Shown here in pieces: positions 1-64,000 of a stretch of DNA of 64,000 bases (the first letter of the stretch is position 1; the number at the start of each line of letters is the position of its first letter). The notes under the pieces were generated by a model. That model saw nothing but the letters and a program-made list of their open reading frames with translations, had not been told where the DNA came from and made no database searches. The position numbers and the translations under genes were made by a program. The DNA lies in IMG/VR virus record IMGVR_UViG_3300029288_000054, positions 32,001 through 96,000 of that record. The stretch is one strand, 5' to 3'. This DNA is from a virus. Lineage: Duplodnaviria > Heunggongvirae > Uroviricota > Caudoviricetes.

Positions 1-3000
1 TGGTTACCTGAGACATGCTATAGTAATTCACAGCAGGTCTATTATATCGATGTTTCAGGAATTTTAGGCGCGATCGAAGCCGAATTCAATCGAGAAGTAG
101 TCGCCATTAAGAGCGATTGCGAAAATATCGTCCAATTCTGGCTCTCAATAATGGCTGGGTTGTTTGACGAGCAAAAGGCGGCTCTGTGTTGTGCACTTGA
201 ATATTGCCAGTCTCAATCTAGGAATGCAGAGACTAGGAAGTATATCGAGGAGCAGCGGATTCAAGCAGCACAAGCAATAACGTTGAAGGGAAGCTCATCG
301 ACATCGGTTTCTTTCACTGATCCAGCTACCGGGCATTTAACCACGGTATCAAATGAAGCTATTCAATCCACTGCTCAAAGCATAGTTATTGACGGCAATC
401 CGCGACAGAGCGGCAAATCGGTTGTCAACACTACTATCATGGATCAAGCTTGTGGAACAGGCTTTGGTGCCAAAAACATCCATAACCTACCAAACAATCA
501 AGATCCTGTTGGTGGCTCGCCGTGTATACCCGGTATTATCCTGTCATCAGACGGTAAAGCGTTGAAATATGATGAATGCCCGCCTGGCTTCATACCGAGA
601 TATGTTGAACGCGATGCCGTCTTGACATCATCCGCTGCAGCAGTGCCGGTGCACGATTATCCGGCTGATTATAACGTAGCACTTGACATTCCCGAGACTG
701 GTAGTGGCACGTCGCAAGTTTCGCAAGGAACGATCTACGGGAAAGTGACGCCGGGTGTTAATCTTTATTTGCCGCCTGGAGTATCATTAGCACGTAAATT
801 GGCTGTTAATGCGTTCCGATCTAACAACCCAGCTACAAGTTCTGAGCTACGGGTGACGGTAACTGGTAGCCCATTGTCGTTATGCAAGTCGGTGACCGTG
901 TATGTCAAATCGACGGGTGGTACGATTTTAGCATATGGTCAGACAAATAGCGATGGTGATATTTATTTCAAGAACTTGTCGAGTTTGGAGCAATATGATA
1001 TCTCATTAGAAAAGAGTGGATGCCTGTTTGCTCCTCCTAACTGGTCGTTGGTCCAACCAGTAACACTGCAAATTACACAACTGCAATCGACTGTTACGAC
1101 AGGCGTTACGACTACTCCGATACAACAAATAGTCAAGTGCTCATCTGGCTCGAACGTTCTCGTCGTTACTGTTCGCGGCGATTCAGAAGGCATTAACAGT
1201 ACATGGGTTTCGATACGATACTATACAACAGGTTATACGTTGTGTGCAGCATATGCTGGTACATCAACAACGAATCAAGGTGAGATCGTATTTACTGGTA
1301 TTCCTGATGGTTTGTGGGTCGTATATGCCGGGACAGATGAAACATCTGAGACTGATCCGAACTACTATGAAGTAGATCAGCCGTGCCATCCTGTTGCGAA
1401 TCCTGTGTCGCAGCAGGCTATGGAGTTGCGTAGCTGCAGAACAGTGCAGTTCGTCCATAGAACTGACGGTAGCCAGAATTTAGCTAGAATGTCATTTGAC
1501 GTTTTGACGAAAGCGAAGCCGACTTCAAGCTGGGTATTGTCATCTAGCATACCTGCAGAATTGATTATGCCTGGCGATGCTAGATTTGAGACGTTAGTAA
1601 AACAGCAAATATTAGCAGATCCGAACGCTGACATATCGCTTTCAGAGGCGATGTCAGCGTTCGAAATCAGTGAGCCGGTTGTGTTGAAAATTGAATCTGA
1701 TGGTGACTTTGATATTTTCTATACAGATAGGTTCGGCACCGACTATCATGACAACTTAGGTATGATGGCGTCGAAGGATGGTACGTTCTTCGATAAGCTC
1801 TTCAACGGTGTTTACAATATCTGTGTAGTTAATAAATCGCGGAAGCTGTCTAAATTCGATTTATCTGTAGCTACACAGAACGTGAAGTTTTTACAAGGTG
1901 CTGGCGATGGGTGGTCTAGCACCTTGATACAATCAGATAATAGTATCAAAGCAATACAGGGTCCGGCTGAGGCTTGGTGGCTGCAGATGCGTATCGAACA
2001 TCCTCAGCGATTACAACAGCCTTATTCTACTAGTTGTGGTGCTATTGGTCCCAGATCATCAAAGACTGATAGAAGATTTTGCCGAGAACTACCGAACGGC
2101 AGTGGTAGCGTTCTAACGCGAGATTTCGCTGTTGGAGATGGGTCACTCTCAACATGGTATACAAGCCGATGCGGAACAAATCCGGTTCCTGATGCTGTGT
2201 CGATAACGGTCGATAATCCTTTTGCTATTAACGATTTAATTCTATGTCGTGTTGCGCCGAATGCTTACTCTGGTGGCTTCAATCTCGGGCAAGAAAAACG
2301 CAGTGTGCAAATAATCATCGAGCAGTTGGAACCAGTAGAGGTTGCACCAGACCAAACGACCGATGCGGTTGGTGGTAATAGCTACCGATGTACCATATTG
2401 GGTTGGAGCACTAACGATTGCATAGGTGATGTATCGAATTTTGGATCGGTTGTCATTACAGCTAATTGCAACGATTGGTCGTTGAACGGTGCGTGGGTTA
2501 TGGCTGGTATAGAGGTCAAATTCAGCATCAGGGCTATAGAAAATCTGACAAAAGATGCTGCCGTCGAATTAACACTTGATGTCGACGAAAGCAATCCGGG
2601 CTTCTTCAAGTTGGCGTCCGCAGAATTGCCGAAAGGTAAGTATGTGGCCGATATCATTGATTGTTGTTTTCGATCCGGCGAGCAACACACTGGCCATGTT
2701 GAAATAGAATATCAATCTATCAATGGTAGAGTCGTGAAACGCTTCCCGAATTTGGGAGCCTACGCCGATGAGGATGTCGCTAGATCGAATTATCGTGGCT
2801 TGACTATTGAAATAGATCATCAAGGCGGAGCGGTTAATGCAAAGCTTGTTTCGCCGGTTTTGTTAGATGGCAGCGGCAAGGTAAGTGTCAGATTTACTGA
2901 AAAAGATTCATTTGTTCAAAATGAATCTCAGGCGCACCAATTAGAAGACACATGTGCAATAAGCTACGCACAAGTTAAGATGCTAGAGGGGTGGCATTTA

Positions 3001-3267
3001 TCTGAGCATAATGGCATACTTGTCGATCTTGCTGGCCAAGATTACATCATAATGCAACAATATATAGATGGTATGCAGGCTTGCGTTGAGAAGTACAGCC
3101 ATCCCAGTTTCGCCTGGCCAACGCTTGACGGCATGCATTTTACAAGTATTCCTGAGAGTGGGATTGTTTTGTTTAAACGTGTGCCGCAGCTTGAAGCAAT
3201 TGCTAAATCGGTAGTTAAAGATGTAGATATTGGCATAATCTTGTTCCCGGTCATAGTCGCGTCTTAG
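1..3267 (+). CDS. Large putative virion structural protein, 5'-truncated by window edge
   Basis: Frame is open from base 1 (WLPETCYSNSQQ...) into the tracked ORF at 151. Beta-rich, Cys/Thr/Ser-rich, with prealbumin/Ig-like segments (GQTNSDGDIYFKNL, TTNQGEIVFTGIPDG). No specific family recognised. Confidence 0.6.
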   Translation, partial: WLPETCYSNSQQVYYIDVSGILGAIEAEFNREVVAIKSDCENIVQFWLSIMAGLFDEQKAALCCALEYCQSQSRNAETRKYIEEQRIQAAQAITLKGSSSTSVSFTDPATGHLTTVSNEAIQSTAQSIVIDGNPRQSGKSVVNTTIMDQACGTGFGAKNIHNLPNNQDPVGGSPCIPGIILSSDGKALKYDECPPGFIPRYVERDAVLTSSAAAVPVHDYPADYNVALDIPETGSGTSQVSQGTIYGKVTPGVNLYLPPGVSLARKLAVNAFRSNNPATSSELRVTVTGSPLSLCKSVTVYVKSTGGTILAYGQTNSDGDIYFKNLSSLEQYDISLEKSGCLFAPPNWSLVQPVTLQITQLQSTVTTGVTTTPIQQIVKCSSGSNVLVVTVRGDSEGINSTWVSIRYYTTGYTLCAAYAGTSTTNQGEIVFTGIPDGLWVVYAGTDETSETDPNYYEVDQPCHPVANPVSQQAMELRSCRTVQFVHRTDGSQNLARMSFDVLTKAKPTSSWVLSSSIPAELIMPGDARFETLVKQQILADPNADISLSEAMSAFEISEPVVLKIESDGDFDIFYTDRFGTDYHDNLGMMASKDGTFFDKLFNGVYNICVVNKSRKLSKFDLSVATQNVKFLQGAGDGWSSTLIQSDNSIKAIQGPAEAWWLQMRIEHPQRLQQPYSTSCGAIGPRSSKTDRRFCRELPNGSGSVLTRDFAVGDGSLSTWYTSRCGTNPVPDAVSITVDNPFAINDLILCRVAPNAYSGGFNLGQEKRSVQIIIEQLEPVEVAPDQTTDAVGGNSYRCTILGWSTNDCIGDVSNFGSVVITANCNDWSLNGAWVMAGIEVKFSIRAIENLTKDAAVELTLDVDESNPGFFKLASAELPKGKYVADIIDCCFRSGEQHTGHVEIEYQSINGRVVKRFPNLGAYADEDVARSNYRGLTIEIDHQGGAVNAKLVSPVLLDGSGKVSVRFTEKDSFVQNESQAHQLEDTCAISYAQVKMLEGWHLSEHNGILVDLAGQDYIIMQQYIDGMQACVEKYSHPSFAWPTLDGMHFTSIPESGIVLFKRVPQLEAIAKSVVKDVDIGIILFPVIVAS

Positions 3268-3268
3268 T

Positions 3269-3508
3269 ATGAAAATGCATCTTGGGATTGTGTGGAAGAA
3301 CGGCCAAATAATCAACCATCGCAGCCTATTAAAAGTGCTGTGTAACCCATTGTTAAGATGCTTCGGCTGGCAGATAGCTAGTTTATTCAATGAAGATAAG
3401 TTTATTAGATATACTATGATGCCAACTTGCAGAACGTGGCCGATCAAGTGGAGTTTCCGCTATGATGCGGACAACTGCGTTATTGATAGTCAGAGAGCGA
3501 TAATATGA
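3269..3508 (+). CDS. Hypothetical protein
   Basis: Abuts the upstream stop and overlaps the next gene by ATGA. Confidence 0.55.
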   Translation: MKMHLGIVWKNGQIINHRSLLKVLCNPLLRCFGWQIASLFNEDKFIRYTMMPTCRTWPIKWSFRYDADNCVIDSQRAII

Positions 3509-4041
3509 AGAAAATAAATTCGAATGAATTTTGTTATTTGGCTAAATCAGAATTATTTCTTACGTGGCTGAAAAGCCTCGACTCTACAATACACACAGAT
3601 TTGATCAATTTCTTGATGAGCGGACAAGGATGTACTGAAAACAGAGCTAAGATGTACGACTTATTGCAAGCCATTATCAAGAATAGGCAATGGGCTTTGG
3701 CATTAGAATCATTCTTAATGCAAAATTTCCCCGCCATGCTTGTTGATGATTCTAAGGCATCACAGACGACACAGAAAAACAAGGAAGTAGATAACAAACA
3801 TAGCGTCTTTGCTTATTATGATCCGTCCCTAGCAACATTCCCCAGGAGAATAATATTCTCCAGTGACGATCTTCAGAAACAAGTACGCGACTTCTGCGCT
3901 AGACAATTCTACTGTGAGTGGATTATAGTAGAAGACCGCGCCTACGTCGAATACATCTCACACGACGTAGCGGCACACAAATCGGAGATACCTGAGAAGA
4001 ATTGGCAAATTAGAGCCTTCAAAAAGAATTCTAGTATATGA
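3505..4041 (+). CDS. Hypothetical protein (thioredoxin-reductase-like GCxxxR helical N-terminus, uncertain)
   Basis: 178-aa ORF coupled by an ATGA overlap. Confidence 0.65.
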   Translation: MKKINSNEFCYLAKSELFLTWLKSLDSTIHTDLINFLMSGQGCTENRAKMYDLLQAIIKNRQWALALESFLMQNFPAMLVDDSKASQTTQKNKEVDNKHSVFAYYDPSLATFPRRIIFSSDDLQKQVRDFCARQFYCEWIIVEDRAYVEYISHDVAAHKSEIPEKNWQIRAFKKNSSI

Positions 4042-4045
4042 CGCT

Positions 4046-4054
4046 CAAAAATAT
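4046..4054 (+). promoter_or_regulatory. CAAANWTA putative late promoter element
   Basis: CAAAAATAT ends 3 nt before the ATG at 4058. One of 14 oriented copies (see findings). Confidence 0.55.
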
Positions 4055-4057
4055 CTT

Positions 4058-6544
4058 ATGATCGATAAGCCCCGCAACGTTCAAAACGCTGCCGATGTAG
4101 ACAAAGATGAAACGGATGACATCAATGTTATGGGTCATCCGGAGCGAATCGTCAAACAACCCGGCAAGCCGGTCAAGAGGGTCCTTAACGAGCTTGATCC
4201 AGAGTGCCGCGATGATATTGAGGCACCAATTCGATTACAGGAGCTAGCAATGGCACAATCACGTCTATCCGAAGCTGTCCAAGACTACAAGGGAGTCAAA
4301 GGCGACTTCATGACCAGTATGGGTGGTAAGACCGATAAGCTCGGTGGAAAACAAAAGAATACCGGTGCCGGTATCGAGAAGTTTGGCGAAAGCACTTCTG
4401 GTGAAGCTGCCGATGGCATCACTACCAAGCTCAAAGATCTCAACCTAAAGACCAAGCAGAAGAATACGGGTGGGACATTCGAGACGCAGAACATTTCTGC
4501 CGGTAGTGCCGACGACGGCATCACGACTGCTATCAAGACGATGGGTGCTGAGCTTGGCCAGAACTCGATGCAGAAGAATAAGGGTGGTCAATTCGAGCCT
4601 CTGAAGGGCAGCCGGGACACGATGGGCAACAGCGTGGCCGAGGAATGGTCGCTTGATAATATCGCTACTATCATGGAAGGCGATAGCATCAACCTCCAGG
4701 ACCTATTTGACTCCTTCAGCAAGAATTCATCTTACGTCTGTCTGGAAGACTTCCAGCAGCTCTGCAATGCCCACGGCGTTCAAACCATTCTTTCTGAGCA
4801 GAACTTGAAAGCCCTTATGGCCGCTAGCCGCAAGTTCATGTTCTACGAAGGGAATGATGCCAGTGGTAGATTCTGGCAGCCACGTCCGCTATCCGAGATG
4901 GTCGGCACTGGTGCTGTCGCTGCTGCTCCAGTAGCCGAAGAAGACGAAGTGCCTCCAGAAGTGGTCGATGAACCAGTTCCCGAAGTCGCTGAAGTCCCCG
5001 AGATTCCGGGTGGAGAAGGCGAAATCGAAGCCGGTATGGAAGTCGAAGAGCAACCGGACGATCTGGCTGATGTGTTCCAGCAAATCGGCGTCGATTTCGA
5101 GAGAGCCGCCAACATGATGGCTGGGCACGACGAGTCAGCCGAGACACCGGAAGACGAGGCTGCCGAAGGCGACCGCCCTTTTGACGAGATCGAAGGCGGT
5201 GAAGAGGAAACGGCTGAATGCACCGAGGAGGTCTGTGAAGAGGCCCCTGGCGAGGAAGTCGGTGATTCGGCTGAATCCGGTGGTCTGATCAACAAGATTG
5301 CTTCTGGCGTCAAAGGCAAAGCGGCTTCTGTCGCTATGAAGGGTCGTGAAGAGGACGAGCAGAACGCTGTCGACCCATCGAAGGAAGTTGTGAAGATGAA
5401 GGTCGAATCTCGTAAGTGTGCCAAATGCGGCACGACCTTGGACGAAAGCGGCTGCGTCATGTGCGATTTCTTGCGTGAGAGCAGCGACATCGGCGAAATG
5501 AATGGCGAAGACGCCAAGGCCGATAAGAATGGCCATTATACGTCTGACAAGACGAAGAAGGGCCAAGGCGAACTCGGCAAAAAGGTTCCTCCACAAGAGA
5601 CATGCGAAAGCACGTCTGGTGCGGCATCTGACGGCATAACAAGCGAAATCCCCGGCAAGCAGACTCCGCTGAAGCCCAAGATGAAGAATACGGGCGGGCA
5701 AGCTGCTTTCAAGGGTGGCTCCGGGACGATGAAGGAGAATATTCTCCGTCTGTCGCACGTAGTCAAGGAAGCCATCACCCGTGGTGCTAGAAAGATCGGA
5801 AGGGCTGGCAAGTATACGGTTCGATTCGGTGTGACAGCCGAAGGATCAAAGGCCATTTTCCCGACGCTCACCGATGCACTGGCTGTTGTCGAAGAATTGC
5901 TGCAGGTGTGCGACAACAAGGCTGTTGTACTTGAAGCCCTGTACTCCATTCCTCATCAGAAGGAAGTTATCCACCGGCATCGCCTGCCGCTTACCAGAAT
6001 TAAGCGGCGTGATCCAATTGCCTGTGAAGGCAAGATTTTGTTCAAGACCGGCAAGGTTGCGAACGCCTTCGCAGACCGAGTTGTTTCAGAGGGTGTTGCC
6101 TGTCGCGTGAAGAACCATAATTGGGGTGCTGCTGTGGTTGGCACCTTCAGCTGGCCAATCGCGCAGCGAGCTTTCCAAACGATGTCTGAAGCCTGGGGAA
6201 CCCAAATTCACACGCCAGAGCGAGAAGCATTCCATCGTGGTTATGAGGACCAATGGGGTGACAACATCGGTGGTGAAGTTGAACCAGGGCTTGACGATGA
6301 GCCAGAATACAGTGCTGGTGCACCCGGCAACATCGATCCAGAAGGTAATATGTGCCCGAATTGTGGATCGGTTGAAGCGCCAGACGAGCACGGCATATGC
6401 TACGGCTGCGGCGAGCGAAGAGCTGCAGCAGAGCCAGAACTCGAACTCGGCGCACGACCAGACGAAAATCTCGCCGGATCGGACGATTACCTTGATTTCG
6501 ACCAAGGCTTTCAGCCACGGAGACCGATGCCGCGACGGGTGTGA
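4058..6544 (+). CDS. Acidic low-complexity putative internal head/scaffold-like protein with zinc ribbons
   Basis: Glu-rich, with repeated ESTSGxAxDGIT and KxKNTGG motifs. Many (I/L/V)xE-S/G/E sites (IMEG, LSEM, LRES) and two CxxC..CxxC modules. Confidence 0.6.
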   Translation: MIDKPRNVQNAADVDKDETDDINVMGHPERIVKQPGKPVKRVLNELDPECRDDIEAPIRLQELAMAQSRLSEAVQDYKGVKGDFMTSMGGKTDKLGGKQKNTGAGIEKFGESTSGEAADGITTKLKDLNLKTKQKNTGGTFETQNISAGSADDGITTAIKTMGAELGQNSMQKNKGGQFEPLKGSRDTMGNSVAEEWSLDNIATIMEGDSINLQDLFDSFSKNSSYVCLEDFQQLCNAHGVQTILSEQNLKALMAASRKFMFYEGNDASGRFWQPRPLSEMVGTGAVAAAPVAEEDEVPPEVVDEPVPEVAEVPEIPGGEGEIEAGMEVEEQPDDLADVFQQIGVDFERAANMMAGHDESAETPEDEAAEGDRPFDEIEGGEEETAECTEEVCEEAPGEEVGDSAESGGLINKIASGVKGKAASVAMKGREEDEQNAVDPSKEVVKMKVESRKCAKCGTTLDESGCVMCDFLRESSDIGEMNGEDAKADKNGHYTSDKTKKGQGELGKKVPPQETCESTSGAASDGITSEIPGKQTPLKPKMKNTGGQAAFKGGSGTMKENILRLSHVVKEAITRGARKIGRAGKYTVRFGVTAEGSKAIFPTLTDALAVVEELLQVCDNKAVVLEALYSIPHQKEVIHRHRLPLTRIKRRDPIACEGKILFKTGKVANAFADRVVSEGVACRVKNHNWGAAVVGTFSWPIAQRAFQTMSEAWGTQIHTPEREAFHRGYEDQWGDNIGGEVEPGLDDEPEYSAGAPGNIDPEGNMCPNCGSVEAPDEHGICYGCGERRAAAEPELELGARPDENLAGSDDYLDFDQGFQPRRPMPRRV

Positions 6545-6555
6545 TTTCGACCTCT

Positions 6556-6608
6556 CGACAAAGGCGACAGATAGCGGCTGACGCACCGCATGACTGTCGC
6601 CTTTGTCG
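6556..6608. other. Perfect 15-bp inverted repeat (long hairpin)
   Basis: CGACAAAGGCGACAG (6556-6570) pairs with CTGTCGCCTTTGTCG (6594-6608), with an inner GCGG/CCGC stem and no U-tract. Confidence 0.8.
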
Positions 6609-6625
6609 TATCTGGTAGATATATT

Positions 6626-6916
6626 ATGCGTACTATTAGGATTCCTATCATCGAAAGCAAGCAAAGCAATCAAGCTAAATTGTTTCGTAAGTTGCCACCA
6701 GTTGCGAAGGAATTATTCGTAGTTATAGCTAAGTTATCGCAATCGAAAGGAACCATAGCGATCGATGATATCAGAAATCTGAATATGTTCGGAGCCACAC
6801 GAGATATCGAGAATCTTCTGTACACCTTGGAATCGCGTGGCTTTGGCGAAGTTACGATAAATGGTGCTGAGACTCACTTCATACCTAATAAGATATTGGT
6901 ACAATCAGTTCTATGA
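6626..6916 (+). CDS. Small possible winged-helix protein
   Basis: Start reassigned to MRTIRIPIIESK because the tracked start lies inside the hairpin. IDDIRNL..DIENLLYTLESRGFGEV has a wHTH-like pattern. Confidence 0.55.
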   Translation: MRTIRIPIIESKQSNQAKLFRKLPPVAKELFVVIAKLSQSKGTIAIDDIRNLNMFGATRDIENLLYTLESRGFGEVTINGAETHFIPNKILVQSVL

Positions 6917-8112
6917 AATTATTAGCAGAGAAAAGTCTCAGAGATACTGGCAGTCGCCGTCTTGGTAAGCATAAATATCCCAGGTCGTCGTTCAAGTATC
7001 TATCATATAATACCGACCCCAAGCCTGACATTCTCGTCCTTGGAGATTGGAAACATCCGAGAACTAAGAATAATTTAGTTGCCGGAATAAACTTGAATTA
7101 TTTATCTAGCGGCCAGCTAGAAAAACTCCGTAAGGTAGCTGATAAAGTTTTCCGAAGAGATTCGTTACGTTCAAGATATAGATTCCTAAAGTCAGTGTTA
7201 CCAGATGTCGCGATGTACTATCGGACGTATGATTCCAAGTACATCAAGAGTATAGAACGTAGCGCACTCGATTCATATGTCAAGGCTAAGCCGACATCGA
7301 GGGACGAGAAAGCACAGACGACATCGGATACTGGAAGAGCAGCACATGTTAAAGAACCAGAAAAGGATATAGACCAACGCTCTGACGAGCTAGATCGTGA
7401 GACGTGGCAGACGAAGCGAAGGCTTTACGAGCCGGAAAAACAGAGACGCAGAACATCACCGGAACGCATCGGTATCGCTGGCAGCGAGCTAGCGAAGAAA
7501 GCCAAGGATGCAAGATATAAGCGTGATAGACGGAAACTTAAGGAATTAGAACGTCAGTTAGCTATAGATAGAGAACTACGCAGGCAGGCTGAATTATCCA
7601 GGAAACCAGAAGAGCCGGAGGAGCCAGAAGCACCGGAAGATAGACGTCGACGCAGAACTGGTGATTATGGCCCTGAATACCATCTAGATGATTTGGGATA
7701 TGAATCCTATATCAGAAGCCATAAGCCTGGCTCCAAGTTAATCACAGAGGCGAAGCATAAGAGTTTGTTCGCTGTTTTCGACGTGCTATCAGAGCAATTT
7801 GTTGTTGATTCTGTTATAAACCACGCAGAAATGCTCTTCGATGCCGGATGGGACTACGATCATACTGTATTATTCGAAGTAACTGATAATGAATTAATTG
7901 TCAGATCAGATTGTTCCGATACCGCCATGAAGCGTGCTATTGAGTGTTTCAAAAATAGCACTGTAAAAAATATATTGCTTGAATCTAGGTTTAAAGATCC
8001 AAGCTACGATCCAGAACATCCAGAAGAGTGCTGCCCGCACTGCGGAGCCAGACTAGAACGCGGTGATGATGGTATCTGTAATCGTTGTGGGAAGCCTTGG
8101 CCTGAAGAGTAA
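6913..8112 (+). CDS. T4 gp2-like DNA end protector domain fused to a charged region and a C-terminal zinc ribbon
   Basis: DPKPDILVL...GINLNYL...YRTY resembles gp2-family (D)xxPLV..GLNLHYL..KRY. C-terminal CPHCG-x8-ICNRCG. Confidence 0.5.
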   Translation: MKLLAEKSLRDTGSRRLGKHKYPRSSFKYLSYNTDPKPDILVLGDWKHPRTKNNLVAGINLNYLSSGQLEKLRKVADKVFRRDSLRSRYRFLKSVLPDVAMYYRTYDSKYIKSIERSALDSYVKAKPTSRDEKAQTTSDTGRAAHVKEPEKDIDQRSDELDRETWQTKRRLYEPEKQRRRTSPERIGIAGSELAKKAKDARYKRDRRKLKELERQLAIDRELRRQAELSRKPEEPEEPEAPEDRRRRRTGDYGPEYHLDDLGYESYIRSHKPGSKLITEAKHKSLFAVFDVLSEQFVVDSVINHAEMLFDAGWDYDHTVLFEVTDNELIVRSDCSDTAMKRAIECFKNSTVKNILLESRFKDPSYDPEHPEECCPHCGARLERGDDGICNRCGKPWPEE

Positions 8113-8156
8113 TTATCACCGCCCAAAGATATAAATGACTTTTTGGAGAAACAAGC

Positions 8157-10574
8157 ATGCCACTGACCAAAATACCATTACACACATCGTTGGTTGATAA
8201 GCAGTGGATTCAGGTTAGCGGGCCTGATGACATTATCAGCGGATTTGCCTATGACGCTGAGACCAGATCTTTGTGGGGTCGTGACAGTCAAATCAGCCAA
8301 ATTGGTATTCACGGTACCAGCCATATATCATCTGACCCCATTCCAACCGCAACTTGCGATACTATGGGGTTGATGGCGGCAGACGATAAGTGTAAGCTCG
8401 ACGCACTTACACAGATGAGACTTGGTATCGTCGGCTTCCAGGGTGCTGGCTTTCCTGACGATGGTGGTTGGTTACAGGGCGACGTTATACTTGCGGCTGG
8501 TAGCGAGTTTGTCTCTATCGAGCGATTCGGTAACGTCATTAGATGGACGGTTGATTCACCTATTCCGCTGAGTTGCAATGTGGAGACATGTGCATCGATA
8601 TTCTGGGTCCAAGATGAAACAGAGGTTGCATCTATTCGCCCGCCCTCTTGTGCTGGTAAGCTACCTGGGACGAGCTCGTACGGCGAGATGAAGGTCTATC
8701 TGCTCCCGGAATCGATGATTATCGATCCAGCAGATCCGGCCACCTCACTCAATAAGAAGACGAACTATCCGTCGTTGATTTTCAAGCGATACGACGACTC
8801 TGTAGCCCCTGGAGTTGCTGAATTCGAGATGGTGTTGAAGCGAACTGCTTCGAATAACACCCAAACGAATGTCGGCTGGGCTTTCACGCCTGGTGCCGGT
8901 GCTACTCCTGAATGTGTGTGGTTCATGGGTAGCAATAGTAATGGCGATCAAGTTCGCTTCGACTTGAATATGGAATCAGCCCCCGGTATTCTTGGTGGGT
9001 TACTCTATAACGGCAACTTGCTAACGAAGCGTTCAGCGGTCATCACCGACTACACAACACAAATCCTGGCCACTAATCAGTACGTCTGCAAATGGTGGGA
9101 TGTTCATGGGGCTACGGTCGCAGATAATGCGTCGTTTATAGCAACGAACGTATGGCAATATAGCTATCCAGAAGGCGGCATCAATAGCAAACAACTGATT
9201 CTCGATAAGACAATCGGCATTCTGCCAATCGGAACCATTGTTGATATGTGGTTCTTCCAGGTCGGATCTGTTAATGATGTGCCGATTCGGCAATACGTCT
9301 TCAACTGCAAACCGACTCTCGATGCGCAGAATGTCTGGTCAGAGGTTGGTGGTGTCGAATTCGGCACACAACTTACAGCGAGAACTGAACCAGCGACACC
9401 GACAGCCACATTCGACTACGAGTTAGTCAATGACGTCCGTAATCTTGAGCACAAGATTTGGGGTATGACCGGTATTGATCCGCCATATCTGCTCACCGAG
9501 GTTACTGGTGGGACTGGCGGATCACAGATCATGATTTTCGATGTCAACGACCAGTATATCGCACATATCGATACGTCATTGCCGGGCCTGCGGGTTGATA
9601 GACAATCAACGACAGAAACATACCGGCAACGACCTGTTTGTTTGTGGAATAGACATATCGGTTCCTCAAGCCTTGTGAATATTCATCTTGGCAGGCCGAA
9701 TGAAACCGGTGTCTATCCGCCGTATGACATTCTTCTTAACGCACCAATCGACAGTAACGAAGAATACTTCCTGAACGTTGTCGAGACAGGTCCGTTAGCG
9801 AACGATACTGGTTATTATGCTCTATTCCGTGGTGCTACGTTCGAGGACTTACCACAGAGCGGATATATTCGGCTTCTGACTGGTTTGAATGCCGGAACCA
9901 CTTGGAGATACGACTACAAGGCTATATGTTCGCTGCATGCCGAGGATGTTGTAGCTCTGATAGGATCGACACCATTCACTGGTCTGATTACCGAGGTTGC
10001 ACAGGTTTTACATCAGGAATATAATAGCCCCTGTGTCAGATTAAATTTCACATTGACAGCCGCGAACAAGGTTGAGTTATACTTCAAAGTTGGTACGCTC
10101 GACATGGGCAGGGACTACGAAGATGACACTATCAGTGTCGCCGACGACTTTGTGCGAGGTCTTGCACCTGGATATGCTGTGAGCGGCACCTATATCCAAG
10201 ATGCACCTTACAACGGCAGCGGAGCAGCACCAGGAGTTAATGTACCTGGCTTCATCGTCTATGATGGTGGCTACGGCTTGTCTCCAAGTACCACAGGAAA
10301 TGTGGAATATTGGAACGAATTAGAAATTATGCAACGTGGTAGTCAAGTCTGGATATGGTGGAATGGATTGCTTATTCCGCCTAGTACGGATGCTAGCGGG
10401 ATTCTTCCGACACCAGTAGCAGTCTCTACCCCATACTTCCCAATCATCCGTGAGACTCCAATGGGCAAGTTTGGTATGAGAATGTTCCCTGGATGCAAAC
10501 TACGCCGTATCGTAGTGCGTGGATATGATCGAGCATTCTCCGAATATGTTCATGGCCAGTTAGAACTAGCATAG
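8157..10574 (+). CDS. Putative virion structural (tail/baseplate-associated) protein
   Basis: GLMAADDKCKLD matches the GLMSxxDKxKLD tail-fibre motif. Beta-rich. Preceded by CAAAGATAT and a GGAG ribosome-binding site. Confidence 0.6.
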   Translation: MPLTKIPLHTSLVDKQWIQVSGPDDIISGFAYDAETRSLWGRDSQISQIGIHGTSHISSDPIPTATCDTMGLMAADDKCKLDALTQMRLGIVGFQGAGFPDDGGWLQGDVILAAGSEFVSIERFGNVIRWTVDSPIPLSCNVETCASIFWVQDETEVASIRPPSCAGKLPGTSSYGEMKVYLLPESMIIDPADPATSLNKKTNYPSLIFKRYDDSVAPGVAEFEMVLKRTASNNTQTNVGWAFTPGAGATPECVWFMGSNSNGDQVRFDLNMESAPGILGGLLYNGNLLTKRSAVITDYTTQILATNQYVCKWWDVHGATVADNASFIATNVWQYSYPEGGINSKQLILDKTIGILPIGTIVDMWFFQVGSVNDVPIRQYVFNCKPTLDAQNVWSEVGGVEFGTQLTARTEPATPTATFDYELVNDVRNLEHKIWGMTGIDPPYLLTEVTGGTGGSQIMIFDVNDQYIAHIDTSLPGLRVDRQSTTETYRQRPVCLWNRHIGSSSLVNIHLGRPNETGVYPPYDILLNAPIDSNEEYFLNVVETGPLANDTGYYALFRGATFEDLPQSGYIRLLTGLNAGTTWRYDYKAICSLHAEDVVALIGSTPFTGLITEVAQVLHQEYNSPCVRLNFTLTAANKVELYFKVGTLDMGRDYEDDTISVADDFVRGLAPGYAVSGTYIQDAPYNGSGAAPGVNVPGFIVYDGGYGLSPSTTGNVEYWNELEIMQRGSQVWIWWNGLLIPPSTDASGILPTPVAVSTPYFPIIRETPMGKFGMRMFPGCKLRRIVVRGYDRAFSEYVHGQLELA

Positions 10575-10592
10575 ACGCCGTGGCCTTTGGAA

Positions 10593-10632
10593 GCCTTCTT
10601 TGAGGTCTTCTTTTTCGGACCTCCCAGAAGGC
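10593..10632. terminator. Stem-loop between convergent genes, possible bidirectional terminator
   Basis: GCCTTCT/AGAAGGC and GAGGTC/GACCTC stems. Confidence 0.5.
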
Positions 10633-10682
10633 ACAGAGACAGCAAACGTGCAAAAGAAGTAGCAGAGAAGAGCTTGGGCGGT

Positions 10683-10979
10683 CTATTTCTTGTTTTTACA
10701 TCGCTGCTGATTCGCTAATAAGATGGCTTCCGTTTCCATCATTTCCCTTTCAATCTTGTCGAATCGCGTTTTGGCTTCTTTGAATATCTGATGCAGGTTC
10801 TTATCGCCAATAGGTATTATCTTCGGTATCGCCGTGCCTCCGACTGTACAATTTACAGCGACTCTGGCTAGTCGATCAGCTTCCTCCTGATCTTCCGCGA
10901 CACCACCGAAGAAAACGCCCTCGATGTATATCCCTATTTCTTTATCATCGATTGCCTTACCATATATCACTACTAGCAT
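10683..10979 (-). CDS. Hypothetical protein
   Basis: 98-aa ORF with a GAGGA ribosome-binding site. Confidence 0.7.
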   Translation of the reverse strand: MLVVIYGKAIDDKEIGIYIEGVFFGGVAEDQEEADRLARVAVNCTVGGTAIPKIIPIGDKNLHQIFKEAKTRFDKIEREMMETEAILLANQQRCKNKK

Positions 10980-11021
10980 TTACGTTCCTCGCCAAAGTTA
11001 ACTGCCTTGCTCACCCTGTAG

Positions 11022-11513
11022 TCACCTACCAGACGAACCGAAACCAGCTTCTCCTCTTTGATTGTATTCAGTGCTGAATTCATCTACTTCAATAAACGCA
11101 GCACTGTACGTCTTGTGTAAGATGATTTGCGCAATCCTGTCGAATTTCTTGACATGATATTCGACATCCGAAATATTCATCAAACGAACAAACAACAAGC
11201 CTGTGTATGTCGCGTCAATTATGCCGTGGAATGGCGCAACACCAGCGATCCACATGCTTGATCGTCCTTCGACGGTGTAATAATATCCCTTAGGACAAGC
11301 AACGATTATTCCCGTCCTGATATTCTCGGTACTATGTGGCTTGATCGTTACGTCTTCAATCGAGAAGATGTCGTAGCCAGCATCCGTCTCGCGTTTGCGG
11401 TATGGGACTCGTGCTTCTGGATCGACGAGCTTATATTCAAGACGTACGTAATCGATAGGCCATTGACGTAATATTGCTTTGTCGGCGAGAGGAAATACCA
11501 GCGTTGGATTCAT
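11022..11513 (-). CDS. dut: dUTP diphosphatase (trimeric dUTPase)
   Basis: All five motifs present: AGYDI, GRSS, GIIDATYTG, DRIAQ, RGEAGFGSSG. Confidence 0.95.
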   Translation of the reverse strand: MNPTLVFPLADKAILRQWPIDYVRLEYKLVDPEARVPYRKRETDAGYDIFSIEDVTIKPHSTENIRTGIIVACPKGYYYTVEGRSSMWIAGVAPFHGIIDATYTGLLFVRLMNISDVEYHVKKFDRIAQIILHKTYSAAFIEVDEFSTEYNQRGEAGFGSSGR

Positions 11514-11529
11514 TTGTATTTCAGCTTGT

Positions 11530-11895
11530 ATGGATGATATAAATGATTTTGATGTTTCTCAACTGCGATGGTGGCGATGTGTCGCTGCTGATACTGAGGA
11601 TAAAATACAGACCTTCACTGCAGAGATCGACCCGGATCGCGTCTACGCAGAATTCAATAAAATACGACGAGATTTGCAGCAGAAGGGCTGGTGTTTTATC
11701 GAAGCCAAGCCAATCCCAGAAGAAGAGCTTCTAGCAGCAGCAAAATTGTCGAGATTCAAGGCACGCAAACGTGAGCAACTGCGTGGCCTTACTGGGCGGC
11801 ATTACTCTCCGATTTCTCTTTGGCGAGTCGCACTATTTGCTGTGCTATTTGCTTTGCTAGTTCTATGGCTGGCGTATCACCATTTAAGTACTTGA
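11530..11895 (+). CDS. Membrane-anchored protein with a PilC/GspF N-terminal-like segment
   Basis: WRCVAADTEDKIQTFTAE...IRRDLQQKGWCFIEA followed by one C-terminal TM helix. Overlaps the 3' end of tmk on the opposite strand. Confidence 0.5.
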   Translation: MDDINDFDVSQLRWWRCVAADTEDKIQTFTAEIDPDRVYAEFNKIRRDLQQKGWCFIEAKPIPEEELLAAAKLSRFKARKREQLRGLTGRHYSPISLWRVALFAVLFALLVLWLAYHHLST

Positions 11896-12502
11896 TGTGT
11901 TCGAGAGGCACATATCTCGATAGCATCATTAGTGCTTCTGGGCTCAACTTGAGCAGATTATCATACAGGTCGCCGACTCTTTTCAGTAGATCGACGTTGT
12001 GATCATATCTATCAGATTTCGAACGATCAGTCGATTTGTTCATACGCTCGACGATCGTCTCCCATCGATTTGATATGATGAAGACCCTATCTGGTGCAGG
12101 CGATTGCACAAGACCGAGTAATTTGTTAATTGCGGTCAGTTTCAAACCTTCAGACACACCATAGACAATGCAACTGATATAATTCGATCTATCGGCAAGC
12201 ATGACACCGCCTTGCTCAAGGTGCGGTATTAACTGGGTGTTGACGAAACAACTATGGTCCACCATCATCATCATTTGGACCGACATACTATCGATTTCGA
12301 TTGGTGGTCCGCTTGGTGTAGAGAATAGTTCCGGTTGTTTGACGAGCTTACGTAGGTGTTTGCCGAGCGGCGTAGCTCCAGGATGATGAGTGAGAATGCA
12401 ATTTAGCTCTGTGTTTTTCAGTTCCTCAACAACCATATGGGCCAGAGTCGATTTTCCTGAATAATCCATCCCCTCGAATACGATATACAATCCTTGATGC
12501 AT
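11789..12502 (-). CDS. tmk: Thymidylate kinase
   Basis: IVFEGMDYSGKST P-loop, THHPGATPLG, LADR..S..VYG, PD. Confidence 0.9.
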   Translation of the reverse strand: MHQGLYIVFEGMDYSGKSTLAHMVVEELKNTELNCILTHHPGATPLGKHLRKLVKQPELFSTPSGPPIEIDSMSVQMMMMVDHSCFVNTQLIPHLEQGGVMLADRSNYISCIVYGVSEGLKLTAINKLLGLVQSPAPDRVFIISNRWETIVERMNKSTDRSKSDRYDHNVDLLKRVGDLYDNLLKLSPEALMMLSRYVPLEHIKYLNGDTPAIELAKQIAQQIVRLAKEKSESNAAQ

Positions 12503-12554
12503 TTTTCTCTTCTACTTGTATGGTTAGCGGTGCCGTTTCTTTTCCAATACGCGG

Positions 12555-12980
12555 CTAGATCTCAGGATTCTTTACCTTAGGTCTTGGATTCTTGGCGACT
12601 GCGATTACTCGGCGGTCACGCCATTCAGTTTCCAAGAAAATCGCATCACCCCTAGCAACTTTTAGTTTATTAATTAGGACTTGTGATCTAGCTGCACACC
12701 GATATAAGACTTTCAAATATGCCGCCAGTTCTTTTGGCGGCTTCTTACCAGCAAGCTTCTGGATTTGACCAACTAATATCCATAGATCCTTTTGGAGCTG
12801 TTGCGTCTTACAGATGGCGTCACCGCTGGTGACATAGTACATCTCTGGATTGAGTGTAGGTACATTAGATAACCCGAATTCAGCCGGGTCAATATGATCG
12901 AGATGGTCGTATATCTTTATTTCAAAGACAGTGCATGATTCGTCATAATCACCACCAATCGGCACTGGCTCTATATACAT
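12555..12980 (-). CDS. Hypothetical protein
   Basis: 141-aa ORF in operon arrangement. Confidence 0.65.
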   Translation of the reverse strand: MYIEPVPIGGDYDESCTVFEIKIYDHLDHIDPAEFGLSNVPTLNPEMYYVTSGDAICKTQQLQKDLWILVGQIQKLAGKKPPKELAAYLKVLYRCAARSQVLINKLKVARGDAIFLETEWRDRRVIAVAKNPRPKVKNPEI

Positions 12981-12982
12981 AA

Positions 12983-13216
12983 TTACTGTTGTCTCGCTAC
13001 GTATTCTTCTAGATATTCAGGAGTCAGGCCATTGCGTTCCATTAGCGTAGGATGTGCTAGATAGAATTGAGCAGTACACAAGCCCGGATGTACGCGATAG
13101 AACTGACCGTCAAGTAAGACGACCATACAATTTGCAGCATCTTTACCGCATTGAGAACATGCTGTTGGAATAACGTCAGCAACCGGTGCCGGATCAGTTT
13201 TATCATTTATATCCAT
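12983..13216 (-). CDS. Small Cys/His putative metal-binding protein
   Basis: CSQCG...HPGLC, with a GAGGA ribosome-binding site. Confidence 0.6.
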   Translation of the reverse strand: MDINDKTDPAPVADVIPTACSQCGKDAANCMVVLLDGQFYRVHPGLCTAQFYLAHPTLMERNGLTPEYLEEYVARQQ

Positions 13217-13271
13217 ATAATCCTCGCTAGATCGCCAATGTATTATTTACTATTCAGAACTAGACAGAGTA

Positions 13272-14237
13272 TTACCGATTACCCTGTCTAAAGGTTTCGT
13301 TCCGACCGCCACCGCTACCACTTGTTGGTCTGCGCTTGGTCGGAGGCTCGACATTACCGAACATCGCTTCGATATTGGAACCTGTTGCATCTGCTAATTT
13401 TAACGCTGCACCAAGACTAGGAACACGCCCACCTTTCTTATTAGTGGCATGTTTATAGCGACTGATTGTAGATGGATGTACGCCGACTTCATCGGCAACT
13501 TCTTCTTGTGTCTTCCCGGCTCTTTCCAAGGCAGATACAACTTCCGGCACGTTCTTATATTTTGATCTAGCCTTCTGTTCTATCTCTTTGTGCCCATAAC
13601 GTCGTGGCGGAGCACCATCGTCTTCTGTAATAGTCCCCTCGATTTTATTCCAGCAACCAAGCAATTTGCTGGTATGGACTTCAAATGCTTTAGGCGCTTT
13701 GCTGAAGTCTGTTTCTTGGACCGTTATATCGGACGTTGGCACAAGCATCGCCTTTTCGTTGGTGATGCTATACAGGACATACTCGCCTTGTGGAATTCCG
13801 ATGCCTTGTGAGACTAATCTGTTAACATTCAGGACGACGCCTTCCGTCAGATATTGCGAGAACTGATTCTTGTCGTCAAAACGGCAGGGAGATGACGTAA
13901 TGCGCATCATCTCCTCTAGAGCCAACTGTGTGTTGTCGTCATTGAATCTGGCATGAGCCGTGACTGGCTCCAAGGCTCGATTCAATTTCTTTTCTAGAGT
14001 TGTTGATAGCATCGCTTTGTCCTCTCGCATGTGGCCCCAGGATAATTCCTTAGGCAGAGTAGATGTCTTTTTGATACTGTGAATTCCTGGGAGACCGGGC
14101 TCATTCACATCACCAAGACCTGTTGGATCTTTCTTCGGTGTGCGATATTCTGGTTCCCACGGAGTCGCCTTCTTAGACTTACGCTTCTTGCCGTCTGGTT
14201 GTCTTACTAGACTTAGCATACGATAGACCGTCTCCAC
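13272..14237 (-). CDS. Protein with a C-terminal XRE/Cro-type HTH
   Basis: AGKTQEEVADEVGVHPSTISRY...RVPSLGAALKLA. The N-terminal part carries LTEG/ITED sites. Confidence 0.75.
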   Translation of the reverse strand: METVYRMLSLVRQPDGKKRKSKKATPWEPEYRTPKKDPTGLGDVNEPGLPGIHSIKKTSTLPKELSWGHMREDKAMLSTTLEKKLNRALEPVTAHARFNDDNTQLALEEMMRITSSPCRFDDKNQFSQYLTEGVVLNVNRLVSQGIGIPQGEYVLYSITNEKAMLVPTSDITVQETDFSKAPKAFEVHTSKLLGCWNKIEGTITEDDGAPPRRYGHKEIEQKARSKYKNVPEVVSALERAGKTQEEVADEVGVHPSTISRYKHATNKKGGRVPSLGAALKLADATGSNIEAMFGNVEPPTKRRPTSGSGGGRNETFRQGNR

Positions 14238-14282
14238 ATATAATTTTGACCATTGGTTAAAATCGGATTAACAAATATACGT

Positions 14283-14633
14283 ATGGAACTGTGCCTTGTG
14301 ATACCCACAAATTCATTGGAGACGATGATGAATGGAACCATCGACCTTGTAGTAGTTATTCCCGACGTACTCAAGACATCTAATATAATTACTCGTGAAT
14401 TACAGGTGCTAGCAGATGGTGTACCGGTCGCAACGCTTGATGCTTCTGATAAGGGTCAAGTCGAAATTAATAATTTGCAGGTGTATGATAGCACAACTAT
14501 AACTATAGAAATGCGTGGTATCTATGATACTGGTGCGATGTCGGCACCATTGGTCCATGAATTCATTATTCTTGATGGAATTCCAGAGCCTCGATCAGAA
14601 TTATTTAACACCATAATCTTGAAGAGACCATAA
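14283..14633 (+). CDS. Hypothetical (Ig-like beta-sandwich possible)
   Basis: ATG at 14283 directly follows the CAAATATAC motif. Beta-rich. Confidence 0.55.
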
Positions 14634-14634
14634 C

Positions 14635-15048
14635 ATGCGACTAAGTTTACTTACTGAAGGTATAGACGATTTTACTGCTGCTGTAGGTATAGTGCGATGC
14701 CATAACAAATGGCTGTTGGGGCTGTCGAAATCGGAAGACGATAGAGGCGGAAAATGGTGTTTTCCGGGTGGCGGCATCAAGCCAGGTGAGACACCAGAGA
14801 AAGCGGCTGTTAGAGAGACTAGAGAAGAAACTGGCGTAAAATGTCACTATGTCTCTGGTCCTATTAAGGACAAACGCAAGGGTTTCGTCGCTTTTGTACC
14901 TTGCAGCACCAATACTACTGATTTTAAGACACTTAAGCCCAACCACGAATTTGCATCGTTGGGATTCTTCACCATTAAAGAGATGAAGGGCTTGAAGCTA
15001 TACGGCAATGTGCTGGACCTGATAGAAAGAGCTAAACGCCGATACTAG
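14635..15048 (+). CDS. NUDIX hydrolase
   Basis: Nudix box [24 protein letters not shown]-terminus MRLSLLTE-G. Confidence 0.92.
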
Positions 15049-15257
15049 TCCCTTGGCGGGAACCACGGCGGTAGTAAGTAATGCCATAGTTTGACTTTGA
15101 AGTACCCTATATGCAAACTCCAATGCCATAATGATGGTTTGATATAACTAGTCCAAGTACCGTTTAGCTTTCTGCCTTCCGATGAGATTATATCAGTTCT
15201 GAAAGCCTCTTCAGGGATTTTGAGCTTGCCGCAGAATTTTTCTTGGTCAGTACTCAT
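15045..15257 (-). CDS. Hypothetical protein
   Basis: Coupled to the upstream gene by an ATGA overlap. Confidence 0.5.
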
Positions 15258-15481
15258 ATTGGGTCGAAGTCCGTGAAATCCCGTTCTTCTTCATATTCTT
15301 CGTCATCGCCGTTTAGCTTATCAACATAAAAGCTGACGTTTTCGCATGTTTCTTTTGTGACCCCTTCACTACTGCCAAATACCAACGAGAAATCTTCACG
15401 TTGATTATGTGCTATTACTGATACTTCAGCTTCTTGGTTATATTGGCGCAATTGTTCTATTAAGTCTTTGAGCTTTCTCAT
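15254..15481 (-). CDS. Hypothetical protein (common phage MxxxxLIExL..Y family)
   Basis: MRKLKDLIEQLRQYNQEAEV, with an ATGA overlap. Confidence 0.65.
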   Translation of the reverse strand: MRKLKDLIEQLRQYNQEAEVSVIAHNQREDFSLVFGSSEGVTKETCENVSFYVDKLNGDDEEYEEERDFTDFDPI

Positions 15482-16392
15482 AGTATTCTCGATTCCATCG
15501 CTGTTTGATGTAATATGTCTTTATTGATGCCCATTGCTTCGGCTAGGGCATATTCCGTCTGTATAGTGCAATTAAACTGTATTGGGTCGTCTGCACCAAG
15601 AGTAATCTTGCAACCGGACGCCTGCATTTTCTTTGCTGGATGCTTCATCAGCGCTATAGTATGTGTGCAGATATTGCTATGGATGGACATATCGAATACA
15701 ATACCTAGTCGCATAGCTTCTTTCTGCTGGTCCTCTGTGGCATAGATGCCATGGGCTATCCTGTTTATCCCCATCTCATGTATAGCTTTACTTATATTGG
15801 CTGCTGTGCCCGGTCTTTCGCCAACATGAGCACGAATTGTTTTACCTTTTTTCCGCCACGGTTCAAGTGGCTCCATATAATTAGACCAATTAGCGACAGA
15901 CTCATCACCAACAAAGTCGATCCCTACCATGAATCTGTCGAGCGTCTTTATGAGGCCGATAGCCCGCATCTGCAGTTCTATTGGCCAGCCGTAGCTAACA
16001 GATAACAGATAATTGATATCAACACCAATCTCTTGGGCTGCTATGTTGAATATGCTGAAGAAACGATCACCAGCAGCAGACAATTTGCCCGACCTAGCGA
16101 ATTTATTCAGAGATACGGTAAGTGTGGCGTGCTCAATTTGCTCTGCTTTTATATCTGAACAGACTTGATGAGCTACAAGGTTAAGAGCCCAATCATCCCA
16201 CCGGAGCTTATTAAGAATGTCGAACCTAGTGCAGAAATATTCGAAGTCGCCGTCATCACGCATCAGACGTACTTGTTGCTGGACGTCAAAGAGTGAGTCG
16301 GCAACCCCAAATCCATCCGAGTTCCTAATAATCTCCCAAATAGTTTCTGGGCTGATAGAACCTGCTAAGTGACGATGTGACTCTACAAACAT
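15478..16392 (-). CDS. Adenosine/AMP deaminase family protein
   Basis: HRHLAGS, GIDFVGDE, HVGE, RIAHG, ADDP: metal and catalytic residues present. Start reassigned to MFVESH. Confidence 0.88.
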   Translation of the reverse strand: MFVESHRHLAGSISPETIWEIIRNSDGFGVADSLFDVQQQVRLMRDDGDFEYFCTRFDILNKLRWDDWALNLVAHQVCSDIKAEQIEHATLTVSLNKFARSGKLSAAGDRFFSIFNIAAQEIGVDINYLLSVSYGWPIELQMRAIGLIKTLDRFMVGIDFVGDESVANWSNYMEPLEPWRKKGKTIRAHVGERPGTAANISKAIHEMGINRIAHGIYATEDQQKEAMRLGIVFDMSIHSNICTHTIALMKHPAKKMQASGCKITLGADDPIQFNCTIQTEYALAEAMGINKDILHQTAMESRIL

Positions 16393-16504
16393 TATCGATG
16401 TTTTGGCTAAGGTTAGACATTGTATGTAATTATAAGATACTGCCGATAGTTTCACCCATAGCGGCCAAATATAATGGGGTGGCTACCTGCCTATCAGATA
16501 GGAA

Positions 16505-18997
16505 ATGATTATGAATATTTTGGAGCGCATCGATTCCGCATTCAATAAAAAACTTATTAACGAAGCTGGCCCTATGAAAGAAAAGGGCCAGCCTGGTGAG
16601 GTCATTGATATGACTGACCAAACAGCTAGAATGTACGGGCTATCAAATTGCAGAGGTCCGAATATTGGCTGGGATGATTATGCTGCTGGAAGAGATTATC
16701 AACCTCCAATGCACTTCGAGGCTGGGTCGAACGTTGAGATAGGCCCGAAAGACACAGGAAAGGATGGGGTACTGGTCCCCGGTGATTATAATGAGGTAAA
16801 ATTCATCGGACCAAATCCGTACAGCGTCAACCATGGTGGTATTAGGCCGTGGTCGAAGGGCGAAATAATAGCCACTCTTATATATGACGGAGACGATGAA
16901 GAAGGAGAGGGTGGACCGAACGGTTTATTGCGTATGCTTGCCAAACAAAAAGGCAGAATAACAAAAGCCTCAGAGGCAATGGCTGGTAAGGAAGAGCGCG
17001 ACGAAAACGATGTCAGAGATTCTGTGATGCTCGGTGCCATGGCGGTTCTGCAGATGTTACCAAAAGACGAGAATCGACCAGGAACAAGATTTACCGCATT
17101 TGTCGGAAATTGGATTGAGCAGGCCATGTTTGCTGGAACTCCTCCTGGATACTCTGACGAATACAGACGAACCAGGGGACTGAGAAGCAGAGTTGAACCG
17201 GCTGTGAAGAACGCTATATTAGCCGCTCGACAGGGCAAACCGATGGATGAAGCGCTTCGTGATGTGCAGGATAAGTTCGACGAATTATATAGATGTCCAG
17301 CTTGTAAGGGGACCGGGACCATAACGGGCTTGAAGAAGGAACCAGTTCTCGACGCCAGCGGGAACGACACAGGTTTTAAAAAGGTTGTCAAGACAAAGAA
17401 TGGAAAAACTATTCCCGAAAACCAGCCATGCGAAAAATGTGGTGGCAAAGGGACTACTAAGCATATAGAAAAAGGCCCCAATCACCCATTTGGTAAGCTA
17501 TTGCCCAAATTAGAAGAGGTAAGAAATTACGTTATTCGTGCTATAACATCTGGGAGCCCAAAAGCTATCGAGGACGCTTATAAGAAAATGGAGACCAAAT
17601 TTGAAGAGATTAAAGAAGAAGGGGAAATATTTTCATCTGGAGGCATTACTACTACAGGCTCTGTTGGCAAGAAAGCCCGTGAACACGGGGCCTTGAATAC
17701 TTATAAGAGAGCATCGAAACTCTTGAATAAGCAGAGGGAGTTAGCCGAGAAAGCGATTAGAGAACTACAAGAAGGTAATGCCGAAGAGTTGGACAAGCTT
17801 GCAAACGAGGCCGGTAGACAGTGGAAAGCCTTCAAAACACCGAAACATAAAAAATGGATTCCAGACCCCAATATCGCTCCAGAAGATCAAAAAGAGCCAG
17901 TATACGTTTCGCCGTACGAAAAACCACAAAAAGCACTGCGTGGCGTTAGGGGTTCGATAGGGTTGGCAGCTATCACTACAGAGCTAATTAGGGCACTACA
18001 GAGCAAAAACGAAGAACAAATAAGAAAATTCATTACCATGAGCCAAGACGAAGAGCGACTGATTCGCGACAGAGAACAGGTGAAGTTACAATCATCAAAA
18101 GCCACTCAACTTGATGTTGGTGGTGGTGACGATGACGATGAGGAAGAGCGGTCTGATTTTGCCGATGTCGGCCAGGCGACTAGTGCAATCACTCAGAAAT
18201 ACCGCGAAATCATCACCATGGCCATGGCAAGACTATCGCCGTATCGTGACGATTCGCTCGAACGCAAGGAGCGTGCTTCGATAGCGAATAAGACGCTGGA
18301 CGGTATTAAATCTGCTATTGACGTCTACTTGAAAACGAAAGCAGGCGGGCAGGATACGTCCAATGCAGTCATGGCTATCGAGAATTTGCCGAAAAATCTG
18401 AATCCAAGCCTCGGCGACGAATGGAAAGAAGAAATCGCCGAAGTATTGCGCAACCTAAATGGTGCCATCGAAATGGGCGATGGCTTTAAAGAGATCAAAC
18501 GCGACATTGCCGATCTACAGAAGGTAGCGAAAGAAGATACAAGACTCGTTGCACCAGAGGGTTCTCTTACTCCACAAGAATACCGAATAGCGCTTCGATT
18601 GTACGGTATTAGTGATTACCCTGAAAAAGGCACACCACAGGACCCAGAAATCGACGAACAAGGAAGGAAGTCGAAGTGGGCTGAAGCTGGATATCCACTA
18701 GTCGGTCAAAAGCAGATAGGTAAAGAACAGAACGTATATCTATGGACCGACGTTTTTGAAACGACTGATGAAAATGGTGATCCGGTTCCGTCAGTGTCTA
18801 GTGCTCGGATCTCAAAAGTGAGAGGCAGCGCTGAATTCAAGATTGGCGATCTTGCCCGTCAATTGAAGCAGCAAATAGGAGAAGAATTCGGATATGATTC
18901 AGTCGACTACCAAATCATATCCGAATTTTACATATCCTATTGCCGCATGATAGTTGAAGAAGCTGTTCCTGGTAGCTTAAAGCTGATCTACGGCTAA
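16505..18997 (+). CDS. Giant sigma70-family RNA polymerase sigma factor with an inserted DnaJ-type zinc finger
   Basis: Region 2: NGLLRMLAKQ..DSVMLGAMAVL..RPGTRFTAFVGNWIEQAM. Region 3.2: QLDVGGGDDDDEEERSDFAD. Region 4: LTPQEYRIALRLYGI..VSSARISKVRGSAEFKI. Zn finger: CPACKGTG..CEKCGGKG. Confidence 0.72.
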   Translation: MIMNILERIDSAFNKKLINEAGPMKEKGQPGEVIDMTDQTARMYGLSNCRGPNIGWDDYAAGRDYQPPMHFEAGSNVEIGPKDTGKDGVLVPGDYNEVKFIGPNPYSVNHGGIRPWSKGEIIATLIYDGDDEEGEGGPNGLLRMLAKQKGRITKASEAMAGKEERDENDVRDSVMLGAMAVLQMLPKDENRPGTRFTAFVGNWIEQAMFAGTPPGYSDEYRRTRGLRSRVEPAVKNAILAARQGKPMDEALRDVQDKFDELYRCPACKGTGTITGLKKEPVLDASGNDTGFKKVVKTKNGKTIPENQPCEKCGGKGTTKHIEKGPNHPFGKLLPKLEEVRNYVIRAITSGSPKAIEDAYKKMETKFEEIKEEGEIFSSGGITTTGSVGKKAREHGALNTYKRASKLLNKQRELAEKAIRELQEGNAEELDKLANEAGRQWKAFKTPKHKKWIPDPNIAPEDQKEPVYVSPYEKPQKALRGVRGSIGLAAITTELIRALQSKNEEQIRKFITMSQDEERLIRDREQVKLQSSKATQLDVGGGDDDDEEERSDFADVGQATSAITQKYREIITMAMARLSPYRDDSLERKERASIANKTLDGIKSAIDVYLKTKAGGQDTSNAVMAIENLPKNLNPSLGDEWKEEIAEVLRNLNGAIEMGDGFKEIKRDIADLQKVAKEDTRLVAPEGSLTPQEYRIALRLYGISDYPEKGTPQDPEIDEQGRKSKWAEAGYPLVGQKQIGKEQNVYLWTDVFETTDENGDPVPSVSSARISKVRGSAEFKIGDLARQLKQQIGEEFGYDSVDYQIISEFYISYCRMIVEEAVPGSLKLIYG

Positions 18998-20169
18998 TTG
19001 CCGACGTTCAACCCAGCCAAGGCACCTTCCTTCTTCACTTGACGCTGCCCGGCCTTTAATATCTGTCTGAACATTACATCATCGACGTAGTTACAGTAGA
19101 TTAGGCCAATTGGCTCAGCTTGCCAGTAGTCAATCGGATTTGGGTCAACCCCGATCTCCTGGTCGATTCTGGCACCTGCCCCGATTTCAAGCATCTTCTG
19201 CTGCGTCATCGGGGCTGGCGTAGTGCGAGGAGCCATCATCGACTGAGCACGAATGATACCGCCACCAGTCTTAAGGCTGCGATGCATGCCGCCTTTTGAG
19301 CAGGAGCAAGAATTGACATGCTGTGTGCTCGCCATATTGAATGAAAGAGACTTGCTTCCATCGCCATAAGGACCATATGCTCCAACTGCACCACACGGTC
19401 CTGTTGGTCCAGATGGCCCACTGACACAGCTATCGTAATCAAGACTGGCCATATCGGCACCATACTCACCAGAGTCAGCCATCGATAATGAACTCATGCC
19501 CCAGTGCGGATTTCCCAAATGAGCAGGTCCTTTGCGTGACTCTTTGCTCAAATAGAAAGCGAATCCGATGGCCCAGACGCGATCATCACCGATCACTTGC
19601 GCTGCAACGCCACGTGTGATGTCTTCGGTGATGATGTATTGTCTGACTTCGCCCTTTTCATTGCGGAAGCCGTCAATCCACAACATTTGGCCGGTTGTTG
19701 TGGAGATATAGTTCTGTGCTGGCCAGGCATAATTACACTCTGGACAAAAACGATCTTGCAGGAATGCGACGTTATGTACTGGACACTTTTCGCGATACTG
19801 TTCCAGGTTAAGTTGTGTCACTTTTTTGCCGGTGACGGGATTGATGCCTTGGACGCTCACTACAATTGCCAAATCGTAGCTGAGTCCCGAGTTCATGGTG
19901 AAGTCGAACCACATACCTCTATTGACGGTAGCTGGGACGAAATACGAACTTGCCTTACCCGACCCGTGCATCCAGTTTTCTGGGCAGGCAGGGAACTCAT
20001 CGACGGGATATGCCTGGACTTTGCAATGCGGCGGTAAAGAGTGCAGCCCGTCACCAGCTAATGCCGGAGGCATATTGATTTCTGCGAATAAGCCGTTAAT
20101 TTCCATTCTTGTGCTCATAACGATCTCCGATAGAAGAAGGCATGGCGAACCTCCTTTGAGGTTCGCCAT
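18994..20169 (-). CDS. Uncharacterised conserved-type protein (family seen in bacteria and fungi, often ubiquitin-fused in fungi)
   Basis: Recalled motif series: MWxDF, INxVTG, QNY, WxDG....RQ, GAGxxIxQxI..DP...W. Confidence 0.45.
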   Translation of the reverse strand: MANLKGGSPCLLLSEIVMSTRMEINGLFAEINMPPALAGDGLHSLPPHCKVQAYPVDEFPACPENWMHGSGKASSYFVPATVNRGMWFDFTMNSGLSYDLAIVVSVQGINPVTGKKVTQLNLEQYREKCPVHNVAFLQDRFCPECNYAWPAQNYISTTTGQMLWIDGFRNEKGEVRQYIITEDITRGVAAQVIGDDRVWAIGFAFYLSKESRKGPAHLGNPHWGMSSLSMADSGEYGADMASLDYDSCVSGPSGPTGPCGAVGAYGPYGDGSKSLSFNMASTQHVNSCSCSKGGMHRSLKTGGGIIRAQSMMAPRTTPAPMTQQKMLEIGAGARIDQEIGVDPNPIDYWQAEPIGLIYCNYVDDVMFRQILKAGQRQVKKEGALAGLNVGN

Positions 20170-20180
20170 GCAGTTGATGA

Positions 20181-21056
20181 TTAGAGACTACGATTCTTAC
20201 CGAGGTTGAAAGGATTATTACCCTTCTTCTCGGTCACTTTAGCAGAGCCAAGCTTCGCGCGTAGGCTTGGAAGATTCCCAAGTGCTTCGCGTTCTTTATA
20301 TAACTTAGCCGCTTCAATGCAACGCCTGCCGACCGTGCCAGTAGTAGCAAGACCATAGACATCGAGTTCGTGCATCTTGCTCATGTCTATTTCAAGCGTC
20401 TCGGTAACAGCGAGATATAAAGTCTTCTTGGTCTTCCAATCGACCTTATCCCAATCGCATCCGATGGTGGATACACCATTTCGTAGTGCGACACCAGGGA
20501 ATAGAGGATGCTCATTCGCTACCTGATCTGGACGTTCTCCAACAGCGTAGGTTGGTCTAACGTCGCCATCGGGGGTCACGAATGTCGGCATCTCGCCGTG
20601 GTCGTCGAGTTCGCTCAGAAGCTTCAATGAAACTTCCTTGTTGATAGTACCATCGTCATTGAAAACGATGAACTTCTTACCCTCTGAATGGAATTTCAGA
20701 CGCTCGGCAACTGGAGTTTTCAATTGCTTCGGATCATAAACATCGAGCAATTGAGCCGGCGTCATTGCCTTCGCCAGCTTTTCCGGATCATTGTCTTCTA
20801 AAATGACCTTCTGGACGCCCTGCCCCGCTTGTGGTCTGTCTCCACGAAAGAATGCAGCGATTTTGCGTGCTAGGATTCTTGGAGCACCACAATTCTCCAA
20901 ATCCTCCCATGTCGCTTCATCAAGTGCATCCTCTGTTGATCCGCCCATTTCGTCTAGATTACGAAAGAACGTGTCAACATCCACGGGTTTGGTGCTTTGA
21001 GAATTATGCGCCTCAAGAATGGCGCGAGCACCGGCTAGCTTAGAACTTAGTGCCAT
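20181..21056 (-). CDS. Hypothetical protein with an N-terminal SAM/HhH-like segment
   Basis: Strong GGAGGTG ribosome-binding site. LDEATWEDLENCGAPRILARKI. Confidence 0.65.
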   Translation of the reverse strand: MALSSKLAGARAILEAHNSQSTKPVDVDTFFRNLDEMGGSTEDALDEATWEDLENCGAPRILARKIAAFFRGDRPQAGQGVQKVILEDNDPEKLAKAMTPAQLLDVYDPKQLKTPVAERLKFHSEGKKFIVFNDDGTINKEVSLKLLSELDDHGEMPTFVTPDGDVRPTYAVGERPDQVANEHPLFPGVALRNGVSTIGCDWDKVDWKTKKTLYLAVTETLEIDMSKMHELDVYGLATTGTVGRRCIEAAKLYKEREALGNLPSLRAKLGSAKVTEKKGNNPFNLGKNRSL

Positions 21057-21066
21057 AAGACACCTC

Positions 21067-21094
21067 CTACGACTACGACTACTACGACGACTAC
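21067..21094. repeat. Short GTA/GTC microsatellite-like tract in a 5' leader
   Basis: CTACGACTACGACTACTACGACGACTAC lies immediately upstream of the ribosome-binding site of 20181-21056. Confidence 0.7.
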
Positions 21095-21162
21095 CACACG
21101 GATTTCATCGCCACAAGCGATATCGTATCCGCAACGATAACTTATCTACTGCATGAAATACA

Positions 21163-21399
21163 TCACCAAACGTCTTTGGCGATTTCTTCTACCATTGAAT
21201 CCATACCCATTTCTTTGGCCTCTATTTCTAGAGCAAGTTCTTTCGGTATATAAGCCTTCAGCTCATCGACTATTTCATTTATATCGGTAAGGCTTGCTTC
21301 TACGACGGCATCGTCGCCACCTTCAAGAGCTTCGAGGGCATCATTTACGTGGTGTGATATCAGAATCAAATCGTTCTGTAGAATATCTGCTGGTATCAT
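21163..21399 (-). CDS. Small acidic hypothetical protein
   Basis: 78-aa ORF with an AGGTG ribosome-binding site. Confidence 0.6.
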   Translation of the reverse strand: MIPADILQNDLILISHHVNDALEALEGGDDAVVEASLTDINEIVDELKAYIPKELALEIEAKEMGMDSMVEEIAKDVW

Positions 21400-21422
21400 A
21401 GCGCACCTATCGATAATCCGTA

Positions 21423-22562
21423 CTAAAATTTGTTGAAGTGCCGCGATAACAGTAGATCTATTGGGATATCGATGGCTGATGTGCCTATTTTTAGAAAACT
21501 AGCATTCCAAAAAGGTGCGCAATATATTATGCCGTTAGGGGCTACGACACCAGTTGTATACTTGTAATTTGCTGCGCCAAGTGCACCAAAGGTGGTTGCG
21601 GTGTCTGTTGTGGTATCTATCCTTAATACGGTCGCACTTATGAAAGGTACGCCATAAATATAACCGTTTGGTGCAAGTGCTCCACCAACCCATTTTCCAG
21701 ATCCTGTTAAGCTACCAAATGTTGTAGCTGTGTCTGTTGTTGGATCGATTTTCAGAACTGTTGTGCTTGTGAAAGGTATCCCGTAAATCATACCATTTAA
21801 CGCTAACACCCCACCCTGCCATTTATCGGCACCAGCTAAGCTACCGAATGTTGTGACTGTATCTGTTGTTGGATCAATCTTTAAAACGACTGTACTCGTA
21901 TACGGTATGCAGTAAATGGACCCGTTTGGAGCAAGGACTCCACCCTGCCATTTTGTTGAGCCAGCTATGCTGCCGAAGGTTGTTACTACATCTGTTGTCG
22001 GATCTATCTTAAGAACGGTTGTACTGCTGTGTGGTATACAGTAAATGGCTCCGCTTGGGGCAATAACACCGCCCATCCATTTATCTGACCCGGCAGCAAG
22101 AGTACCAAAAGTTGTAATAGTATCGGTAGCGGGGTCTACTTTCATGACTTCTGTACTACTACGAGGCATGCCATAAATCATGCCATTGGCGGCTAATACT
22201 CCTCCTTGACACTTTGATGTGCCTGAGATATCACCAAACACAATAGCGGTGTCGTCTATAGGATTAATTTTTAAAACCGTCGTAGAGTCTTTTGGCATAC
22301 AATAGATGCATCCATTTGGAGCCAGAACCGCGCCGACCCATTTCTCTGTTGCCGCCGTTATATTCCCATTTGTAATTGTTGTAGCAACTGTCTGTGTGCA
22401 TGCCATATTAATGGCGGCACGCATAGACCATGCCTGTCTCGTCTGTATCCACGCGAGGCTATTTATGCTCCAAACCGGTGGATCACCATGATTAACAATA
22501 TCATTGCTAGGCAATGTTTGTATTTTGTTATCAGATGATATTAATGGTTTCTGGTACGCCAT
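21423..22562 (-). CDS. Beta-propeller repeat protein, paralogue P6
   Basis: Seven ~43-aa repeats KWxGGVLAPNGxIYxIP..KIDPTTD. N-terminus MAYQKPL, C-terminus SRHFNKF. Confidence 0.85.
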   Translation of the reverse strand: MAYQKPLISSDNKIQTLPSNDIVNHGDPPVWSINSLAWIQTRQAWSMRAAINMACTQTVATTITNGNITAATEKWVGAVLAPNGCIYCMPKDSTTVLKINPIDDTAIVFGDISGTSKCQGGVLAANGMIYGMPRSSTEVMKVDPATDTITTFGTLAAGSDKWMGGVIAPSGAIYCIPHSSTTVLKIDPTTDVVTTFGSIAGSTKWQGGVLAPNGSIYCIPYTSTVVLKIDPTTDTVTTFGSLAGADKWQGGVLALNGMIYGIPFTSTTVLKIDPTTDTATTFGSLTGSGKWVGGALAPNGYIYGVPFISATVLRIDTTTDTATTFGALGAANYKYTTGVVAPNGIIYCAPFWNASFLKIGTSAIDIPIDLLLSRHFNKF

Positions 22563-22565
22563 ATC

Positions 22566-23711
22566 TTAGAATTTGTTGAAATGTCGTGAGAGTGGAAAAT
22601 CAACTGGGATGTCAACGCCTGGTGCACCAAGTTTTAAAATGTAATTGTAATTCGCTGGTATACCATATATCACACCGTTCGCAGCCAAAACGCCACCATG
22701 CCATTTATAGCTAGCAGAGAAAGTTCCTAGTGTCAATGCTGTAGCTGCGTCTGTTGTTGGATCGATCTTCAAAATTGTTCCGATATTCCATGGCATACCA
22801 TAAATCATCCCATTTGGTGCAAGTACGCCGCCGGCCCATTTAGCTGAACCTGCAAAATTGCCGAATGTTGTGGCTGTGTCTGTCGTTGGGTCAATCTTTA
22901 ACACAGCCGTGTTTTCTTGCGGTATGCCATAAATCATGCCATTTGGAGCTAAGACACCGCCAGTCCATTTATAATTTCCAGATAAACTACCAAACGTTGT
23001 AACTGTATCTGTGGTTGGATCGATTTTCAATACTGTTGTGGCATTGAACGGTATTCCATAGATGCATCCATTCGGAGCCAACACACCGCCGTTCCACTTG
23101 AAATATGTAGCACCTAGATCGCCAAAAGTCGTAATGGCATCTGTGGTTGGATCAATCTTGAGCACGGTAGCACCAGTATCCGGCATTCCATAAATCATGC
23201 CGTTTGGAGCTAAGACGCCACTTAGCCATTTTGCAGCGCCCTGTAGATTCCCGAATGTTGTGACTGTATCTGTTGCGGTATCGATTTTCAATACAACAGT
23301 GCTGTCACATGGAATACCATAAATTACGCCATTTGACGCCATAACTCCGCCATACCATTTAGCAGTATCAGATCCTAAATTGCCGAATGTGATCGCACTA
23401 TCGGTAGATGGATCTATCCTTAGTATTGTTGCGCTGCTGTACGGTATCCCATAAATCAAACCACTCGGTGCTAAGATGCCACCCATCCATTTATCTGCAT
23501 CAGTCAACAGACTACTATTTGTAAATATGGTGGCGACTTGCTGCGAGCATGCTGCATTAATCGATGCTCGCATAGAGAAAGCTTGCCGCGTTTGTGCCCA
23601 AGAAAGACTGTTTATCGTCCACAGCGGAAAATTGCCATGATTAACAATATCATTGCTAGGCAATGTTTGTATTTTGTTGTCTGACGATATTAATGGTTTC
23701 TGGTATGCCAT
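22566..23711 (-). CDS. Beta-propeller repeat protein, paralogue P5
   Basis: Same repeat architecture. First 26 aa are identical to P6. Confidence 0.85.
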   Translation of the reverse strand: MAYQKPLISSDNKIQTLPSNDIVNHGNFPLWTINSLSWAQTRQAFSMRASINAACSQQVATIFTNSSLLTDADKWMGGILAPSGLIYGIPYSSATILRIDPSTDSAITFGNLGSDTAKWYGGVMASNGVIYGIPCDSTVVLKIDTATDTVTTFGNLQGAAKWLSGVLAPNGMIYGMPDTGATVLKIDPTTDAITTFGDLGATYFKWNGGVLAPNGCIYGIPFNATTVLKIDPTTDTVTTFGSLSGNYKWTGGVLAPNGMIYGIPQENTAVLKIDPTTDTATTFGNFAGSAKWAGGVLAPNGMIYGMPWNIGTILKIDPTTDAATALTLGTFSASYKWHGGVLAANGVIYGIPANYNYILKLGAPGVDIPVDFPLSRHFNKF

Positions 23712-23714
23712 GTC

Positions 23715-24830
23715 TTAGAATTTGTTGAAGTATCTAGACAAGCAGAAATCGATCGGAACGTCGTCCAAAGCGGTGCCTATTTTCAAGATCGAAGTTGCAC
23801 CATTCGGTATCCCATAAATTATGCCGCTTGGAGTGACAACACAGCCAGCCGAGCTTCCACCAATAGACACAGTTCCGAATGTAGTTGCTGTATCTGTAGT
23901 TGGATCAATTTTTAAAATTGCTGTACTATTATGTGCTATTCCGTAAATCATGCCGTCTGGAGATAAAGCCCCACCAACCCATTTTCCTGTCCCAGTCAAG
24001 CTACCAAACGTAGTAACAGTATCAGTCGAAGGGTCAATTTTTATTCCTGTTGTTGCATTATACGGAATGCCATAGATGCAGCCATTCAGAGCTAAGACGC
24101 CACCATTCCATTTATATGTCGTTGCACCGAGGCTTCCAAACGTCGTGACAGTATCGGTGGTTGGATCGATTTTGAGAACGGACGGGCTTGTGCTAGGCAT
24201 CCCATAAATCATACCGTTTGGAGCCAAGACGCCGCCCCACGATATATATGTATATGCTGTTAAACTACCAAATGTTGTGAGCGTATCGGTATTTGTGTCG
24301 ATTTTCAAAATAGGTCCTGCTGCAGCCGGGATACAATAAATGCAGCCATTTGGAGCCACTACGCCACCTAAATATGCAATTGCAGTACCAAATGTTGTAT
24401 ATGTGTCTGTCGCAGGATCGATTTTAAGTACTGTTGTTGATCCTCCTGGGATACCATAAATATAACCATTCGGAGCTAAGACGCCACCAAACCATTTATT
24501 GCCGCTTGCGAAAGATCCGAATGTTGTAGATGTGTCGGTGGCTGGGTCTATTTTTAATATCTCGATCCCTGACTCTGGTATGCCATAGATGTATCCATTT
24601 GGAGCAAGTACCCCACCACGACAATGCGATGCTGCTGTAGCAAATGAAGATAAAGATTGATTAAAAGCAGCACGATTTAAACCAACTCTAGTACAGATAG
24701 CTTTTTGTATTTGCTGCCACGTCATCTTGTTGCTATCCCAAGCCGGAAAATCACCATGGCTTAGCATATCACCACTGGCTAGTGATCCGATTGAGCTCGA
24801 TTTCTCCACCAACGGCTTTTGATATGGCAT
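23715..24830 (-). CDS. Beta-propeller repeat protein, paralogue P4
   Basis: Start reassigned to MPYQKPL by paralogy. Same repeats. Confidence 0.85.
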   Translation of the reverse strand: MPYQKPLVEKSSSIGSLASGDMLSHGDFPAWDSNKMTWQQIQKAICTRVGLNRAAFNQSLSSFATAASHCRGGVLAPNGYIYGIPESGIEILKIDPATDTSTTFGSFASGNKWFGGVLAPNGYIYGIPGGSTTVLKIDPATDTYTTFGTAIAYLGGVVAPNGCIYCIPAAAGPILKIDTNTDTLTTFGSLTAYTYISWGGVLAPNGMIYGMPSTSPSVLKIDPTTDTVTTFGSLGATTYKWNGGVLALNGCIYGIPYNATTGIKIDPSTDTVTTFGSLTGTGKWVGGALSPDGMIYGIAHNSTAILKIDPTTDTATTFGTVSIGGSSAGCVVTPSGIIYGIPNGATSILKIGTALDDVPIDFCLSRYFNKF

Positions 24831-24832
24831 AA

Positions 24833-26431
24833 TTACACATAAATCGAGTATGTTATTTGAAGTTGGTCTGTTACTTCCAAGACTATACCAGTGCCAGTGA
24901 ATACGGCTGTAGCCCAGAGAATGTTGCTTGCTGATTTGTCTGCCTTTGTTTGTGCTGTAGGTCCGGCAGCCACAAATAGTCCGTTGATTGTACAATCAGC
25001 GGTGATAGTATAAAGAGACTTGACAACGTTCGTAATTGTTTGCGCCAATGCAGCATTTTTATTCCACATCGGCCTCGTATAAGTACTATTACTGGTGGTG
25101 TCAATATATGATGTGCACTCTAACCAATTATTACCTTGCAACGCCGTCAATTCGGCTTGCGGATACCATGTTAGCTCATTTGTGGCCGATGTGATATTGA
25201 TATATTCGAAATTAATCAAATCGGCCGTCTTAACGGCGGACGACACGCGTACCTCGTCCATCGACCCGGTGAAGAAAAGACTCGTCGTATAACCGCCAAT
25301 CGCATTACCAGTTCCGGTTGAATGCGTTATCGGATAGTTGCCAGCATAGTTAATTGTTGAATACCACTGACCATTGACGTATAACATCGCATCGCCGGTG
25401 GCACTATTATATGTCATTACCAGCCACGTCCAAGTTGATAGGCTGATCGGATATTGAAAATCAAATGCCCTCCAACCGGCGTTGAGATAAATATAACCTC
25501 CAATTTTGCTATCAGTATTGCGACCAACTTCTAGGACATAACCATTATCGAAACCGACTAAATTCGCGTCTGTATTGTAGGTCGGATTGACCCATGCTTC
25601 TACTGTAACATCTGCCACGGTCAGTGATGCGTTGTTTGGGATCGTGATACTTTTATTACTGTCGAAATATTCACCATATCCTAATACGCCAGTATTTCTT
25701 TCTGGTTGTCTGGTGGTGCTTGTGCTATTATTCGCGTTAATGGTGGAGTCATGATAGTCGCCAGCTACACCAGTCCCTATTTCATCGAGATGCCATGCCC
25801 CTTTATAATCTGTGCTCCAGGTACTAGCTGCCGCTTCTCCATCTGGTGCATTTGGATTACCGTAGTAAATGTAAAAGTCCGTTGGCTCTGTGTGGCTGAT
25901 GAGCGGGATCTGTACCCAAAAGACAGCAGTGACGGCTGAGCCATTCCCACCAGACCAATATTCACGTTCGTAATTCAACAAAGTAACGCCGTCAACTGCA
26001 CTGAATCTGATGTCGTACCCAGTAGCCAGCGCCGTTGTCATATCAACATCAGCGTTTATTTTGACACAGAGTGGAAAATTGACCAGATCATCAGCGCCGA
26101 CGTTTGTGTTGTCGATGGTGATTCGTTTGCGGTATTTCCAGTAATATCTCCAAACTGGTAGGCCAGAAAACGAGCTGGAATATAAATTCAACGCTTGGTA
26201 TGTGTCGATATCTGAGAGTGTGGAATAGCCGACACTATCGATCAGGCCAACAAACCATTTGGAATATTGTGCTCCATCATGAAAATTGGCATCGAGGATA
26301 CTGTCTTTACCAGCATTTAGAACGCCGTTTGGGATTCGGTAGGAATTAATTACCTTCCCGTGGCGTAAATGCTCGACGAAGAATTCACCTCTCGGCCTAA
26401 CGGAATTTTCAGCACTCGACTGTGTTTTCAT
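24833..26431 (-). CDS. Tail protein with an inserted DUF2341 + LamG (concanavalin A-like) cassette
   Basis: WKYRKRITID..LVNFP..DIRF..YIYYGN (DUF2341). TVEAWVNP..LYVNG..FTGSMDEVRVS (LamG). Flanks are homologous to 38499-39035. Confidence 0.8.
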   Translation of the reverse strand: MKTQSSAENSVRPRGEFFVEHLRHGKVINSYRIPNGVLNAGKDSILDANFHDGAQYSKWFVGLIDSVGYSTLSDIDTYQALNLYSSSFSGLPVWRYYWKYRKRITIDNTNVGADDLVNFPLCVKINADVDMTTALATGYDIRFSAVDGVTLLNYEREYWSGGNGSAVTAVFWVQIPLISHTEPTDFYIYYGNPNAPDGEAAASTWSTDYKGAWHLDEIGTGVAGDYHDSTINANNSTSTTRQPERNTGVLGYGEYFDSNKSITIPNNASLTVADVTVEAWVNPTYNTDANLVGFDNGYVLEVGRNTDSKIGGYIYLNAGWRAFDFQYPISLSTWTWLVMTYNSATGDAMLYVNGQWYSTINYAGNYPITHSTGTGNAIGGYTTSLFFTGSMDEVRVSSAVKTADLINFEYINITSATNELTWYPQAELTALQGNNWLECTSYIDTTSNSTYTRPMWNKNAALAQTITNVVKSLYTITADCTINGLFVAAGPTAQTKADKSASNILWATAVFTGTGIVLEVTDQLQITYSIYV

Positions 26432-26447
26432 AATATAAATTTGTCAT

Positions 26448-27872
26448 TTAGAGCTTGTTGTAATGCCTTGACAGGCAGAAATCAACCGGCACGTCATCCA
26501 GTGCGTAACCAATTTTCACGATCGTTGTGGCGGTGAATGGTATTCCATAGAGAATACCGCTCGGAGCCAAGATTACGCCAGCCCATTTTGTGGCACCAGA
26601 ACCAAGAGCTCCGAAAGTTGCAGCTGTATCGTTTGTTGGGTCGATTCTCAGTACTGTGGCTATACCTGTGCTATGTGGTGGAGCATAAATCATACCGTTC
26701 GGAGCCAATGCCCCAGCCATCCATTTATATGTTGTAGCACCAAGAGCACCGAAATAAGTGGCTGTATCTGTTGTTGTATCGATCTTCAAGAATGTTGCGG
26801 CGCTACACGGTATTCCGTAAATCATTCCATTTGGTGCTAGAACTCCATTATTCCATTTTGCTGCACTAGCACCAAGACTACCAAATGTCGTAGCCGTATC
26901 TGTATCTGGATCGATCTTTAGGACTGTTGCACTTGTATAAGGTGTACCATAAATGCATCCATTTGGAGCGAGACAACCGCCGACCCATTTTAATCCGGCA
27001 CCGAGACTACCAAATGTTGTAGCTGTGTCTGTAGTCGGATCGATCTTCAAGACTGTTGTGCTGTTGCACGGAATGCCATAAATCATACCATTCGCAGCCA
27101 AAACCGCACCCGCCCAATCGCTAGCACCAGCGCCGATCCCATCGGCAAATGTCGTTGATGTGTCCGTGGCCGGATCGATCTTCAAAATTGCGGTGCTGTC
27201 AGTAAAAGGGACGGCATAGATGTAACCGTTAGGAGCGAGCACACCACCATACCATTTTGCATTACCGGCATAGGTATCAAACGTCGTTGCCGTATCTGTG
27301 GTTGGATCGATCTTTAAGATCGAGTTTGATGCGTACGGAATACCATAAATGTAACCATTCGTTGCTAGTACACCTCCAAACCATTTATTTCCACCTGCTA
27401 ATGACCCAAATACTGTGGCAACTTGATTAAAGCATGCCGCATTTGCTTCAGCTCTAATATTGATAGCTTGTCGTGTTTGAGTCCAAGCTAGGCTATTAGT
27501 ATCCCATAGTGGAAAGTCGCCGTGGTTTACAACATCAACGTCAGTCAATTTTTGTATTGTACCGGACTTCACAACCATTGGCTTTTCATATTCTGGTGCA
27601 GCCGCATCTACGAGAGGGCTGGCGATTTGACCTAACACTAACGTATTCGATCCATCTAAGTCGTAATATGGCTCTGCTGTCAATATTTCAATGACTTGTC
27701 TGGTAGCTCGTGTCGTCCCATAAAGATATGGCGGTAAAGCATTGCCACCGCTTATCAGAACTTCTGTGATTTGTCTCGTGGCTCGCGTCGTCCCATACGT
27801 AAACGATGGCAAAACGTTGCCAGAGACCAAAACTTCCATTATTTGACGTGTGACTCGTGCTGTGCCAGCCAT
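26448..27872 (-). CDS. Beta-propeller repeat protein P3 with three N-terminal RxTRQxxEVL repeats
   Basis: ARVTRQIMEVL / TRATRQITEVL / TRATRQVIEIL followed by the propeller. Confidence 0.85.
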   Translation of the reverse strand: MAGTARVTRQIMEVLVSGNVLPSFTYGTTRATRQITEVLISGGNALPPYLYGTTRATRQVIEILTAEPYYDLDGSNTLVLGQIASPLVDAAAPEYEKPMVVKSGTIQKLTDVDVVNHGDFPLWDTNSLAWTQTRQAINIRAEANAACFNQVATVFGSLAGGNKWFGGVLATNGYIYGIPYASNSILKIDPTTDTATTFDTYAGNAKWYGGVLAPNGYIYAVPFTDSTAILKIDPATDTSTTFADGIGAGASDWAGAVLAANGMIYGIPCNSTTVLKIDPTTDTATTFGSLGAGLKWVGGCLAPNGCIYGTPYTSATVLKIDPDTDTATTFGSLGASAAKWNNGVLAPNGMIYGIPCSAATFLKIDTTTDTATYFGALGATTYKWMAGALAPNGMIYAPPHSTGIATVLRIDPTNDTAATFGALGSGATKWAGVILAPSGILYGIPFTATTIVKIGYALDDVPVDFCLSRHYNKL

Positions 27873-27874
27873 GA

Positions 27875-29296
27875 TTAAAACCTATTGAAATGCCGAGATA
27901 AACAGAAATCTAAAGGAACGTCATCGAGATCGCTACCAAGCTTCAATATTGTTGTGGCTCCAAAAGGGATACCATATATAATGCCGCTTGGTGCTAATAT
28001 CATACCGGTAAATTTGTAATCTTCAGCGGCAAGCGCTCCGAAAGTGGTAACAATATCAGTCGTTGGATCGATCTTCAATACCTGCAATATTGAAGAGTAG
28101 TATGGAGCGCAGTAGATCATTCCGTTTGGCGCTAGAGCACCAGTCCTCCATTTATATGTTGTTGTACCGAGACTGCCAAATGTCGTTGCCGTGTCTGTCG
28201 AAGGATCGACTTTTAGAACCGTCGCACTTGAATATGGAACTCCGTAGATACAGCCACTTGTGGCCGACATACCACCAAACCATTTGAATGTCCCAGTTAA
28301 TGATCCGAAAGTCGTTGCCGTGTCTGTCGAAGGATCGACTTTTAGAACCGTTGTGCTTGAATATGGAATTCCGTAGATGCAACCGTTTGGAGCGAGACAA
28401 CAACCCACCCATTTTGAACCAGCACCAAGACTACCAAAGGTTGTGGCCGTGTTGGTTGTTGGGTCGATCTTTAAAATAGACGTGTTGTTACATGGGACAC
28501 CATAAATCATGCCGTTGGCCGCTAGTACCGCACCGGACCAGTCGCTAGCACCGGTACCGATCCCATCAGCAAATGTTGTTGACGTATCGGTGGACGGATC
28601 GATCCTTAGAATAGCAGTGCTAGTAAATGGCACTGCATATATGTAACCATTAGGAGCTAGTACACCGCCACGCCATTTCGCACTACCAGCATAGTCGTCG
28701 AAGGTAGTCGCTGTATCTGTGGTCGGATCGATTTTCAATATTGAAGTACTGGTATATGGTATGCCATAAATCATACCGTTTGGTGCTATTACACCGCCCG
28801 CCCATTTATTGCCACCAGTGCTAAAACTTCCGAATGTTGTTGCGATTTGATTAAAGCAAGCTGCATTTGCTTCCGCTCTGACATCGATTGCCTGCCGTGT
28901 CTGTGTCCAGGCTAGGCTATCCGTCGACCAAAGCGGGAAGTCGCCGTGATTTACAACGTCTGTATTAGGTAGTGTTTGTATTCTGCCAGATCCAGATACA
29001 AGTGGTGCTTGATATTCTGCTGTAGTAGCGACCGACAATGGGCCAGCCAATTGACTAAGCACTATCGTGCTTGATCCATTGAGGTCATAATATGGGTCTG
29101 CGGTCAGGACTTCTATTATCTGTCTGCAAGCTGATGATGAGCCATAAGTATATGGAGGCAACGCATTGCCGCCGCTGACTAGAATTTCAACGATCTGTCT
29201 GGTCGTTCTCGATGTTCCGTAAGTATATGGCGGTAGTATATTGCCAGTCACCAAAACTTCAATTATTTGTCTCGTAGCACGTGCTGTTCCAGCCAT
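27875..29296 (-). CDS. Beta-propeller repeat protein P2 with three N-terminal RxTRQxxEVL repeats
   Basis: Start reassigned to MAGTARATRQ (TAATG overlap). Close paralogue of P3. Confidence 0.85.
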   Translation of the reverse strand: MAGTARATRQIIEVLVTGNILPPYTYGTSRTTRQIVEILVSGGNALPPYTYGSSSACRQIIEVLTADPYYDLNGSSTIVLSQLAGPLSVATTAEYQAPLVSGSGRIQTLPNTDVVNHGDFPLWSTDSLAWTQTRQAIDVRAEANAACFNQIATTFGSFSTGGNKWAGGVIAPNGMIYGIPYTSTSILKIDPTTDTATTFDDYAGSAKWRGGVLAPNGYIYAVPFTSTAILRIDPSTDTSTTFADGIGTGASDWSGAVLAANGMIYGVPCNNTSILKIDPTTNTATTFGSLGAGSKWVGCCLAPNGCIYGIPYSSTTVLKVDPSTDTATTFGSLTGTFKWFGGMSATSGCIYGVPYSSATVLKVDPSTDTATTFGSLGTTTYKWRTGALAPNGMIYCAPYYSSILQVLKIDPTTDIVTTFGALAAEDYKFTGMILAPSGIIYGIPFGATTILKLGSDLDDVPLDFCLSRHFNRF

Positions 29297-30312
29297 TACA
29301 TCACCCTCACTCCAATCAATGCCGATCCTAAACCAGCTATCGTCCAAGGTTGTCCGGTGTTTGGATCTATCGTACTGATATGTCGCACGTCGCCATAAGA
29401 CGAGCTACTTAGTACTGTATCAGGCCCTAATTCAGTGACGCCGTTTGATACGATAGGTGCTTCGAACACAATCGATACGCCTGCAGACAAAGCAACAGTA
29501 GAATTAACCTGTAATCCTAAAATAGTACCAGAACCAACTAGTGTTGGATATTCATATAGATCTGTGTTTGCTTGTGTGCTAGTTGAGACGTAATCTGTAG
29601 CAGCATTTGGCGGGTTTTCATCCACAAGATTATAGTGTGTTGAGCCGGTACTGGGTGCCCATTGTACTGTCGCCGTATCGGCCTTAGGAAAAATCCCGAC
29701 GACATTGCAGACACCTTGAAAGTTATTCAAGCTGGTGCCGGTACCATCACATATATAATAATCATCAATATAACCATATTCAAGATAGATTCTAACTCGA
29801 TCACAAAAAGCGTCAGCACCATTCTTCGTATCTATGCCGGATATCGACACGACTGTTGCGCCATTAATGCGTACTTCTACAGCTCCGCTTGTGTCGTGAC
29901 AGAACGACTTGACTTCAACATAATACCACGTATTGGTTAATAAAGTTGACGCTAATGTTGTTGTACTTAATGTAGTAGAACCGCGTTTAAGGACGACGGT
30001 TGATGGTACTGTTGGGTTAAATGTTACGTTTATACCTGCAGTCGCATTATCGACAAACGAAATAGCTCCAAAAGCATTTGTCTGTAGAAAGTAAAACGCA
30101 CAGCCAACAATGAGTGTTGGATCAATTGTCAAGGCTGGCGTAATAAAGCTCCAATTTATGTAGGCCGAATTCCAGCAATAACCAGAGACTCGGCCAGCAG
30201 CAATATATAAGTTACTAGCGGAAGAATCGGGATATCTATATTGTAATGACGCATTTGCAACACTGCCACTTGTCCCGTATCCTTCGAATCCATCTATCCA
30301 GATCAATGCCAT
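29296..30312 (-). CDS. LamG/ConA-like putative tail adhesin, array copy L9
   Basis: MALIWIDGFEGYG..WYYVEVK..VEVRING..DDYYICD..IGVRVM. Confidence 0.8.
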   Translation of the reverse strand: MALIWIDGFEGYGTSGSVANASLQYRYPDSSASNLYIAAGRVSGYCWNSAYINWSFITPALTIDPTLIVGCAFYFLQTNAFGAISFVDNATAGINVTFNPTVPSTVVLKRGSTTLSTTTLASTLLTNTWYYVEVKSFCHDTSGAVEVRINGATVVSISGIDTKNGADAFCDRVRIYLEYGYIDDYYICDGTGTSLNNFQGVCNVVGIFPKADTATVQWAPSTGSTHYNLVDENPPNAATDYVSTSTQANTDLYEYPTLVGSGTILGLQVNSTVALSAGVSIVFEAPIVSNGVTELGPDTVLSSSSYGDVRHISTIDPNTGQPWTIAGLGSALIGVRVM

Positions 30313-30322
30313 TTTAACCTCA

Positions 30323-31339
30323 CTACATAACTTTTAGACCGATTTGTGCTTCTGCAAGATTTGCTGCTGTCCAACCTGCTCCTGTATTCGGGTCTGTTTC
30401 ACTTATTCGGCGTATTTCTCCAAAAGTAGTACTTGTTAATGTCGTATCGACACCAAGGTCTATTACGCTATTTGATGAAATTGGTGCTTCGATAATTATT
30501 CCTATTCCAGATGCAAGTTTGCAGATGGTCGAAATTTGAATCCCGATTATAGTGTTCGCTATGCTCAGCATCTGATAATTATATAAGTCTATCTGTGCTT
30601 GTGTGCCGCTAGAGACGTAATCTGTCGTACTGTATGGATTTTCGTCGACTAGATTATAGTGCGTTAAACCAGTGCTTGGAGTCCATTGGACGGTTGCGGT
30701 GTCAGCTTTTGGTAATAATGGAAGTATCTTACAGACGCCCTGAAAATCGTTTGTAGTTGTACCAGAACTGTCGCAGATGTAAAAATCATCGTACCAGCAC
30801 CAATTAGATGATGAGAGTCTGACCTTATTATGGCACAGGTTTGTTCCAGCTTGTGTATTGATATCTGTAAGTGATATAATTGAAGTACCATTTATTCTTA
30901 TTTCCACAGTCCCAGCAGTAGGATGACAGAACACCTTAAGCTCGAAGTAGTACCAAGCGCCAGTCTGTAATGCTGGAACGATGTTAGTAGTATTAATGAC
31001 TGTACCACCTAGCTTCACTACTATAGTCGATGTAGGAGCAGTCGCACTAATAACTATATTCAAGCCGATGACTGCAGTATCTAGAAACGTTAGCGTTGCT
31101 GTGGTAGTGGTACCTTCGAAGTATAATGCTATGCCCGTAATCAGTGTTTGGTCGCCTGTTAATACGGGCGTCGTAAATGAGTTGGTATAGGATTGCATAC
31201 TGTAGCCAGTTGATCGACCGGCTTTTAAATAGCAATTGCTAGTACTAGAGCCAGGATATCTGAAAGTTAAACTAGAAGACGGCGTACCACCTACTGTCAC
31301 GCCATAACTCTCAAATCCGTCTATCCAAAGCAGTGCCAT
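30323..31339 (-). CDS. LamG/ConA-like putative tail adhesin, array copy L8
   Basis: Same framework; ends IGLKVM. Confidence 0.8.
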   Translation of the reverse strand: MALLWIDGFESYGVTVGGTPSSSLTFRYPGSSTSNCYLKAGRSTGYSMQSYTNSFTTPVLTGDQTLITGIALYFEGTTTTATLTFLDTAVIGLNIVISATAPTSTIVVKLGGTVINTTNIVPALQTGAWYYFELKVFCHPTAGTVEIRINGTSIISLTDINTQAGTNLCHNKVRLSSSNWCWYDDFYICDSSGTTTNDFQGVCKILPLLPKADTATVQWTPSTGLTHYNLVDENPYSTTDYVSSGTQAQIDLYNYQMLSIANTIIGIQISTICKLASGIGIIIEAPISSNSVIDLGVDTTLTSTTFGEIRRISETDPNTGAGWTAANLAEAQIGLKVM

Positions 31340-32380
31340 TTACATCACCCTCACGCCTATCTGTGCTGCGTTCAATCCAGCCGCCGTCCATGGTTGATTT
31401 GTGTTCGGATCGAATTCACTTATATGTTGATATTCATAATAGCTGCTACTGGTTAGAGTGTAATCGGGGCCGAGATCAGTCGCCCCATTTGATACAATAG
31501 GCGACTCAAGAATAATAGAATCACCGGCAGATAACGATGCCTCTGTGTTAAGCTGAATACCAAGAATTTCACCATTACCATCGTAATTAATCAAGCTTGG
31601 GTAAGTAAAAAGATCTGTATCAGTTTGTGTACTGCTAGAAATATAAGTAGTATTGCCATCTGCTGGATTTTCATCTACTCTGTTATAATGAGTGGTGCCT
31701 GAATTTGGTGTCCAATCTACAATCTCAGTGTCTGCACTTGGAAATAAACCTATTATTCTGCATATACCTTGAAACCCATTTACTCCAGAGCCAGTGGCAT
31801 CACAGATATAGAAGTCATCTAAAAATTGTTTCAGATATAATGATATTCTGACCTTATCGTGATATGTATTTGCACCAGCTTGAGTATTAATACCGGCTAG
31901 CAGTATAATTGTTTTACCATCTATCCGTACCTCTACTGTACCGCTTGTTGGATGACAAAACACTTTCATTTCCAAATAGTACCAAGTATCAAGCAGCAAC
32001 GTGCTGCTAGAATATGTTGCGAGTGTCGTGTCACCAAGACTTAATGTTATGATGGATGGATAGTTGTGAGGATGAATCGTTATATTAATGCCTTTAGTAG
32101 CTCCATCAAATAATTCAATCGTTGTTATAGCTTCGACAACCTGCCACGATAACGCACATCCGATTGTTAGTGTTGGGTCGATTGTCAGAGCAGGTGTTGT
32201 TATGGCACTTGTTGCACCAGTAGTAAAATGATAGCAGCAATATCCACCAACCCGACCAACTCCGACATACCAGCGATCGTCTTGTACACCGTAGCGTCTT
32301 TGTTGCAATAGAGACGTTATGGCTGAAGAGATCTGTGGCGGGCCATATCCCTCGAATCCGTCTATCCAAAGCAATGCCAT
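31340..32380 (-). CDS. LamG/ConA-like putative tail adhesin, array copy L7
   Basis: Same framework; ends IGVRVM. Confidence 0.8.
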   Translation of the reverse strand: MALLWIDGFEGYGPPQISSAITSLLQQRRYGVQDDRWYVGVGRVGGYCCYHFTTGATSAITTPALTIDPTLTIGCALSWQVVEAITTIELFDGATKGINITIHPHNYPSIITLSLGDTTLATYSSSTLLLDTWYYLEMKVFCHPTSGTVEVRIDGKTIILLAGINTQAGANTYHDKVRISLYLKQFLDDFYICDATGSGVNGFQGICRIIGLFPSADTEIVDWTPNSGTTHYNRVDENPADGNTTYISSSTQTDTDLFTYPSLINYDGNGEILGIQLNTEASLSAGDSIILESPIVSNGATDLGPDYTLTSSSYYEYQHISEFDPNTNQPWTAAGLNAAQIGVRVM

Positions 32381-33400
32381 TTACATCACCTTTATTCCAA
32401 ATTGCGCTGCAGCTAAGCCTTCTATTGTCCAAGGTTCTCCTGTGTTGGGGTCTACTTCACTAATATGTCTCAATTCTTGATAGCTAGAGCTTGAATAAAC
32501 AGATTTTGGTCCTAAATCGACTATATCATTCGATACGATCGGGGCCTCAATAATCACTGATGTACCACTATTCAACATAACCATAGAGCTTATTTGTATT
32601 CCAAGAATAGGATCGGTCCTAATTATACTTGGGTAAGAGTATAAATCCTCTTGTGCTTGCACATTACCTAATACATAACCTGCGGTATCAGGTGGATTTT
32701 CATTCACCAGATTATAGTGTGTTATCCCAGTGCTTGGTGTCCACTGGTTTGTTTCTGTGTCAGCATCCGGAAATAAACCGATAATTGAGCATATACCCTG
32801 AAAATCGTTGCATGCAGTTCCAGAGCCATCACAGATGTAAAAGTCGTCTGTCCACGAATGTGGTGTCATGTCGAATCTAACTATATTGTGGAAAGCATCT
32901 ATACCTGCTTGTGTATTGATATCAGCAATAGACACGATTGTTGTGCCATTTAGACGAACTTCAATGCTACCGTTTGTTGGATGGCATACCACTTTCATTT
33001 CGATATAGTACCATACATTCATTAAAAATGTGAAATCGGTGAAAGTGTCGACAACAGATCCTCCTACTTTTACAACGATAGTTGAGGGGCTACTTGCACT
33101 TAGTCTAATATTGACGCCTTGCTGTGAATTATCATAAAACGAAATAATCTGAGTATAAGTTGTGGCGTCCCACATGAATGCGGCACCGAAAATAAGCGTG
33201 GGATCTTCTGTTAATGGTGGCGTCCAAAATCCAGTAACAGTACTATTTGCTGTGTTATGGTATGAAAATCCAGATAACCGTCCGACACCCACACCGGCAT
33301 ATGCTCCGCCATAGACGCCATAGCCACGCTGCGAGAGCTTGGTGTCGAGAGCACCAGTCGTCCCGTATCCTTCAAATCCGTCTATCCAAAGTAAAGCCAT
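32381..33400 (-). CDS. LamG/ConA-like putative tail adhesin, array copy L6
   Basis: Same framework; ends FGIKVM. Confidence 0.8.
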   Translation of the reverse strand: MALLWIDGFEGYGTTGALDTKLSQRGYGVYGGAYAGVGVGRLSGFSYHNTANSTVTGFWTPPLTEDPTLIFGAAFMWDATTYTQIISFYDNSQQGVNIRLSASSPSTIVVKVGGSVVDTFTDFTFLMNVWYYIEMKVVCHPTNGSIEVRLNGTTIVSIADINTQAGIDAFHNIVRFDMTPHSWTDDFYICDGSGTACNDFQGICSIIGLFPDADTETNQWTPSTGITHYNLVNENPPDTAGYVLGNVQAQEDLYSYPSIIRTDPILGIQISSMVMLNSGTSVIIEAPIVSNDIVDLGPKSVYSSSSYQELRHISEVDPNTGEPWTIEGLAAAQFGIKVM

Positions 33401-34431
33401 TACATCACCCTCACGCCTATTTGTGCTGCGTTCAGTCCATCTACCGTCCAGACAGAACCGGTGTGCGGATTTGTCGTACTGATATGTTTAAAGTCCGTAT
33501 AGGTGCCGCTCGTCAGCGTATAGTCAGGACCTAAATCGGTAGTCCCATCCGATACTACCGGTGTTTGTAGAACAATCGAAGTACCATCCGATAGCATCGC
33601 TTGTGTGTTCAATTGGAATCCAATGATCGTACCAGTACCGATTAGATCTGGATATGTGTAAAGATCGGTATTGGTTTGAGTACTGCTAAAAATATAATCA
33701 CTGGTATTTGGTGGGTTGCTATCAACGAGGTTGTAGTGTGTGCTCCCAGAACTTGGTGTCCATTCGATAGTGTCTGTATCGGCGTTCGGTAGTAGGCCGA
33801 CCACTTTACAAACGCCCTGTAAGTTGTTGACTGTCGTACCAGAACCATCACAAACATAAAAATCGTCAAGATAATTAAATTGGGCACCAGTTAAGCTCAC
33901 TTTATCGTGATATGCATGAGCACCAGTCTGTGTGTTAATGCCTGTTAGTGATATGACCGTAACTCCATCTATCCGTACCTCTACTGTACCACTCGTAGGA
34001 TGGCAGAACACTTTCATTTCTAGGTGATACCACTCACTATATCGCATAGTAAAAGAAGAATATGTAGTGATTGTACTTGCGCCAAGATTTAATGTGAGTG
34101 TCGACGGTGCAGTCGGTCTCAATATAGCATTTATCCCAAGTGTCGCTCCATCATAGAAATTAATCGATGATGTGTTATTGCCAAAAAACATAAAAGCACA
34201 ACCTGCTATCAATGTCGAATCTGTTGTTAGTGCTGGAGTAGTGAATATCACCTTATTTAGGCTGTCATGTGCGACGTTATTACGTATGCTATAACCAAAC
34301 ATTTTCCCTGCTGCGATATAAGTGTAGCTAGAAACGTCTGAGTAACCACGTGCGGCTAAAATAGAAGAGCTGACATAGCTACCAGTAACCACTCCGTATC
34401 CTTCGAATCCATCTATCCAAAGTAATGCCAT
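33400..34431 (-). CDS. LamG/ConA-like putative tail adhesin, array copy L5
   Basis: Same framework; ends IGVRVM. Confidence 0.8.
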   Translation of the reverse strand: MALLWIDGFEGYGVVTGSYVSSSILAARGYSDVSSYTYIAAGKMFGYSIRNNVAHDSLNKVIFTTPALTTDSTLIAGCAFMFFGNNTSSINFYDGATLGINAILRPTAPSTLTLNLGASTITTYSSFTMRYSEWYHLEMKVFCHPTSGTVEVRIDGVTVISLTGINTQTGAHAYHDKVSLTGAQFNYLDDFYVCDGSGTTVNNLQGVCKVVGLLPNADTDTIEWTPSSGSTHYNLVDSNPPNTSDYIFSSTQTNTDLYTYPDLIGTGTIIGFQLNTQAMLSDGTSIVLQTPVVSDGTTDLGPDYTLTSGTYTDFKHISTTNPHTGSVWTVDGLNAAQIGVRVM

Positions 34432-35454
34432 TTACATTGCCTTTATTCCAATTTGGGCTGCTGCCAAGTCCGCAACCGTCCATGCTGTTCCCGTATCTGG
34501 ATTTGTCATACTGATATGGCGAGCGTCGTAATAAGATGAGCTTAAAATTTGGGTATCTGGTCCAAAATCGATTATCCCGTTTGACACTATTGGTGACTCG
34601 ATAATAACGGATGTACCTGATGGCAGACTCGCTTGTGTGTTTACTTGGATGCCAATGATTGTAGTATCGCCAGTCAGGGAAGGATACGAATATAGATCTG
34701 TATCCGATTGTGTGCCAGTCGAGACGTAATCTGATGTATTTCGCGGATTTTCATTTACCAAATTGTAGTGAGTCGTTCCGGTACTCGGTGCCCATTGTAT
34801 TGTGGCTGTATCAGCATTTGGAAAGATACCAATAACCTTACAGACTCCCTGGAAATCGTTACAGGTCGCACCAGTGCCATCGCAGACGTAAAAATCGTCA
34901 CATTGACTGTGATAACTCCCTCCCAAGCTGACCATATTATAATAGGGCTCAGCTCCCGTTTGTGTATTTATACCACTTAGTGAAATGATTGTCGTGCCGT
35001 TTAGGCGTACTTCAATTGTACCGTCAGTTGGATGACAAAGTACTTTAACTTCTAGATAATACCAGATATTTGTATTAATTAAGACTTGGAAACCAGAAAA
35101 GGTTTCAAGCGCAGTATCGCCCAAGTTCGCCGTAATACTTGATGAAGAGGCTGGATTAAATACGACATTCACACCCAATGTGCCGTTATAATAAAAACTG
35201 ATACCAGCGTAGCGATCACTAAAGGGAAAATAAAAAGCACAGCCAGCTATCAGCGTAGAATCAGTGGTCAGTGCTGGAGTTGTAAGCAAACTCCCAAAGT
35301 TGGATATATTTGGCTTCGCGCCATATCCAAACATTCTTCCAGTAGTTAAGTAAGTAGAGCTATTAACATATGAATAGCCTCTTGCTGGTATGTAGGCATT
35401 GCTACCGATCGTTGTGCCGTATCCTTCGAAGCCTTCGATCCAAAGTAGTGCCAT
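34432..35454 (-). CDS. LamG/ConA-like putative tail adhesin, array copy L4
   Basis: Start reassigned to MALLWIEGFE; ends IGIKAM. Confidence 0.8.
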   Translation of the reverse strand: MALLWIEGFEGYGTTIGSNAYIPARGYSYVNSSTYLTTGRMFGYGAKPNISNFGSLLTTPALTTDSTLIAGCAFYFPFSDRYAGISFYYNGTLGVNVVFNPASSSSITANLGDTALETFSGFQVLINTNIWYYLEVKVLCHPTDGTIEVRLNGTTIISLSGINTQTGAEPYYNMVSLGGSYHSQCDDFYVCDGTGATCNDFQGVCKVIGIFPNADTATIQWAPSTGTTHYNLVNENPRNTSDYVSTGTQSDTDLYSYPSLTGDTTIIGIQVNTQASLPSGTSVIIESPIVSNGIIDFGPDTQILSSSYYDARHISMTNPDTGTAWTVADLAAAQIGIKAM

Positions 35455-36479
35455 TACATCACCCTCATTCCGATATGTGCTGCTGTGAGATCGGCTATTG
35501 TCCACGGTTGGTTTGTATTGGGGTCTATTTCGCTTATGTGTCTTATCTCTACATAGCTTGCACTAGACAACAGATAATCCGGGCCAAGATCGGTTATACC
35601 ATTTGACACAATCGGTGCTTCGACAATTATTGACGCCCCAGCCGATAATATGATCTGTGAGGTTACTTGTAGGCCGATAATGGTGCCGGTACCAATCAAT
35701 GACGGATAATGGTAGAGATCGGTGTCGCCCTGCGTGCTTGTGTAAACATAATCTGTTGTATTCGCAGGATTTTCATCAATGAGATTATAGTGTGTTGTAC
35801 CCGAACTCGTGGTCCATTGTACTGTCTCGGTATCTGAATCTGGAAACAGACCCAGGACTCTACAAGCACCTTGAAAATCATTGCATGTACCTGTACTATC
35901 ACATATATAAAAATCATCAAAGCGCTGTGATTGATATGCTGAAACCTTAACCATATTATGCCAAGCATTCGTACCAGACTGCGTATTGATACCTGTTAAC
36001 GATATAATAGTGACACCATTTAAACGGACTTCTGCAGTACCGCTAGTTGCATGACAAAAAACCTTAAATTCGATGTAGTACCATGTACCGAGTATGAATG
36101 TGAAATCTGTGAAAGTTGCTAACGTAGTAGCTCCGCGTTTAAGCACAATTGTTGATGTTGGGGTAGTTGGAGTCAATGTTATATTTATGCCTAGTGTCGC
36201 ATTATCATATAATGCAAGTGTTGATGTAGAAATTGCGTTTAATGCAGTATAAGCACAACCAACTATGAGCGTCGAATCGGATGTCAGTACTGGTGTCTGA
36301 AATGTAGCTGTTGCTGTGCTATCGGTGTGACCGAATGCACATCCTGTTATTCTGCCCACGGCAAGTTCCATATAACTGCTGCCTGATGCAGTATATCCAC
36401 GGACTCCCAATCTAGCATATAATCCGGCTGTGCCAACAGGGCCGTATCCTTCAAATCCGTCAATCCAAAGTAAAGCCAT
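35454..36479 (-). CDS. LamG/ConA-like putative tail adhesin, array copy L3
   Basis: Start reassigned to MALLWIDGFE; ends IGMRVM. Confidence 0.8.
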   Translation of the reverse strand: MALLWIDGFEGYGPVGTAGLYARLGVRGYTASGSSYMELAVGRITGCAFGHTDSTATATFQTPVLTSDSTLIVGCAYTALNAISTSTLALYDNATLGINITLTPTTPTSTIVLKRGATTLATFTDFTFILGTWYYIEFKVFCHATSGTAEVRLNGVTIISLTGINTQSGTNAWHNMVKVSAYQSQRFDDFYICDSTGTCNDFQGACRVLGLFPDSDTETVQWTTSSGTTHYNLIDENPANTTDYVYTSTQGDTDLYHYPSLIGTGTIIGLQVTSQIILSAGASIIVEAPIVSNGITDLGPDYLLSSASYVEIRHISEIDPNTNQPWTIADLTAAHIGMRVM

Positions 36480-37492
36480 TATATCGCCTTTATCCCAATT
36501 TGTGCTGCGTTTAGACCGTCTATAGTCCATGCAGAACTTGTATATGGATCTGTAGTGCTTATATGCCGATAATCGGCATATGAAGCACTCGTCAGTGTTG
36601 TATCAGGCCCAATTTCAGTGGTTCCGTTTGATATGATTGGTGTTTGTAGGATAATCGACGTTCCAGCAGATAATCGTGCTTGCGTGTTTAACTGCAAGCC
36701 CTTGATCGTACCTGTACCAATTAGATGAGGATAATCATATAGATCCATCAACGTTTGTGTGCTCGTATAGACATAATCGGTATCACCATTTGCCGGATTA
36801 TCGTCTACGAGACTGTAGTGAGTAGATTCTGCACTCGGTGTCCACTGCACTGTATCTGTATCACCGCTTGGCAATAAACCAACGACTTTGCAAATGCCTT
36901 GGAAATCGTTGCATGTCGATCCAGAGCCGTCGCAGACGTAGAAGTCGTCAACATACGTATTTGTGGCAGCGTTGAAATTAAGTTTGTTATGATAGTCATG
37001 AGCACCAGCTTTCGTATTAATGCCGGTGATCGATATTATCGTTTTATTGTCTATTCGTACTTCAACGGAACCGCTAGACGCATGACAGAACACCTTCATT
37101 TCGATATAATGCCATTTCGGCATAGTAGAAAACGACGAGTCCGAAGCGATCGTAGAATTGCCAAGTCTAACTGTCACTGTTGCTGGCGTACCTGGCTGAA
37201 ACGTAACGTTCATGCCGTACGTTCCGTCGTCATACATTCCAAGGTTGATGTAATTACTAGAGCCAAAATAAACAGCACAACCGAATATGAAGGTAGAATC
37301 AGTTGTCAATGCTGGCGTTATTAGCACATTAGATTGACCTACGTTAAAATATAAGCAATAGCCGATTTTGTTGCCTATGCCAATATAATAACTGCCGCCT
37401 GTGTTACCATAACCACGTGCAGCTAATAGACTAGAAGCGATACCATCGGTTCCGCCGTATCCTTCGAATCCATCTATCCAAAGTAGTGCCAT
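36479..37492 (-). CDS. LamG/ConA-like putative tail adhesin, array copy L2
   Basis: Same framework; ends IGIKAI. Confidence 0.8.
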   Translation of the reverse strand: MALLWIDGFEGYGGTDGIASSLLAARGYGNTGGSYYIGIGNKIGYCLYFNVGQSNVLITPALTTDSTFIFGCAVYFGSSNYINLGMYDDGTYGMNVTFQPGTPATVTVRLGNSTIASDSSFSTMPKWHYIEMKVFCHASSGSVEVRIDNKTIISITGINTKAGAHDYHNKLNFNAATNTYVDDFYVCDGSGSTCNDFQGICKVVGLLPSGDTDTVQWTPSAESTHYSLVDDNPANGDTDYVYTSTQTLMDLYDYPHLIGTGTIKGLQLNTQARLSAGTSIILQTPIISNGTTEIGPDTTLTSASYADYRHISTTDPYTSSAWTIDGLNAAQIGIKAI

Positions 37493-38487
37493 TACATTAC
37501 CCTTACACCGATCTTGGCTGCTGCTAGGGTATCAACTGTCCACGCTTCACCTGTTCCTGGATCAACTGTACTGGTGCGTCGAATATCAACATATCCAGCA
37601 CCACTTGTCTGGATATCATCACCAACGTCTGTCACGCCATTAGATAATATCGGCGATTCAATCAAGACAGAAGATCCTGACTGAACTGATACTTGCGTGT
37701 TTATCTGTAATCCTAAGATTGTGCTGTCGCCAGTTAAACTCGGATATCCATATAAATCGGTTTGGGTTTGCGTTCCACTCGAAACGTAATCCGTCGAATT
37801 AGCTGGATTTTCATCAACCAGATTATAATGCGTTGTGCCTGTGCTTGGTGTCCATTGTATTGTTTCTGTGTCTGAATTCGGAAATATGGCGGCTATTTTG
37901 CAAACTCCCAAGAGATCATTAGCCGTGTCTCCAGACCCATCACAAATATAAAAATCATCTATTCGAGCAGTTGAGCCACCTGTTACTCTGACAATGTTGT
38001 AGTAAGCCTCGGTACCAGTTTGAGTATTGATGTCAGTTATGAGCGTAATTGTAGTGCCATTTATTCGGACTTCTATGCTGCCATTTGTTGGATGGCATAT
38101 ACACTTCATTTCTATATAGTACCAGGGATTAGAAAGAGTGAACGACGTATTTGTGTCGAGAGTAGTACCACCGAGTTTGGTTGTTAAAGACGTTGACGTT
38201 ATCAAAATGTTTGGACCTTGAACGCCATTGTAATAAAACTGTAGTCCTATACCTGAACCAACCTGAAAAGCGATACCAGAAATAAGTGTGCTATCTGTTG
38301 TTAGGATTGGCGTTATCAATGTGTTGCCATTTGATATATTACAATATAGGCTATAACCATAAAGTCTGCCGATAGCAATATTTGGGCTACCGCCGACAGT
38401 CGTGTAGCCGCGAGCATATATTAAAGCTGCTGCGACACCGCCGGTTCCGCCGTAGCCCTCGAATCCATCAATCCAAAGTAAAGCCAT
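37492..38487 (-). CDS. LamG/ConA-like putative tail adhesin, array copy L1
   Basis: Same framework; ends IGVRVM. Confidence 0.8.
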   Translation of the reverse strand: MALLWIDGFEGYGGTGGVAAALIYARGYTTVGGSPNIAIGRLYGYSLYCNISNGNTLITPILTTDSTLISGIAFQVGSGIGLQFYYNGVQGPNILITSTSLTTKLGGTTLDTNTSFTLSNPWYYIEMKCICHPTNGSIEVRINGTTITLITDINTQTGTEAYYNIVRVTGGSTARIDDFYICDGSGDTANDLLGVCKIAAIFPNSDTETIQWTPSTGTTHYNLVDENPANSTDYVSSGTQTQTDLYGYPSLTGDSTILGLQINTQVSVQSGSSVLIESPILSNGVTDVGDDIQTSGAGYVDIRRTSTVDPGTGEAWTVDTLAAAKIGVRVM

Positions 38488-38498
38488 CACACTACCCT

Positions 38499-39035
38499 TT
38501 ACGCATTTACGGTATAGACGACTCTAAGTAAGCTTCCAATGAACACTGGGATGTTGCCGGCAGTGAACAGAGCGGTTGCCCAAAGAATGCTGTTGTCGCC
38601 TGTGTGGTCGTTTTTGAACTGTGCATTCGGAGAGCCGCCAACTACAAACAAACCTTTGACGATGCCAACAGCAGTACATGTAAATAAAGCTTTGGTCGTG
38701 TTCGTTGTAGCTTGACCAGACGCCGCATCAGTGACCCAGATCGGCCTAGTCGTCGCATCATCGGCGTTATTTGTATCTGTATAGCTGTCAAATTCGTCCC
38801 AGCCGTTAGTCAGATTGATATTCCGATAAACATCAGTAGCGGCTAATGCGGAATAGCCAACATTGTCGATCAGACTAAGATACCAAGCGGTGATCTTCGG
38901 AGTATCATTCCATCCGATGTCGAGGAATCTATTCTTACCCTCGTTTGTTGTATCGTTCTTGCACGGATAGATGCCTATCAACTCGCCATTATACCAGTGC
39001 TCAACGGAAAATCTGCCGCGTAAATGAAGATCCAT
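38499..39035 (-). CDS. Small tail/baseplate-associated protein
   Basis: GRFSVEH..NxxTNEGKN..WYLSLI..GLFV..LWATALF..LRVVYTV, a common phage tail-protein pattern. First gene of the array operon. Confidence 0.7.
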   Translation of the reverse strand: MDLHLRGRFSVEHWYNGELIGIYPCKNDTTNEGKNRFLDIGWNDTPKITAWYLSLIDNVGYSALAATDVYRNINLTNGWDEFDSYTDTNNADDATTRPIWVTDAASGQATTNTTKALFTCTAVGIVKGLFVVGGSPNAQFKNDHTGDNSILWATALFTAGNIPVFIGSLLRVVYTVNA

Positions 39036-39122
39036 GGCAATTTCTTCTTTTAGTAGTAGTACGAAATGGTTTACGATAAATTTGAATTATCGTTAACCAT
39101 ACCTACTAAACGGCAAAGTACA

Positions 39123-40256
39123 TCAGTACTTGTTGAAATGCCGAGATAAGCAGAAATCGAGTGGAACGTCATCTGCTTCCGTGCCAATTTTTATAACCGT
39201 CGTTCCAGCGTTATTCGGCACAGCATAAATGATCCCATTTGGAGCAAGAGCACAACCGCTCCATTTTGCACCAGTTCCTAAGCTACCAAAGGTGACAACT
39301 GTATCAGTTGTCGGATCGATCATTAAAATAGTTGTTATAGAAGCACTATTCGTAGCGGCATAAATCATTCCATTTGGAGCTAGAGACCCGCCGAACCACT
39401 TGTATGTAGTGGTGCCGAGCGAGCCGAAGGTCGTCACCGTATCTGTAGTAGGATCGATTTTCAACACTGCTGCATTACTGGACGGTATTCCATAAATCAT
39501 TCCATTCGGAGCCAGCACAGCACCAGACCATTTATAAGTCCCCGTGACCACAGAACCAAACGTCGTTATTGTATCAGTTGTTGGGTCGATCTTTAATATA
39601 GTCGTTGCGGTATATGGAATAGCATAAATCATGCCATTTGGAGCTAGGCAACCACCATACCAATTATCGGCACTTGCTAAATCACCGAATATCGTATATG
39701 TATCGGTCGTAGGGTCGATCTTTAGCACACCAGCATAATAACGTGGTGGCGAATAAATCATTCCATTTGCAGCAAGAATACTGCTTACAAATTTAGAGCT
39801 GCCGCTAAAAGTTCCGAAGGTTGTGCATGTGTCCGTCGTTGGGTCGATCTTTAATATAGCATCCGATCCATATGGTGCAGCATAAATCATGCCGTTTGGC
39901 GCTAAGCAACCACCGGCCCATTTATATGTCGTTGCTCCTAGGTCGCCGAATGTGGTAATGGCATCTGTGGTTGTATCAATCTTAAGTACTACTGCACTTG
40001 TAGACGGTATTCCATAGATGCATGAGTTAGGTGCCAATACAGCACCTTGGAATCCGGTAGCGGTAGAAATCTGAGAGGTCGTTCTTTGAGAACAAGCATA
40101 ATTTAATCCGACCCGCGCACAAACGGCTTTCTGTACTTGCTGCCATGCTAGCTTATTCACCTCCCATGCAGGGAAGTCGCCATGATTCAGCATATCTCCG
40201 CTACTTAACGAGCTTATAGAGTTAGCTTTTTCGACTAGTGGTTTTTGATATGCCAT
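39123..40256 (-). CDS. Beta-propeller repeat protein, paralogue P1
   Basis: MAYQKPLVEK..; seven repeats; ends SRHFNKY. Closest to P4 at the N-terminus. Confidence 0.85.
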   Translation of the reverse strand: MAYQKPLVEKANSISSLSSGDMLNHGDFPAWEVNKLAWQQVQKAVCARVGLNYACSQRTTSQISTATGFQGAVLAPNSCIYGIPSTSAVVLKIDTTTDAITTFGDLGATTYKWAGGCLAPNGMIYAAPYGSDAILKIDPTTDTCTTFGTFSGSSKFVSSILAANGMIYSPPRYYAGVLKIDPTTDTYTIFGDLASADNWYGGCLAPNGMIYAIPYTATTILKIDPTTDTITTFGSVVTGTYKWSGAVLAPNGMIYGIPSSNAAVLKIDPTTDTVTTFGSLGTTTYKWFGGSLAPNGMIYAATNSASITTILMIDPTTDTVVTFGSLGTGAKWSGCALAPNGIIYAVPNNAGTTVIKIGTEADDVPLDFCLSRHFNKY

Positions 40257-40316
40257 AACAAAATAATTTTGACATATAACAAGCCTGTCGTCCGCTGCTC
40301 GGAAAGTGCATCCGGA

Positions 40317-42044
40317 CTAAATTGATTGCCAGGTATCGCCGTTGAACCGCAAGAACGTCGTACCGTTATACCACTCGTCGCCCCAAATCGGGCTTCTTCC
40401 ACCGAGTAGAATTATCAAACGCGGAAGAACATATTCCTCGTAGAATGCGTTTGCTGCTGTGTCAGTGTCGGGAGGTAGCTTCGTGTAATCGATACAAAGT
40501 TGGACCGTTCGACGTACAAGACCACCAGTATTACCATATCGGCTAATACCTTCAACGGGGATGATTCCCGTCTGCGAGTCGAGATCGATCGTGTTACCAA
40601 GACCTTGATCTCGCTCGCAGACGAACCGGTTTTCCTCGGAGGGAGGAATTGGTGTGGTAAGGCTGGATGTTGACCCAACCATTGCTCTGCATTGACCGTC
40701 CGTAGGCGTCCATCTCGGCACTCGGCTAATCGAGAAGGAACTCAATCTGGTGGCGGTTTGCAGGAATGTTGCAGACTGTTCCGGCAGAAGTGATTCGAAA
40801 GCATTGAAGAAGAGGTCAACGACGTTCGACGTCGAACCCCACAAGCTGCTCAGAACCACGTGTCCCCTACCGAAATCCTGGAAGTAAAGTTCGAAATCAG
40901 TTCCAGATTGTAGTAGAAGGTCGTTGATTGGTTCAATCGCCACGATGTCGCCAGTTACCATATTCCGCATCAAGTCCAATCGTGCAAATTCGATTGGGTC
41001 TGGCGACGGGCTTAATCTGGTGACGTTATGCGTTGCGAAGAAGAACCGCAATTGATCGTTTGTCGTTCCGACCGGTTGGATTCTACTGATCCACACCGGA
41101 AAGAATGTACCACTTGTGTCGCCGGTCGGTTCATCTCCAGCGGGTGCCACGATGTTGAACTCGCGGAATATCGCGGCTGGGATTGTTACGACGAATGTGC
41201 CGCTTGACGTCCTCGTGGCTTCGGCACCGAAAGGGAAGTTGAATGCATTTAACCACGACGACGCATCGCTTGCGATATTCGGGATGGCATTATTGCAACT
41301 ATCAACTAACATACCAGTGCCGTGACTTACCGGTATCGGAGAATAGCTGTTGATTTCGGACGGCGTAGCGCCAGTATTTGCGATCTGGTAGACTGTCGGT
41401 AGTATTGATCCAGGCGCGACAAGATTGTAGAACGCCTGGACAAGTGGGTCGTTCTGCGGTAGAGTTCGGAAGGTAATGAATCCGTCGATAGTCGCCGTTT
41501 CGCTAATATCGATGTTTATCGGCTCTTCCGTGCATACGGTCAACCGCGATCTCTGATAGGTCAACTCGCTGTCAATCGTATAGTCGGCGGTGAACAGAGC
41601 GATCTCGGTCGGATTGTCGCCTTTGACAGCCGTGAAGATCAAGCGCAGAATGCCATTATAGGTGCCGGTTGTGCCTGGATTAGTACCAGTTTCGCGTTTG
41701 ATTTTCGCCAGTCTAAAGTCATGCCAATCCTTTGGCGTCGACATATGCAAGTCCCAAATCCAGCCATTCGGCAACTGGGCATTGGTAGTCGAATTGACTA
41801 CTATTGCTTGGATAAGGAATGGGAAAATTGCCTCGTGACCGATGCTGATGCTCAGCGAATCGAGGGTCTTCGCAAGGATGAGTTGTCGGAGAGTGATGTC
41901 CGCCATCGGGCGATTCATTGCTTCGTAGTATACTGGGTCTGTTGGCGTGATCCAGCGAACGTTCAGGGTCGAATCAGCGGTTAGTGCCTGGAAAAGATTT
42001 CCAGGTGCAACCGTTGGGACCAGGCTGGGATTGATTGTCGGCAT
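40317..42044 (-). CDS. Putative virion structural protein
   Basis: MNRPMADITLRQLIL resembles a fibre N-terminal motif. GGAG ribosome-binding site and CAAAGATAA motif upstream. Confidence 0.6.
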   Translation of the reverse strand: MPTINPSLVPTVAPGNLFQALTADSTLNVRWITPTDPVYYEAMNRPMADITLRQLILAKTLDSLSISIGHEAIFPFLIQAIVVNSTTNAQLPNGWIWDLHMSTPKDWHDFRLAKIKRETGTNPGTTGTYNGILRLIFTAVKGDNPTEIALFTADYTIDSELTYQRSRLTVCTEEPINIDISETATIDGFITFRTLPQNDPLVQAFYNLVAPGSILPTVYQIANTGATPSEINSYSPIPVSHGTGMLVDSCNNAIPNIASDASSWLNAFNFPFGAEATRTSSGTFVVTIPAAIFREFNIVAPAGDEPTGDTSGTFFPVWISRIQPVGTTNDQLRFFFATHNVTRLSPSPDPIEFARLDLMRNMVTGDIVAIEPINDLLLQSGTDFELYFQDFGRGHVVLSSLWGSTSNVVDLFFNAFESLLPEQSATFLQTATRLSSFSISRVPRWTPTDGQCRAMVGSTSSLTTPIPPSEENRFVCERDQGLGNTIDLDSQTGIIPVEGISRYGNTGGLVRRTVQLCIDYTKLPPDTDTAANAFYEEYVLPRLIILLGGRSPIWGDEWYNGTTFLRFNGDTWQSI

Positions 42045-42081
42045 ATGTTCTCTCCATGTTAAACAATATTATCTTTGATTC

Positions 42082-42636
42082 CTACGAGCAAACACCAACC
42101 TGCTCAATGGGAGGTGGATTGGTATGTTGCGTCGGATGGTCGTTAACTGTCTTTTCGCGATGGTGTGGGCAATAACCATAAATAGCTTTGGCGTGATTAC
42201 AGTTAGCACAAAGAACCTGGAATCCAGGTGGGAAGTTGTTTCTAATTATCCACCAAATCACACTATAGCCTTTGCCGATATGCCTTCTGTGTTCTGCACC
42301 GTCGTTGTCAATATGGTCAATTTGTAGGAATTCTGGGGTTGTTTCGCCGCAGCAGGTGCATTTATAACCACCATACGCCATTATCACTTGATGGCGGATT
42401 CTACGATTTGCTTTCTTGACACCCTCTCGACAAAATACACAGGTTTCTCCGTCTGATGCCGGTAGTCTACCACATTTACACAGTCCCTTTTCACGATATT
42501 TTGCTCTATAGCCACGATACCGTTTCCTGCATTCAGCACAAGCTCTACCTCCGTCGACCGGCTCGCGTCGACCACACATTGAACATAGACCCGCCGCAAC
42601 CCAAGCAGCTCGACGTTTTCGCGTACTGTCTGACAT
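42082..42636 (-). CDS. HNH endonuclease with N-terminal Cys-rich repeats
   Basis: CTCCG..QIDHIDNDG..QVLCANCNHAK, plus two N-terminal Cys-rich repeats (GLCSMCG..CAEC, GLCKCG..CVFC). Start at 42636 or 42654. Confidence 0.85.
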   Translation of the reverse strand: MSDSTRKRRAAWVAAGLCSMCGRREPVDGGRACAECRKRYRGYRAKYREKGLCKCGRLPASDGETCVFCREGVKKANRRIRHQVIMAYGGYKCTCCGETTPEFLQIDHIDNDGAEHRRHIGKGYSVIWWIIRNNFPPGFQVLCANCNHAKAIYGYCPHHREKTVNDHPTQHTNPPPIEQVGVCS

Positions 42637-42695
42637 AAAGTATCTACGAAACACAGTTTTGGCGGCATAATAGAAACGCTCCCTATGTCATGCTT

Positions 42696-43520
42696 TTAGA
42701 CGCTGAACAAATAAGGGTATTGTTCGAATATCCAATCTTCAGCTACACGGTATTGATGATGCTTGTGGAAATTATTTTGTACTTGTGGTGTGTGGTTATT
42801 ATATAATTCTGGTGAAAGCCTAATAATAATTTTATCTAACTCGTCGAGGTCGTTAAACGTAAATATGCCGCCTGCGTCGAAATATCGTTCGATATTCTTC
42901 GTACCCCAATAAATCGGGATAGTCCCCACTGCAAAACAATCTATCAGTTTCTCTGTAAAGTAGTCATCAAATTTCGAATTCTCCACTACTATAGAGAACA
43001 TGAAATCAATTAATGCATCTTCTTTATATTGTGTCGCTCGGTATTGTGGTCCGAATGGAGATATACATGGATATCGGCTAATTATTGCGTGGCGTAGTTG
43101 ATGTCCAAGTGTCTGAGTCTTATCCGATGCTATAATTGAAACTAATTGTCGCTTTAGGTGAATGCCGACAGTGTGTTGGCGTGCACGCTGATCACCTACG
43201 CCAGGTATCCAGCAACCACCGTATGGATAGAATAGGAATTTCTTATCGTCGACTAACGCTCGGTCATATGTCAGGATATAGTTGAATTGATTTGAATTCT
43301 TTTGTATGTAGTCATAACTAGCTTGACATATGGCTGGTGGTTCTAATAACCAAGCTATCTTTCTGGCTGCTTGTGTAGAAGCAGCATTATTGAGGTAATG
43401 GTCTGTGAAGAAACAGATATTTTGCGGTGTCCGACACCAATTGAAATATTTTGGCATATTCCATCCACTTGACGAATAGACATGTGCAAAATTTGCGTCA
43501 TACAACCCAATTTGAAGCAT
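42696..43520 (-). CDS. Glycosyltransferase, GT10 (alpha-1,3-fucosyltransferase)-like
   Basis: FSIVVENS..DYFTEKLIDCFAVGTIPIYWG, WLLEP, ILTYD. Confidence 0.85.
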   Translation of the reverse strand: MLQIGLYDANFAHVYSSSGWNMPKYFNWCRTPQNICFFTDHYLNNAASTQAARKIAWLLEPPAICQASYDYIQKNSNQFNYILTYDRALVDDKKFLFYPYGGCWIPGVGDQRARQHTVGIHLKRQLVSIIASDKTQTLGHQLRHAIISRYPCISPFGPQYRATQYKEDALIDFMFSIVVENSKFDDYFTEKLIDCFAVGTIPIYWGTKNIERYFDAGGIFTFNDLDELDKIIIRLSPELYNNHTPQVQNNFHKHHQYRVAEDWIFEQYPYLFSV

Positions 43521-43528
43521 TATTATCC

Positions 43529-44155
43529 CTAAATGCGAAACTTCGTCTTAATTCCAACTTCAACATGGACTCTGTTGAACATCTCGTTTGTTATATGATG
43601 GGCAGTTATTATATTATTACTAGCGGTCGGTCGCTCGTCTTCTTTGCCATAGGCAACAAATCGTTTGTCATTTATAATTGGTATCCCACTAGCACGCAGC
43701 AGTCCTCCGACCATTACGTCTTCGGCACCATGCGTGATCGTCATATGCTCAGCTACGATCTGAGCACATCGCCTCGATAATAGATAGCCAGCTCCACCAG
43801 AACAGAATGAGCCAAAATCGATACCAACGTACTCGCCTTTTGGGCAATATTCCATTAAACGTATTGCTGCTACATAGGTGTCGTCGTCGCATTTAAATAG
43901 GTAATCCCAGTCATCTCGCTCTAATGCCCATTTACAAAACCATCTTGTTCGTTGCGGTAACGTTTCGTAGGAATCAGGACACGGTAACAATAGTGCGTGC
44001 CCATAAAGTTCTGGTGTAGATAATTTCTCAACGCCGAACAGCAACATTGATGGAATGCCAAGCAAATCGCAATCTGCCATCCATGTTCGCAGACAATTGT
44101 TTCGGCGATCAGGAGTTTTCCATCCAGCGGATGCACCAATTAGATAGCGTACCAT
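43529..44155 (-). CDS. Glycosyltransferase, GT31 (Fringe / beta-1,3-galactosyltransferase)-like
   Basis: RTW, LFKCDDDTYV, FCSGGAGYLLS, EDVMVG. Confidence 0.85.
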   Translation of the reverse strand: MVRYLIGASAGWKTPDRRNNCLRTWMADCDLLGIPSMLLFGVEKLSTPELYGHALLLPCPDSYETLPQRTRWFCKWALERDDWDYLFKCDDDTYVAAIRLMEYCPKGEYVGIDFGSFCSGGAGYLLSRRCAQIVAEHMTITHGAEDVMVGGLLRASGIPIINDKRFVAYGKEDERPTASNNIITAHHITNEMFNRVHVEVGIKTKFRI

Positions 44156-44216
44156 AGATTGTCAAAGATACTCAGGGAATTAAGTATAATGCCGTTCGAA
44201 TTCCAAGGAGCTGATC

Positions 44217-45137
44217 GTGGATAAGCTTTACACAGTTCACAGATATTTTAATCAAGCATGCTCTGATGCTGGAATTCGTGCTGAATTGCTCGTCAGTGAA
44301 GACGATGTGCGAGTCGCACTCGTCAGACAGCCGCTAGCCAAAATAACCGAAGGTCTTCGGAAAGCTGCAGTAGCTAGTGGAATTATCGCAGAGACGAGGA
44401 TTATGCCGTCTGGCACAATGGTAATCATAACGTCGAATCCAAGTCTCAGCATATCGTCCATCGCGAATGCTGCCGAGTACAAATTCGGTAAGTTCTACCG
44501 CGATCTCAACGAGGCTTTCGACAAGCCGTGGGAGAAGAAGGACGAGAAGGACGAGAAGGACGAGAAGGAAGATGACAAGGATAAGCCGGATGAGAAGAAG
44601 AAAGATTGGGAGCCGGACGAGGACGAACCACCTCGTGCTAAGGACCGCTTCTTCGAAGACCGCGAAGCTATGCTGACCAAGAGTATTGATGAGGCTCTTG
44701 ACGGTATCGCTGTCCCTGATGGTGCTGCGCAGCCGGGGGTTGGCGTCAAAATGCTCAACAAAGCATTGGCTGCCAAAACCAGATCTGGCATGACGTTAAA
44801 GGATGCATTGAAGAAACAAGGTATCGTGTGGCATGTTGCGGAGCCGGGCTCTCATGTTGTCGTCTTCAAGGGTAAGAATGGCGATGAGAAGTGGCGAGTG
44901 GAGCCCATGACGCTCTCTGATACGAAAGTATTTGAGAAGACGATGGAGGCTCTTTGGTCCGTGGCGTTGGGTAAAGCACCGAATGCCAAAGAGCTTGAAC
45001 TCGACGCCGCCAAGCAGCGTGCTAAAGAATTAGGTGATCACCAGAAAGAAATTTCTGGACTGGTGGATCAGATCACCGGCAAGTATGCACCGCAACCAGT
45101 AGCAGGGGATAAGAATGCCGCCGTCAATCCCAGATAA
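44217..45137 (+). CDS. Hypothetical charged protein, possible internal head protein
   Basis: AAGGAG ribosome-binding site, KDE repeats, LNEA/IDEA sites. CAAAGATAC upstream. Confidence 0.65.
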   Translation: MDKLYTVHRYFNQACSDAGIRAELLVSEDDVRVALVRQPLAKITEGLRKAAVASGIIAETRIMPSGTMVIITSNPSLSISSIANAAEYKFGKFYRDLNEAFDKPWEKKDEKDEKDEKEDDKDKPDEKKKDWEPDEDEPPRAKDRFFEDREAMLTKSIDEALDGIAVPDGAAQPGVGVKMLNKALAAKTRSGMTLKDALKKQGIVWHVAEPGSHVVVFKGKNGDEKWRVEPMTLSDTKVFEKTMEALWSVALGKAPNAKELELDAAKQRAKELGDHQKEISGLVDQITGKYAPQPVAGDKNAAVNPR

Positions 45138-45765
45138 TAGGCTTCGGTTTCCGGCACCGCTCATTGATTTTGCCGCCGAAGTTGGTCTAACTGGGCAGGA
45201 TCATGAGAGATTTCCCTATCCCGACGCGCAACCGCGATGGGATTGGATGTTGATGTGGTATATCAGCCTCCTGGCGAATCAAGCGTCTTATCAAGAACCG
45301 ACACAATATCGCGATGGGACGTTGTGGTTCGACTTGAACACTCTGACTCTGAAGATCTGGCGTAGCAGCCTAGAGAACATAACTGGCTCGTGGATGAGCT
45401 TAGGTAGCGTTATTGATCTTGAAACTATATCGGGCGTACCAGTCAAGCTGAGCGACTGGTATATCTCTACGAACAATAAGCTCTCTGGCGGTTCGCCGCA
45501 AATCACTTTCAGTGGTAGCGTAACATCTGCCACAGCGACAGAAATTCCGGTACCAGTGACTCTGCAAGGCAACATTGACACATTTAAGACCAGGCCGTTT
45601 GTCTATATCAACGGTATATTGGTGGATCCACGAAAAGCTGAGTACTACACCGCGACGACCATTAAGCTAGTGAATCCGATTCAACTCGTTAAGGACGACA
45701 GATTCACTATCGTCATTATGAACATATTACCAGCCAACTTCTCAATCCCGGATGTAGTGATTTAA
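45115..45765 (+). CDS. Putative virion structural protein
   Basis: P..DGTLWFD motif and a VYINGIL C-terminal beta module typical of tail proteins. Confidence 0.6.
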   Translation: MPPSIPDNRLRFPAPLIDFAAEVGLTGQDHERFPYPDAQPRWDWMLMWYISLLANQASYQEPTQYRDGTLWFDLNTLTLKIWRSSLENITGSWMSLGSVIDLETISGVPVKLSDWYISTNNKLSGGSPQITFSGSVTSATATEIPVPVTLQGNIDTFKTRPFVYINGILVDPRKAEYYTATTIKLVNPIQLVKDDRFTIVIMNILPANFSIPDVVI

Positions 45766-46391
45766 TGATTACCATACTATTAGCAATCGATGGCATCGCG
45801 TTTTTAGCCATATTGGCAGTTCTCAGCATCATCTTTATCGTCTTGTCTGCCGTTGATGAGCCAAGCCCGCAAGGCTCCAGTATTGTTTTGCTCGTTGTAT
45901 TGGTTCTAGCTGCGCTTTTCACGGAAGCCGGTCCTGCTGCATGGGCACAGCCATGGGCCGCAGCGCTGTACGCTGGCGGCTATTTTCTTGCCGGTTGTAT
46001 CTATTCAATTTTCATCCGCTGGCCATTGTATCTTTATGGCTTGCGTAAGCGAGTGAAGACGGCAAGAGAAGAAATATCTGCCAAATACAGTTTGGCTCTC
46101 GCTGATTTTGTAAAGAACAAGGATGCGTTCAAGAATTGGATGTCAAGCGTCTATGAGATCGGTCGATACAATGGTATGCGGGTTAACGATGATGGCGTCC
46201 TTACTCCGCCGCAGTACCACGACAATAAAGCACGACTACTAACGTGGGCGATACTTTGGCCGTGGAACGTTTTGTGGGTTTGCGTCCGCAAGCCCATCAT
46301 CTGGATTTTCGAGGAACTGCTCAACCTGCAAATCCTGAAGCGCATTTCGCAGGCAATGTCGAACTGGATGTTCAAGGATTTCAACAAGTAA
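45765..46391 (+). CDS. Multi-pass membrane protein
   Basis: Three N-terminal hydrophobic helices plus WAILWPW. TAATG overlaps at both ends. Confidence 0.7.
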   Translation: MITILLAIDGIAFLAILAVLSIIFIVLSAVDEPSPQGSSIVLLVVLVLAALFTEAGPAAWAQPWAAALYAGGYFLAGCIYSIFIRWPLYLYGLRKRVKTAREEISAKYSLALADFVKNKDAFKNWMSSVYEIGRYNGMRVNDDGVLTPPQYHDNKARLLTWAILWPWNVLWVCVRKPIIWIFEELLNLQILKRISQAMSNWMFKDFNK

Positions 46392-47485
46392 TGGACGATT
46401 TGCCAAAGCGCGTCCTGTACCTAGACGATGAAAGATCTGATATGGAAAACGTCATAAATCTTAATGAATCATTTGGCAACATTTATGCCGGTAAGATCGA
46501 GATAATCGTCAAGGACAGGCATGGGCGAGTGCTTGAGCATATGTGCGATCACAACATCGTCAAGATCGGGGCCAAAGAGATACTGGCGCACCGTTTGCCT
46601 TACGAGAAGATCTGGGACCCGAATGCAAGCAGCGGAGCCGGTGCTTGGGTAGCTAGCGGACTCAATGCTGCTGATTACGCACCGAAGTATATTATTTTTG
46701 GTGCTTCGTTCGATCCTGTTACTCTCGCTGCGCTCGACACGATGGACCCGCGATATTATACAACAGACCCGATTACGGGTCTGACGGTGCCGATCACTCT
46801 CGGTGTTGGTGCTGAATATGAGGGTGGCCTCATCAACGCCATTCCACTTTCCGACCCAGGAAGGCCATTGAAGAGGGTCGAACAGATTTATTACCAGGCG
46901 ACATATCAGCCTGCTGGAACGCCGTTAATGCAAGATGATGTTCGTGCGATGAACAACATTGTCGTATTCGAGACAACTCTTACTAAGGATGAGTACAACG
47001 GATTCGGTCTGACCGATACCGACTATTTCACCATAACCGAAGTTGCATTGGCTGGCGGTAAAGAGCTAGGTAATGACGATGTGGGCCAGTGCGAATGCGA
47101 CCCGAAAACTCTATTCTTACAGGGTAAACCTGATGGGACACCTATAACTGTTAATGCTAGCGGCACCTCGACAGTTTCTATTGCCGTTCAAGATTTACCG
47201 TATTCCGATGTCGTTAATGTTGGCGACCAGATCAAGTTGGTTGCAGCTAATGGCTCGGTGCTATCGCAAATCAACGACCACTATTTGGTGACATCCAAAT
47301 TGATCGGTGGCAGTGATATTGGGTTAGACCGAACACCAGTTGATCAAAACGGTGACCCAATTATCGGCACAATAGGGATGTTTAGAGACTCGCTACGAAT
47401 CTTCTCTCATCGCATCCTAAAGACGCCATTCAAGAAGTCCACAGATTTCATGATCGTCGTGCGTTGGTCGATCATAATGAACTGA
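46391..47485 (+). CDS. Baseplate / tail-collar-like structural protein
   Basis: Start reassigned to MDDLPK. HNIVKIGAKEILA, ITEVAL, IFSHR..PFKK..VRWSI pattern. Confidence 0.6.
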   Translation: MDDLPKRVLYLDDERSDMENVINLNESFGNIYAGKIEIIVKDRHGRVLEHMCDHNIVKIGAKEILAHRLPYEKIWDPNASSGAGAWVASGLNAADYAPKYIIFGASFDPVTLAALDTMDPRYYTTDPITGLTVPITLGVGAEYEGGLINAIPLSDPGRPLKRVEQIYYQATYQPAGTPLMQDDVRAMNNIVVFETTLTKDEYNGFGLTDTDYFTITEVALAGGKELGNDDVGQCECDPKTLFLQGKPDGTPITVNASGTSTVSIAVQDLPYSDVVNVGDQIKLVAANGSVLSQINDHYLVTSKLIGGSDIGLDRTPVDQNGDPIIGTIGMFRDSLRIFSHRILKTPFKKSTDFMIVVRWSIIMN

Positions 47486-47607
47486 TCGACAAAAGTGATC
47501 TTGCAAGCGGAGGCATGTTGTGTTTTAATATGCATTACAAGATCCGCCACTGGCTGCATCGACGACTTTCGTCGGTCTGGCTGCTCTTTCATTCATGGAG
47601 GGACCTG

Positions 47608-48123
47608 ATGAAGAAGGAGATGCAACGAGAGCCTGCTCAAAGTAATTGCAAAACCTATAAAAATCTCATCCAATCAATTCCTGCTAGCATCCGCTTTGTT
47701 TCCGGTCGCGATTTCCGACAAATTACAACAATAGAACGCGACAGCTTCAAATATCCCTGGACTACTAAAGATCTTCATTCTAAGCTGTGCGAAGATCACG
47801 TCGTTTGCTACGTCGTCGAGCATAATGGATTTATTGTGGCGTATGCCATAATTCAATATTACAAAGACCACATTGAATTATGTAATCTGGCTGTCGATAG
47901 TCATTATCGCCGACGCAAAATAGCTTCTCTCATTATCAATATGCTCAAGATCAAGGCGTATCTTGAGGCTAAGGAATATATCTCGGCGTACGTAAGCGAA
48001 TATAATCTAGAGGCCCAGCTATTCCTCGGTAATAAAGATAATGGATTTGTCGCCAAGGAGGTGTTACGAGATTTTTATTCTGATGGGCATAGCGCATATT
48101 ATATGGAATTTAGCCTTGTTTAG
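47608..48123 (+). CDS. RimI-like GNAT acetyltransferase
   Basis: IERDSFKYPWT, NLAVDSHYRRRKIAS, YNLEAQLFL..GF, FYSDGHSAYYM. GGAGG before 47608. Confidence 0.85.
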   Translation: MKKEMQREPAQSNCKTYKNLIQSIPASIRFVSGRDFRQITTIERDSFKYPWTTKDLHSKLCEDHVVCYVVEHNGFIVAYAIIQYYKDHIELCNLAVDSHYRRRKIASLIINMLKIKAYLEAKEYISAYVSEYNLEAQLFLGNKDNGFVAKEVLRDFYSDGHSAYYMEFSLV

Positions 48124-48175
48124 ACAAATATAAAATTGTCCGGTGAGTGTCCATTTAACATAAGGAATCTGACCT

Positions 48176-48391
48176 ATGCCAGCCGTTAGCAAAGCGCAGC
48201 AAAATTTCATGGGTATGGTCCACAAGCATAAGGAAGAGGGCGGAAAGGCATCGCCAGCAGTCAAGAAAGCCGCCAAGAGCATGACGGACAAAGCGGCCAA
48301 GGACTTTGCTTCGACGAAAACGAAGGGCCTTCCGAAGCACGTCAAGAAAGAGTCCTTTGACCAGAAGCTGACAACCGCCCTATTTAGCTAA
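48176..48391 (+). CDS. DUF3008-like small basic protein
   Basis: MPAVSKAQQ..SM..DFASTKTKGLP. Confidence 0.75.
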   Translation: MPAVSKAQQNFMGMVHKHKEEGGKASPAVKKAAKSMTDKAAKDFASTKTKGLPKHVKKESFDQKLTTALFS

Positions 48392-48393
48392 TC

Positions 48394-49014
48394 ATGGCGG
48401 AAGATTATTGTCAGATAGTACGTGACGAATTTCAATTGCTTGACAAGCGTAATCCGGACCAGTTGAGCAATTTCTTTATCCGCTATAGATTCTTCAGCAC
48501 AGACGACCTTGCGCAGGTTTTGTCTGTAAGTGGCAGATATATCAGAAAGATGAAGAATAGAACTGATATTAAGCGTACTACCTATAAACGTCAGATTACC
48601 AAGACTATCAAGACACTACCTGATATTAAGCTAGAACCCGGTTGGGATTGTGCTGAATGGTGGCGGCATTATTATCGGATATATGGCGTTCGGATGCTAT
48701 CAAAAATCACTCACTTTAGCATACCGACCGTATGGCGGAAGTTGCATAAGCATAACATCCCTATACATCCAAAAGGAAAAAGGCTTTCTGCTAATCCGTG
48801 TTGTAATTATGAATGGCTGAATGAGCATTATGTCGAAAAGCATTGGACCATTCCGAATTGTGCAAAAGCCGCTGGTGTATCAAACGACAGCATCACGACT
48901 TGGCTAAATCGCTTCAAAATCCAGGTAAGAACGAGAAATGCACCGAAGGTGGGCTTACCCTGGGATAGTACCGCTGTGGGTGAAACTCCTTGCGTCACAG
49001 TTGGATCAGAGTGA
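48394..49014 (+). CDS. Multi-HTH DNA-binding protein
   Basis: TDDLAQVLSVSGRYI; WLNEHY..TIPNCAKAAGVSNDSITTWLNRFKI. Confidence 0.6.
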   Translation: MAEDYCQIVRDEFQLLDKRNPDQLSNFFIRYRFFSTDDLAQVLSVSGRYIRKMKNRTDIKRTTYKRQITKTIKTLPDIKLEPGWDCAEWWRHYYRIYGVRMLSKITHFSIPTVWRKLHKHNIPIHPKGKRLSANPCCNYEWLNEHYVEKHWTIPNCAKAAGVSNDSITTWLNRFKIQVRTRNAPKVGLPWDSTAVGETPCVTVGSE

Positions 49015-50029
49015 CATAGTTAAGATTGTATATGTAGAACAAACTCTTGTTCAAGCTGTCTACAAGACAGGTATACGCGAGACCTATAATTTCAAGATAA
49101 AGAGACGTAAGAAAAAGAGACCAGACAATCATTACAACGTCTCACCAAGGTCAGCGGCGATACGGCATGAGATTCCAATATTTAAGGAATTCCGCCATGA
49201 TCCGTTAGATGATTCACCCACTTATCATTGGTGTATCAACCGCAATCACTTCAATGAATCGACGCTGTTGGAACGACGCATAGCGTTCCACCATTTGCTG
49301 CGTGAGATACTAAATACGAAGCCTGACCCAGACTGGTATCCTGATGAGATTCTAGAAGAAGATTGGAAACGCATCTTAGAATATCCGTCTGAGAAGTATA
49401 TGCGAAACGGTGCGTTGACGTGTTTTCCATACGGCAGATCCCCGCACTTCCATTTCAGAATACTTGAACATTTCTTCAATCCTGGCGGGAATCATCTTAG
49501 CCGTACGCTATGTTTGGCATTAAGGCTCGTCTGCCGCAGGAAGAAATTACATATAAATTCATCAAATGTTCGGAAGGTCGCTAGATGGTATAGCAGACGA
49601 AGAATAATAAGTCCTCTTCTATATTGTGCCTTATTTAAGGCGCTGAAAATCACTGGGCCTGTCGGCGACTTGCATCCCGGTCACGGTGCAAAAGCTCTTG
49701 CTTGTGCTATAATGGGGTTGCCATATTATACGGTGAGAGATGAGCGATTCCAGAAAGCACTTGATTTAGGGTTATCTAGTTTAACACGAGCTGATTTCGG
49801 TTGGCTAGAAGGCCAACAGGTTGATCTTCTTATATCTGACGACAATTTCAACAGTTTTCAGATGCCGACAGGCGACATATTAAACCAAGCTCGTAAGATG
49901 CTTTGTTATGTCCCGAAGGATGAGAGACGAGCATTAGTAGAGCAGTATAATCCTAGCACCACTTTACAACTATTCAACGATTCACAAGATAAGATGCTTC
50001 GAAATCCTAATTATCTGTTCTTGTGGTAG
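48938..50029 (+). CDS. Hypothetical protein with a degenerate SAM-methyltransferase-like C-terminus
   Basis: SPLLYCALF..VGDLHPGHGAKALA resembles phage MTase FxP..VLDPxxGxGGRL. VDLLISD appears where DLxFTSPPY is expected. Confidence 0.45.
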   Translation: MHRRWAYPGIVPLWVKLLASQLDQSDIVKIVYVEQTLVQAVYKTGIRETYNFKIKRRKKKRPDNHYNVSPRSAAIRHEIPIFKEFRHDPLDDSPTYHWCINRNHFNESTLLERRIAFHHLLREILNTKPDPDWYPDEILEEDWKRILEYPSEKYMRNGALTCFPYGRSPHFHFRILEHFFNPGGNHLSRTLCLALRLVCRRKKLHINSSNVRKVARWYSRRRIISPLLYCALFKALKITGPVGDLHPGHGAKALACAIMGLPYYTVRDERFQKALDLGLSSLTRADFGWLEGQQVDLLISDDNFNSFQMPTGDILNQARKMLCYVPKDERRALVEQYNPSTTLQLFNDSQDKMLRNPNYLFLW

Positions 50030-50037
50030 GTACCAGT

Positions 50038-50310
50038 ATGAAGATATTAACTCTACACATGACTTATTTCAGGCTTCCAGACGATTTTTCTGGTAGTATA
50101 TCAGATGCACTCAGAGCCATGGCGGACTACCGCGATAGTGTAGCTAGCACTTCGAAGCACAAACCAATGTTACCGCTACATACTCCATTATCTGAAGCGT
50201 TTGGTCTGATGTTTGATGAATTCATCGATGAGACACAGAATGGCAAGCGATTGGTTGGCATGATCCAACTCAATGACTTCGATCCGAAGGTGAAAGTTGC
50301 AGACCTGTAA
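50038..50310 (+). CDS. Hypothetical protein
   Basis: MKILTLHMTYFRLPDDF... Confidence 0.6.
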   Translation: MKILTLHMTYFRLPDDFSGSISDALRAMADYRDSVASTSKHKPMLPLHTPLSEAFGLMFDEFIDETQNGKRLVGMIQLNDFDPKVKVADL

Positions 50311-50388
50311 TTCTACAAAAATACTTTATACAGTCGCCCCGGCTGGTGAGGCCGTTTGAATGTATAATTATCGCAAGAGTGAGTCACT

Positions 50389-53300
50389 ATGATACCAGCC
50401 ACAGGATCAATATTTTTCCGAGATGACTATGGCACGTTGTATTGGACTGAGTGGGAGACACTAAATGTAGACGGCATCAACATAGTGGATTATACCACTA
50501 TTACGAAGATGCCGTACGTTTGGGGCGATATGCGAACCTACGATATTAGGTTCGTCGTCAACAATTCTTCGGCCACCGTTCGTGTGCAGGCTCCGAATGC
50601 TGATGCAGCCGAACAGATCATCTATGCCAGATATTATTGTTTCCAGGTCGTAATAATGTCGGTCACTGAAGTCGATATGGGAATCGACTACGGTAGGATC
50701 GATATGGACACGAAAAATGTCTATCGACGCGGTATCTGTACGGTAGAACGGCAAATTATCGAACCAAGTGCACTTGGATATATCGGATACATAATCGCTG
50801 AGAACAATTCGCAATCTAAGTGCTATTTCAAGACAAGTTTTAATTGCAGTATCGCGCCGACAGATCGGTTCAGATATCACATGGACAACGCTGTATCTGG
50901 CAATGAATCTTCGCCAGTCTTAGTTGGTCCGAGATTTACATGTCCAGGTGATTCCGATTTTGCATGCGTTTTCCAATGGGTGCTGCCTGATGGTAGCCTG
51001 CGGCCAGTTTGTGATAAAGAATCATTCTGGTTTGTTGATGTGTGGGGTCCAGACACTCTAATTTTATTGTCGCCAGCACCGTGCTTATCGCCATCGCTTT
51101 CACCATCGATGTCGCCCTCGCTTAGTCCGTCGCTATCGCTATCACCATCTGCTAGCTTGTCGTTATCGTTGAGTCCGTCATTGTCGAGATCTTTAAGCCC
51201 ATCGGTTTCGAGGTCTCCAAGTCCATCACTCTCGCTGTCACCATCAACTTCTAGATCACCGTCGTTATCAATTTCGCCATCTCTATCAGTATCGCTTTCG
51301 CCATCAACCTCTAGATCGTTATCACCTTCAGCGTCAGTATCCGCATGGCGGTCCTTCTCAGTGTCGCCATCAATGCTGTCGCCGTCGCTTTCGCCGTCGC
51401 CTTCACTCAGTAGGTCACCATCTGTAAGTTTGTCACCTTCAACCTCGTTATCTGTTTCGCCCTCGCCATCGGTATCACCATCGATCAGCTTATCGCCATC
51501 AGCTTCTAAGTCGTTGTCGCCTTCGATATCCATATCTCCATCAACAAGTATATCATTTTCACCATCAACTTCATTATCGCCATCTACTAGTATATCGCAG
51601 TCACCCAGTACGTCGTTTTCACCATCTCCGTCGTTATCACCGTCTAGAAGTGTTTCACCGTCGCCATCTACATCGACATCACCGGAGCCGTCCCCAGATC
51701 CAACATCGCATGACTATGAAGACCCGCGTGTCGCATCTTCAAATGATGGAAGATTTGCAATCACTTGGATGGATATGACAAGCTCGTCAAATCCGATAGT
51801 TATGGCACAAGCTTTTAGTGCTGCCGGAACGCCAGTCTCAGTGCAGTTTGTTGTCCCGAGTTATGGTAATCCATTAAGTAAGAATCCTGCTATTGTTATG
51901 GCCGATGACGGCTCATTCTTTGTAGTAGTTTGGGTCGGTCCTGATAACGACTTCACGGGATGGAATGTTTGCGGTCGCATGTATACTGCTAATGGTATTC
52001 CGATGGGCGACCAGTTCCGTATTAGTGCTTTAGCGGATGCCGCGTGTTATACGCCATCTGTTGGTATTCGGCGTTATACTAGAGACTTTGTTGTTGTATG
52101 GTCCGAATACTACAACATCAGCACAAATAACCCAGGTGTGCGCGTTTACGGGCAGCGTTTTAATTCTAGTGCCACAAAACAAGGTGGACAGTTCCAAATC
52201 TCACCGAACACCGGTGCCGACAGCAGCTATGGTTGGTTCCATAAATACCATCCAGATGTCGATGTTGCCGATAATGGCGATTTTGTCGTTGTTTGGGATG
52301 ACGATTGGCGATCTGGCCAGAGCACGTTCTTGATTTATGGTATTCGCTTCAACGCTTCTGGTAGTCAGCTTGGGAATGAGTTCCAAATCTGCCAAAATCC
52401 GTCTATGATGGACAGCGATGACTATATGATGCCGAGAGTGTCGGTTGCTGCTGATGGAAGGTTTGTAGTCGCATGGCATAAATATCAGGACGCTAGTGGA
52501 TTCGGTGTTTATGCTCGATGTTTTAATGCTGGTGGTGGTGCAACGACAAATGAATTCATAGTAAACCAACATCAAACAAGCTATCAGTATTATCCGGATG
52601 TTGGATGCGATAGAGCTGGTAACTTTACAATCGCATGGCATAGCTACAATAATCCCGATGATCCCATTACGACAGATTATGGTATTATTGCACGTCAGTT
52701 TAATGCTGCTGGCGGTGCGACGACAGATGAATATTGTGTTAACAACCCATATCTATCACATCGCGGCATTGGACATCAATATAACCCTGCTGTCGACCGC
52801 AAGTGCGGTAGTGGCCGATGGGTCACAGCTTGGTGGGGCTATCGAGGTGGAGCACCCTCTGGTGGCATATTAGGAATATGGCATGCGGAGAATGCAGGCA
52901 ACCCATTACCAGCAGTCACATGGGCATTGTCGGCTCCTACCTCAGGCACATACGGACAGGGTACATTAATCACTGGCGATTGGACTGGTAAGCACTGGAA
53001 GTCTGCTGGTTTTTATGAACCTACTACGTCCAGCTTCTTTTTAAGAAATTCGAATACATCAGGTAGAGCCGATATAGGTCTCAGTTATGGTCCTGGCAAT
53101 TGGAAACCGATAGCTGGCGATTGGACGAATAAGGGCTATGATAGCATCGGCTTGTATAATCCTGCAAATGCTACGTTTTATCTAAGAAATTCGAACACAA
53201 GCGGTGTTGCTGATACTTCGTTCGGATATGGTGGTGCTGGAAATAACTGGACGCCGATAGCTGGTGATTGGACAAATAAAGGTTACGACAGCATCGGCTT

Positions 53301-53940
53301 GTATAATCCTGCAACTTCAACTTGGTATCTGCGAAATTCGAACACGGGCGGCGTAGCCGATATCACGTTCATTTTTGGTACACCTAATGTTGGCTGGCTA
53401 CCGATCATAGGAGATTGGAACGGCGATGGTGTCGATACAGTCGGCTTATACGATCCAGCGACATCAACGTTTCACTTGCGGAATTCGAATTCTGCTGGTG
53501 GTGACGACATAACGTTTGTGTTCGGTACGCCGAGTTCTTGGAAGCCTGTTGCTGGTGACTGGAATGAGAAGGGCTACGATAGCGTCGGCTTATATGATTA
53601 TTCTACTGCGACATTCCACTTACGGAATTCAAACTCCGCTGGTAGCGACGACATAAGTTATCTTTACAGATGTGCAATACGAATTGCCTGGGACGGGTAC
53701 GGCATGCAGAATGGTTATACTGTATGCTTGGGAGTTGCACCGGGCACAGACTTCACCAATGTCAGATGGGTTTCAATTGGTGCTATCCCTGCAATTAATG
53801 GTGGAGATATGTGGTATTGGGATAGGTGTGATACTAATGGTACGCCTATCCCGGCGGGGACCTGGTATGTTTGTGGATATGTATGGGACGGGGCCAACCC
53901 GCATTATAACCACGCTAGCACGTCGTTCGTTATCAGCTAA
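50389..53940 (+). CDS. Mosaic adhesin-like virion protein: N-domain, ~210-aa Ser/Pro stalk, DGxFVVxW repeat propeller, GDW (FG-GAP-like) repeats, Ig-like C-terminus
   Basis: SPS repeats at 51070-51700. DGSFFVVVW / NGDFVVVW / DGRFVVAW. Five (P)xxGDWxxxGxDxxGLY..FxLRNSN repeats. Confidence 0.75.
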   Translation: MIPATGSIFFRDDYGTLYWTEWETLNVDGINIVDYTTITKMPYVWGDMRTYDIRFVVNNSSATVRVQAPNADAAEQIIYARYYCFQVVIMSVTEVDMGIDYGRIDMDTKNVYRRGICTVERQIIEPSALGYIGYIIAENNSQSKCYFKTSFNCSIAPTDRFRYHMDNAVSGNESSPVLVGPRFTCPGDSDFACVFQWVLPDGSLRPVCDKESFWFVDVWGPDTLILLSPAPCLSPSLSPSMSPSLSPSLSLSPSASLSLSLSPSLSRSLSPSVSRSPSPSLSLSPSTSRSPSLSISPSLSVSLSPSTSRSLSPSASVSAWRSFSVSPSMLSPSLSPSPSLSRSPSVSLSPSTSLSVSPSPSVSPSISLSPSASKSLSPSISISPSTSISFSPSTSLSPSTSISQSPSTSFSPSPSLSPSRSVSPSPSTSTSPEPSPDPTSHDYEDPRVASSNDGRFAITWMDMTSSSNPIVMAQAFSAAGTPVSVQFVVPSYGNPLSKNPAIVMADDGSFFVVVWVGPDNDFTGWNVCGRMYTANGIPMGDQFRISALADAACYTPSVGIRRYTRDFVVVWSEYYNISTNNPGVRVYGQRFNSSATKQGGQFQISPNTGADSSYGWFHKYHPDVDVADNGDFVVVWDDDWRSGQSTFLIYGIRFNASGSQLGNEFQICQNPSMMDSDDYMMPRVSVAADGRFVVAWHKYQDASGFGVYARCFNAGGGATTNEFIVNQHQTSYQYYPDVGCDRAGNFTIAWHSYNNPDDPITTDYGIIARQFNAAGGATTDEYCVNNPYLSHRGIGHQYNPAVDRKCGSGRWVTAWWGYRGGAPSGGILGIWHAENAGNPLPAVTWALSAPTSGTYGQGTLITGDWTGKHWKSAGFYEPTTSSFFLRNSNTSGRADIGLSYGPGNWKPIAGDWTNKGYDSIGLYNPANATFYLRNSNTSGVADTSFGYGGAGNNWTPIAGDWTNKGYDSIGLYNPATSTWYLRNSNTGGVADITFIFGTPNVGWLPIIGDWNGDGVDTVGLYDPATSTFHLRNSNSAGGDDITFVFGTPSSWKPVAGDWNEKGYDSVGLYDYSTATFHLRNSNSAGSDDISYLYRCAIRIAWDGYGMQNGYTVCLGVAPGTDFTNVRWVSIGAIPAINGGDMWYWDRCDTNGTPIPAGTWYVCGYVWDGANPHYNHASTSFVIS
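51070..51700 (+). repeat. Coding Ser/Pro low-complexity repeat (SPSLS)n
   Basis: The protein repeat uses mixed synonymous codons. Confidence 0.9.
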
Positions 53941-54197
53941 AGTACTCGCACTCCGCGATGTAGAATCATCACAAAGGTGGCTGGCTTATCGACAGCTATC
54001 GGTTTTTGCCACTCTTGAACTGTGATGTTCGCTTTCGGGTTGATATTAACCTGAAATCTGAAGGCTTCCTTCATCTGCTCGACGGTGCCTCTCTTGACTT
54101 CTTCACCATTGATGAGTAGCCGCGCTCGTTGTGATTCATCGGGATTCACATAATGGGCTTTCGCTAAGAACTCATTAGCCGTTAGAGCGTCGGCCAA
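53937..54197 (-). CDS. Hypothetical protein (start uncertain; frame is open to ~54335)
   Basis: TTG start in track. A further ~46 sense codons lie upstream with no ATG/GTG/TTG. Confidence 0.5.
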   Translation of the reverse strand: MADALTANEFLAKAHYVNPDESQRARLLINGEEVKRGTVEQMKEAFRFQVNINPKANITVQEWQKPIAVDKPATFVMILHRGVRVL

Positions 54198-54412
54198 GAC
54201 TTTCTCTACTAGCTTACCTTCGCTCTCCGAAGCGATTGGAATGACGAGGTTTATCGGGAACTGAGGAATTACTGTTGCGATGATGTCACCTCGTTTGTGT
54301 TGTGCGATTACATTTTTAGATACGACTACTACAGGCTAGGAATAAAATACGCATCTACGTATTTTAAAAGGTTCACGTAGAATATAACCATCTCCCTAAT
54401 TGGAGTTCAAAC

Positions 54413-54814
54413 ATGGACAAATGCAAGTGCAGCTGTGCTGTTCCGCCAGCGGTGAAGGATGAAGAGCAGAAGATTGAAGTGCCGCAGGTTTCTCCGGAGG
54501 TGCTGGCTCGGTCGAAGGAAGTCGACGACATGAGCACGCCGATCAGAACCATTATGTATGTCGAAGTCGGCAATCTCCCGCCAAACGAAGTCCGTGATAT
54601 CGTTGCTTCTTTGACGGCGACTCTCCACCCCGGCCATCCACACTTCGTCGTGCCGCTTCGCAACGGCAAGATGAACACAGACCTCGACTTCGAGGCTGAA
54701 GTCCTAGAGTTTGTCAACGCGATCTGCGAAATCACCGATGATGGTGGCAGCGGTGCGAAGATCGTATTGAAGGACGGCTGCCACAACGTTGATGTGATCA
54801 GAGTCAGGATCTGA
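54413..54814 (+). CDS. Small protein carrying a T4 gp20 portal-like motif
   Basis: GGAG ribosome-binding site. RTIMYVEVGNLPP compares with portal RIFYIDVGNLP. Confidence 0.6.
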   Translation: MDKCKCSCAVPPAVKDEEQKIEVPQVSPEVLARSKEVDDMSTPIRTIMYVEVGNLPPNEVRDIVASLTATLHPGHPHFVVPLRNGKMNTDLDFEAEVLEFVNAICEITDDGGSGAKIVLKDGCHNVDVIRVRI

Positions 54815-54816
54815 CG

Positions 54817-54990
54817 ATGATCGAGGCGTCGGTATCGATTGAAGACCTGAAAAGCCTTAAATCGATACATAATATCGATGCCGCGAAGGTCTTAGCTAGT
54901 ACGATAGTCGACGAGATAGCTTGCGCATTAAAAGAGCCGGGTCAGCAATCCACTAACCCGGCTCTGTTTATCTTGTACTTGCGCGACTAG
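54817..54990 (+). CDS. 57-aa ORF (below track cutoff) with a gp23 major-capsid-like motif
   Basis: MIEASVSIEDLKSLKSIHNIDAAKVLASTIVDEIACAL..., starting 2 nt after the upstream stop. Confidence 0.45.
   Translation: MIEASVSIEDLKSLKSIHNIDAAKVLASTIVDEIACALKEPGQQSTNPALFILYLRD
54933..54965. terminator. Rho-independent terminator-like hairpin, probably bidirectional
   Basis: AGAGCCGGGT / ACCCGGCTCT flanked by A and T runs, between convergent genes. Confidence 0.7.
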
Positions 54991-55466
54991 ACGCCTGGTT
55001 CGAACGTGCAGGCGAGAACGGCTTTGTCGATCATCGCGGTCAGAGCCGTCAGCATCGTCTCGATGTTGGTCGGCAATGTCGCCAATGGTGTCGTTGTGGA
55101 ATGGTTGACGATGGCACCGTTCTCGTAAGTCACCGAGATTGGCACTGTCGTGTTGTCGTCCAATGTGAATGTCAGATTCAGGTGAATCACGACATCGTTG
55201 ATGATTCTCGCGTCAGCGGGCGGCGTACTCATCCAGGAGAATCCTTCTGACAGCCCGACGCCTGCGATGAGGTTGGCTAACGGGTAGTACCATGCCAGAT
55301 TGTACATCTCGCCGGTAGCAATCTTGCTGCCGTCCTCATCAACGCTCCAGAGTAGATCGTTGACTAGATCGCGGGACTCAATCTGGCAATGGAAGTTGCC
55401 AACGTCGTTGTTGGAGTAAGCAATTACTCCAGAAAGAAAGCCAACTACACTATTAGCCGCTGCCAT
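54987..55466 (-). CDS. Hypothetical, probably virion protein
   Basis: Start reassigned to MAAANS (GGAGG ribosome-binding site). CAAATTTAT upstream. Confidence 0.7.
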   Translation of the reverse strand: MAAANSVVGFLSGVIAYSNNDVGNFHCQIESRDLVNDLLWSVDEDGSKIATGEMYNLAWYYPLANLIAGVGLSEGFSWMSTPPADARIINDVVIHLNLTFTLDDNTTVPISVTYENGAIVNHSTTTPLATLPTNIETMLTALTAMIDKAVLACTFEPGV

Positions 55467-55501
55467 ATGATGTTCCTCCAATACTATAAATTTGCCTGTG
55501 C

Positions 55502-58500
55502 CTAGGGGTTAATAATATTCAACTCGCCTGTTGACGAGTTGAATATCAACCACAACTGATCCAAGAAGGTTCCGTCTAGGATGGTTTTTGTGTGTGTCTC
55601 GCTCAACTCACCATTCTGGTAGATTCGGAACGTAAAATCGGCATTACTACCGGTAGTACCAAGCCAAGTGCCATAACCATGTATTCCCTTCGTGCTGCCG
55701 GTCAGTTCCGATATGAGTCCAGAGTTTATTGTTCCTGTCTCAGAAAAATTACCTGGTTGGTTGTTTGTGTTGAGGGGATCAAATCGAACCCATTGGTCGA
55801 ACTCGTCATAAACTGCAATGACTCCAGCGACAACAGGCTGTCCGGTATTATATGGGCTGTTGAAATCTGCTCTGACACCAGCACCAATACCAGGGTCGAG
55901 ATCTCCCCACTGTCCCTCTAGTTCGCATGTCCAAATTGGAGGCTCTGGTGATGGCGACGGTGACGGATAAATGGTAACTGTACCATCTGTCGTATTGATC
56001 ATCGCCCATGTGGTATCATTCGTGGAGTCGCGGGTCGTAGTATAGGTGCCGATGGAGATGCCATTTTTCTTGATATTCAGGTCAAGCTGTACCGACAATC
56101 TACCATAACCGCTCTCATCAACATAGACCGAGGGGCTGATGTAAAAGATGTTGGCGTTTGTATTAGCACTTAGGTTAGCCGTAATATTCCATGTCGTTGT
56201 GCCTTCATTCCAGATAATTGTTCCAGCCTCTGGTACTGACACGAATTGAATCCACGGCGGTTCCTCAAGCATTTGCATGTAATAAAACTGTCTCCCGCCC
56301 TGTTCATCTAATGAGAATGCTTCTATCCACTGCGCGTCTCCTTGATATGACCAAAATAGCGATGGATCATAAATGAAAGGATCAACGCTCCATTGCAACC
56401 CGAAATTAAGTGCCATATATCGGCTTGTTTCTGGATCAGGCTGCGTTCCAGATGGTGTTGCTGCAACCGTTAGCTCTGCAGTGTACTCATCAGTCACAGG
56501 AGATGGTTCTATGGAAGATGAAGGTTCAGGTGATGGCTCTGGAGAGGTGGAAGCTGAAGCTGAAGGTTCAGGCGATTCAGAAGGCGAAGGCGATAGGCTT
56601 AATGATGCAGACGGTGATAACGAGGTCGATGGCGACGGGCTAAGAGACAGCGACGGAGATAAACTCGGCGACGGAGATGGTGACGGCGATGTCGTCATGA
56701 GCGTGACTTCTGTCGTTTCACGAGCACCCATAACTTCACTATCAGCAGTCAGAATTATAGTTCGACCATAATCTGTTCCTGGGCCGACGTCGATATCTAG
56801 TGCGACTACCGATCCCCAAGCACCATTTATGAACATGTAAGGTGATTCAACAGAATCAATATAAGACTCCTGGCCAGCAAAGCGTAGCTGGCATAGGTAT
56901 CCATCGATCGTCGCTGACCATGTAATTCGTGCAGTGCTAGGCGGTGCAGGTGTCTGATAAGCAGAGGTGCTATGCAGAAAAGCCGATGCAACTAGAGTGC
57001 TGCCTGGATTTAATAGCTCTGGTGCTTCGACTGCTAGAGTGTAAATCGGGACCGGAGGCACCAGATAGTCTGGTGTATATCCGGGGCTGTCAATCGCCAC
57101 AGCAGTACCATACTGACATGACAATGAGCCGAGACAAAGCTCGAACATGTTTATTTGTCGTTGGAAGGTCTGACCATCGGGGTACTCATCCCAAACGAGC
57201 TGGCCGTCAAAAGCGAGATCAGAGACACCGATCTTCTCTTCGGCATACAGCATCGTATCTATTGTTATTTTATCAGGATTGAAGTCATAGCCGTATCTCG
57301 TTTCGCCATCTGAGAAGGTAAATGGCAAAGCATCGTCTTGATAGTCGTGTATCGGGCAGAGTAGAACATCGGTCCCGGCTGTTGGTGATGTACCGCCGTC
57401 GCATAGCAGAGCTGCACATCCACAATCTGTTCTATATCCATTTGTATAAAGTATGCCGCTGATAAAGAAGAATAACACATCTGTGCCTGTTGGCATAGAT
57501 CTATCGATTTCTAGTTCATTGAATAATTCTGTAAACGTACCATTTCTATCGAAATCATCCGGCACGTAAGGCTGGTAGCCGTGTGCAGCAGGATAACCAT
57601 CAATATAATCAATGTAATACGGTGACGTTCCTTGACATCTCGCTGCTGTTGAGAACAGCGGCGTTGTCATGGCGTTTATCACATTATCAGCCGTGCAAGA
57701 GCTGATGTTAACCACTACATCATCTGTGTCGCACTCGCTGAACACTAAATCAGCCGAGTCAAGAACCGTCTTATACACTTTGACGGTAACGTAACTCTCA
57801 GTAGCCTCTATAATCTTAGCAGATAAAGAATAAATGCTGTCAGGTAGGTTTTTAAGCTCGATACCGATTGTGATTGTTGGCAACCGGCTAAAAGTGTAGC
57901 CATATGACCATCTGACGCCACCGACAACGTAATCTTTCGCTATGGAGATTATTGATCTCGATGGCGGCAACATCGTCTCTAGCGTGATGGCTGGGTTGCC
58001 AGTCGATTGAGTAGAATAAATCGAATGTATAACATCGCTGTCGTCGAATCTCTTATTTGTGCCGAGGATATGTGAACCGAAGCTTGGAATATCTGGTTGC
58101 AATCCATTCGCGACAATAACAAACGGAGCGTAGTCGAATACCAGATATTGGTCGCCAGATGTTGCCGTCTCAAGCTTCGCGTGTAGATAAGTCGGCTGTC
58201 TACATGCTTGGTCATATGGTCCGCAATTTGTGCTGTATTGATCGTCCCAAGGCTTCGCTACCCATTTTGGATGTGTGAAGTCGGATTCGAGCTTGTTGAT
58301 TGTTGCGAATCTAGTGCCAGGAAAATGCATCAGCGGTACTTGGATACCAAGACTACGCCTCTGCAATGCGAGCATGTTCTTTTCACCACAAGCTCCATCC
58401 GTTAAATAGGGCCGGTTAGTAAAATGGACATTCTCGCCATCGACGGTATCGTATCCTCGCAACAGTCGTCCTAAGAAGTTATTGTTGGTCGAAGGCAGAT

Positions 58501-61500
58501 TCTCGTTGTATGATTGTTTTAATGCCGGACCCTGCACTGAATTCGTCAGTTCAGATGTGGCCTGGAATGAATAATAGACGCCATCCCCAAAGTTTATCTT
58601 ACAGATAGTAGCCTGGTATTGCTCCGTGCTAACCATCGTCATTCTGCGAAGTATTTCGTCTTCAACGCGACCTTTATAGCAGTAGTCAGATATACCATCA
58701 AGCTTACAGAATCGATTGGGAAATACCGAGAATTCTTTCGTGAATGGCCCATATTCAGAAGCATCGTTATTCGTCGAAGCATCAGCACCGGTCGGATAGA
58801 AGCTGCCATGAATGATATTGTCGATAGGAGACAAATCAGTTGTTGATTGACTTGCTATGCTTGGCGTATTCGATATCGGGGTTGGATCATATACAATGCT
58901 TTCGTTTTCGGTATTCTGACCCGGTACAAGTCTATCTTGACCGCGATAGGTGAATTTGCAGCAAGGATTATCAATGTCATCTACACACGGCTTAGATGGA
59001 TCACCCCATGCACAACTATCTGCCGGTGGTGTAGGCGGTAGCTTCTCATCACCAATCTGTGTGACGATTCTCTCAATGCAAGTCGGGTTGGGAGAATCGA
59101 TAGTTGCTGGCTTTTCCAGATAGCGATTAACGTCAACCCATGCTTGAAATTCTTCCGGAAGATTCGCCAGTATTCTCTTACGTAGCGCAATATCTTCTGG
59201 CTTATATCCGAGATCACTTGGATCAACTGAGCATTCGCCAGTTGGAATTTCTGGTAAAATGGCCGGTGGCACCTGTAACTTACCGGCATCGATATCCCAG
59301 CGTTGCTCTAGATCACCACCGACACAGAACGGAGTGACTTGATATGTCTCATCTAGATTGGAATGATAGATAAGAGTGTTCAATAATGAATGGAATGCTT
59401 TGATCTTGAACAGATAATCGATCAAGAACTCAAGTATATCACCACCAATCTGCTCGCCATTTTGTGTCAGCAATTGTATGTCAAAACGGTTGCTATATAA
59501 GTCTTTAATACTATCAGGAACAATCAACTCTTCGCGGCTATACGTAGCGAAGGCATATAATAGAAGCTCACTATCCGCAGCGTGTGGCCCTTTCTGACCG
59601 TACTTGTCGTCAAATTGAATCGAACCGTTAAATGTGAGATGTAGCAGGTTGGCATTTCTATCAATTCTGACACCGTTCGACACAAACGGTGGCTGGTCGC
59701 CGGTAGATCGATCGTCACCATTACCAACCGTAGCCGATCGATCAATCACAACCCTGGACCAGCTTACAACACCAGCAGTCTCGTCATTCAGCAGCGTCGT
59801 CGTTCTGCATACCTTCGGGATGCGCGTATATAACAAGCTTTGAGCGATGTTTTGGAACGGTACTGAAACCGTAATGAGAGAATCGCTAAGGACTGCCGTA
59901 ACTGTCCTTTCAGTTTCACCATTGACGATAACCGTGTCGCCAATCTCGAAGTCAGTTAAGAATAAGGTGCTGCTGTTGCCATACAGATTCGTGTTTTCGT
60001 TGGTAGAGACGGTACCTCGACCCGGTATTTTCCAGCTACCGGGATCATTATTACAATTCGCTGCGGCTGTCCCGATGCTGCACGAAATCTCTTCTAGGCG
60101 TTTGTATGCCCTACTGACATAAGCATAGGTCGTCCATTGGCTATCTGATCCAGTATTGCTTGTGTCGTTTTGGAACGGTATCGTAACAGTCAAATGATGG
60201 TTATCTAAAATAGTGGCTACGATTCTGGTAGTTTCGTTCGCCACCGATACCGTATCGCCTACTACGAAATCATTCGTGAATTGTGTGTCTGAATCGCCGA
60301 AAAGATCGATAGTCTGGTTTGTAGAGACTTGACCAGAGCCTATGATGTTCTTCTGCACCAGGTACGCATCTAATGTGATATCGCCTTCTTGAACCGTGTT
60401 GACGATACCTTGAACTTCATCAGTGAATGTTGGTCGATATAAGAGCGGAATGGTTAATTCACCGAAACCGCTTGTGTTATAGCCGACAAGCACAGGCTCA
60501 ATCTGGCAACTCTCTTCTATCTTAATCTCTTGGTTGGCGTAGGCTGATGGCAGCTTTTCCCCAGGACGTATTAGTCTCTTGCCGTCCTTAGACCAGTATA
60601 GCTTGTTGACATAGACGATATAACCGAACAACTCAAAGAGATCGTAGATGGCGTTCCGTGAGCCCTTTAACTGTTGCAATCTTACAACATTGCGTAGCAT
60701 CGTCTTACGCAGACGATAAAGGCTCTGTGGGAAGTATGGTAGATCAAGGCCAAGCAGGAAGCTAAGATATGGAACGAATTGCGGTGTTATCCAATCGACC
60801 CAGTTGACGCTACCAAGCAAATACTGTTCGTCGAAAATGTCTTGTAGAATGTCGGTGAAAGGGCGATAGAATTCGATTGTCGTATCTATGCTCTTCTGGT
60901 CGCTGGTCATGTAAGGAGCAGGAGTCAGATTAACCGTCTCCTGCATGACCTGACCGGGGTGATTCATTCTGAACCGCTTGACCGACGTGGCTTTTCTGGT
61001 CGGATCAATGCAATTTAGCTGCCCTGGTGTTGATCTGCTCTCGACTCTAGCATAGTACTGTGCTTGATAAGTGATATTATACCAATCTGGTGGCAGTTGT
61101 TCGGTATCGATCTTGATATCGCTGAGATCGTAGTAGTTAGCAGTCGGGTAATATCTGATCAGACCACAGCATCCTGACGCGGTAGTGTATTGCATCAAGT
61201 CGCCACCGACAGCCTCTGAATAATCAATCGGCTGTAGTGTCTCTAGAATAGCGGTTTCTATAGTACAATCGGCGTACAGATAAGGATTGGAGTCATTCTG
61301 ATATTGGTTGCCAGTAGCTACAATCCTGAAGAATTGTTGTGAATCTGGATGGATCATTCTGTCGATGAGTTCATTCATCGACACATTCTTCGCGAATAGC
61401 TCGTGATCGGGCGACATCAGCCCTATCGGTATCTGCCCAGCAACCAATGCCTTATGTGGTACGTCTTCTATGACGATTCTTACCGCAGCACCACTGCAGA

Positions 61501-61759
61501 ATTCGTTGCATGTGGTCGTTTTGACACCCATACAATCGCATTCTACTCCGCCACCACAATCGCAGTTCTGGACGATAATGCTAGAATTATCTATAGGCAA
61601 TCCCGCGATATCTCTGCGATCAGTCTCCATCAAAATCATCGGGAGTCCGAAGGGTCGATACGCGGTGCGATTATTGTTGACTGGCAGCAGAACCCATGTG
61701 GGAATGTGCGGGTTTGTTTGCATAGTACTCATTCTTCCTTCATCGTATCTACCAACCAC
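55502..61759 (-). CDS. Very large baseplate wedge-like protein (P2 gpI / T4 gp7-type motif) with a Ser/Pro stalk and C-terminal appendage domains
   Basis: VPYLSFLLG..LRKTMLRNVVRLQQLKGSRNAIYDLFELFG. Two GxGxVSTN..F..GD repeats. SPS tract at 56500-56700. True start may be 61732. Confidence 0.7.
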   Translation of the reverse strand: MVGRYDEGRMSTMQTNPHIPTWVLLPVNNNRTAYRPFGLPMILMETDRRDIAGLPIDNSSIIVQNCDCGGGVECDCMGVKTTTCNEFCSGAAVRIVIEDVPHKALVAGQIPIGLMSPDHELFAKNVSMNELIDRMIHPDSQQFFRIVATGNQYQNDSNPYLYADCTIETAILETLQPIDYSEAVGGDLMQYTTASGCCGLIRYYPTANYYDLSDIKIDTEQLPPDWYNITYQAQYYARVESRSTPGQLNCIDPTRKATSVKRFRMNHPGQVMQETVNLTPAPYMTSDQKSIDTTIEFYRPFTDILQDIFDEQYLLGSVNWVDWITPQFVPYLSFLLGLDLPYFPQSLYRLRKTMLRNVVRLQQLKGSRNAIYDLFELFGYIVYVNKLYWSKDGKRLIRPGEKLPSAYANQEIKIEESCQIEPVLVGYNTSGFGELTIPLLYRPTFTDEVQGIVNTVQEGDITLDAYLVQKNIIGSGQVSTNQTIDLFGDSDTQFTNDFVVGDTVSVANETTRIVATILDNHHLTVTIPFQNDTSNTGSDSQWTTYAYVSRAYKRLEEISCSIGTAAANCNNDPGSWKIPGRGTVSTNENTNLYGNSSTLFLTDFEIGDTVIVNGETERTVTAVLSDSLITVSVPFQNIAQSLLYTRIPKVCRTTTLLNDETAGVVSWSRVVIDRSATVGNGDDRSTGDQPPFVSNGVRIDRNANLLHLTFNGSIQFDDKYGQKGPHAADSELLLYAFATYSREELIVPDSIKDLYSNRFDIQLLTQNGEQIGGDILEFLIDYLFKIKAFHSLLNTLIYHSNLDETYQVTPFCVGGDLEQRWDIDAGKLQVPPAILPEIPTGECSVDPSDLGYKPEDIALRKRILANLPEEFQAWVDVNRYLEKPATIDSPNPTCIERIVTQIGDEKLPPTPPADSCAWGDPSKPCVDDIDNPCCKFTYRGQDRLVPGQNTENESIVYDPTPISNTPSIASQSTTDLSPIDNIIHGSFYPTGADASTNNDASEYGPFTKEFSVFPNRFCKLDGISDYCYKGRVEDEILRRMTMVSTEQYQATICKINFGDGVYYSFQATSELTNSVQGPALKQSYNENLPSTNNNFLGRLLRGYDTVDGENVHFTNRPYLTDGACGEKNMLALQRRSLGIQVPLMHFPGTRFATINKLESDFTHPKWVAKPWDDQYSTNCGPYDQACRQPTYLHAKLETATSGDQYLVFDYAPFVIVANGLQPDIPSFGSHILGTNKRFDDSDVIHSIYSTQSTGNPAITLETMLPPSRSIISIAKDYVVGGVRWSYGYTFSRLPTITIGIELKNLPDSIYSLSAKIIEATESYVTVKVYKTVLDSADLVFSECDTDDVVVNISSCTADNVINAMTTPLFSTAARCQGTSPYYIDYIDGYPAAHGYQPYVPDDFDRNGTFTELFNELEIDRSMPTGTDVLFFFISGILYTNGYRTDCGCAALLCDGGTSPTAGTDVLLCPIHDYQDDALPFTFSDGETRYGYDFNPDKITIDTMLYAEEKIGVSDLAFDGQLVWDEYPDGQTFQRQINMFELCLGSLSCQYGTAVAIDSPGYTPDYLVPPVPIYTLAVEAPELLNPGSTLVASAFLHSTSAYQTPAPPSTARITWSATIDGYLCQLRFAGQESYIDSVESPYMFINGAWGSVVALDIDVGPGTDYGRTIILTADSEVMGARETTEVTLMTTSPSPSPSPSLSPSLSLSPSPSTSLSPSASLSLSPSPSESPEPSASASTSPEPSPEPSSSIEPSPVTDEYTAELTVAATPSGTQPDPETSRYMALNFGLQWSVDPFIYDPSLFWSYQGDAQWIEAFSLDEQGGRQFYYMQMLEEPPWIQFVSVPEAGTIIWNEGTTTWNITANLSANTNANIFYISPSVYVDESGYGRLSVQLDLNIKKNGISIGTYTTTRDSTNDTTWAMINTTDGTVTIYPSPSPSPEPPIWTCELEGQWGDLDPGIGAGVRADFNSPYNTGQPVVAGVIAVYDEFDQWVRFDPLNTNNQPGNFSETGTINSGLISELTGSTKGIHGYGTWLGTTGSNADFTFRIYQNGELSETHTKTILDGTFLDQLWLIFNSSTGELNIINP

Positions 61760-61806
61760 TTATCTTTCATAGGCAAACATATAACGAACAAACGCATAGA
61801 GATCTC

Positions 61807-62055
61807 ATGTATACTACCAGAATTGCCTCAACAATTTCAGAACAGATAGGCGAACAGCCACAAGAATTGTTCGACAGATATTTAGAATCTGTCGAAGCCA
61901 TAACGTTCGAGGAATTCCAAGGCTATTGCTCTATGAAAGGAATTACGATCACGGAAGATATGTTCGTTGATCTTTTAGCGAACAACCGCGAATACCTTTT
62001 CACAGAGAGCGAAGAAGGTTGGCTACCGACCAAACTGGACGAGCTAGGATTATAA
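61807..62055 (+). CDS. Small acidic protein paralogous to an internal domain of 4058-6544
   Basis: QELFDRY..FEEFQGYC..KG..REYLFTE..WLP aligns with QDLFDSF..LEDFQQLC..HG..RKFMFYE..WQP. Confidence 0.7.
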   Translation: MYTTRIASTISEQIGEQPQELFDRYLESVEAITFEEFQGYCSMKGITITEDMFVDLLANNREYLFTESEEGWLPTKLDELGL

Positions 62056-62268
62056 GTCTGAGGAGCAAGCTGGCTCGGGAATGCACTTGCTATAGAGCAT
62101 CTTTTGAAGGTCGCCATCTGGAGTTATGTCTATCCAGAACTGATATATTACAATCGGGCGATTATCAACGATGAACTTCATCTGCTCTTCGCGTGTCTTG
62201 CACGAATAGACTTCCGCTTTGCTTGTTGTGTAGGTCACAGTGATATCCTCGCCATTTACTCTTATCAT
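62050..62268 (-). CDS. Hypothetical protein
   Basis: Part of a run of small co-oriented ORFs. Confidence 0.5.
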   Translation of the reverse strand: MIRVNGEDITVTYTTSKAEVYSCKTREEQMKFIVDNRPIVIYQFWIDITPDGDLQKMLYSKCIPEPACSSDL

Positions 62269-62287
62269 GACTTATAGAATACTTAAA

Positions 62288-62590
62288 TCATTCATCCAGT
62301 ATAGCGCTTCTGCGGCGCTGTGATTGAATGTTAGTATCTACCAAGTCAGTGACTCGTGTCTCCCATGCGTGAACTATTGAATCTATAGCAGCTTTATGCT
62401 TCACATCGGCGACATTAGCGATGCACTTGAATATCCACATCGGCCATTCGCCTTTACGATATATATGGTAATACTTGGCAACTACATTGCCATCGTAATC
62501 TGTAATATATAATTCACTCGATGTCGGGATATACCAGACTTTCGCCCATACATTGTATTTGTCGAATTTGATCGTCTGTGGGTCGAGCAT
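62288..62590 (-). CDS. Hypothetical protein
   Basis: Tightly packed small ORF. Confidence 0.6.
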   Translation of the reverse strand: MLDPQTIKFDKYNVWAKVWYIPTSSELYITDYDGNVVAKYYHIYRKGEWPMWIFKCIANVADVKHKAAIDSIVHAWETRVTDLVDTNIQSQRRRSAILDE

Positions 62591-62592
62591 AA

Positions 62593-62871
62593 TTAATCCA
62601 AATTGATAACACGTTCGACATCCACCGGCGTAGGTGTTAATTCTGGCTTCGAATCAGGATCGATTATGTGCCGATATTTTGTACGCAGCTTCTTAATCGT
62701 CTCTGGATCTGGACGCCATCTCGGCTCTTGTTGCGGTGGCGGTTGTGCCTTAAGCCATTCGGAATAGCCCTCTAGAATTTGGGCATTCCTGTGTTGCTGA
62801 CTTCTAGCCTGCTTTAAGACGAGCAAGACGGCTAGTGGAACAATACCAGCGACAACCCACAGAAAAATCAT
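62593..62871 (-). CDS. Small protein with an N-terminal TM helix
   Basis: MIFLWVVAGIVPLAVLLVL. Confidence 0.6.
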   Translation of the reverse strand: MIFLWVVAGIVPLAVLLVLKQARSQQHRNAQILEGYSEWLKAQPPPQQEPRWRPDPETIKKLRTKYRHIIDPDSKPELTPTPVDVERVINLD

Positions 62872-62890
62872 ATCTCAATCCTTTGAGTGA

Positions 62891-63220
62891 CTATCGCATC
62901 TTTGCCAAGTCAGAGCGGTCCAATTTCAAACCGAACGTTATTAGGGCTTCTCTGGCGTCGAACCATTCCTTGATCTTAGTTTGACATTCTGGGTGAGTGC
63001 CGCTGATCTTGCTAGATATCCAACAATGGCTGCACCCAGGATCGGCTCTTGCGGCCATGAATCTGGTGAATTCATCTGGCATTGCATCACTTTCGACCAA
63101 GCTGAATAAGGTACGATCCATCTTGCCTACTTCAACCATCATTTCACCAGATACTTTACCCTTGGCGTATTCGTGTATCAACGCCCAGTCGTAGATTGTC
63201 CGCTGCTGTTCTGGTGTCAT
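62891..63220 (-). CDS. Hypothetical protein
   Basis: ATGA overlap with the upstream gene; CSHC motif. Confidence 0.6.
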   Translation of the reverse strand: MTPEQQRTIYDWALIHEYAKGKVSGEMMVEVGKMDRTLFSLVESDAMPDEFTRFMAARADPGCSHCWISSKISGTHPECQTKIKEWFDAREALITFGLKLDRSDLAKMR

Positions 63221-63477
63221 TTCTTATTCTTGCATGGGCAATCTGGATCGTGCATTAGCTGTGTCCCGGATAATTCTGGGCCTGAACGTCCGAGGGTCCA
63301 CTCCATAATCATATATCGATGGCCCTCGAAGTCAAATGACGATTGTTTCACAAGCGTCGTATTGACTTCGACTCGGGCTGCTTGTTTGTGTGGGTTGAGA
63401 ATGAAATAGCCGAATATCGCTATACCAGTCATAATCATAGTGCCAGCGATAATCGTAACGATTTGGGATGTTTTCAT
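63217..63477 (-). CDS. Small membrane-anchored protein ending in HDPDCPC
   Basis: N-terminal TM helix. FEGHRY..HDPDCPC is a recurring phage motif. Confidence 0.65.
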   Translation of the reverse strand: MKTSQIVTIIAGTMIMTGIAIFGYFILNPHKQAARVEVNTTLVKQSSFDFEGHRYMIMEWTLGRSGPELSGTQLMHDPDCPCKNKK

Positions 63478-63698
63478 TTCTTATCAACAGCTTTCGCCAG
63501 TGCAGAGATACCATGCGAGATCTGGTTAGCCGCCTTCGCCAATTCGCTGATTTCGTGGCCAACAGAAAGAGTAGCGCAGACTTGAGCTAAAGCGATTCGT
63601 TCGGAAAGTGTAAGCGGCTCTTTCTTAGACTTCGCTCTATCCTTGACGATCTCACTAACTAGATTGCAGGCTTCTAGGCTGGCTTGACTCGGGAACAT
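63474..63698 (-). CDS. Hypothetical helical protein
   Basis: AGGTG ribosome-binding site; ATGA overlap. Confidence 0.55.
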   Translation of the reverse strand: MFPSQASLEACNLVSEIVKDRAKSKKEPLTLSERIALAQVCATLSVGHEISELAKAANQISHGISALAKAVDKK

Positions 63699-63706
63699 AT
63701 GTACAC

Positions 63707-63964
63707 CTATGGTAAATTGTAATGTTTCTTAACTCGCTCAACCAACTCCTTGTCAACTGTTTGTGGCTTGTCGAGTTTTTGTAATTCGTTGTCGTAATAA
63801 TAAACAGCTACAATCAACGACGACCGCACAATTGTCCAAGACGCGATGAAGATCAAAAGGGCACAAATCAGTCGCCATCGCCATTTATTCATGGTTTGCC
63901 CAGCCTGATAGTTTGGCCTATGTGCTGGCCTGTCAATACATATCGCCAAGTTGTTTTGCACCAA
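63707..63964 (-). CDS. Small membrane protein (start probably MNKWRW)
   Basis: Hydrophobic helix LICALLIFIASWTIV. Confidence 0.5.
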   Translation of the reverse strand: MVQNNLAICIDRPAHRPNYQAGQTMNKWRWRLICALLIFIASWTIVRSSLIVAVYYYDNELQKLDKPQTVDKELVERVKKHYNLP

Positions 63965-64000
63965 TGGCCCTCTTTAACCCACCATTGGTGTGGTAGTGCG

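Follow-up and report, generated by a model that had tools for sequence, protein, structure and literature searches.

CAAANWTA, an oriented box upstream of genes in an uncultured 388-kb phage and the probable core of a phage-specific promoter class

Single-box promoters of described phages and the probable one of this phage

The late promoter of phage T4, TATAAATA, is an 8-bp box placed about one helical turn before the transcription start, followed by an AT-rich stretch and lacking a -35 element, and it is read by gp55 together with gp33 and the gp45 clamp (PMC2988020). An ATAAATA variant of this promoter has been described in the jumbo phages CBB and GAP32 (PMC5259590), and a cyanophage variant is quoted in PMC3184105. 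The late promoters of the jumbo phage AR9 have the form AACA-N6-TA/G, are read by the phage non-virion RNA polymerase, and give rise to leaders of 26-491 nt (PMC5312081).

The uncultured phage considered here has a genome of 388 kb, of which a stretch of 64 kb (the window, to which all coordinates refer) was annotated initially, leaving a remainder of 324 kb. Its genes are preceded by a recurrent box, CAAANWTA, which we read, with a probability of roughly 0.7, as the core (-10-type) element of a phage-specific and probably late promoter class without a -35 box. The initial annotation had likened this box to the T4 late box under a different sequence, an analogy that holds in that the single element is common to both and the consensus differs. 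Both are single, A/T-rich, 8-bp boxes with a position at -10 (putative here), no -35 element, and an A/T preference downstream; both recur some tens of times in a genome, where they stand in front of genes for head and tail, and the capsid protein of this phage is gp23-like, as in T4. CAAANWTA is compatible with TATAAATA at six of eight positions (2, 4, 5, 6, 7, and 8), two of them through the degeneracy of the box. Unlike T4, positions 1 and 3 carry C and A instead of T and T, and both are constrained: changing C1 or A3 to T drops the counts to background, and the consensus is neither TATAAATA nor the ATAAATA core. Also unlike T4, no gp55 or gp45 homolog was detected here, and some boxes are fused to the start codon, which suggests leaderless mRNAs.

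The CBB, GAP32, and cyanophage variants are, like the present box, MEME-type motifs found in large T4-like phages ahead of structural genes and interpreted as late promoters of the gp55 type; they keep the ATAAATA core and a gp55-like gene, whereas here the word is CAAANWTA and gp55 was not detected. AR9 shares with this phage a short, single, start-adjacent motif, which in AR9 defines the late class of a jumbo phage, but it uses its own multisubunit polymerase, genes for which were not found here, and some leaders appear to be absent here. Thermus phages phiYS40 and P23-45 have -10-only middle/late promoters and leaderless mRNAs, and the promoters of phiEco32 are read by the phage sigma gp36. 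With these phages, the present one would share reliance on the core polymerase of the host, one upstream box peculiar to the phage, and many leaderless messages, whereas their consensus sequences and lineages are different and their factors are known. No description of leaderless mRNAs from T4-type late promoters was found in the literature cited here.

Placement, direction, and conservation of the box

All 14 copies reported initially (8 on the plus strand, 6 on the minus strand) were found at the coordinates claimed, and their contexts and the gene map of the window place each in an intergenic gap, oriented into the neighbouring gene. The features are as follows ("kept" refers to orthologous positions in the relatives G001, G002, and L062):

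4046..4053, plus: CAAAAATA box of an 828-aa gene, whose ATG (4058) lies 4 nt on; box and spacing kept in G001 and G002, where the spacer bases differ
4058..4060, plus: ATG of the 828-aa gene, with no earlier start codon in the ORF; no room for a ribosome site; putative leaderless transcription start
8124..8131, plus: CAAAGATA box, 25 nt 5' of an 805-aa gene (8157) with its own GGAG; kept in G001 and G002
14241..14248, minus: CAAAATTA box of a 321-aa HTH-regulator gene, standing back-to-back with the next box as a divergent pair; kept in G001, G002, and L062
14272..14279, plus: CAAATATA box of the 14283/14327 gene, the other member of the divergent pair; kept in G001 and L062
16466..16473, plus: CAAATATA box, 31 nt 5' of the 830-aa sigma-like gene
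16505..18997, plus: gene of the 830-aa protein, in which the signatures of sigma70 regions 2 and 4 are weak
26436..26443, minus: CAAATTTA box of a 532-aa LamG/DUF2341 gene, whose ATG (26431) lies 4 nt on; kept in no relative
26429..26431, minus: ATG of the 532-aa gene; putative leaderless start, from the 4-nt spacing
39077..39084, minus: CAAATTTA box, 41 nt 5' of a 178-aa gene, the first of a nine-gene LamG-like array; kept in G001 and G002; lies within a small palindrome whose arms change compensatingly in G002
40264..40271, minus: CAAAATTA box, 7 nt 5' of a 377-aa DUF6923-repeat gene; absent in G001 and G002, where the gene order differs
42070..42077, minus: CAAAGATA box, 25 nt 5' of a 575-aa gene; kept in G001, G002, and L062, where it is CAAAAATA
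44163..44170, plus: CAAAGATA box, 46 nt 5' of a 306-aa gene; kept in G001, G002, and L062
48125..48132, plus: CAAATATA box, 43 nt 5' of a 71-aa gene; kept in G001 and G002 despite diverged flanks
50316..50323, plus: CAAAAATA box, 65 nt 5' of an 1183-aa gene; kept in G001 and G002
55487..55494, minus: CAAATTTA box of a 164-aa gene, which probably starts at an ATG some 20 nt farther, preceded by GGAGG; kept in G001 and G002
61761..61768, minus: GAAAGATA, a one-base variant back-to-back with the next box and aimed at a 2085-aa gene, which probably starts at the ATG at 61723; kept in G001 and G002
61774..61781, plus: CAAACATA box, 25 nt 5' of an 82-aa gene; kept in G001 and G002

Across the whole window, the total of CAAANWTA copies is at chance level (27, against 23.3±5.0 in shuffles). 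The non-random aspect of the motif is its placement and direction: non-coding DNA, about 5% of the window, holds 14 of the 27 copies, and the gap set used for the window contains 13 sense copies, against 0.94±0.98 in shuffles of the same gaps. The enrichment over a shuffled background and the strand specificity that the initial annotation had set as its check are both present genome-wide, with 34 sense and 2 antisense copies in upstream intergenic DNA (dinucleotide shuffles expect 6.0±2.5), and both are replicated in the 324 kb outside the window, an independent test (21 sense, 1 antisense, 5.0±2.3 expected). In co-directional gaps, 16 copies follow the direction of the genes and 2 oppose it, while the convergent gaps (5.7 kb) contain none. 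One further copy in the window, at 10993-11000 on the plus strand, sits in a gap in the wrong orientation and is probably due to chance.

The chance-level total would be expected if the motif were merely an effect of composition in AT-rich spacers, and its reverse complement, TAWNTTTG, would fit a Bacteroidota-type -7 box read from the other strand. Bacteroidota promoters have a -7 box of the form TAnnTTTG. We consider either origin highly improbable. The excess of sense copies over shuffles recurs outside the window, and in two other gp23-like huge phages CAAANWTA is not enriched, the 3.3-3.4 kb of spacers in each containing 0 sense copies. Shine-Dalgarno sites are common in this phage (AGGAG, 53 sense and 10 antisense), unlike what is usual in Bacteroidota. 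Read as a -7 box, TAWNTTTG would direct transcription against the genes at 16 of the copies in co-directional gaps and along them at 2, which contradicts this candidate.

The box is also sharply defined. A blind enumeration of gapped 8-mers recovers it as CAAANATA, with 27 sense copies where 3.1 are expected and 0 antisense, and single-base changes at any of the seven constrained positions all fall to a background at which sense and antisense are about equal; the G-variant class, of the GAAAGATA type, counts 9 sense and 2 antisense copies genome-wide. A conserved upstream or -35 element, sought from -25 to -1 relative to the box, was not found, which bears out the initial description of a single oriented element. 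The three bases 3' of the box are A/T in 26, 22, and 24 of the 34 sites (65-76%, against 55.5% in intergenic DNA), a modest effect.

Relatives at about 66-71% DNA identity keep the box at orthologous positions. In G002, it is kept at 14 of 21 sites with an ortholog, compared with 30 of 270 control genes. The constrained columns of the box are 75% identical, compared with 52% for other non-coding columns. Counts of conservation come from kin phages and are not independent events. The strand bias in G002 is weaker (28 sense, 8 antisense). Upstream of the gene for the 830-aa homolog, nine contigs carry the box, with protein identities as low as 28%, and its free fifth base varies there among T, G, A, and C.

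A second promoter class, sigma70-like and of the form TTAAT-N14-TCGTGCTATAAY (class A), dominates the region of small genes and has the features of a bipartite sigma70 promoter, namely a -35 hexamer or TG extension and a clear extended -10. The two classes occupy different regions of the genome and never share one first gene; genes that come first after the box do not exceed in length those that follow class A. It is very unlikely, in our view, that the boxes are themselves promoters for host sigma70, with a -10 hexamer overlapping the box in its 3' half (CAAATATAAT contains TATAAT) and CAAA an accident of common descent. Several copies, together with the next two bases, do approximate TATAAT or GATAAT, and the copy at 55487-55494 has a 9-of-12 bipartite match; yet the CAAA half is constrained as strongly as the TA half, no -35 or TG element accompanies the boxes, and bipartite matches occur no more often than in shuffles and, that copy aside, do not coincide with the boxes in the correct orientation. 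Class A, moreover, is a separate and clear extended -10 class in the same phage.

Spacing to the start codon and putative leaderless messages

The distance from box to start codon ranges from 4 to 108 nt. Within this range, an ATG opening an ORF of at least 60 aa recurs at 4 nt, and sometimes 5 nt, after the box: 5 cases in G000, 3 and 3 in G001, and 7 and 1 in G002, a total of 19 in three genomes, whereas no other distance in the range 0-15 nt occurs more than twice. In two of the G000 cases, the ATG lies in a short divergent gap, where no upstream transcript could supply the message. An ATG exactly 4-5 nt after the box would put the box at about -12 to -5 relative to the start, which fits the geometry of a -10-type core promoter and implies leaderless mRNAs. 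A sigma70 hexamer at box positions 5-10 would leave only 2 nt before the ATG in the 4-nt cases.

Four leaderless starts had been claimed initially, and they fared unequally. Those at 4058 and 26431 are supported, each ATG being exactly 4 nt after its box; at 4058, the 4-nt spacing is kept in both G001 and G002, while 26431 has no box-keeping relative for comparison. The start at 14283 is not supported, because the conserved N-terminus and a GGAGA site lie about 45 nt farther downstream, so that the mRNA of the 14283/14327 gene would not be leaderless. At 40256, the spacing is 7 nt and not conserved, and the case is borderline. On the other side of the divergent pair, a leaderless start at 14237 is doubtful, and a short leader likelier, given the conserved GGAG between the box at 14241..14248 and the 321-aa HTH-regulator gene.

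The same spacing bears on two further explanations. Binding of a phage activator or repressor to the box, beside an unrecognised core promoter, is unlikely. The box is short, sharp, and conserved, as would suit a protein that binds DNA, the palindrome around one copy shows compensating changes, and HTH regulators are encoded nearby, but the box is asymmetric, strictly oriented, and without a fixed partner element, and in the 19 cases only 4-5 nt separate its end from the earliest possible start codon, where a separate -10 has no room before the mRNA start. Less likely again is a role in RNA, as a processing site, stability element, or translation signal in the 5' leader. Such an element would equally explain the strand rule and the position before genes, and in the 4-nt cases the box takes the Shine-Dalgarno position. 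Against it stand the wide range of distances to the start codon, the GGAG-type sites that most served genes have nearer the ATG, the back-to-back copies in divergent gaps only 45-47 nt long, in which the RNA could not come from a promoter farther upstream, and the lack of copies in convergent gaps.

Under the promoter reading that we prefer, host RNA polymerase would be redirected by a phage-made specificity factor, would open the DNA at the box, and would start transcription 5-6 nt past its last A. Most transcripts would then carry a leader of 10-100 nt with an ordinary Shine-Dalgarno site, while at about one-seventh of the sites the ATG would be the first transcribed base, yielding a leaderless mRNA.

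Genes served and a candidate reading factor

Outside the window, the box precedes three collagen-like tail fibres, the tail tube, and the prohead protease, and it heads an operon that includes the gp23-like major capsid gene. Immediately 5' of the portal, terminase, and capsid genes there is no exact box, the nearest being one-base variants or a box one gene upstream. Some of the genes led by the box are not virion genes, namely those for the 830-aa protein, an HNH endonuclease, an HTH regulator, and a Sigma70_r4 protein, and in the window it leads mostly genes without recognisable function. The initial description of the served genes as late and mostly virion-type is borne out in part. The identities of dut, tmk, the deaminase, and the GT10 gene were confirmed, and, as first reported, none has a box in front. 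The box probably serves virion and other presumably late genes, and the class itself is probably late.

The gp55-like gene that the initial annotation had suggested elsewhere in the genome was not detected: searches with T4 gp55 (tblastn), phrog_234, phrog_12791, and an HMM built from 7 sequences, run on all ORFs of three genomes, reached an E of 1.1 at best, although a very divergent gp55 may be present. A PF02916 search for the gp45 clamp gave no match, with the control recognised in only one genome, and no gene for a multisubunit or T7-like RNA polymerase was detected in the phage. The 830-aa protein, initially called a sigma, is sigma-like weakly at best, and no specific link between it and CAAANWTA was found. 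For region 2, the best match in a PDB profile search is FliA region 2 (weak, E = 0.16), 1 of 10 family members matches Pfam Sigma70_r2 (E = 0.0021), and hhalign against four E. coli sigmas gives a probability of 21%; the AF2 model is poor there (pLDDT below 55), and Foldseek returned no significant match. For region 4, one member matches Sigma70_r4 at a non-significant E of 0.15, and the family conserves a stretch, LTPQEYRxALRLYGI, that presumably resembles RpoD region 4.1. The 830-aa protein is one candidate for a phage specificity factor. We advance only tentatively the broader idea that, in one clade of uncultured jumbo phages of the T4 superfamily, the gp55/gp33/gp45 apparatus has given way to a different factor, possibly this clade-restricted sigma70-like protein with giant insertions, which would read CAAANWTA and give some of the late mRNAs no leader.

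The box offers a usable transcription map of an uncultured 388-kb phage whose genes are mostly of unrecognised function: genes led by it can provisionally be grouped with tail and head genes, and TGCTATAA-class genes with the small, probably early ones. The absence of a detectable gp55 raises the question of which protein reads the box. The fixed spacing of 4-5 nt to the ATG predicts leaderless late mRNAs, and the box as a whole suggests that a promoter programme built on one box, in the style of T4, can operate in a lineage with a T4-like capsid even where the word differs and no gp55 is detectable.

Placement and sequence of the box

The source genome (G000) is a single contig of 388,105 bp, rated 99% complete in its IMG/VR record, with 47% G+C and a coding density of ~94%; the window covers its bases 32001-96000. 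Genes were called by a simple longest-ORF scheme, which yielded 513 genes and placed some starts too far upstream, so that a few real box sites are misfiled as coding. The initial annotation had proposed an oriented 8-bp motif, CAAANWTA (the box; fifth base free, seven positions constrained), as a candidate late promoter in the window. All 14 copies that it named were recovered, each in an intergenic gap and oriented towards the next gene. The window as a whole contains no excess of the word (27 copies vs 23.3±5.0 in shuffles); the non-random part of the signal is placement and direction, not total number.

Splitting 24.5 kb of spacers genome-wide into gene-leading and other strands, we found 34 boxes on the former and 2 on the latter, while dinucleotide shuffles of the same spacers gave 6.0±2.5 copies, with a maximum of 14. 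Since the word had been picked from the window, the remaining 324 kb provide a fair test, and there the box occurs in 21 sense and 1 antisense copies, with 5.0±2.3 expected. Gaps between co-directional genes carry 16 boxes with the genes and 2 against, divergent gaps carry 18, and convergent gaps (5.7 kb) carry none. The absence from convergent gaps counts against the four rival explanations that we weighed, namely that the boxes are distributed by chance, are ordinary sigma70 promoters, are binding sites of a regulator, or are RNA-level elements; so do the back-to-back box pairs in divergent gaps of 45-47 nt. Direction also ruled out a Bacteroidota-type -7 box, to which the reverse complement, TAWNTTTG, would correspond.

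A blind, exhaustive enumeration of 8-mers, in which as many as two inner positions could be free, yielded three classes over a second-order background. Class C, CAAANATA, with 27 copies vs 3.1 expected and 0 antisense, is the motif of the initial annotation. Any single-base change at the seven constrained positions brings the counts down to sense≈antisense, the only possible exceptions being position-1 variants (G 9:2, T 7:2, sense:antisense). The three bases downstream of the box are A/T in 26, 22, and 24 of 34 sites, as against 55.5% in spacers overall. A longer or bipartite form was rejected, as no position is conserved within 25 nt upstream, and the lack of bipartite matches is a further point against the four rivals. 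A literature search on the consensus words returned only unrelated papers.

Class A, a stronger promoter-like class than the box, consists of TTAAT, ~14 nt, and then TCGTGCTATAAY, an extended -10, sigma70-like arrangement; its core, TGNTATAA, has 47 intergenic copies, which cluster among small genes at genome 140-200 kb (loci L026-L028), frequently as divergent pairs. Classes A and C have no first gene in common and occupy different genome regions. First-gene length does not differ between box-led and TGCTATAA-led genes (p = 0.43), and gene length was dropped as a proxy for promoter class. Class B, GTATTTNA, has 30 copies in gene-leading spacers vs 2.2 expected, and 36 in the related contig G002. 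Inverted pairs of it are frequent (e.g., TAAAATAC-N8-GTATTTTA), and it may represent either an operator or a middle promoter class.

Copies of classes A and B in the window
11535-11542, class A copy
11516-11523, class B copy
21154-21161, class B copy
54343-54366, class B

Conservation in related phages and genes served

The major capsid protein of G000 hits the PHROG major-head family at 1e-78 and is a distant relative of gp23, the T4 major capsid protein. Its identity is 36% and 29% to the counterparts in two metagenomic huge phages, falling to ~27% for Rhodothermus phage RM378 and for T4-like cyanophages. Genes for portal, large terminase, prohead protease, tail tube, and collagen-like tail fibres are likewise recognisable. 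Most window proteins matched nothing in our searches, and the G000 DNA, an 830-aa protein, and a 575-aa protein had no match among 50,697 public phage records.

Two relatives, G001 (184.8 kb) and G002 (363.9 kb), both IMG/VR contigs from one sample, were fetched whole; their DNA identity to G000 is ~66-71% over shared genes. G002 repeats the enrichment and orientation of the box, less cleanly (28 vs 8). The box lies upstream of the ortholog in 14/21 G000 sites with a reciprocal best hit in G002, compared to 30/270 for other genes, counts that come from kin and are not independent events. Across aligned orthologous upstream regions, 75% of the constrained box columns are identical to G000, versus 52% of other non-coding columns. 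Nearly all window sites are kept in the relatives amid mostly diverged flanks, and the differences within the box fall on its free fifth base. Ahead of the gene for the 830-aa protein (16505-18997, +), nine contigs, including one with 28% protein identity, carry a box 30-50 nt upstream in the form CAAATATA, CAAAGATA, CAAAAATA, or CAAACATA.

Within the public phage set, the capsid proteins closest to that of G000 come from the metagenomic huge phages L068 (LR756511.1; 595 kb) and L069 (LR756508.1; 484 kb). Within 41 kb around the capsid genes of these two more distant gp23-like phages, there is neither a gene-leading CAAANWTA nor TATAAATA; late signals there must be different again, and the enrichment is a property of the G000 clade rather than of phage spacers generally.

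Two neighbouring elements deserve separate mention. A block at 16425-16460, TATAAGATACTGCCGATAGTTTCAC, upstream of the 16466 box, is conserved in all relatives; with TATAAT on the opposite strand, it may serve the deaminase operon as a promoter, in which case the called GTG start of that operon lies too far upstream. At 39074-39096 (-), the box at 39077-39084 sits inside a small palindrome, ACGATAA...TTATCGT, both arms of which are altered jointly in G002 to TTGTAA...TTACAA; it may be an operator or hairpin overlapping the candidate promoter.

The genes served in the window encode LamG and DUF6923-repeat proteins, the first member of a nine-gene LamG-like array, large proteins of no recognised function, an HTH regulator, and the 830-aa protein. 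Outside it, boxes lead the genes of three collagen-like tail fibres, of the tail tube and prohead protease, and of a 226-aa product encoded immediately ahead of the capsid gene; they also lead genes for an HNH endonuclease, a 215-aa Sigma70_r4 protein, and a CAP-domain protein. Portal and terminase have one-base variants, AAAAGATA, within 60 nt upstream instead of the exact box. The tail fibres, tail tube, and prohead protease agree with a description of the targets as late, virion-type genes, and the HTH regulator and HNH endonuclease do not; "late" is a reasonable but provisional label for the class.

Genes outside the window, by locus and genome coordinates
L037:13089-15008 (genome 369089), portal, with AAAAGATA
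L037:10094-12046 (genome 366094), large terminase, with AAAAGATA
L028:2256-2903 (genome 178256-178903), +, 215-aa Sigma70_r4 protein

In the stretch 61721-61768 (-), the start of a 2085-aa gene is probably ATG 61723, behind AAGGAAG, and not GTG 61759; 37 nt ahead of it stands a conserved variant box, GAAAGATA, which forms a back-to-back pair with the box at 61774.

Spacing to the start codon

Measured in G000, G001, and G002 from the box end to the next ATG opening an ORF of 60 codons or more, the spacing has a single peak, at 4 nt in G000 (5 cases), 4/5 nt in G001 (3/3), and 4/5 nt in G002 (7/1), with every other spacing from 0 to 15 nt counted at most twice. This fixed 4-5 nt distance to the ATG also counts against the four rivals. 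In each of the three genomes, 4 nt separate the box from an 828-aa gene starting at 4058, with the four spacer bases differing; for an 84-aa gene, the spacing is 4 nt in G000 and 5 nt in both relatives. Two of the 4-nt cases in G000 sit in short divergent gaps, which excludes supply of the message from upstream and leaves no space for a ribosome site. The most straightforward interpretation of the 4-5 nt cases would be transcription beginning with the A of the ATG; the box would then span -12 to -5 or -13 to -6, the usual place of a -10 element. At other sites, the box lies 15-108 nt ahead of start codons with ordinary GGAG-type sites.

Leaderless messages had been proposed for the starts at 4058, 14283, 26431, and 40256. 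The proposal fits 4058 and 26431 and fails at 14283, where a conserved N-terminus and a GGAGA site lie ~45 nt further on in G000, G001, and the related contig L062. At a further start, 14237, a short leader is likelier, given a conserved GGAG after the box; at 40256, the spacing is 7 nt and is absent from relatives.

Candidate readers and known late promoters

Searches for a multisubunit RNA polymerase gave no match to Pfam Rpb2_6 or Rpb1_2, and the T7-like RNA polymerase family had no match either, a weak result because its control also matched nowhere. With no phage RNA polymerase found, the host polymerase is the likely enzyme at the box. Four different approaches did not find gp55, the T4 late sigma, and the N-terminal Pfam family (PF02916) of gp45, the T4 sliding clamp, was without a match. 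The 215-aa protein carries a Sigma70_r4 domain (39.8 bits), and its gene is preceded, in a divergent gap, by CAAAGTTA, 4 nt, and ATG; it is an unlikely late factor because G002 uses the box without an ortholog.

The 830-aa family is restricted to the G000 clade and has a DnaJ-type zinc module together with weak signatures of sigma70 regions 2 and 4 (e.g., LTPQEYRxALRLYGI). Its best PDB profile match is FliA region 2 (E = 0.16), Pfam finds Sigma70_r2 in one member (E = 0.0021) and Sigma70_r4 in another (0.15), and hhalign against four E. coli sigmas gives a probability of 21%. The AF2 model is poor (pLDDT 61.7, pTM 0.29), with nothing significant by Foldseek. Were the protein a sigma with region 4, class A with its two boxes would be no worse a fit for it than class C with its single box.

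T4 late promoters, of which there are about fifty, have an 8-bp box roughly one helical turn ahead of the start; an A/T-rich stretch follows the box, and the -35 region is not conserved (PMC2988020). Related jumbo phages keep the ATAAATA core along with a gp55-like gene (PMC5259590). The CAAANWTA class is like them in every testable respect, but misses two defining features, the consensus and a detectable gp55. The late promoters of AR9 (PMC5312081) are likewise short and start-adjacent, but differ in having a phage polymerase as reader and long leaders.

From this comparative analysis, we derive the following picture:

(i) Part of the box-led messages appear to be leaderless, as we infer from the spacing.

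(ii) The class is probably a late one.

(iii) On sequence grounds, we regard the box as a genuine signal of promoter type, both conserved and oriented; its consensus is new, and it belongs to a clade of uncultured T4-superfamily jumbo phages.

Follow-up and report, generated by a model that had tools for sequence, protein, structure and literature searches.

A short N-terminal leader shared by a NUDIX hydrolase and unrelated proteins of an uncultured T4-like jumbo phage as a candidate capsid-targeting propeptide

Among described systems, the closest to the one reported here are the capsid-targeting sequences (CTSs) of the bacteriophage T4 proteins IPI, IPII and IPIII and the N-terminal propeptide of T4 Alt, which are removed by the prohead protease gp21. 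The CTS of IPIII comprises the first 10 residues, with residues 4 and 7 acting in targeting and residues 8 and 10 in processing, and the CTS-bearing proteins of T4's relatives have been described as basic in a review of T4 (PMC9026906); from Alt, 6 residues are removed at ITE-6 (PMC5694885). In phiKZ, 201phi2-1 and SPN3US, a gp21-related protease cuts after the Glu of a 3-residue motif, and many head-internal or ejected proteins of jumbo phages are processed (PMC5694885, PMC10052503).

The leader described here resembles the T4 CTSs in being short and N-terminal (7-8 residues here, 6-19 in T4), in preceding protein bodies that are otherwise unrelated, mostly basic and fast-evolving, in carrying hydrophobic residues at positions i and i+3 before the predicted cut, and in ending in (I/L)-x-E in a phage that encodes a gp21-family protease and has (I/L)-x-E at the homologous maturation site of its capsid protein. 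It differs from the T4 CTS MKTYQEFIAE in that the consensus reads MKLxxLxE, without sequence similarity between the two, and in the residue that follows the predicted cut (i.e., G, A, S or D). Moreover, the predicted cargo adds enzymes and a regulator (a NUDIX and a Sigma70_r4 protein, with GNATs in relatives) to small basic proteins, and the leader genes are spread over 388 kb. Unlike phiKZ, 201phi2-1 and SPN3US, with (S/A/G)-x-E sites and long propeptides, this phage has I or L at P3, as T4 does, and its leaders are very short.

The window analysed, a stretch of 64,000 nucleotides to which all positions refer unless genome positions are stated, comes from a 388,105-bp uncultured T4-like jumbo phage; a megablast search of the span of interest (positions 4058-18997) against GenBank phages gave zero matches. 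The phage genome encodes a gp23-type capsid protein and, at genome positions 231355-232101, an S77/gp21-family prohead protease (Peptidase_S77, PF03420, E = 6.9e-21, over the Pfam cut-off; phrog_207, E = 1.4e-43 in PHROGs), in which the motifs GEFDHP and GISSRG are invariant across 4 relatives. A gp21-like protease of the kind presupposed by the initial annotation of this span is thus present. The T4 gp23 cleavage site LTE65/A66 (slashes mark cuts, known or predicted) aligns with SLILE/D in the capsid protein of the phage, and in all 80 relatives compared the homologous site reads [IL][LF]E; the conservation of this site is indirectly in keeping with a putative (I/L)-x-E specificity of the lineage's protease.

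The initial annotation had proposed that proteins encoded in the span share leaders or internal joints ending in (I/L)xE, cut by such a protease. All strings that it quoted were found at the genes named; the motif is not enriched in the span, where within-protein shuffles predict 50.3 [IL]xE sites and 49 were observed; none of the span proteins, taken singly, had a significant count (density 1.02 per 100 aa in the span vs 0.92 per 100 aa genome-wide). Across the genome, a site was found within the first 10 residues of 7.5% of proteins as compared to 7.4% of internal windows, and generic N-terminal [IL]xE enrichment was rejected as a signal on these figures. The density in genes headed by the promoter-like motif CAAANWTA was lower than in the remaining genes (0.78 vs 0.94 per 100 aa), not higher. 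As site counts are at background, the internal joints (YLTE and TITE in an XRE-type protein, IME and LRE in the protein encoded at 4058, LITE and ILLE in that encoded at 6913) are explained by chance, and those in the protein annotated as a sigma factor are likewise at background level; for the generic motif, the frequency found is the one that the annotation itself had named as speaking against it. In start-corrected orthologue pairs, N-terminal [IL]xE sites were modestly in excess (20 vs 11.6, P = 0.016), an excess to which the leader family described below contributes. The bare LxE motif by itself has no predictive value.

The shared leader has the consensus M-[KR]-L-x-x-[LI]-x-E, and the residue after the predicted cut is one of [GASD]. 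A relaxed form of this pattern was found in 8 genes of this genome (G000) and in 9, 6 and 6 genes of the relatives G003, G005 and G006, respectively, always at first or true ATGs. The strict pattern M[KR]Lx[LIM]LxE[GA] begins 4 predicted proteins of the genome, as compared to 0.004 expected from its internal frequency (an approx. 1000-fold excess) and 0.0014 expected from column shuffles; its single occurrence inside an open reading frame is at an internal Met that is likely the true start. When every possible 4-position word was counted across the N-termini without prior selection, K2-L3-L6-E8 ranked at the top with 4 hits, and a count of 4 for the best word was reached in 0 of 200 shuffles. 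A search at the DNA level in five complete genomes of more distant relatives gave 25 hits for the leader pattern vs 5 for a reversed control. The leader copies differ in synonymous codons, their upstream DNA is unrelated and their flanks are not shared, which indicates that selection acts on the peptide; a nucleotide-level element was rejected on the same grounds.

The bodies behind the leader are unrelated and include, in this genome, a NUDIX hydrolase, a Sigma70_r4 protein (PF04545, E = 3e-10) and proteins without assigned family, as well as GNAT enzymes and DUF5662 in relatives. The set of bearers turns over from relative to relative, and the leader recurs on different proteins in genomes with a capsid protein only 73-79% identical. 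The predicted mature parts of 7 of the 8 bearers have a pI > 9, as compared to 27% of proteins genome-wide, and the genes are scattered through the 388-kb genome. Overall, the leader is non-random, modular, clade-wide, linked to a promoter motif and under selection at the peptide level, and a clade-wide leader shared by unrelated proteins is the signature of T4 capsid-targeting sequences.

The promoter motif in question, CAAANWTA, occurs within 70 nt of a gene start and in the right orientation in 34 of its 93 genome copies. It directly heads 6 of 11 leader genes as compared to 28 of 507 other genes (P = 1.9e-5; Fisher's exact test), and it also heads the protease gene and a 226-aa scaffold-like ORF. 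In the span, copies were found on the plus strand at 4046-4053 (CAAAAATA, beginning 12 nt before the ATG at 4058), 8124 (CAAAGATA), 14272-14279 (CAAATATA, heading a unit of a 14283-14633 ORF and the NUDIX gene) and 16466 (CAAATATA), and on the minus strand at 14241-14248; the examples given by the initial annotation had been placed correctly in motif-headed units within the span. CAAANWTA is not an established late promoter, as a unit with dTMP kinase and dUTPase genes is also headed by it.

The NUDIX hydrolase (137 aa; 14635-15048, plus strand) was confirmed as such by its fold (PF00293, E = 3.2e-17, 63.2 bits vs a cut-off of 21.1) and by a NUDIX box, G-x5-E-x7-REtrEEtGV, legible in the sequence. 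Its leader M-R-L-S-L-L-T-E occupies 8 codons (14635-14658, plus strand) with a predicted cut at E8/G9, and the ATG lies 1 nt after the upstream stop codon. The leader pattern is common to about 7 other unrelated proteins of the genome, and the reading of MRLSLLTE/G as a leader therefore holds, now as a member of a non-random shared family. Alignments to PDB relatives (MutT, Ap4A hydrolase, RppH) begin at residue 11-15, which places the leader ahead of the fold. In three orthologues, L3, L5, L6, E8 and G9 of the leader are invariant and positions 2, 4 and 7 vary; in a distant homologue in G005, a 90-residue N-terminal extension replaces the leader, which counts against a capsid-targeting role. 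That close orthologues, at 78-90% identity, keep the leader carries only little information.

One bearer is a conserved and very basic 43-aa peptide encoded directly upstream of the capsid genes. Its gene is followed immediately by a 226-aa helical ORF, which is scaffold-like by position only and for which PHROGs gave no scaffold identity, and then by the gp23-type capsid gene. Differences between the 43-aa gene and its G002 orthologue are mainly in third codon positions; among 80 relatives whose capsid-gene upstream regions were searched for the peptide, it was present only in the closest. Prediction of a complex between the S77 protease and this peptide gave a score of 0.00 and no verdict.

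On balance, we consider it probable that the shared leader is a T4-style capsid-targeting propeptide. As in T4, a short N-terminal propeptide would bring a variable assortment of small, mostly basic proteins and of enzymes into the prohead, and the gp21-family protease would then remove the propeptide by cutting after (I/L)-x-E. The commonest propeptide in the clade would be M-[KR]-L-x-x-[LI]-x-E, with G, A, S or D after the cut; L3 and L6 (i, i+3) may form its docking face, and the protease may recognise L6 as P3 and E8 as P1. For the leader bearers we infer targeting, cleavage and ejection; the NUDIX hydrolase would be a probable head cargo, delivered along with the DNA, and the 96-aa and 399-aa proteins encoded at 6626 and 6913 would be weaker candidates.

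Should the leader be a capsid address tag, its 8 residues would allow the injected proteome of a whole uncultured jumbo-phage clade to be read from sequence, with a sigma-type factor and a NUDIX hydrolase as unusual cargo, and foreign proteins could be directed into large capsids by means of this compact, naturally occurring tag. For an injected NUDIX hydrolase, possible substrates as infection begins would be RNA caps or host nucleotides. More tentatively, and with distinctly less confidence, we suggest that a large clade of 340-410-kb uncultured T4-like jumbo phages has its own capsid-address tag, MKLxx(L/I)xE, and packs and injects a fast-changing toolkit whose members include enzymes (a MutT/RppH-like NUDIX hydrolase and GNAT acetyltransferases), a transcription factor (a Sigma70_r4 protein) and tiny basic peptides, in which case the first phage proteins to act in the cell would arrive ready-made. 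To our knowledge, a virion-delivered sigma-type factor would be without published precedent.

A real leader with another purpose seems unlikely, be it a degron or RiPP-like tag recognised by a modifying or degrading enzyme, an element for stability or translation start in transcripts that begin a few bases ahead of the ATG, or a peptide that docks to something other than the capsid. It would fit the finding that many bearers have the promoter-like motif just 12 nt before the ATG, so that their mRNAs would be nearly leaderless. However, of the other genes that have the motif at -12 most are without the leader, codons vary synonymously among the leader copies, the leader ends in the exact motif kept at the capsid-protein maturation site, one bearer is encoded among head genes, and no candidate partner enzyme was seen.

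Under the capsid-targeting reading, two further proteins of the span may be cargo. The first is a 96-aa protein which, after correction of its start (6626-6916, plus strand), begins MRTIRIPIIE/S, a leader of 10 residues and thus of T4 CTS length; in G003 the corresponding Met comes shortly after a stop codon and the leader is kept as MRTIRIPIIE/N. This protein is possibly a second cargo; no family match was found for it, which leaves its annotation as a wHTH protein without support. The second is the 399-aa protein encoded at 6913-8112 (plus strand), which begins MKLLAE/K and whose orthologues begin MKLIE/R (G003, 64% identity) and MLLE/Q (G006, 29% identity); by analogy with T4 Alt (ITE-6), it is possibly a cargo with a 6-residue leader. 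It had been taken for a gp2-like DNA end protector, a homology that does not extend over the length of gp2, as a 30-residue local match (pairwise E = 0.003) was all that linked it to T4 gp2; tblastn of T4 gp2 against the genome found nothing at E <= 1, and neither tblastn of the 6913 protein against 50,697 phage records nor the ESM Atlas returned a match.

It is very unlikely that, as originally proposed, block 4058-18997 in its entirety encodes an injected toolkit (a giant sigma factor, XRE, gp2-like, wHTH and NUDIX proteins) with leader or internal (I/L)xE sites cut by the protease. In favour of this reading, all five example-bearing genes are in CAAANWTA-headed units, N-terminal sites are conserved in the 6626, 6913 and 16505 proteins, and in T4 both ends of Alt undergo processing (PMC5694885). 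Conversely, site counts equal the shuffled expectation in every span protein, CAAANWTA-headed units carry dUTPase and dTMP kinase as well, and an N-terminal leader is absent from both the XRE and the 4058 protein. The former (13272-14237, minus strand) does contain an HTH_3 domain (PF01381, E = 2e-8, 34.6 bits vs a cut-off of 23), which bears out its naming as an XRE protein; its internal YLTE and TITE are at background (3 sites vs 3.0 expected), and its gene heads a minus-strand unit with genes for dTMP kinase (11789-12502, PF02223) and dUTPase (11022-11513, PF00692). The latter, an 828-aa acidic low-complexity protein with zinc ribbons (4058-6544, plus strand), is encoded at the start of the CAAAAATA-headed unit 4058-8112, lacks a leader of the shared type and has 9 [IL]xE sites vs 8.8 expected. 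Likewise, the 805-aa beta-rich protein encoded behind CAAAGATA (8157-10574, plus strand) has neither a leader nor a family match (4 sites vs 5.3 expected).

Searches also gave no support to the gp2 and sigma identities on which the whole-block proposal drew. The supposed sigma factor, an 830-aa protein (16505-18997, plus strand) headed by CAAATATA at 16466, gave no sign of the region 2 and region 4 domains of a sigma-70: no Sigma70 Pfam family matched even at E <= 10, a PDB search and tblastn against phages gave no match, and the Sigma70_r4 protein that this genome encodes showed no similarity to it. The ESM Atlas gave a Sigma70_r2 lead below the Atlas threshold, and sigma motif-like strings are visible by eye, so that a distant sigma kinship may exist. 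It contains 13 [IL]xE sites vs 10.5 expected, of which only LINE/A (residues 17-21) is kept in G003, as IISE/A; ILE/R is lost there (IIQR). PHROGs, Pfam and PDB searches on the large proteins encoded at 4058, 8157, 16505, 6913 and 6590 returned nothing usable. The block also contains ordinary nucleotide-metabolism genes without leaders, i.e., the dUTPase, the dTMP kinase and an adenosine-deaminase-family enzyme (15478-16455, minus strand; PF00962, E = 1.4e-31). The block is a mixed regulatory and nucleotide-metabolism region and not a cargo island; of the injected toolkit, the NUDIX hydrolase is retained as inferred cargo through its leader family, possibly together with the 6626 and 6913 proteins, and the block as a whole is not.

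Least credible, and already disfavoured, is the idea that the leaders have no function and reflect coincidence, or traces left by common ancestry or by recombination of genes at their 5' ends, which would agree with generic LxE at background and with a family of only 8 genes per genome, but not with the excess over internal frequency, the recurrence on different proteins in genomes with divergent capsid proteins, the unshared flanking DNA or the conservation of fixed positions while x positions vary. Compatible with a capsid-targeting propeptide, three further genes outside the window encode leaders with the architecture of T4 CTSs, namely MKCFDKLLQD, which is without Glu, MRYFDRILSE/A and MRNFDKLLE/S.

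The initial annotation had claimed that gp21-type (I/L)xE sites mark the proteins encoded at window positions 4058-18997 (the span) as a head-packaged, injected toolkit. The strings quoted for this claim are all present in the sequence. The frequency of [IL]xE was 0.92 per 100 residues genome-wide, where composition alone would give 0.81, and it reached 1.02 within the span. When each protein was shuffled, 50.3 sites were expected in the span against 49 observed, no single protein was exceptional, and the proposed "internal joints" are thus background. Within the first ten residues, [IL]xE occurred in 7.5% of proteins as compared to 7.4% of internal windows. In the count that the initial annotation had proposed, genes headed by the promoter-like motif CAAANWTA showed a lower [IL]xE density than the remaining genes (0.78 vs. 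0.94); N-terminal sites were found in 6/34 of these genes as compared to 33/484 others, with a P value (0.03) that is nominal, since the examples that prompted the idea are included. The generic motif as a cargo mark is therefore refuted, as its frequency equals background, the outcome that the initial annotation itself had named as refuting. Among 297 start-corrected orthologue pairs with the close relative G003, [IL]xE was conserved within the first ten residues in 20 pairs vs. 11.6 expected (P = 0.016), and in 7 vs. 2.4 expected with a small residue following; this modest N-terminal excess is therefore a feature of a gene subset rather than a general property.

Comparison of N-termini, starting from MRLSLLTEG of the NUDIX protein, revealed a recurrent leader. 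The strict pattern M[KR]Lx[LIM]LxE[GA] occurred at four predicted protein starts and at one internal Met, likely the true start of a fifth protein, and nowhere else among 122,498 residues; the number expected was 0.004 when based on internal frequency and 0.0014 when columns were shuffled. When every four-position word in N-terminal residues 2-10 was enumerated without bias, K2-L3-L6-E8 ranked first with 4 exact matches, a number that no word attained in 200 shuffles. Relaxing the pattern (one-residue shifts, D allowed after Glu) yielded eight genes, given here by genome position, with a slash at the predicted cut: a 71-aa protein (21676, minus strand; MKLQKLSE/D), an 84-aa protein (21459, minus; MKLSMLSE/A), the NUDIX protein (46635, i.e., window 14635, plus; MRLSLLTE/G), a 215-aa Sigma70_r4 protein (178256, plus; MKLNLLAE/A; PF04545, E = 3e-10), a 142-aa protein (227600, plus; MRLLLSE/S), an 82-aa protein (309452, minus; MKLELLNE/G), a 286-aa protein (328597, plus; MRLSMLTE/G) and a 43-aa protein (381442, plus; MKLKLLSE/G). 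The motif as originally stated thus occurs as expected by chance, but the longer leader to which the NUDIX start belongs is far from random.

The leader copies use different Leu, Ser, Glu and Gly codons and are preceded by unrelated DNA. It is therefore the peptide that is under selection, and a nucleic-acid element (RNA or DNA) or a mobile 5' cassette was ruled out as the source of the similarity. The predicted mature parts have pI > 9 in 7/8 bearers as compared to 27% of all proteins; CTS-bearing proteins (those with a capsid-targeting sequence) of T4's relatives are likewise basic (PMC9026906). In the NUDIX protein, the 8-residue leader lies ahead of the fold, as solved structures of MutT and RppH align with it only from residue 11-15 onward, and a cut at E8/G9 would leave an N-terminus of normal length. 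The 43-aa ORF (genome 381442-381573, outside the window) is conserved and very basic (MKLKLLSEGHWVKADPTKRMSFLLHPSDREKFIRWGKKKPKRK). Immediately downstream of it come a Zn-ribbon ORF, a 226-aa helical ORF, which is scaffold-like by position only, and then the capsid gene. It is a real gene, differing from its orthologue in the relative G002 mainly at third codon positions, and its product would be cut to a predicted mature 35-residue peptide with pI 11.2. On the opposite strand, a longer ORF (381127-471) overlaps this gene and would be preferred by simple gene calling.

We also compared G003 (complete, 364 kb) and the more distant relatives G005 and G006, assembled from retrieved pieces. In three close NUDIX orthologues (78-90% identity), L3, L5, L6, E8 and G9 are invariant and positions 2, 4 and 7 vary. 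The relaxed pattern was found in 9 genes of G003, 6 of G005 and 6 of G006, in every case either at the ATG that first follows a stop codon or at a start that had been corrected, and never at ordinary internal Mets of these genomes. In five distant complete genomes, a degenerate DNA pattern gave 25 matches vs. 5 for the reversed control; the proteins behind them are unrelated to the bearers described here. Among them are a DUF5662 protein and two GNAT acetyltransferases that exceed the Pfam cut-off; matches to exonuclease and AAA families were weak. Such turnover is what would be expected of a modular address tag carried by accessory proteins that change rapidly. In G003, the place directly ahead of NUDIX is taken by a different ORF of 166 aa (166763, minus) with the leader MKLRLLTE/D, suggesting that a small cargo locus of variable content lies here. 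The G005 NUDIX homologue (G005 305134-305757, minus) has an N-terminal extension of ~90 residues instead of the 8-residue leader; CAAAGATA lies 12 nt ahead of its ATG.

The virus record, of which the window covers bases 32001-96000, is a single 388,105-bp sequence (99% completeness, CheckV) that encodes a gp21-family prohead protease (genome 231355-232101; PF03420, E = 6.9e-21), as the initial annotation had proposed to look for, as well as a gp23-type major capsid protein (PF07068, E = 1.3e-78) and a T4-type portal. By protease, the nearest cultured phage is Ralstonia phage RsoM2USA, with an identity of only 30%, and no nucleotide match to the span was found among GenBank phages. Relatives in IMG/VR form a large clade of 154 contigs (capsid protein 72-96% identical), including several complete genomes of 340-410 kb; the G005 and G006 proteases show 52-56% identity over the aligned region. 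The T4 gp23 maturation site FLTE65/A66 aligns with SLILE/D of the capsid protein, and this position is [IL][LF]E in 80/80 relatives examined, which argues indirectly that the protease of this lineage keeps a T4-like (I/L)xE specificity. The capsid-protein propeptide has additional LTE, ITE and LYE sites.

In IPIII of T4, residues 1-10 make up the CTS; residues 4 and 7 serve in targeting and residues 8 and 10 in processing (PMC9026906). T4 Alt loses only six residues, at ITE-6 (PMC5694885). L3 and L6 of the leader share the i, i+3 spacing of the T4 targeting residues, and L6 and E8 would represent the P3 and P1 residues at the cut. Our best reading of the leader family, held with moderate confidence, is T4-style head cargo with a capsid-targeting propeptide, akin to the CTS and gp21 system of T4. 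Besides these T4 parallels and the capsid-protein site, it draws on the basic mature parts, the place of the 43-aa gene upstream of the capsid gene, the association with CAAANWTA, a second leader type and the position of the leader ahead of the NUDIX fold. The cargo interpretation is retained for this family and not for the entire block. Three unrelated proteins outside the window carry the second type of leader, which has T4-CTS architecture (MRYFDRILSE/A, genome 326247; MRNFDKLLE/S, 136852, minus; MKCFDKLLQD, 154414), comparable to T4 MKTYQEFIAE/A and T4 IPI MKTFKEF...ITE/A; each gene has CAAANWTA within 70 nt upstream.

CAAANWTA directly heads 6/11 leader genes (eight of the main and three of the second type) as compared to 28/507 others (P = 1.9e-5), and NUDIX, 328597, 21676 and 21459 lie downstream within CAAANWTA-headed units. 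It also stands at the head of the protease gene and of the scaffold-like ORF. As the unit encoding an XRE-type protein, dTMP kinase and dUTPase is also headed by CAAANWTA, we refrain from naming this motif a late promoter. The motif often starts exactly 11-13 nt ahead of the start codon, with no Shine-Dalgarno sequence visible (e.g., window 4046, 14241 (minus), 26436 (minus) and 55487 (minus), and many genome sites), and this spacing is the same in distant relatives. If CAAANWTA acted in the manner of the -10 element of T4 late promoters, the mRNAs would be leaderless or nearly so.

On the plus strand, the span encodes an 828-aa acidic, low-complexity protein with zinc ribbons (window 4058-6544), a 96-aa protein (6626-6916), a 399-aa protein (6913-8112), an 805-aa beta-rich protein (8157-10574), an ORF (14283-14633) followed by the NUDIX gene (14635-15048), and an 830-aa protein (16505-18997). 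The 96-aa gene probably starts at 6626 and not at 6590, as G003 has an in-frame stop just before Met13 of the long ORF; the corrected protein begins MRTIRIPIIE/S, a 10-residue leader of T4-CTS length, and G003 keeps ...IIE/N. The 399-aa protein begins MKLLAE/K, with orthologues beginning MKLIE/R (64% identity) and MLLE/Q (29%). In the 830-aa protein, LINE/A is kept as IISE/A in one relative and ILE/R is lost. These three proteins are possible cargo, each judged on one or two relatives, and none of them fits the consensus of the main leader type; the XRE and 4058 examples lack an N-terminal leader.

The labels "sigma" (16505), "gp2-like" (6913) and "wHTH" (6590) were not confirmed. The 830-aa protein had no match to Sigma70 families, even at E <= 10, or in PDB or the phage database; the 215-aa Sigma70_r4 bearer is a better candidate for a packaged sigma factor. 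This bearer (genome 178256-178903, outside the window) is missing from the three close relatives, and CAAAGTTA lies 12 nt ahead of its ATG. The 399-aa protein gave only an insignificant PDB match (E = 0.78) and none in the phage database, T4 gp2 found nothing in the whole genome by tblastn, and the pairwise match to gp2 is limited to 30 residues (E = 0.003), which may reflect a common small motif rather than homology. Its residues 35-64 (DPKPDILVLGDWKHPRTKNNLVAGINLNYL) resemble T4 gp2 residues 158-182 (13/30 identical), and the stretch is kept in the G006 homologue (29% overall identity).

On the minus strand of the span, the gene of the XRE-type HTH protein (window 13272-14237) precedes two small ORFs, the dTMP kinase and dUTPase genes and a 98-aa ORF; a further unit consists of a gene of the adenosine-deaminase family and two small ORFs. 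The XRE-type regulator appears to head one unit (window 13272-10683) shared with dTMP kinase and dUTPase; a regulator and nucleotide-metabolism genes under one CAAANWTA motif represent an unusual pairing.

Follow-up and report, generated by a model that had tools for sequence, protein, structure and literature searches.

The window, by which we mean the whole 64,000-nucleotide stretch of phage DNA analyzed here, carries on its minus strand, between positions 29296 and 38487, nine consecutive co-oriented open reading frames of 331 to 346 amino acids, as counted from a conserved MAL(L/I)WI start (Table 1). All nine match the phrog_2448 profile over its full length (from positions 1-2 to positions 332-333 of 335, with E-values of 2.8e-28 to 9.2e-41), a very large family of 16,930 representatives whose label carries no function. 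The 388,105-bp genome of this uncultured phage contains exactly nine family copies, all of them in the array. Their starts are spaced 995 to 1041 nt apart, and at their junctions successive genes share 1 nt (TAATG), abut or leave a gap of 10 nt; the stop codon of the last gene likewise overlaps the ATG of the following gene by 1 nt. Such stop/start overlaps extend along the whole operon, which argues for co-expression. The reading frames, their alignment and the profile matches bear out the tandem array with a common framework that was described in the initial annotation.

Table 1. Features of the array and its neighboring genes (positions in the window).
Feature	Coordinates	Strand	Description and supporting matches
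Bead gene	38499..39035	-	178 aa, first gene of the sub-operon; phrog_8123, E 9e-5
W1	37492..38487	-	331 aa; phrog_2448, E 1.7e-32; 72% orthologue also first in L078
W2	36479..37492	-	337 aa; phrog_2448, E 2.1e-37; 75% orthologue second in L078
W3	35454..36479	-	341 aa; phrog_2448, E 6.4e-36
W4	34432..35454	-	340 aa; phrog_2448, E 5.7e-31; 78-82% orthologues in L078 and L079
W5	33400..34431	-	343 aa; phrog_2448, E 1.1e-31; 72% orthologue in L079
W6	32381..33400	-	339 aa; phrog_2448, E 4.4e-32
W7	31340..32380	-	346 aa, the modeled copy (AlphaFold2); phrog_2448, E 9.2e-41
W8	30323..31339	-	338 aa; phrog_2448, E 3.4e-34
W9	29296..30312	-	338 aa; phrog_2448, E 2.8e-28
R1	27875..29296	-	N-terminal extension of ~95 aa with three RxTRQxxEVL repeats, then tachylectin/DUF6923-type beta-propeller; DUF6923, E 4.5e-14; Tachylectin, E 1.2e-5 (under the curated cut-off)
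R2	26448..27872	-	Same architecture as R1, three RxTRQxxEVL repeats; DUF6923, E 1.1e-18
Second bead-type gene	24833..26431	-	532 aa, DUF2341 and Laminin_G_3 cassette within a loop; BLASTP to the bead; Pfam Laminin_G_3, 8e-19, and DUF2341, 6.5e-9

Pairwise identity among the nine paralogues ranges from 45 to 60% (mean 52%), and 75 columns of their alignment are invariant, including the motifs first listed for them. The N-terminal half is more variable than the C-terminal half, as had been noted from the sequence: mean column entropy is 1.29 over residues 1-205 and 0.96 over residues 206-346 (Mann-Whitney p = 6e-4), pairwise identity is 48% and 57%, respectively, and about 20 of the 29 gapped columns, corresponding to 7 of the 10 indel sites, fall in the N-terminal domain. 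Entropy is 0.1 at residues 1-10, and the variable stretches comprise residues 11-60, 80-130 and 171-190. The initial annotation had placed this variation in loops rich in Y, S, N, G and T. It is not confined to loops, however, because the strands of the N-terminal domain are equally variable (entropy of 1.31 in strands versus 1.28 in loops), and the compositional enrichment, while present, is modest (a Y/S/N/G/T share of the variable columns of 47.7% versus 41.3%).

Between positions 29000 and 39100 we found no inverted repeats and no near-identical DNA repeats, with no repeat copy of more than 84% identity over 32-300 nt; neither a template/variable repeat pair of a diversity-generating retroelement (DGR) nor invertase-type inverted repeats around alternative cassettes is present in that interval. 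Synonymous sites between copies are saturated (pS 0.76). Judged from the DNA itself, the paralogues diverged through old duplication, in agreement with the original proposal of duplication instead of a DGR or invertase.

The AlphaFold2 model of W7 (pLDDT 95.3, pTM 0.93) has an N-terminal domain with a two-sheet jelly roll that superposes on solved members of the ConA-like lectin/glucanase superfamily, with best matches to 5mqs (Z 17.4, rmsd 2.9, 170 residues aligned) and 3zr5 (Z 17.3). In total, 276 chains matched at Z of at least 8, mainly lectins, carbohydrate-binding modules (CBMs) and glucanases, with the lectin domains of sialidases and galactocerebrosidase at Z 17.4 to 15.5. The C-terminal domain, modeled alone (pLDDT 94.4), is a CBM-like jelly roll with a best Z of 8.0, and its top matches are CBMs almost throughout. 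The LamG-like fold originally assigned to these proteins is thus supported by the model for the N-terminal domain; a Pfam search of all nine paralogues gave no match at E<=1, including to PF13385 (Laminin_G_3), so that membership in LamG is not apparent at the level of sequence. A precomputed PF13385 match exists for one of 120 homologues (P0093), and the closest named Atlas cluster of the family is Laminin_G_3 (score 0.95).

Similar modules occur on the baseplates of siphophages. The CBM2 of the evolved Dit from Lactobacillus phage J-1 (5ly8, Z 16.5), the baseplate module of mycobacteriophage Douge (8zdo, Z 16.2) and the receptor-binding domain of TM4 gp23 (9n6a, Z 15.5) share the ConA-like jelly roll with the paralogue N-terminal domain over 172-177 aligned residues, occupy peripheral positions at the tail tip and are thought to bind host glycans. 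Sequence identity to the paralogues is just 7-9%, and these modules are inserted in Dit or fused to fiber proteins, whereas the paralogues are free-standing, multi-copy genes.

The bead gene directly upstream of the array was examined with a 30-homologue profile in which the window protein forms the first row. This profile matched PDB 26la_U/44nx (E = 1.2e-12, 148 of 175 positions), a chain that the window protein searched singly did not reach. In Pseudomonas podophage A1002 this chain, gp41 ('fiber II'), is a solved bead of a chain-like fiber (PMC13730344). The flanking gene is therefore homologous, by profile, to a gp41-type bead. The second bead-type gene heads the next sub-operon, which includes three propellers; by BLASTP, residues 6-75 of the 178-aa bead correspond to its residues 14-83 (E = 5e-16) and residues 77-176 to residues 434-530 (E = 3e-19). 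The DUF2341-LamG cassette that it carries is also found inserted into a family member elsewhere (L004, 16268-18313, and P0214), which suggests that the bead here and the family member in relatives both serve as display scaffolds.

Newly observed here is the genomic context of this family, a triad of bead, paralogue and repeat protein. In 76 loci a phrog_8123 protein lies upstream of the paralogues, which are then followed by a protein with 2-5 N-terminal RxTRQxxEVL repeats; in 61 of the 76 the bead homologue immediately precedes the family. In 51-53 loci the gene immediately after the last family member encodes a protein with at least two such motifs, compared with 7 of 1,095 other genes, although these loci are phylogenetically related and the counts do not represent independent events. 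Where beads occur without family genes, a repeat protein comes next in just one of five cases. The repeats precede three unrelated kinds of body; one is a tail-tip anchor, another a group of short proteins (188-293 aa) and the third the propeller. In one further arrangement, P0200 (three variants on nine contigs), a family member is fused through a 7-aa linker to the sequence ARVTQMLIEAY, LxLSQ repeats and a D1 anchor. The genes joined in P0200 are adjacent ones, and loss of one stop codon is enough to produce such a fusion.

Tandem arrays of one to five family copies are common, and the nine found here are the most seen in this analysis. Members occur in phages of Brevundimonas, Sphingomonas, Mesorhizobium and Pseudomonas (Lu11 and HRDY3) and in 'Tetraselmis viridis virus' phages. 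In Sphingomonas phage Lucius the member is annotated 'putative tail fiber' and is the last gene of the tail module; the Brevundimonas phage Delta member is placed among minor tail proteins, and that of Lu11 comes after the sheath genes. Over 60 uncultured contigs of siphophage-like type share the gene order tape measure, bead, one to five family members, D1 repeat protein, a 127-aa D1 paralogue and a J-like protein of ~980 aa. Members in cultured phages are single genes or pairs with no functional annotation beyond 'putative tail fiber', in contrast to the nine-gene array, defined fold and conserved three-gene module of the 388-kb phage.

Together, these observations lead us to propose, with about even confidence, that the nine paralogues are lectin-like subunits that form the interchangeable cargo of a modular virion fiber of the 'beads-on-a-rope' type, docked on rope-like repeats. 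The operon would supply three parts: the small bead protein, the nine paralogues, and two propellers with three RxTRQxxEVL repeats each. Each repeat may act as a short beta-strand docking peptide that grips one paralogue, or a dimer of one paralogue, through the never-varying N-terminal MALLWIDGFE strand and the WYYxExK / DDFYxCD core. Because this putative docking surface is invariant and the six repeats of R1 and R2 are near-uniform in alignment, any paralogue could fill any site, and the virion would then display a mixture of variable N-terminal domain surfaces alongside the propellers. What we infer is the attachment to the repeats, their mixed occupancy, the binding of glycans and the virion position of the paralogues; for the attachment we draw on gene order, one fusion of adjacent genes and analogy. 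The repertoire on one scaffold suggested in the initial annotation fits the conserved triad in this respect.

The analogy is to chain-like fibers, which have been described in podophages A1002, GP4 and VP1 and in the collar whiskers of myophage Bas63 (PMC13730344; PMC12609058). The beads of A1002 attach as dimers to a rope protein, which they grip by beta-augmentation, and their genes lie immediately 5' of the rope gene (PMC13730344); the docking proposed here would resemble the beta-augmentation of the A1002, GP4 and Bas63 beads on their rope. The gp41 family is that of the gene directly upstream of the array, the order of small subunit genes directly before a protein with repeated N-terminal docking segments matches that of KPP25/A1002, and both systems have several kinds of subunit per rope. 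There are also differences. The beads of A1002-type fibers are 140-171 aa, whereas the paralogues are ~340 aa, two-domain and apparently unrelated (an hhalign comparison of the family and bead profiles gave a probability of 0.1%); the 50 best VIA or Foldseek matches of the C-terminal domain include no bead structure, although a kinship could escape such a list. The RxTRQxxEVL motif differs from the A1002 fiber-dock sequence, there are up to nine subunit types compared with one or two, and the repeat proteins, on which docking is here a proposal, end in a beta-propeller with no recognizable virion anchor instead of a nozzle or collar domain.

A less likely but plausible alternative is that the paralogues act in receptor binding or adhesion as lectin-like tail subunits attached in some other way, such as by direct oligomerization at the baseplate or by binding the bead, with RxTRQxxEVL serving, for instance, to oligomerize or extend the downstream protein. 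The folds and the tail-module context are independent of docking, the cultured phages Lucius and TvV-S20 have family members with no repeat protein nearby, and copy number is uncorrelated with repeat number (one to five copies with two to three repeats; nine copies with two sets of three). Left unexplained by such an arrangement are the presence of repeats after the family across three unrelated bodies, the P0200 fusion, and the restriction of the repeat extension in the window to the two array-adjacent propellers, the other four propeller paralogues beginning directly at MAYQKPL.

The initial annotation offered as an alternative a fixed hetero-oligomer, in which each paralogue would occupy its own site in a fiber or baseplate periphery and serve a mainly architectural role. 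The copies are old, and for several of them relatives carry an orthologue in the corresponding position that is 72-82% identical, compared with ~50% identity among the copies themselves, which suggests that each copy is individually maintained; the tight translational coupling would also suit equimolar production. Nevertheless, relatives with the same flanking genes manage on three, four or three plus two copies, and one of them (L078) has no W3 orthologue between its W2-like and W4-like genes. This gain and loss of whole cassettes, which gives totals of 3, 3+2, 4 or 9 copies among relatives, together with an N-terminal strand and framework identical in all nine, variation located in the N-terminal domain and near-uniform repeats, makes a fixed assembly improbable.

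Less probable still is a set of virion depolymerases, that is, lyases or glycanases with a ConA fold. At Z 14-17, the best fold matches of the N-terminal domain include alginate lyases, glucuronan lyases and GH16 enzymes, and among 70 family members E137 and D188 are invariant and D189 nearly so (at least 90%). However, the alignment, read by eye, contains neither the GH16 ExDxxE nor a PL7-type motif, no Pfam or PHROG enzyme family was matched, the ConA fold is common to lectins and enzymes, and the invariant residues lie together with the equally unvarying N-terminal strand and could have a structural role or contribute to the putative docking surface. That the paralogues are capsid decoration or non-virion proteins (e.g., modifiers of the host surface during infection), as the great distance of the array from the sheath gene in this genome might suggest, appears very improbable given that more than 60 contigs conserve the family module immediately behind the tape measure, that the flanking gene is homologous to a solved fiber bead, and that distant relatives are annotated as tail fiber or virion structural proteins.

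If the paralogues are indeed docked as interchangeable cargo, the phage would achieve multivalent, multi-specific adhesion to host surface glycans. In cellulosomes, many cargo proteins carry one conserved docking element, dockerin, which binds repeated cohesin sites on a scaffoldin and yields mixed, multivalent assemblies. The likeness is in working principle only: neither folds nor sequences are related, and the cellulosome scaffold belongs to a bacterial extracellular complex. We tentatively suggest, as a broader and less secure possibility, that RxTRQxxEVL and the invariant N-terminal face of phrog_2448 form a universal plug-and-socket of this kind in thousands of phage lineages, placing exchangeable lectin heads on tail fibers, with the 388-kb phage as an extreme case in which nine heads compete for six sockets on two propeller-tipped ropes. 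Such a system would allow one genome to give rise to virions with combinatorially different adhesin sets, without DNA rearrangement.

The initial annotation described a nine-gene tandem array of paralogues, and the ORF listing bears this out. Nine successive, co-oriented minus-strand ORFs (W1 to W9) all share the start MAL(L/I)WI(D/E)GFE, which gives proteins of 331-346 aa; the mechanical ORF list carries a spurious 17-residue N-terminal extension on two of the nine. Adjacent genes overlap by 1 base (TAATG), abut or are separated by a 10-nt gap, and the junction between W9 and the gene downstream is of the same kind. Such close coupling of stops and starts throughout the operon argues for joint production of the nine paralogues. 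Directly before the next ATG, the conserved codons for the C-terminus (...G(V/I)(R/K)(V/A)M stop) hold a Shine-Dalgarno-like GGGTGATG/AGGGTAATG; the same bases therefore appear to encode the end of one protein and the ribosome-binding site for the copy that follows. The array lies in a virus genome record of 388,105 bp with a completeness rating of 99%; this genome contains exactly nine copies of the family, and its tail sheath gene is far from the array.

Positions of the array and associated features (window coordinates unless a contig is named)
Feature	Position	Strand	Remark
Family paralogues W1-W9	29296-38490	minus	W1 at the upper coordinate
Paralogue modelled with AlphaFold2	31340-32380	minus	
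Bead gene (phrog_8123)	38499-39035	minus	178 aa, upstream of W1
Propeller with repeats, R1	27875-29296	minus	follows W9
Propeller with repeats, R2	26448-27872	minus	
All six propeller paralogues	21423-29296 and 39123-40256	minus	
Second bead gene	24833-26431	minus	cassette between residues ~83 and 434
ORF overlapping second bead gene	23715-24995		
CAAA(T/A)TTAT, copy 1	39076-39084	minus	precedes bead gene
CAAA(T/A)TTAT, copy 2	26435-26443	minus	precedes next sub-operon
CAAA(T/A)TTAT, copy 3	40263-40271	minus	
Family member with cassette	L004: 16268-18313		
Example of D1	L072: 12103-13491		

A Pfam search of the nine paralogues returned nothing meaningful. Each belongs, over its full length, to phrog_2448, a family of unassigned function with 16,930 representatives at 50% identity (E<=1e-3), 2,416 of them below 1e-30; its Atlas clusters are nearly all viral and unnamed, and a PDB sequence search with the family profile gave no match. 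We modelled one paralogue with AlphaFold2 from an input with 70 homologues (pLDDT 95.3, pTM 0.93). In this very confident model, residues 1 to ~205 are predicted to form a ConA/LamG-type jelly roll, in agreement with the LamG-like fold proposed initially; the matches include the lectin domain of sialidase BT_1020 (VIA Z 17.4), galactocerebrosidase (Z 17.3), CBM2 of the evolved Dit of Lactobacillus phage J-1 (Z 16.5), a baseplate chain of mycobacteriophage Douge (Z 16.2) and the TM4 gp23 receptor-binding domain (Z 15.5). The last 142 residues, modelled alone (pLDDT 94.4), resemble a generic CBM or galactose-binding-like jelly roll (best Z 8.0), with top matches that are nearly all carbohydrate-binding modules, and Foldseek gave no match for this C-domain at E<=1e-3. 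No solved structure matched both domains at once; both were matched by predicted viral structures (TM 0.75-0.86), among them several Chi-like phage proteins and one from Achromobacter phage AchV4 that is annotated as a virion structural protein.

The alignment of the nine paralogues has 75 invariant columns, and pairwise identity ranges from 45 to 60% (mean 52%). The parts that do not vary are residues 1-10 (entropy 0.1), WYYxExK and DDFYxCD; across 70 relatives, E137 and D188 are invariant and D189 nearly so. The N-terminal part is the more variable, as had been noted: column entropy is 1.29 over the N-terminal 205 residues versus 0.96 over the C-terminal 141 (p 6e-4), identity is 48% versus 57%, and most gapped columns fall in the N-terminal part. 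Variability is not limited to loops, strands being as variable as loops, and the supposed richness of variable regions in Y, S, N, G and T is present as a small enrichment (47.7% versus 41.3% of variable columns).

The protein encoded immediately upstream of W1 belongs to a second family, phrog_8123. The profile of this family, with the window protein as its first row, matches PDB chain 26la_U/44nx (E 1.2e-12), which is gp41, or 'fiber II', of podophage A1002 (PMC13730344); over 73 residues, that chain and ORF007 of Pseudomonas phage KPP25 are 100% identical. In A1002, a chain-like fibre is built from eleven dimers of the small proteins gp40 and gp41, which attach through beta-sheet augmentation to the fibre-dock domain of a 'nozzle-rope' protein; the two subunit types are presented as a first (PMC13730344). 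GP4, VP1 and the collar whiskers of Bas63 follow the same docking principle. In KPP25, the bead genes lie immediately 5' of the rope gene, whose rope part is N-terminal to the tail-anchoring part, and the module in the window has the same layout, consisting of a bead, nine paralogues and two proteins with an N-terminal repeat region. The profiles of phrog_2448 and of the bead show no relationship. The C-domain of the paralogues was also considered as a chain-fibre bead fold and set aside, as its isolated model gives generic CBM-like matches only (Z <=8.0).

To place the module in context, 74 viral contigs were retrieved with the family profile. About half carry one family copy and the remainder 2, 3, 4 or 5; the nine copies in the window are the largest array seen. 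Clustering of the neighbouring genes revealed a single dominant order: P22-type major head protein ... tape measure, a phrog_8123 protein of 160-240 aa, one to five family genes and D1, a repeat protein with a tail-tip anchor domain (about 400-830 aa, commonly about 500). Downstream of D1 are a 127-aa paralogue of its C-terminal domain and then a ~980-aa protein with a weak match to the central tail fibre J. The N-terminus of D1 contains two or three LRVTRQxxEVL copies; between these and the conserved domain at the C-terminal end are some ten degenerate segments of LxLxQ type. These segments, 12-20 aa each and of the form xSxLxLSQxx, could be docking sites for phrog_8123 beads by analogy with the fibre-dock domain of A1002. 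Contigs L005-L076 form a widespread uncultured siphophage-like clade in which contigs reach ~175 kb, the coat protein is of P22 type and the genes of the tail tip keep a fixed order. Relatives of D1, D2 and D3 (the J-like protein) were absent from Pfam and PDB (PDB profile searches for D1 and D3), D3 having only a weak J-like PHROG match, and D1 had no relatives among 50,697 cultured phage records. Among cultured phages, Sphingomonas phage Lucius has its family member, annotated as 'putative tail fiber', at the end of the tail module; in Brevundimonas phage Delta the family member lies among minor tail proteins, and in Pseudomonas phage Lu11 it follows the two sheath genes.

The two proteins directly downstream of the array are beta-propellers, each with a 95-residue N-terminal extension containing three RxTRQxxEVL repeats; the remaining four propeller paralogues in the window begin at MAYQKPL and lack the extension. 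In 61 of 76 loci the gene immediately preceding the first family member is a bead gene, and in 51-53 loci a protein with at least two RxTRQxxEVL motifs comes immediately after the last one, versus 7 of 1095 other genes, although these loci are related and hence are not independent events. Where no family member lies downstream of the bead gene, a repeat protein follows in one case of five. The repeats sit on three unrelated bodies: the D1 domain of the tail tip, short proteins (188-293 aa) encoded at another place in the genome, and the propeller of the megaphage. It thus appears that the repeat travels with the family and not with any single tail protein. A PDB sequence search with the repeat region alone gave no match.

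The six propellers (DUF6923/tachylectin-like, 55-59% identical) share a C-terminus, DDVPxDFCLSRHFNKF, and an N-terminal segment, YQKPLVxKSxxIQxL, and these conserved ends may be docking or anchoring elements of their own. The ORF overlapping the second bead gene probably starts at an internal MPYQKP, so the overlap would be an ORF-calling artefact. Short gaps before three adhesin sub-operons contain CAAA(T/A)TTAT; as a promoter motif, CAAANWTAT was rejected, being not enriched window-wide (9 found versus 7.4 expected).

An exhaustive search of family representatives identified P0200 (820 aa), a family member fused to D1 and present as three sequence variants in nine contigs, in which a 7-residue linker is followed by ARVTQMLIEAY and then by D1. 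At the level of gene architecture, this fusion shows that a family member would work when attached to the N-terminal end of the rope, beside a docking-type repeat. The evidence is modest because one lost stop codon can fuse adjacent genes. A separate homologous-protein search, itself weak evidence, turned up no longer fused forms. The second bead gene carries a DUF2341 + Laminin_G_3 cassette of ~330-350 aa in a loop, and the same cassette occurs near the C-terminus (profile position ~320) of a family member in contig L004 and of P0214. Because one cassette is inserted in both of these mutually unrelated proteins, phrog_8123 and phrog_2448, beads and family members may both be display scaffolds. 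Two other related proteins, P0175 and P0248 (~990-1000 aa), consist of five tandem ConA-like N-domains alone, an 'array' condensed into one polypeptide. P0206 (3358 aa) and P0260 (3447 aa) each contain two tandem full-length phrog_2448 units; NCBI lists both under the dinoflagellate Durusdinium trenchii, and they could reflect contamination, viral insertion or gene transfer.

Taken together, these gene neighbourhoods, models and analogies are best explained if each of the nine proteins is a lectin-like cargo subunit in a virion fibre of the rope-and-bead type. Residues 1-10, WYYxExK, DDFYxCD, E137, D188 and D189 would be the candidate surface gripping the Arg-rich RxTRQxxEVL strand, and the variable N-domain segments candidate ligand contacts. 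Against docking, the paralogues show no relationship to the known beads, repeat number, tested across loci, does not scale with copy number, and some cultured phages have a family member without a repeat protein. The subunits could occupy the rope as a mixed repertoire or as a fixed hetero-oligomer with one paralogue per position. We favour mixed occupancy because the parts proposed for docking are uniform and entire cassettes are gained and lost among relatives, both of which speak against fixed positions. The closest relatives of the window have the same local order with differing copy numbers: three in L003 (364 kb), 3+2 in L004 (185 kb), four in L079 (59 kb) and at least three in L078. W1, W2 and W4 each have an orthologue in L078 (72-78% identity), arranged in the same order, and W3 has no counterpart there; the first copies in L079 are orthologues of W4 and W5.

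Synonymous sites are saturated among the paralogues (mean pS 0.76, range 0.68-0.87; dS<2 in only 1 of 36 pairs), and dN/dS was dropped for this reason. DNA identity between copies is at most 84%, over short stretches, and the array DNA contains no inverted repeats; the array is therefore old. Diversification by duplication, as initially suggested, is thus upheld, and the divergence and the lack of inverted repeats rule out that the array arose by recent amplification, is targeted by a DGR or consists of invertible cassettes. A quick IQ-TREE phylogeny with SH-aLRT support agrees, placing several duplications before these phages and independent expansions in other clades.

The phrog_2448 family and the ConA fold are of known kinds, and tandem arrays of the family are common in metagenomes. 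In the papers searched on these PHROGs and on chain-like fibres, we found no description of the triad of bead, paralogues and repeat protein, of its link to chain-like fibres, or of any fibre module built from nine different two-domain subunits. A large phage family without assigned function thus gains a fold, a context in the tail or a peripheral fibre, a conserved three-gene module and a candidate docking partner, and is linked to rope-and-bead fibres, which cryo-EM started to resolve only in 2023-2026. If docking is true, host recognition in many uncultured phages, huge phages included, would involve swapping whole lectin cassettes on a common socket. This would explain the recurrent tandem arrays of one to nine copies, and would provide a modular scaffold of natural origin with which the determinants of host range could be studied in laboratory phage-host pairs.
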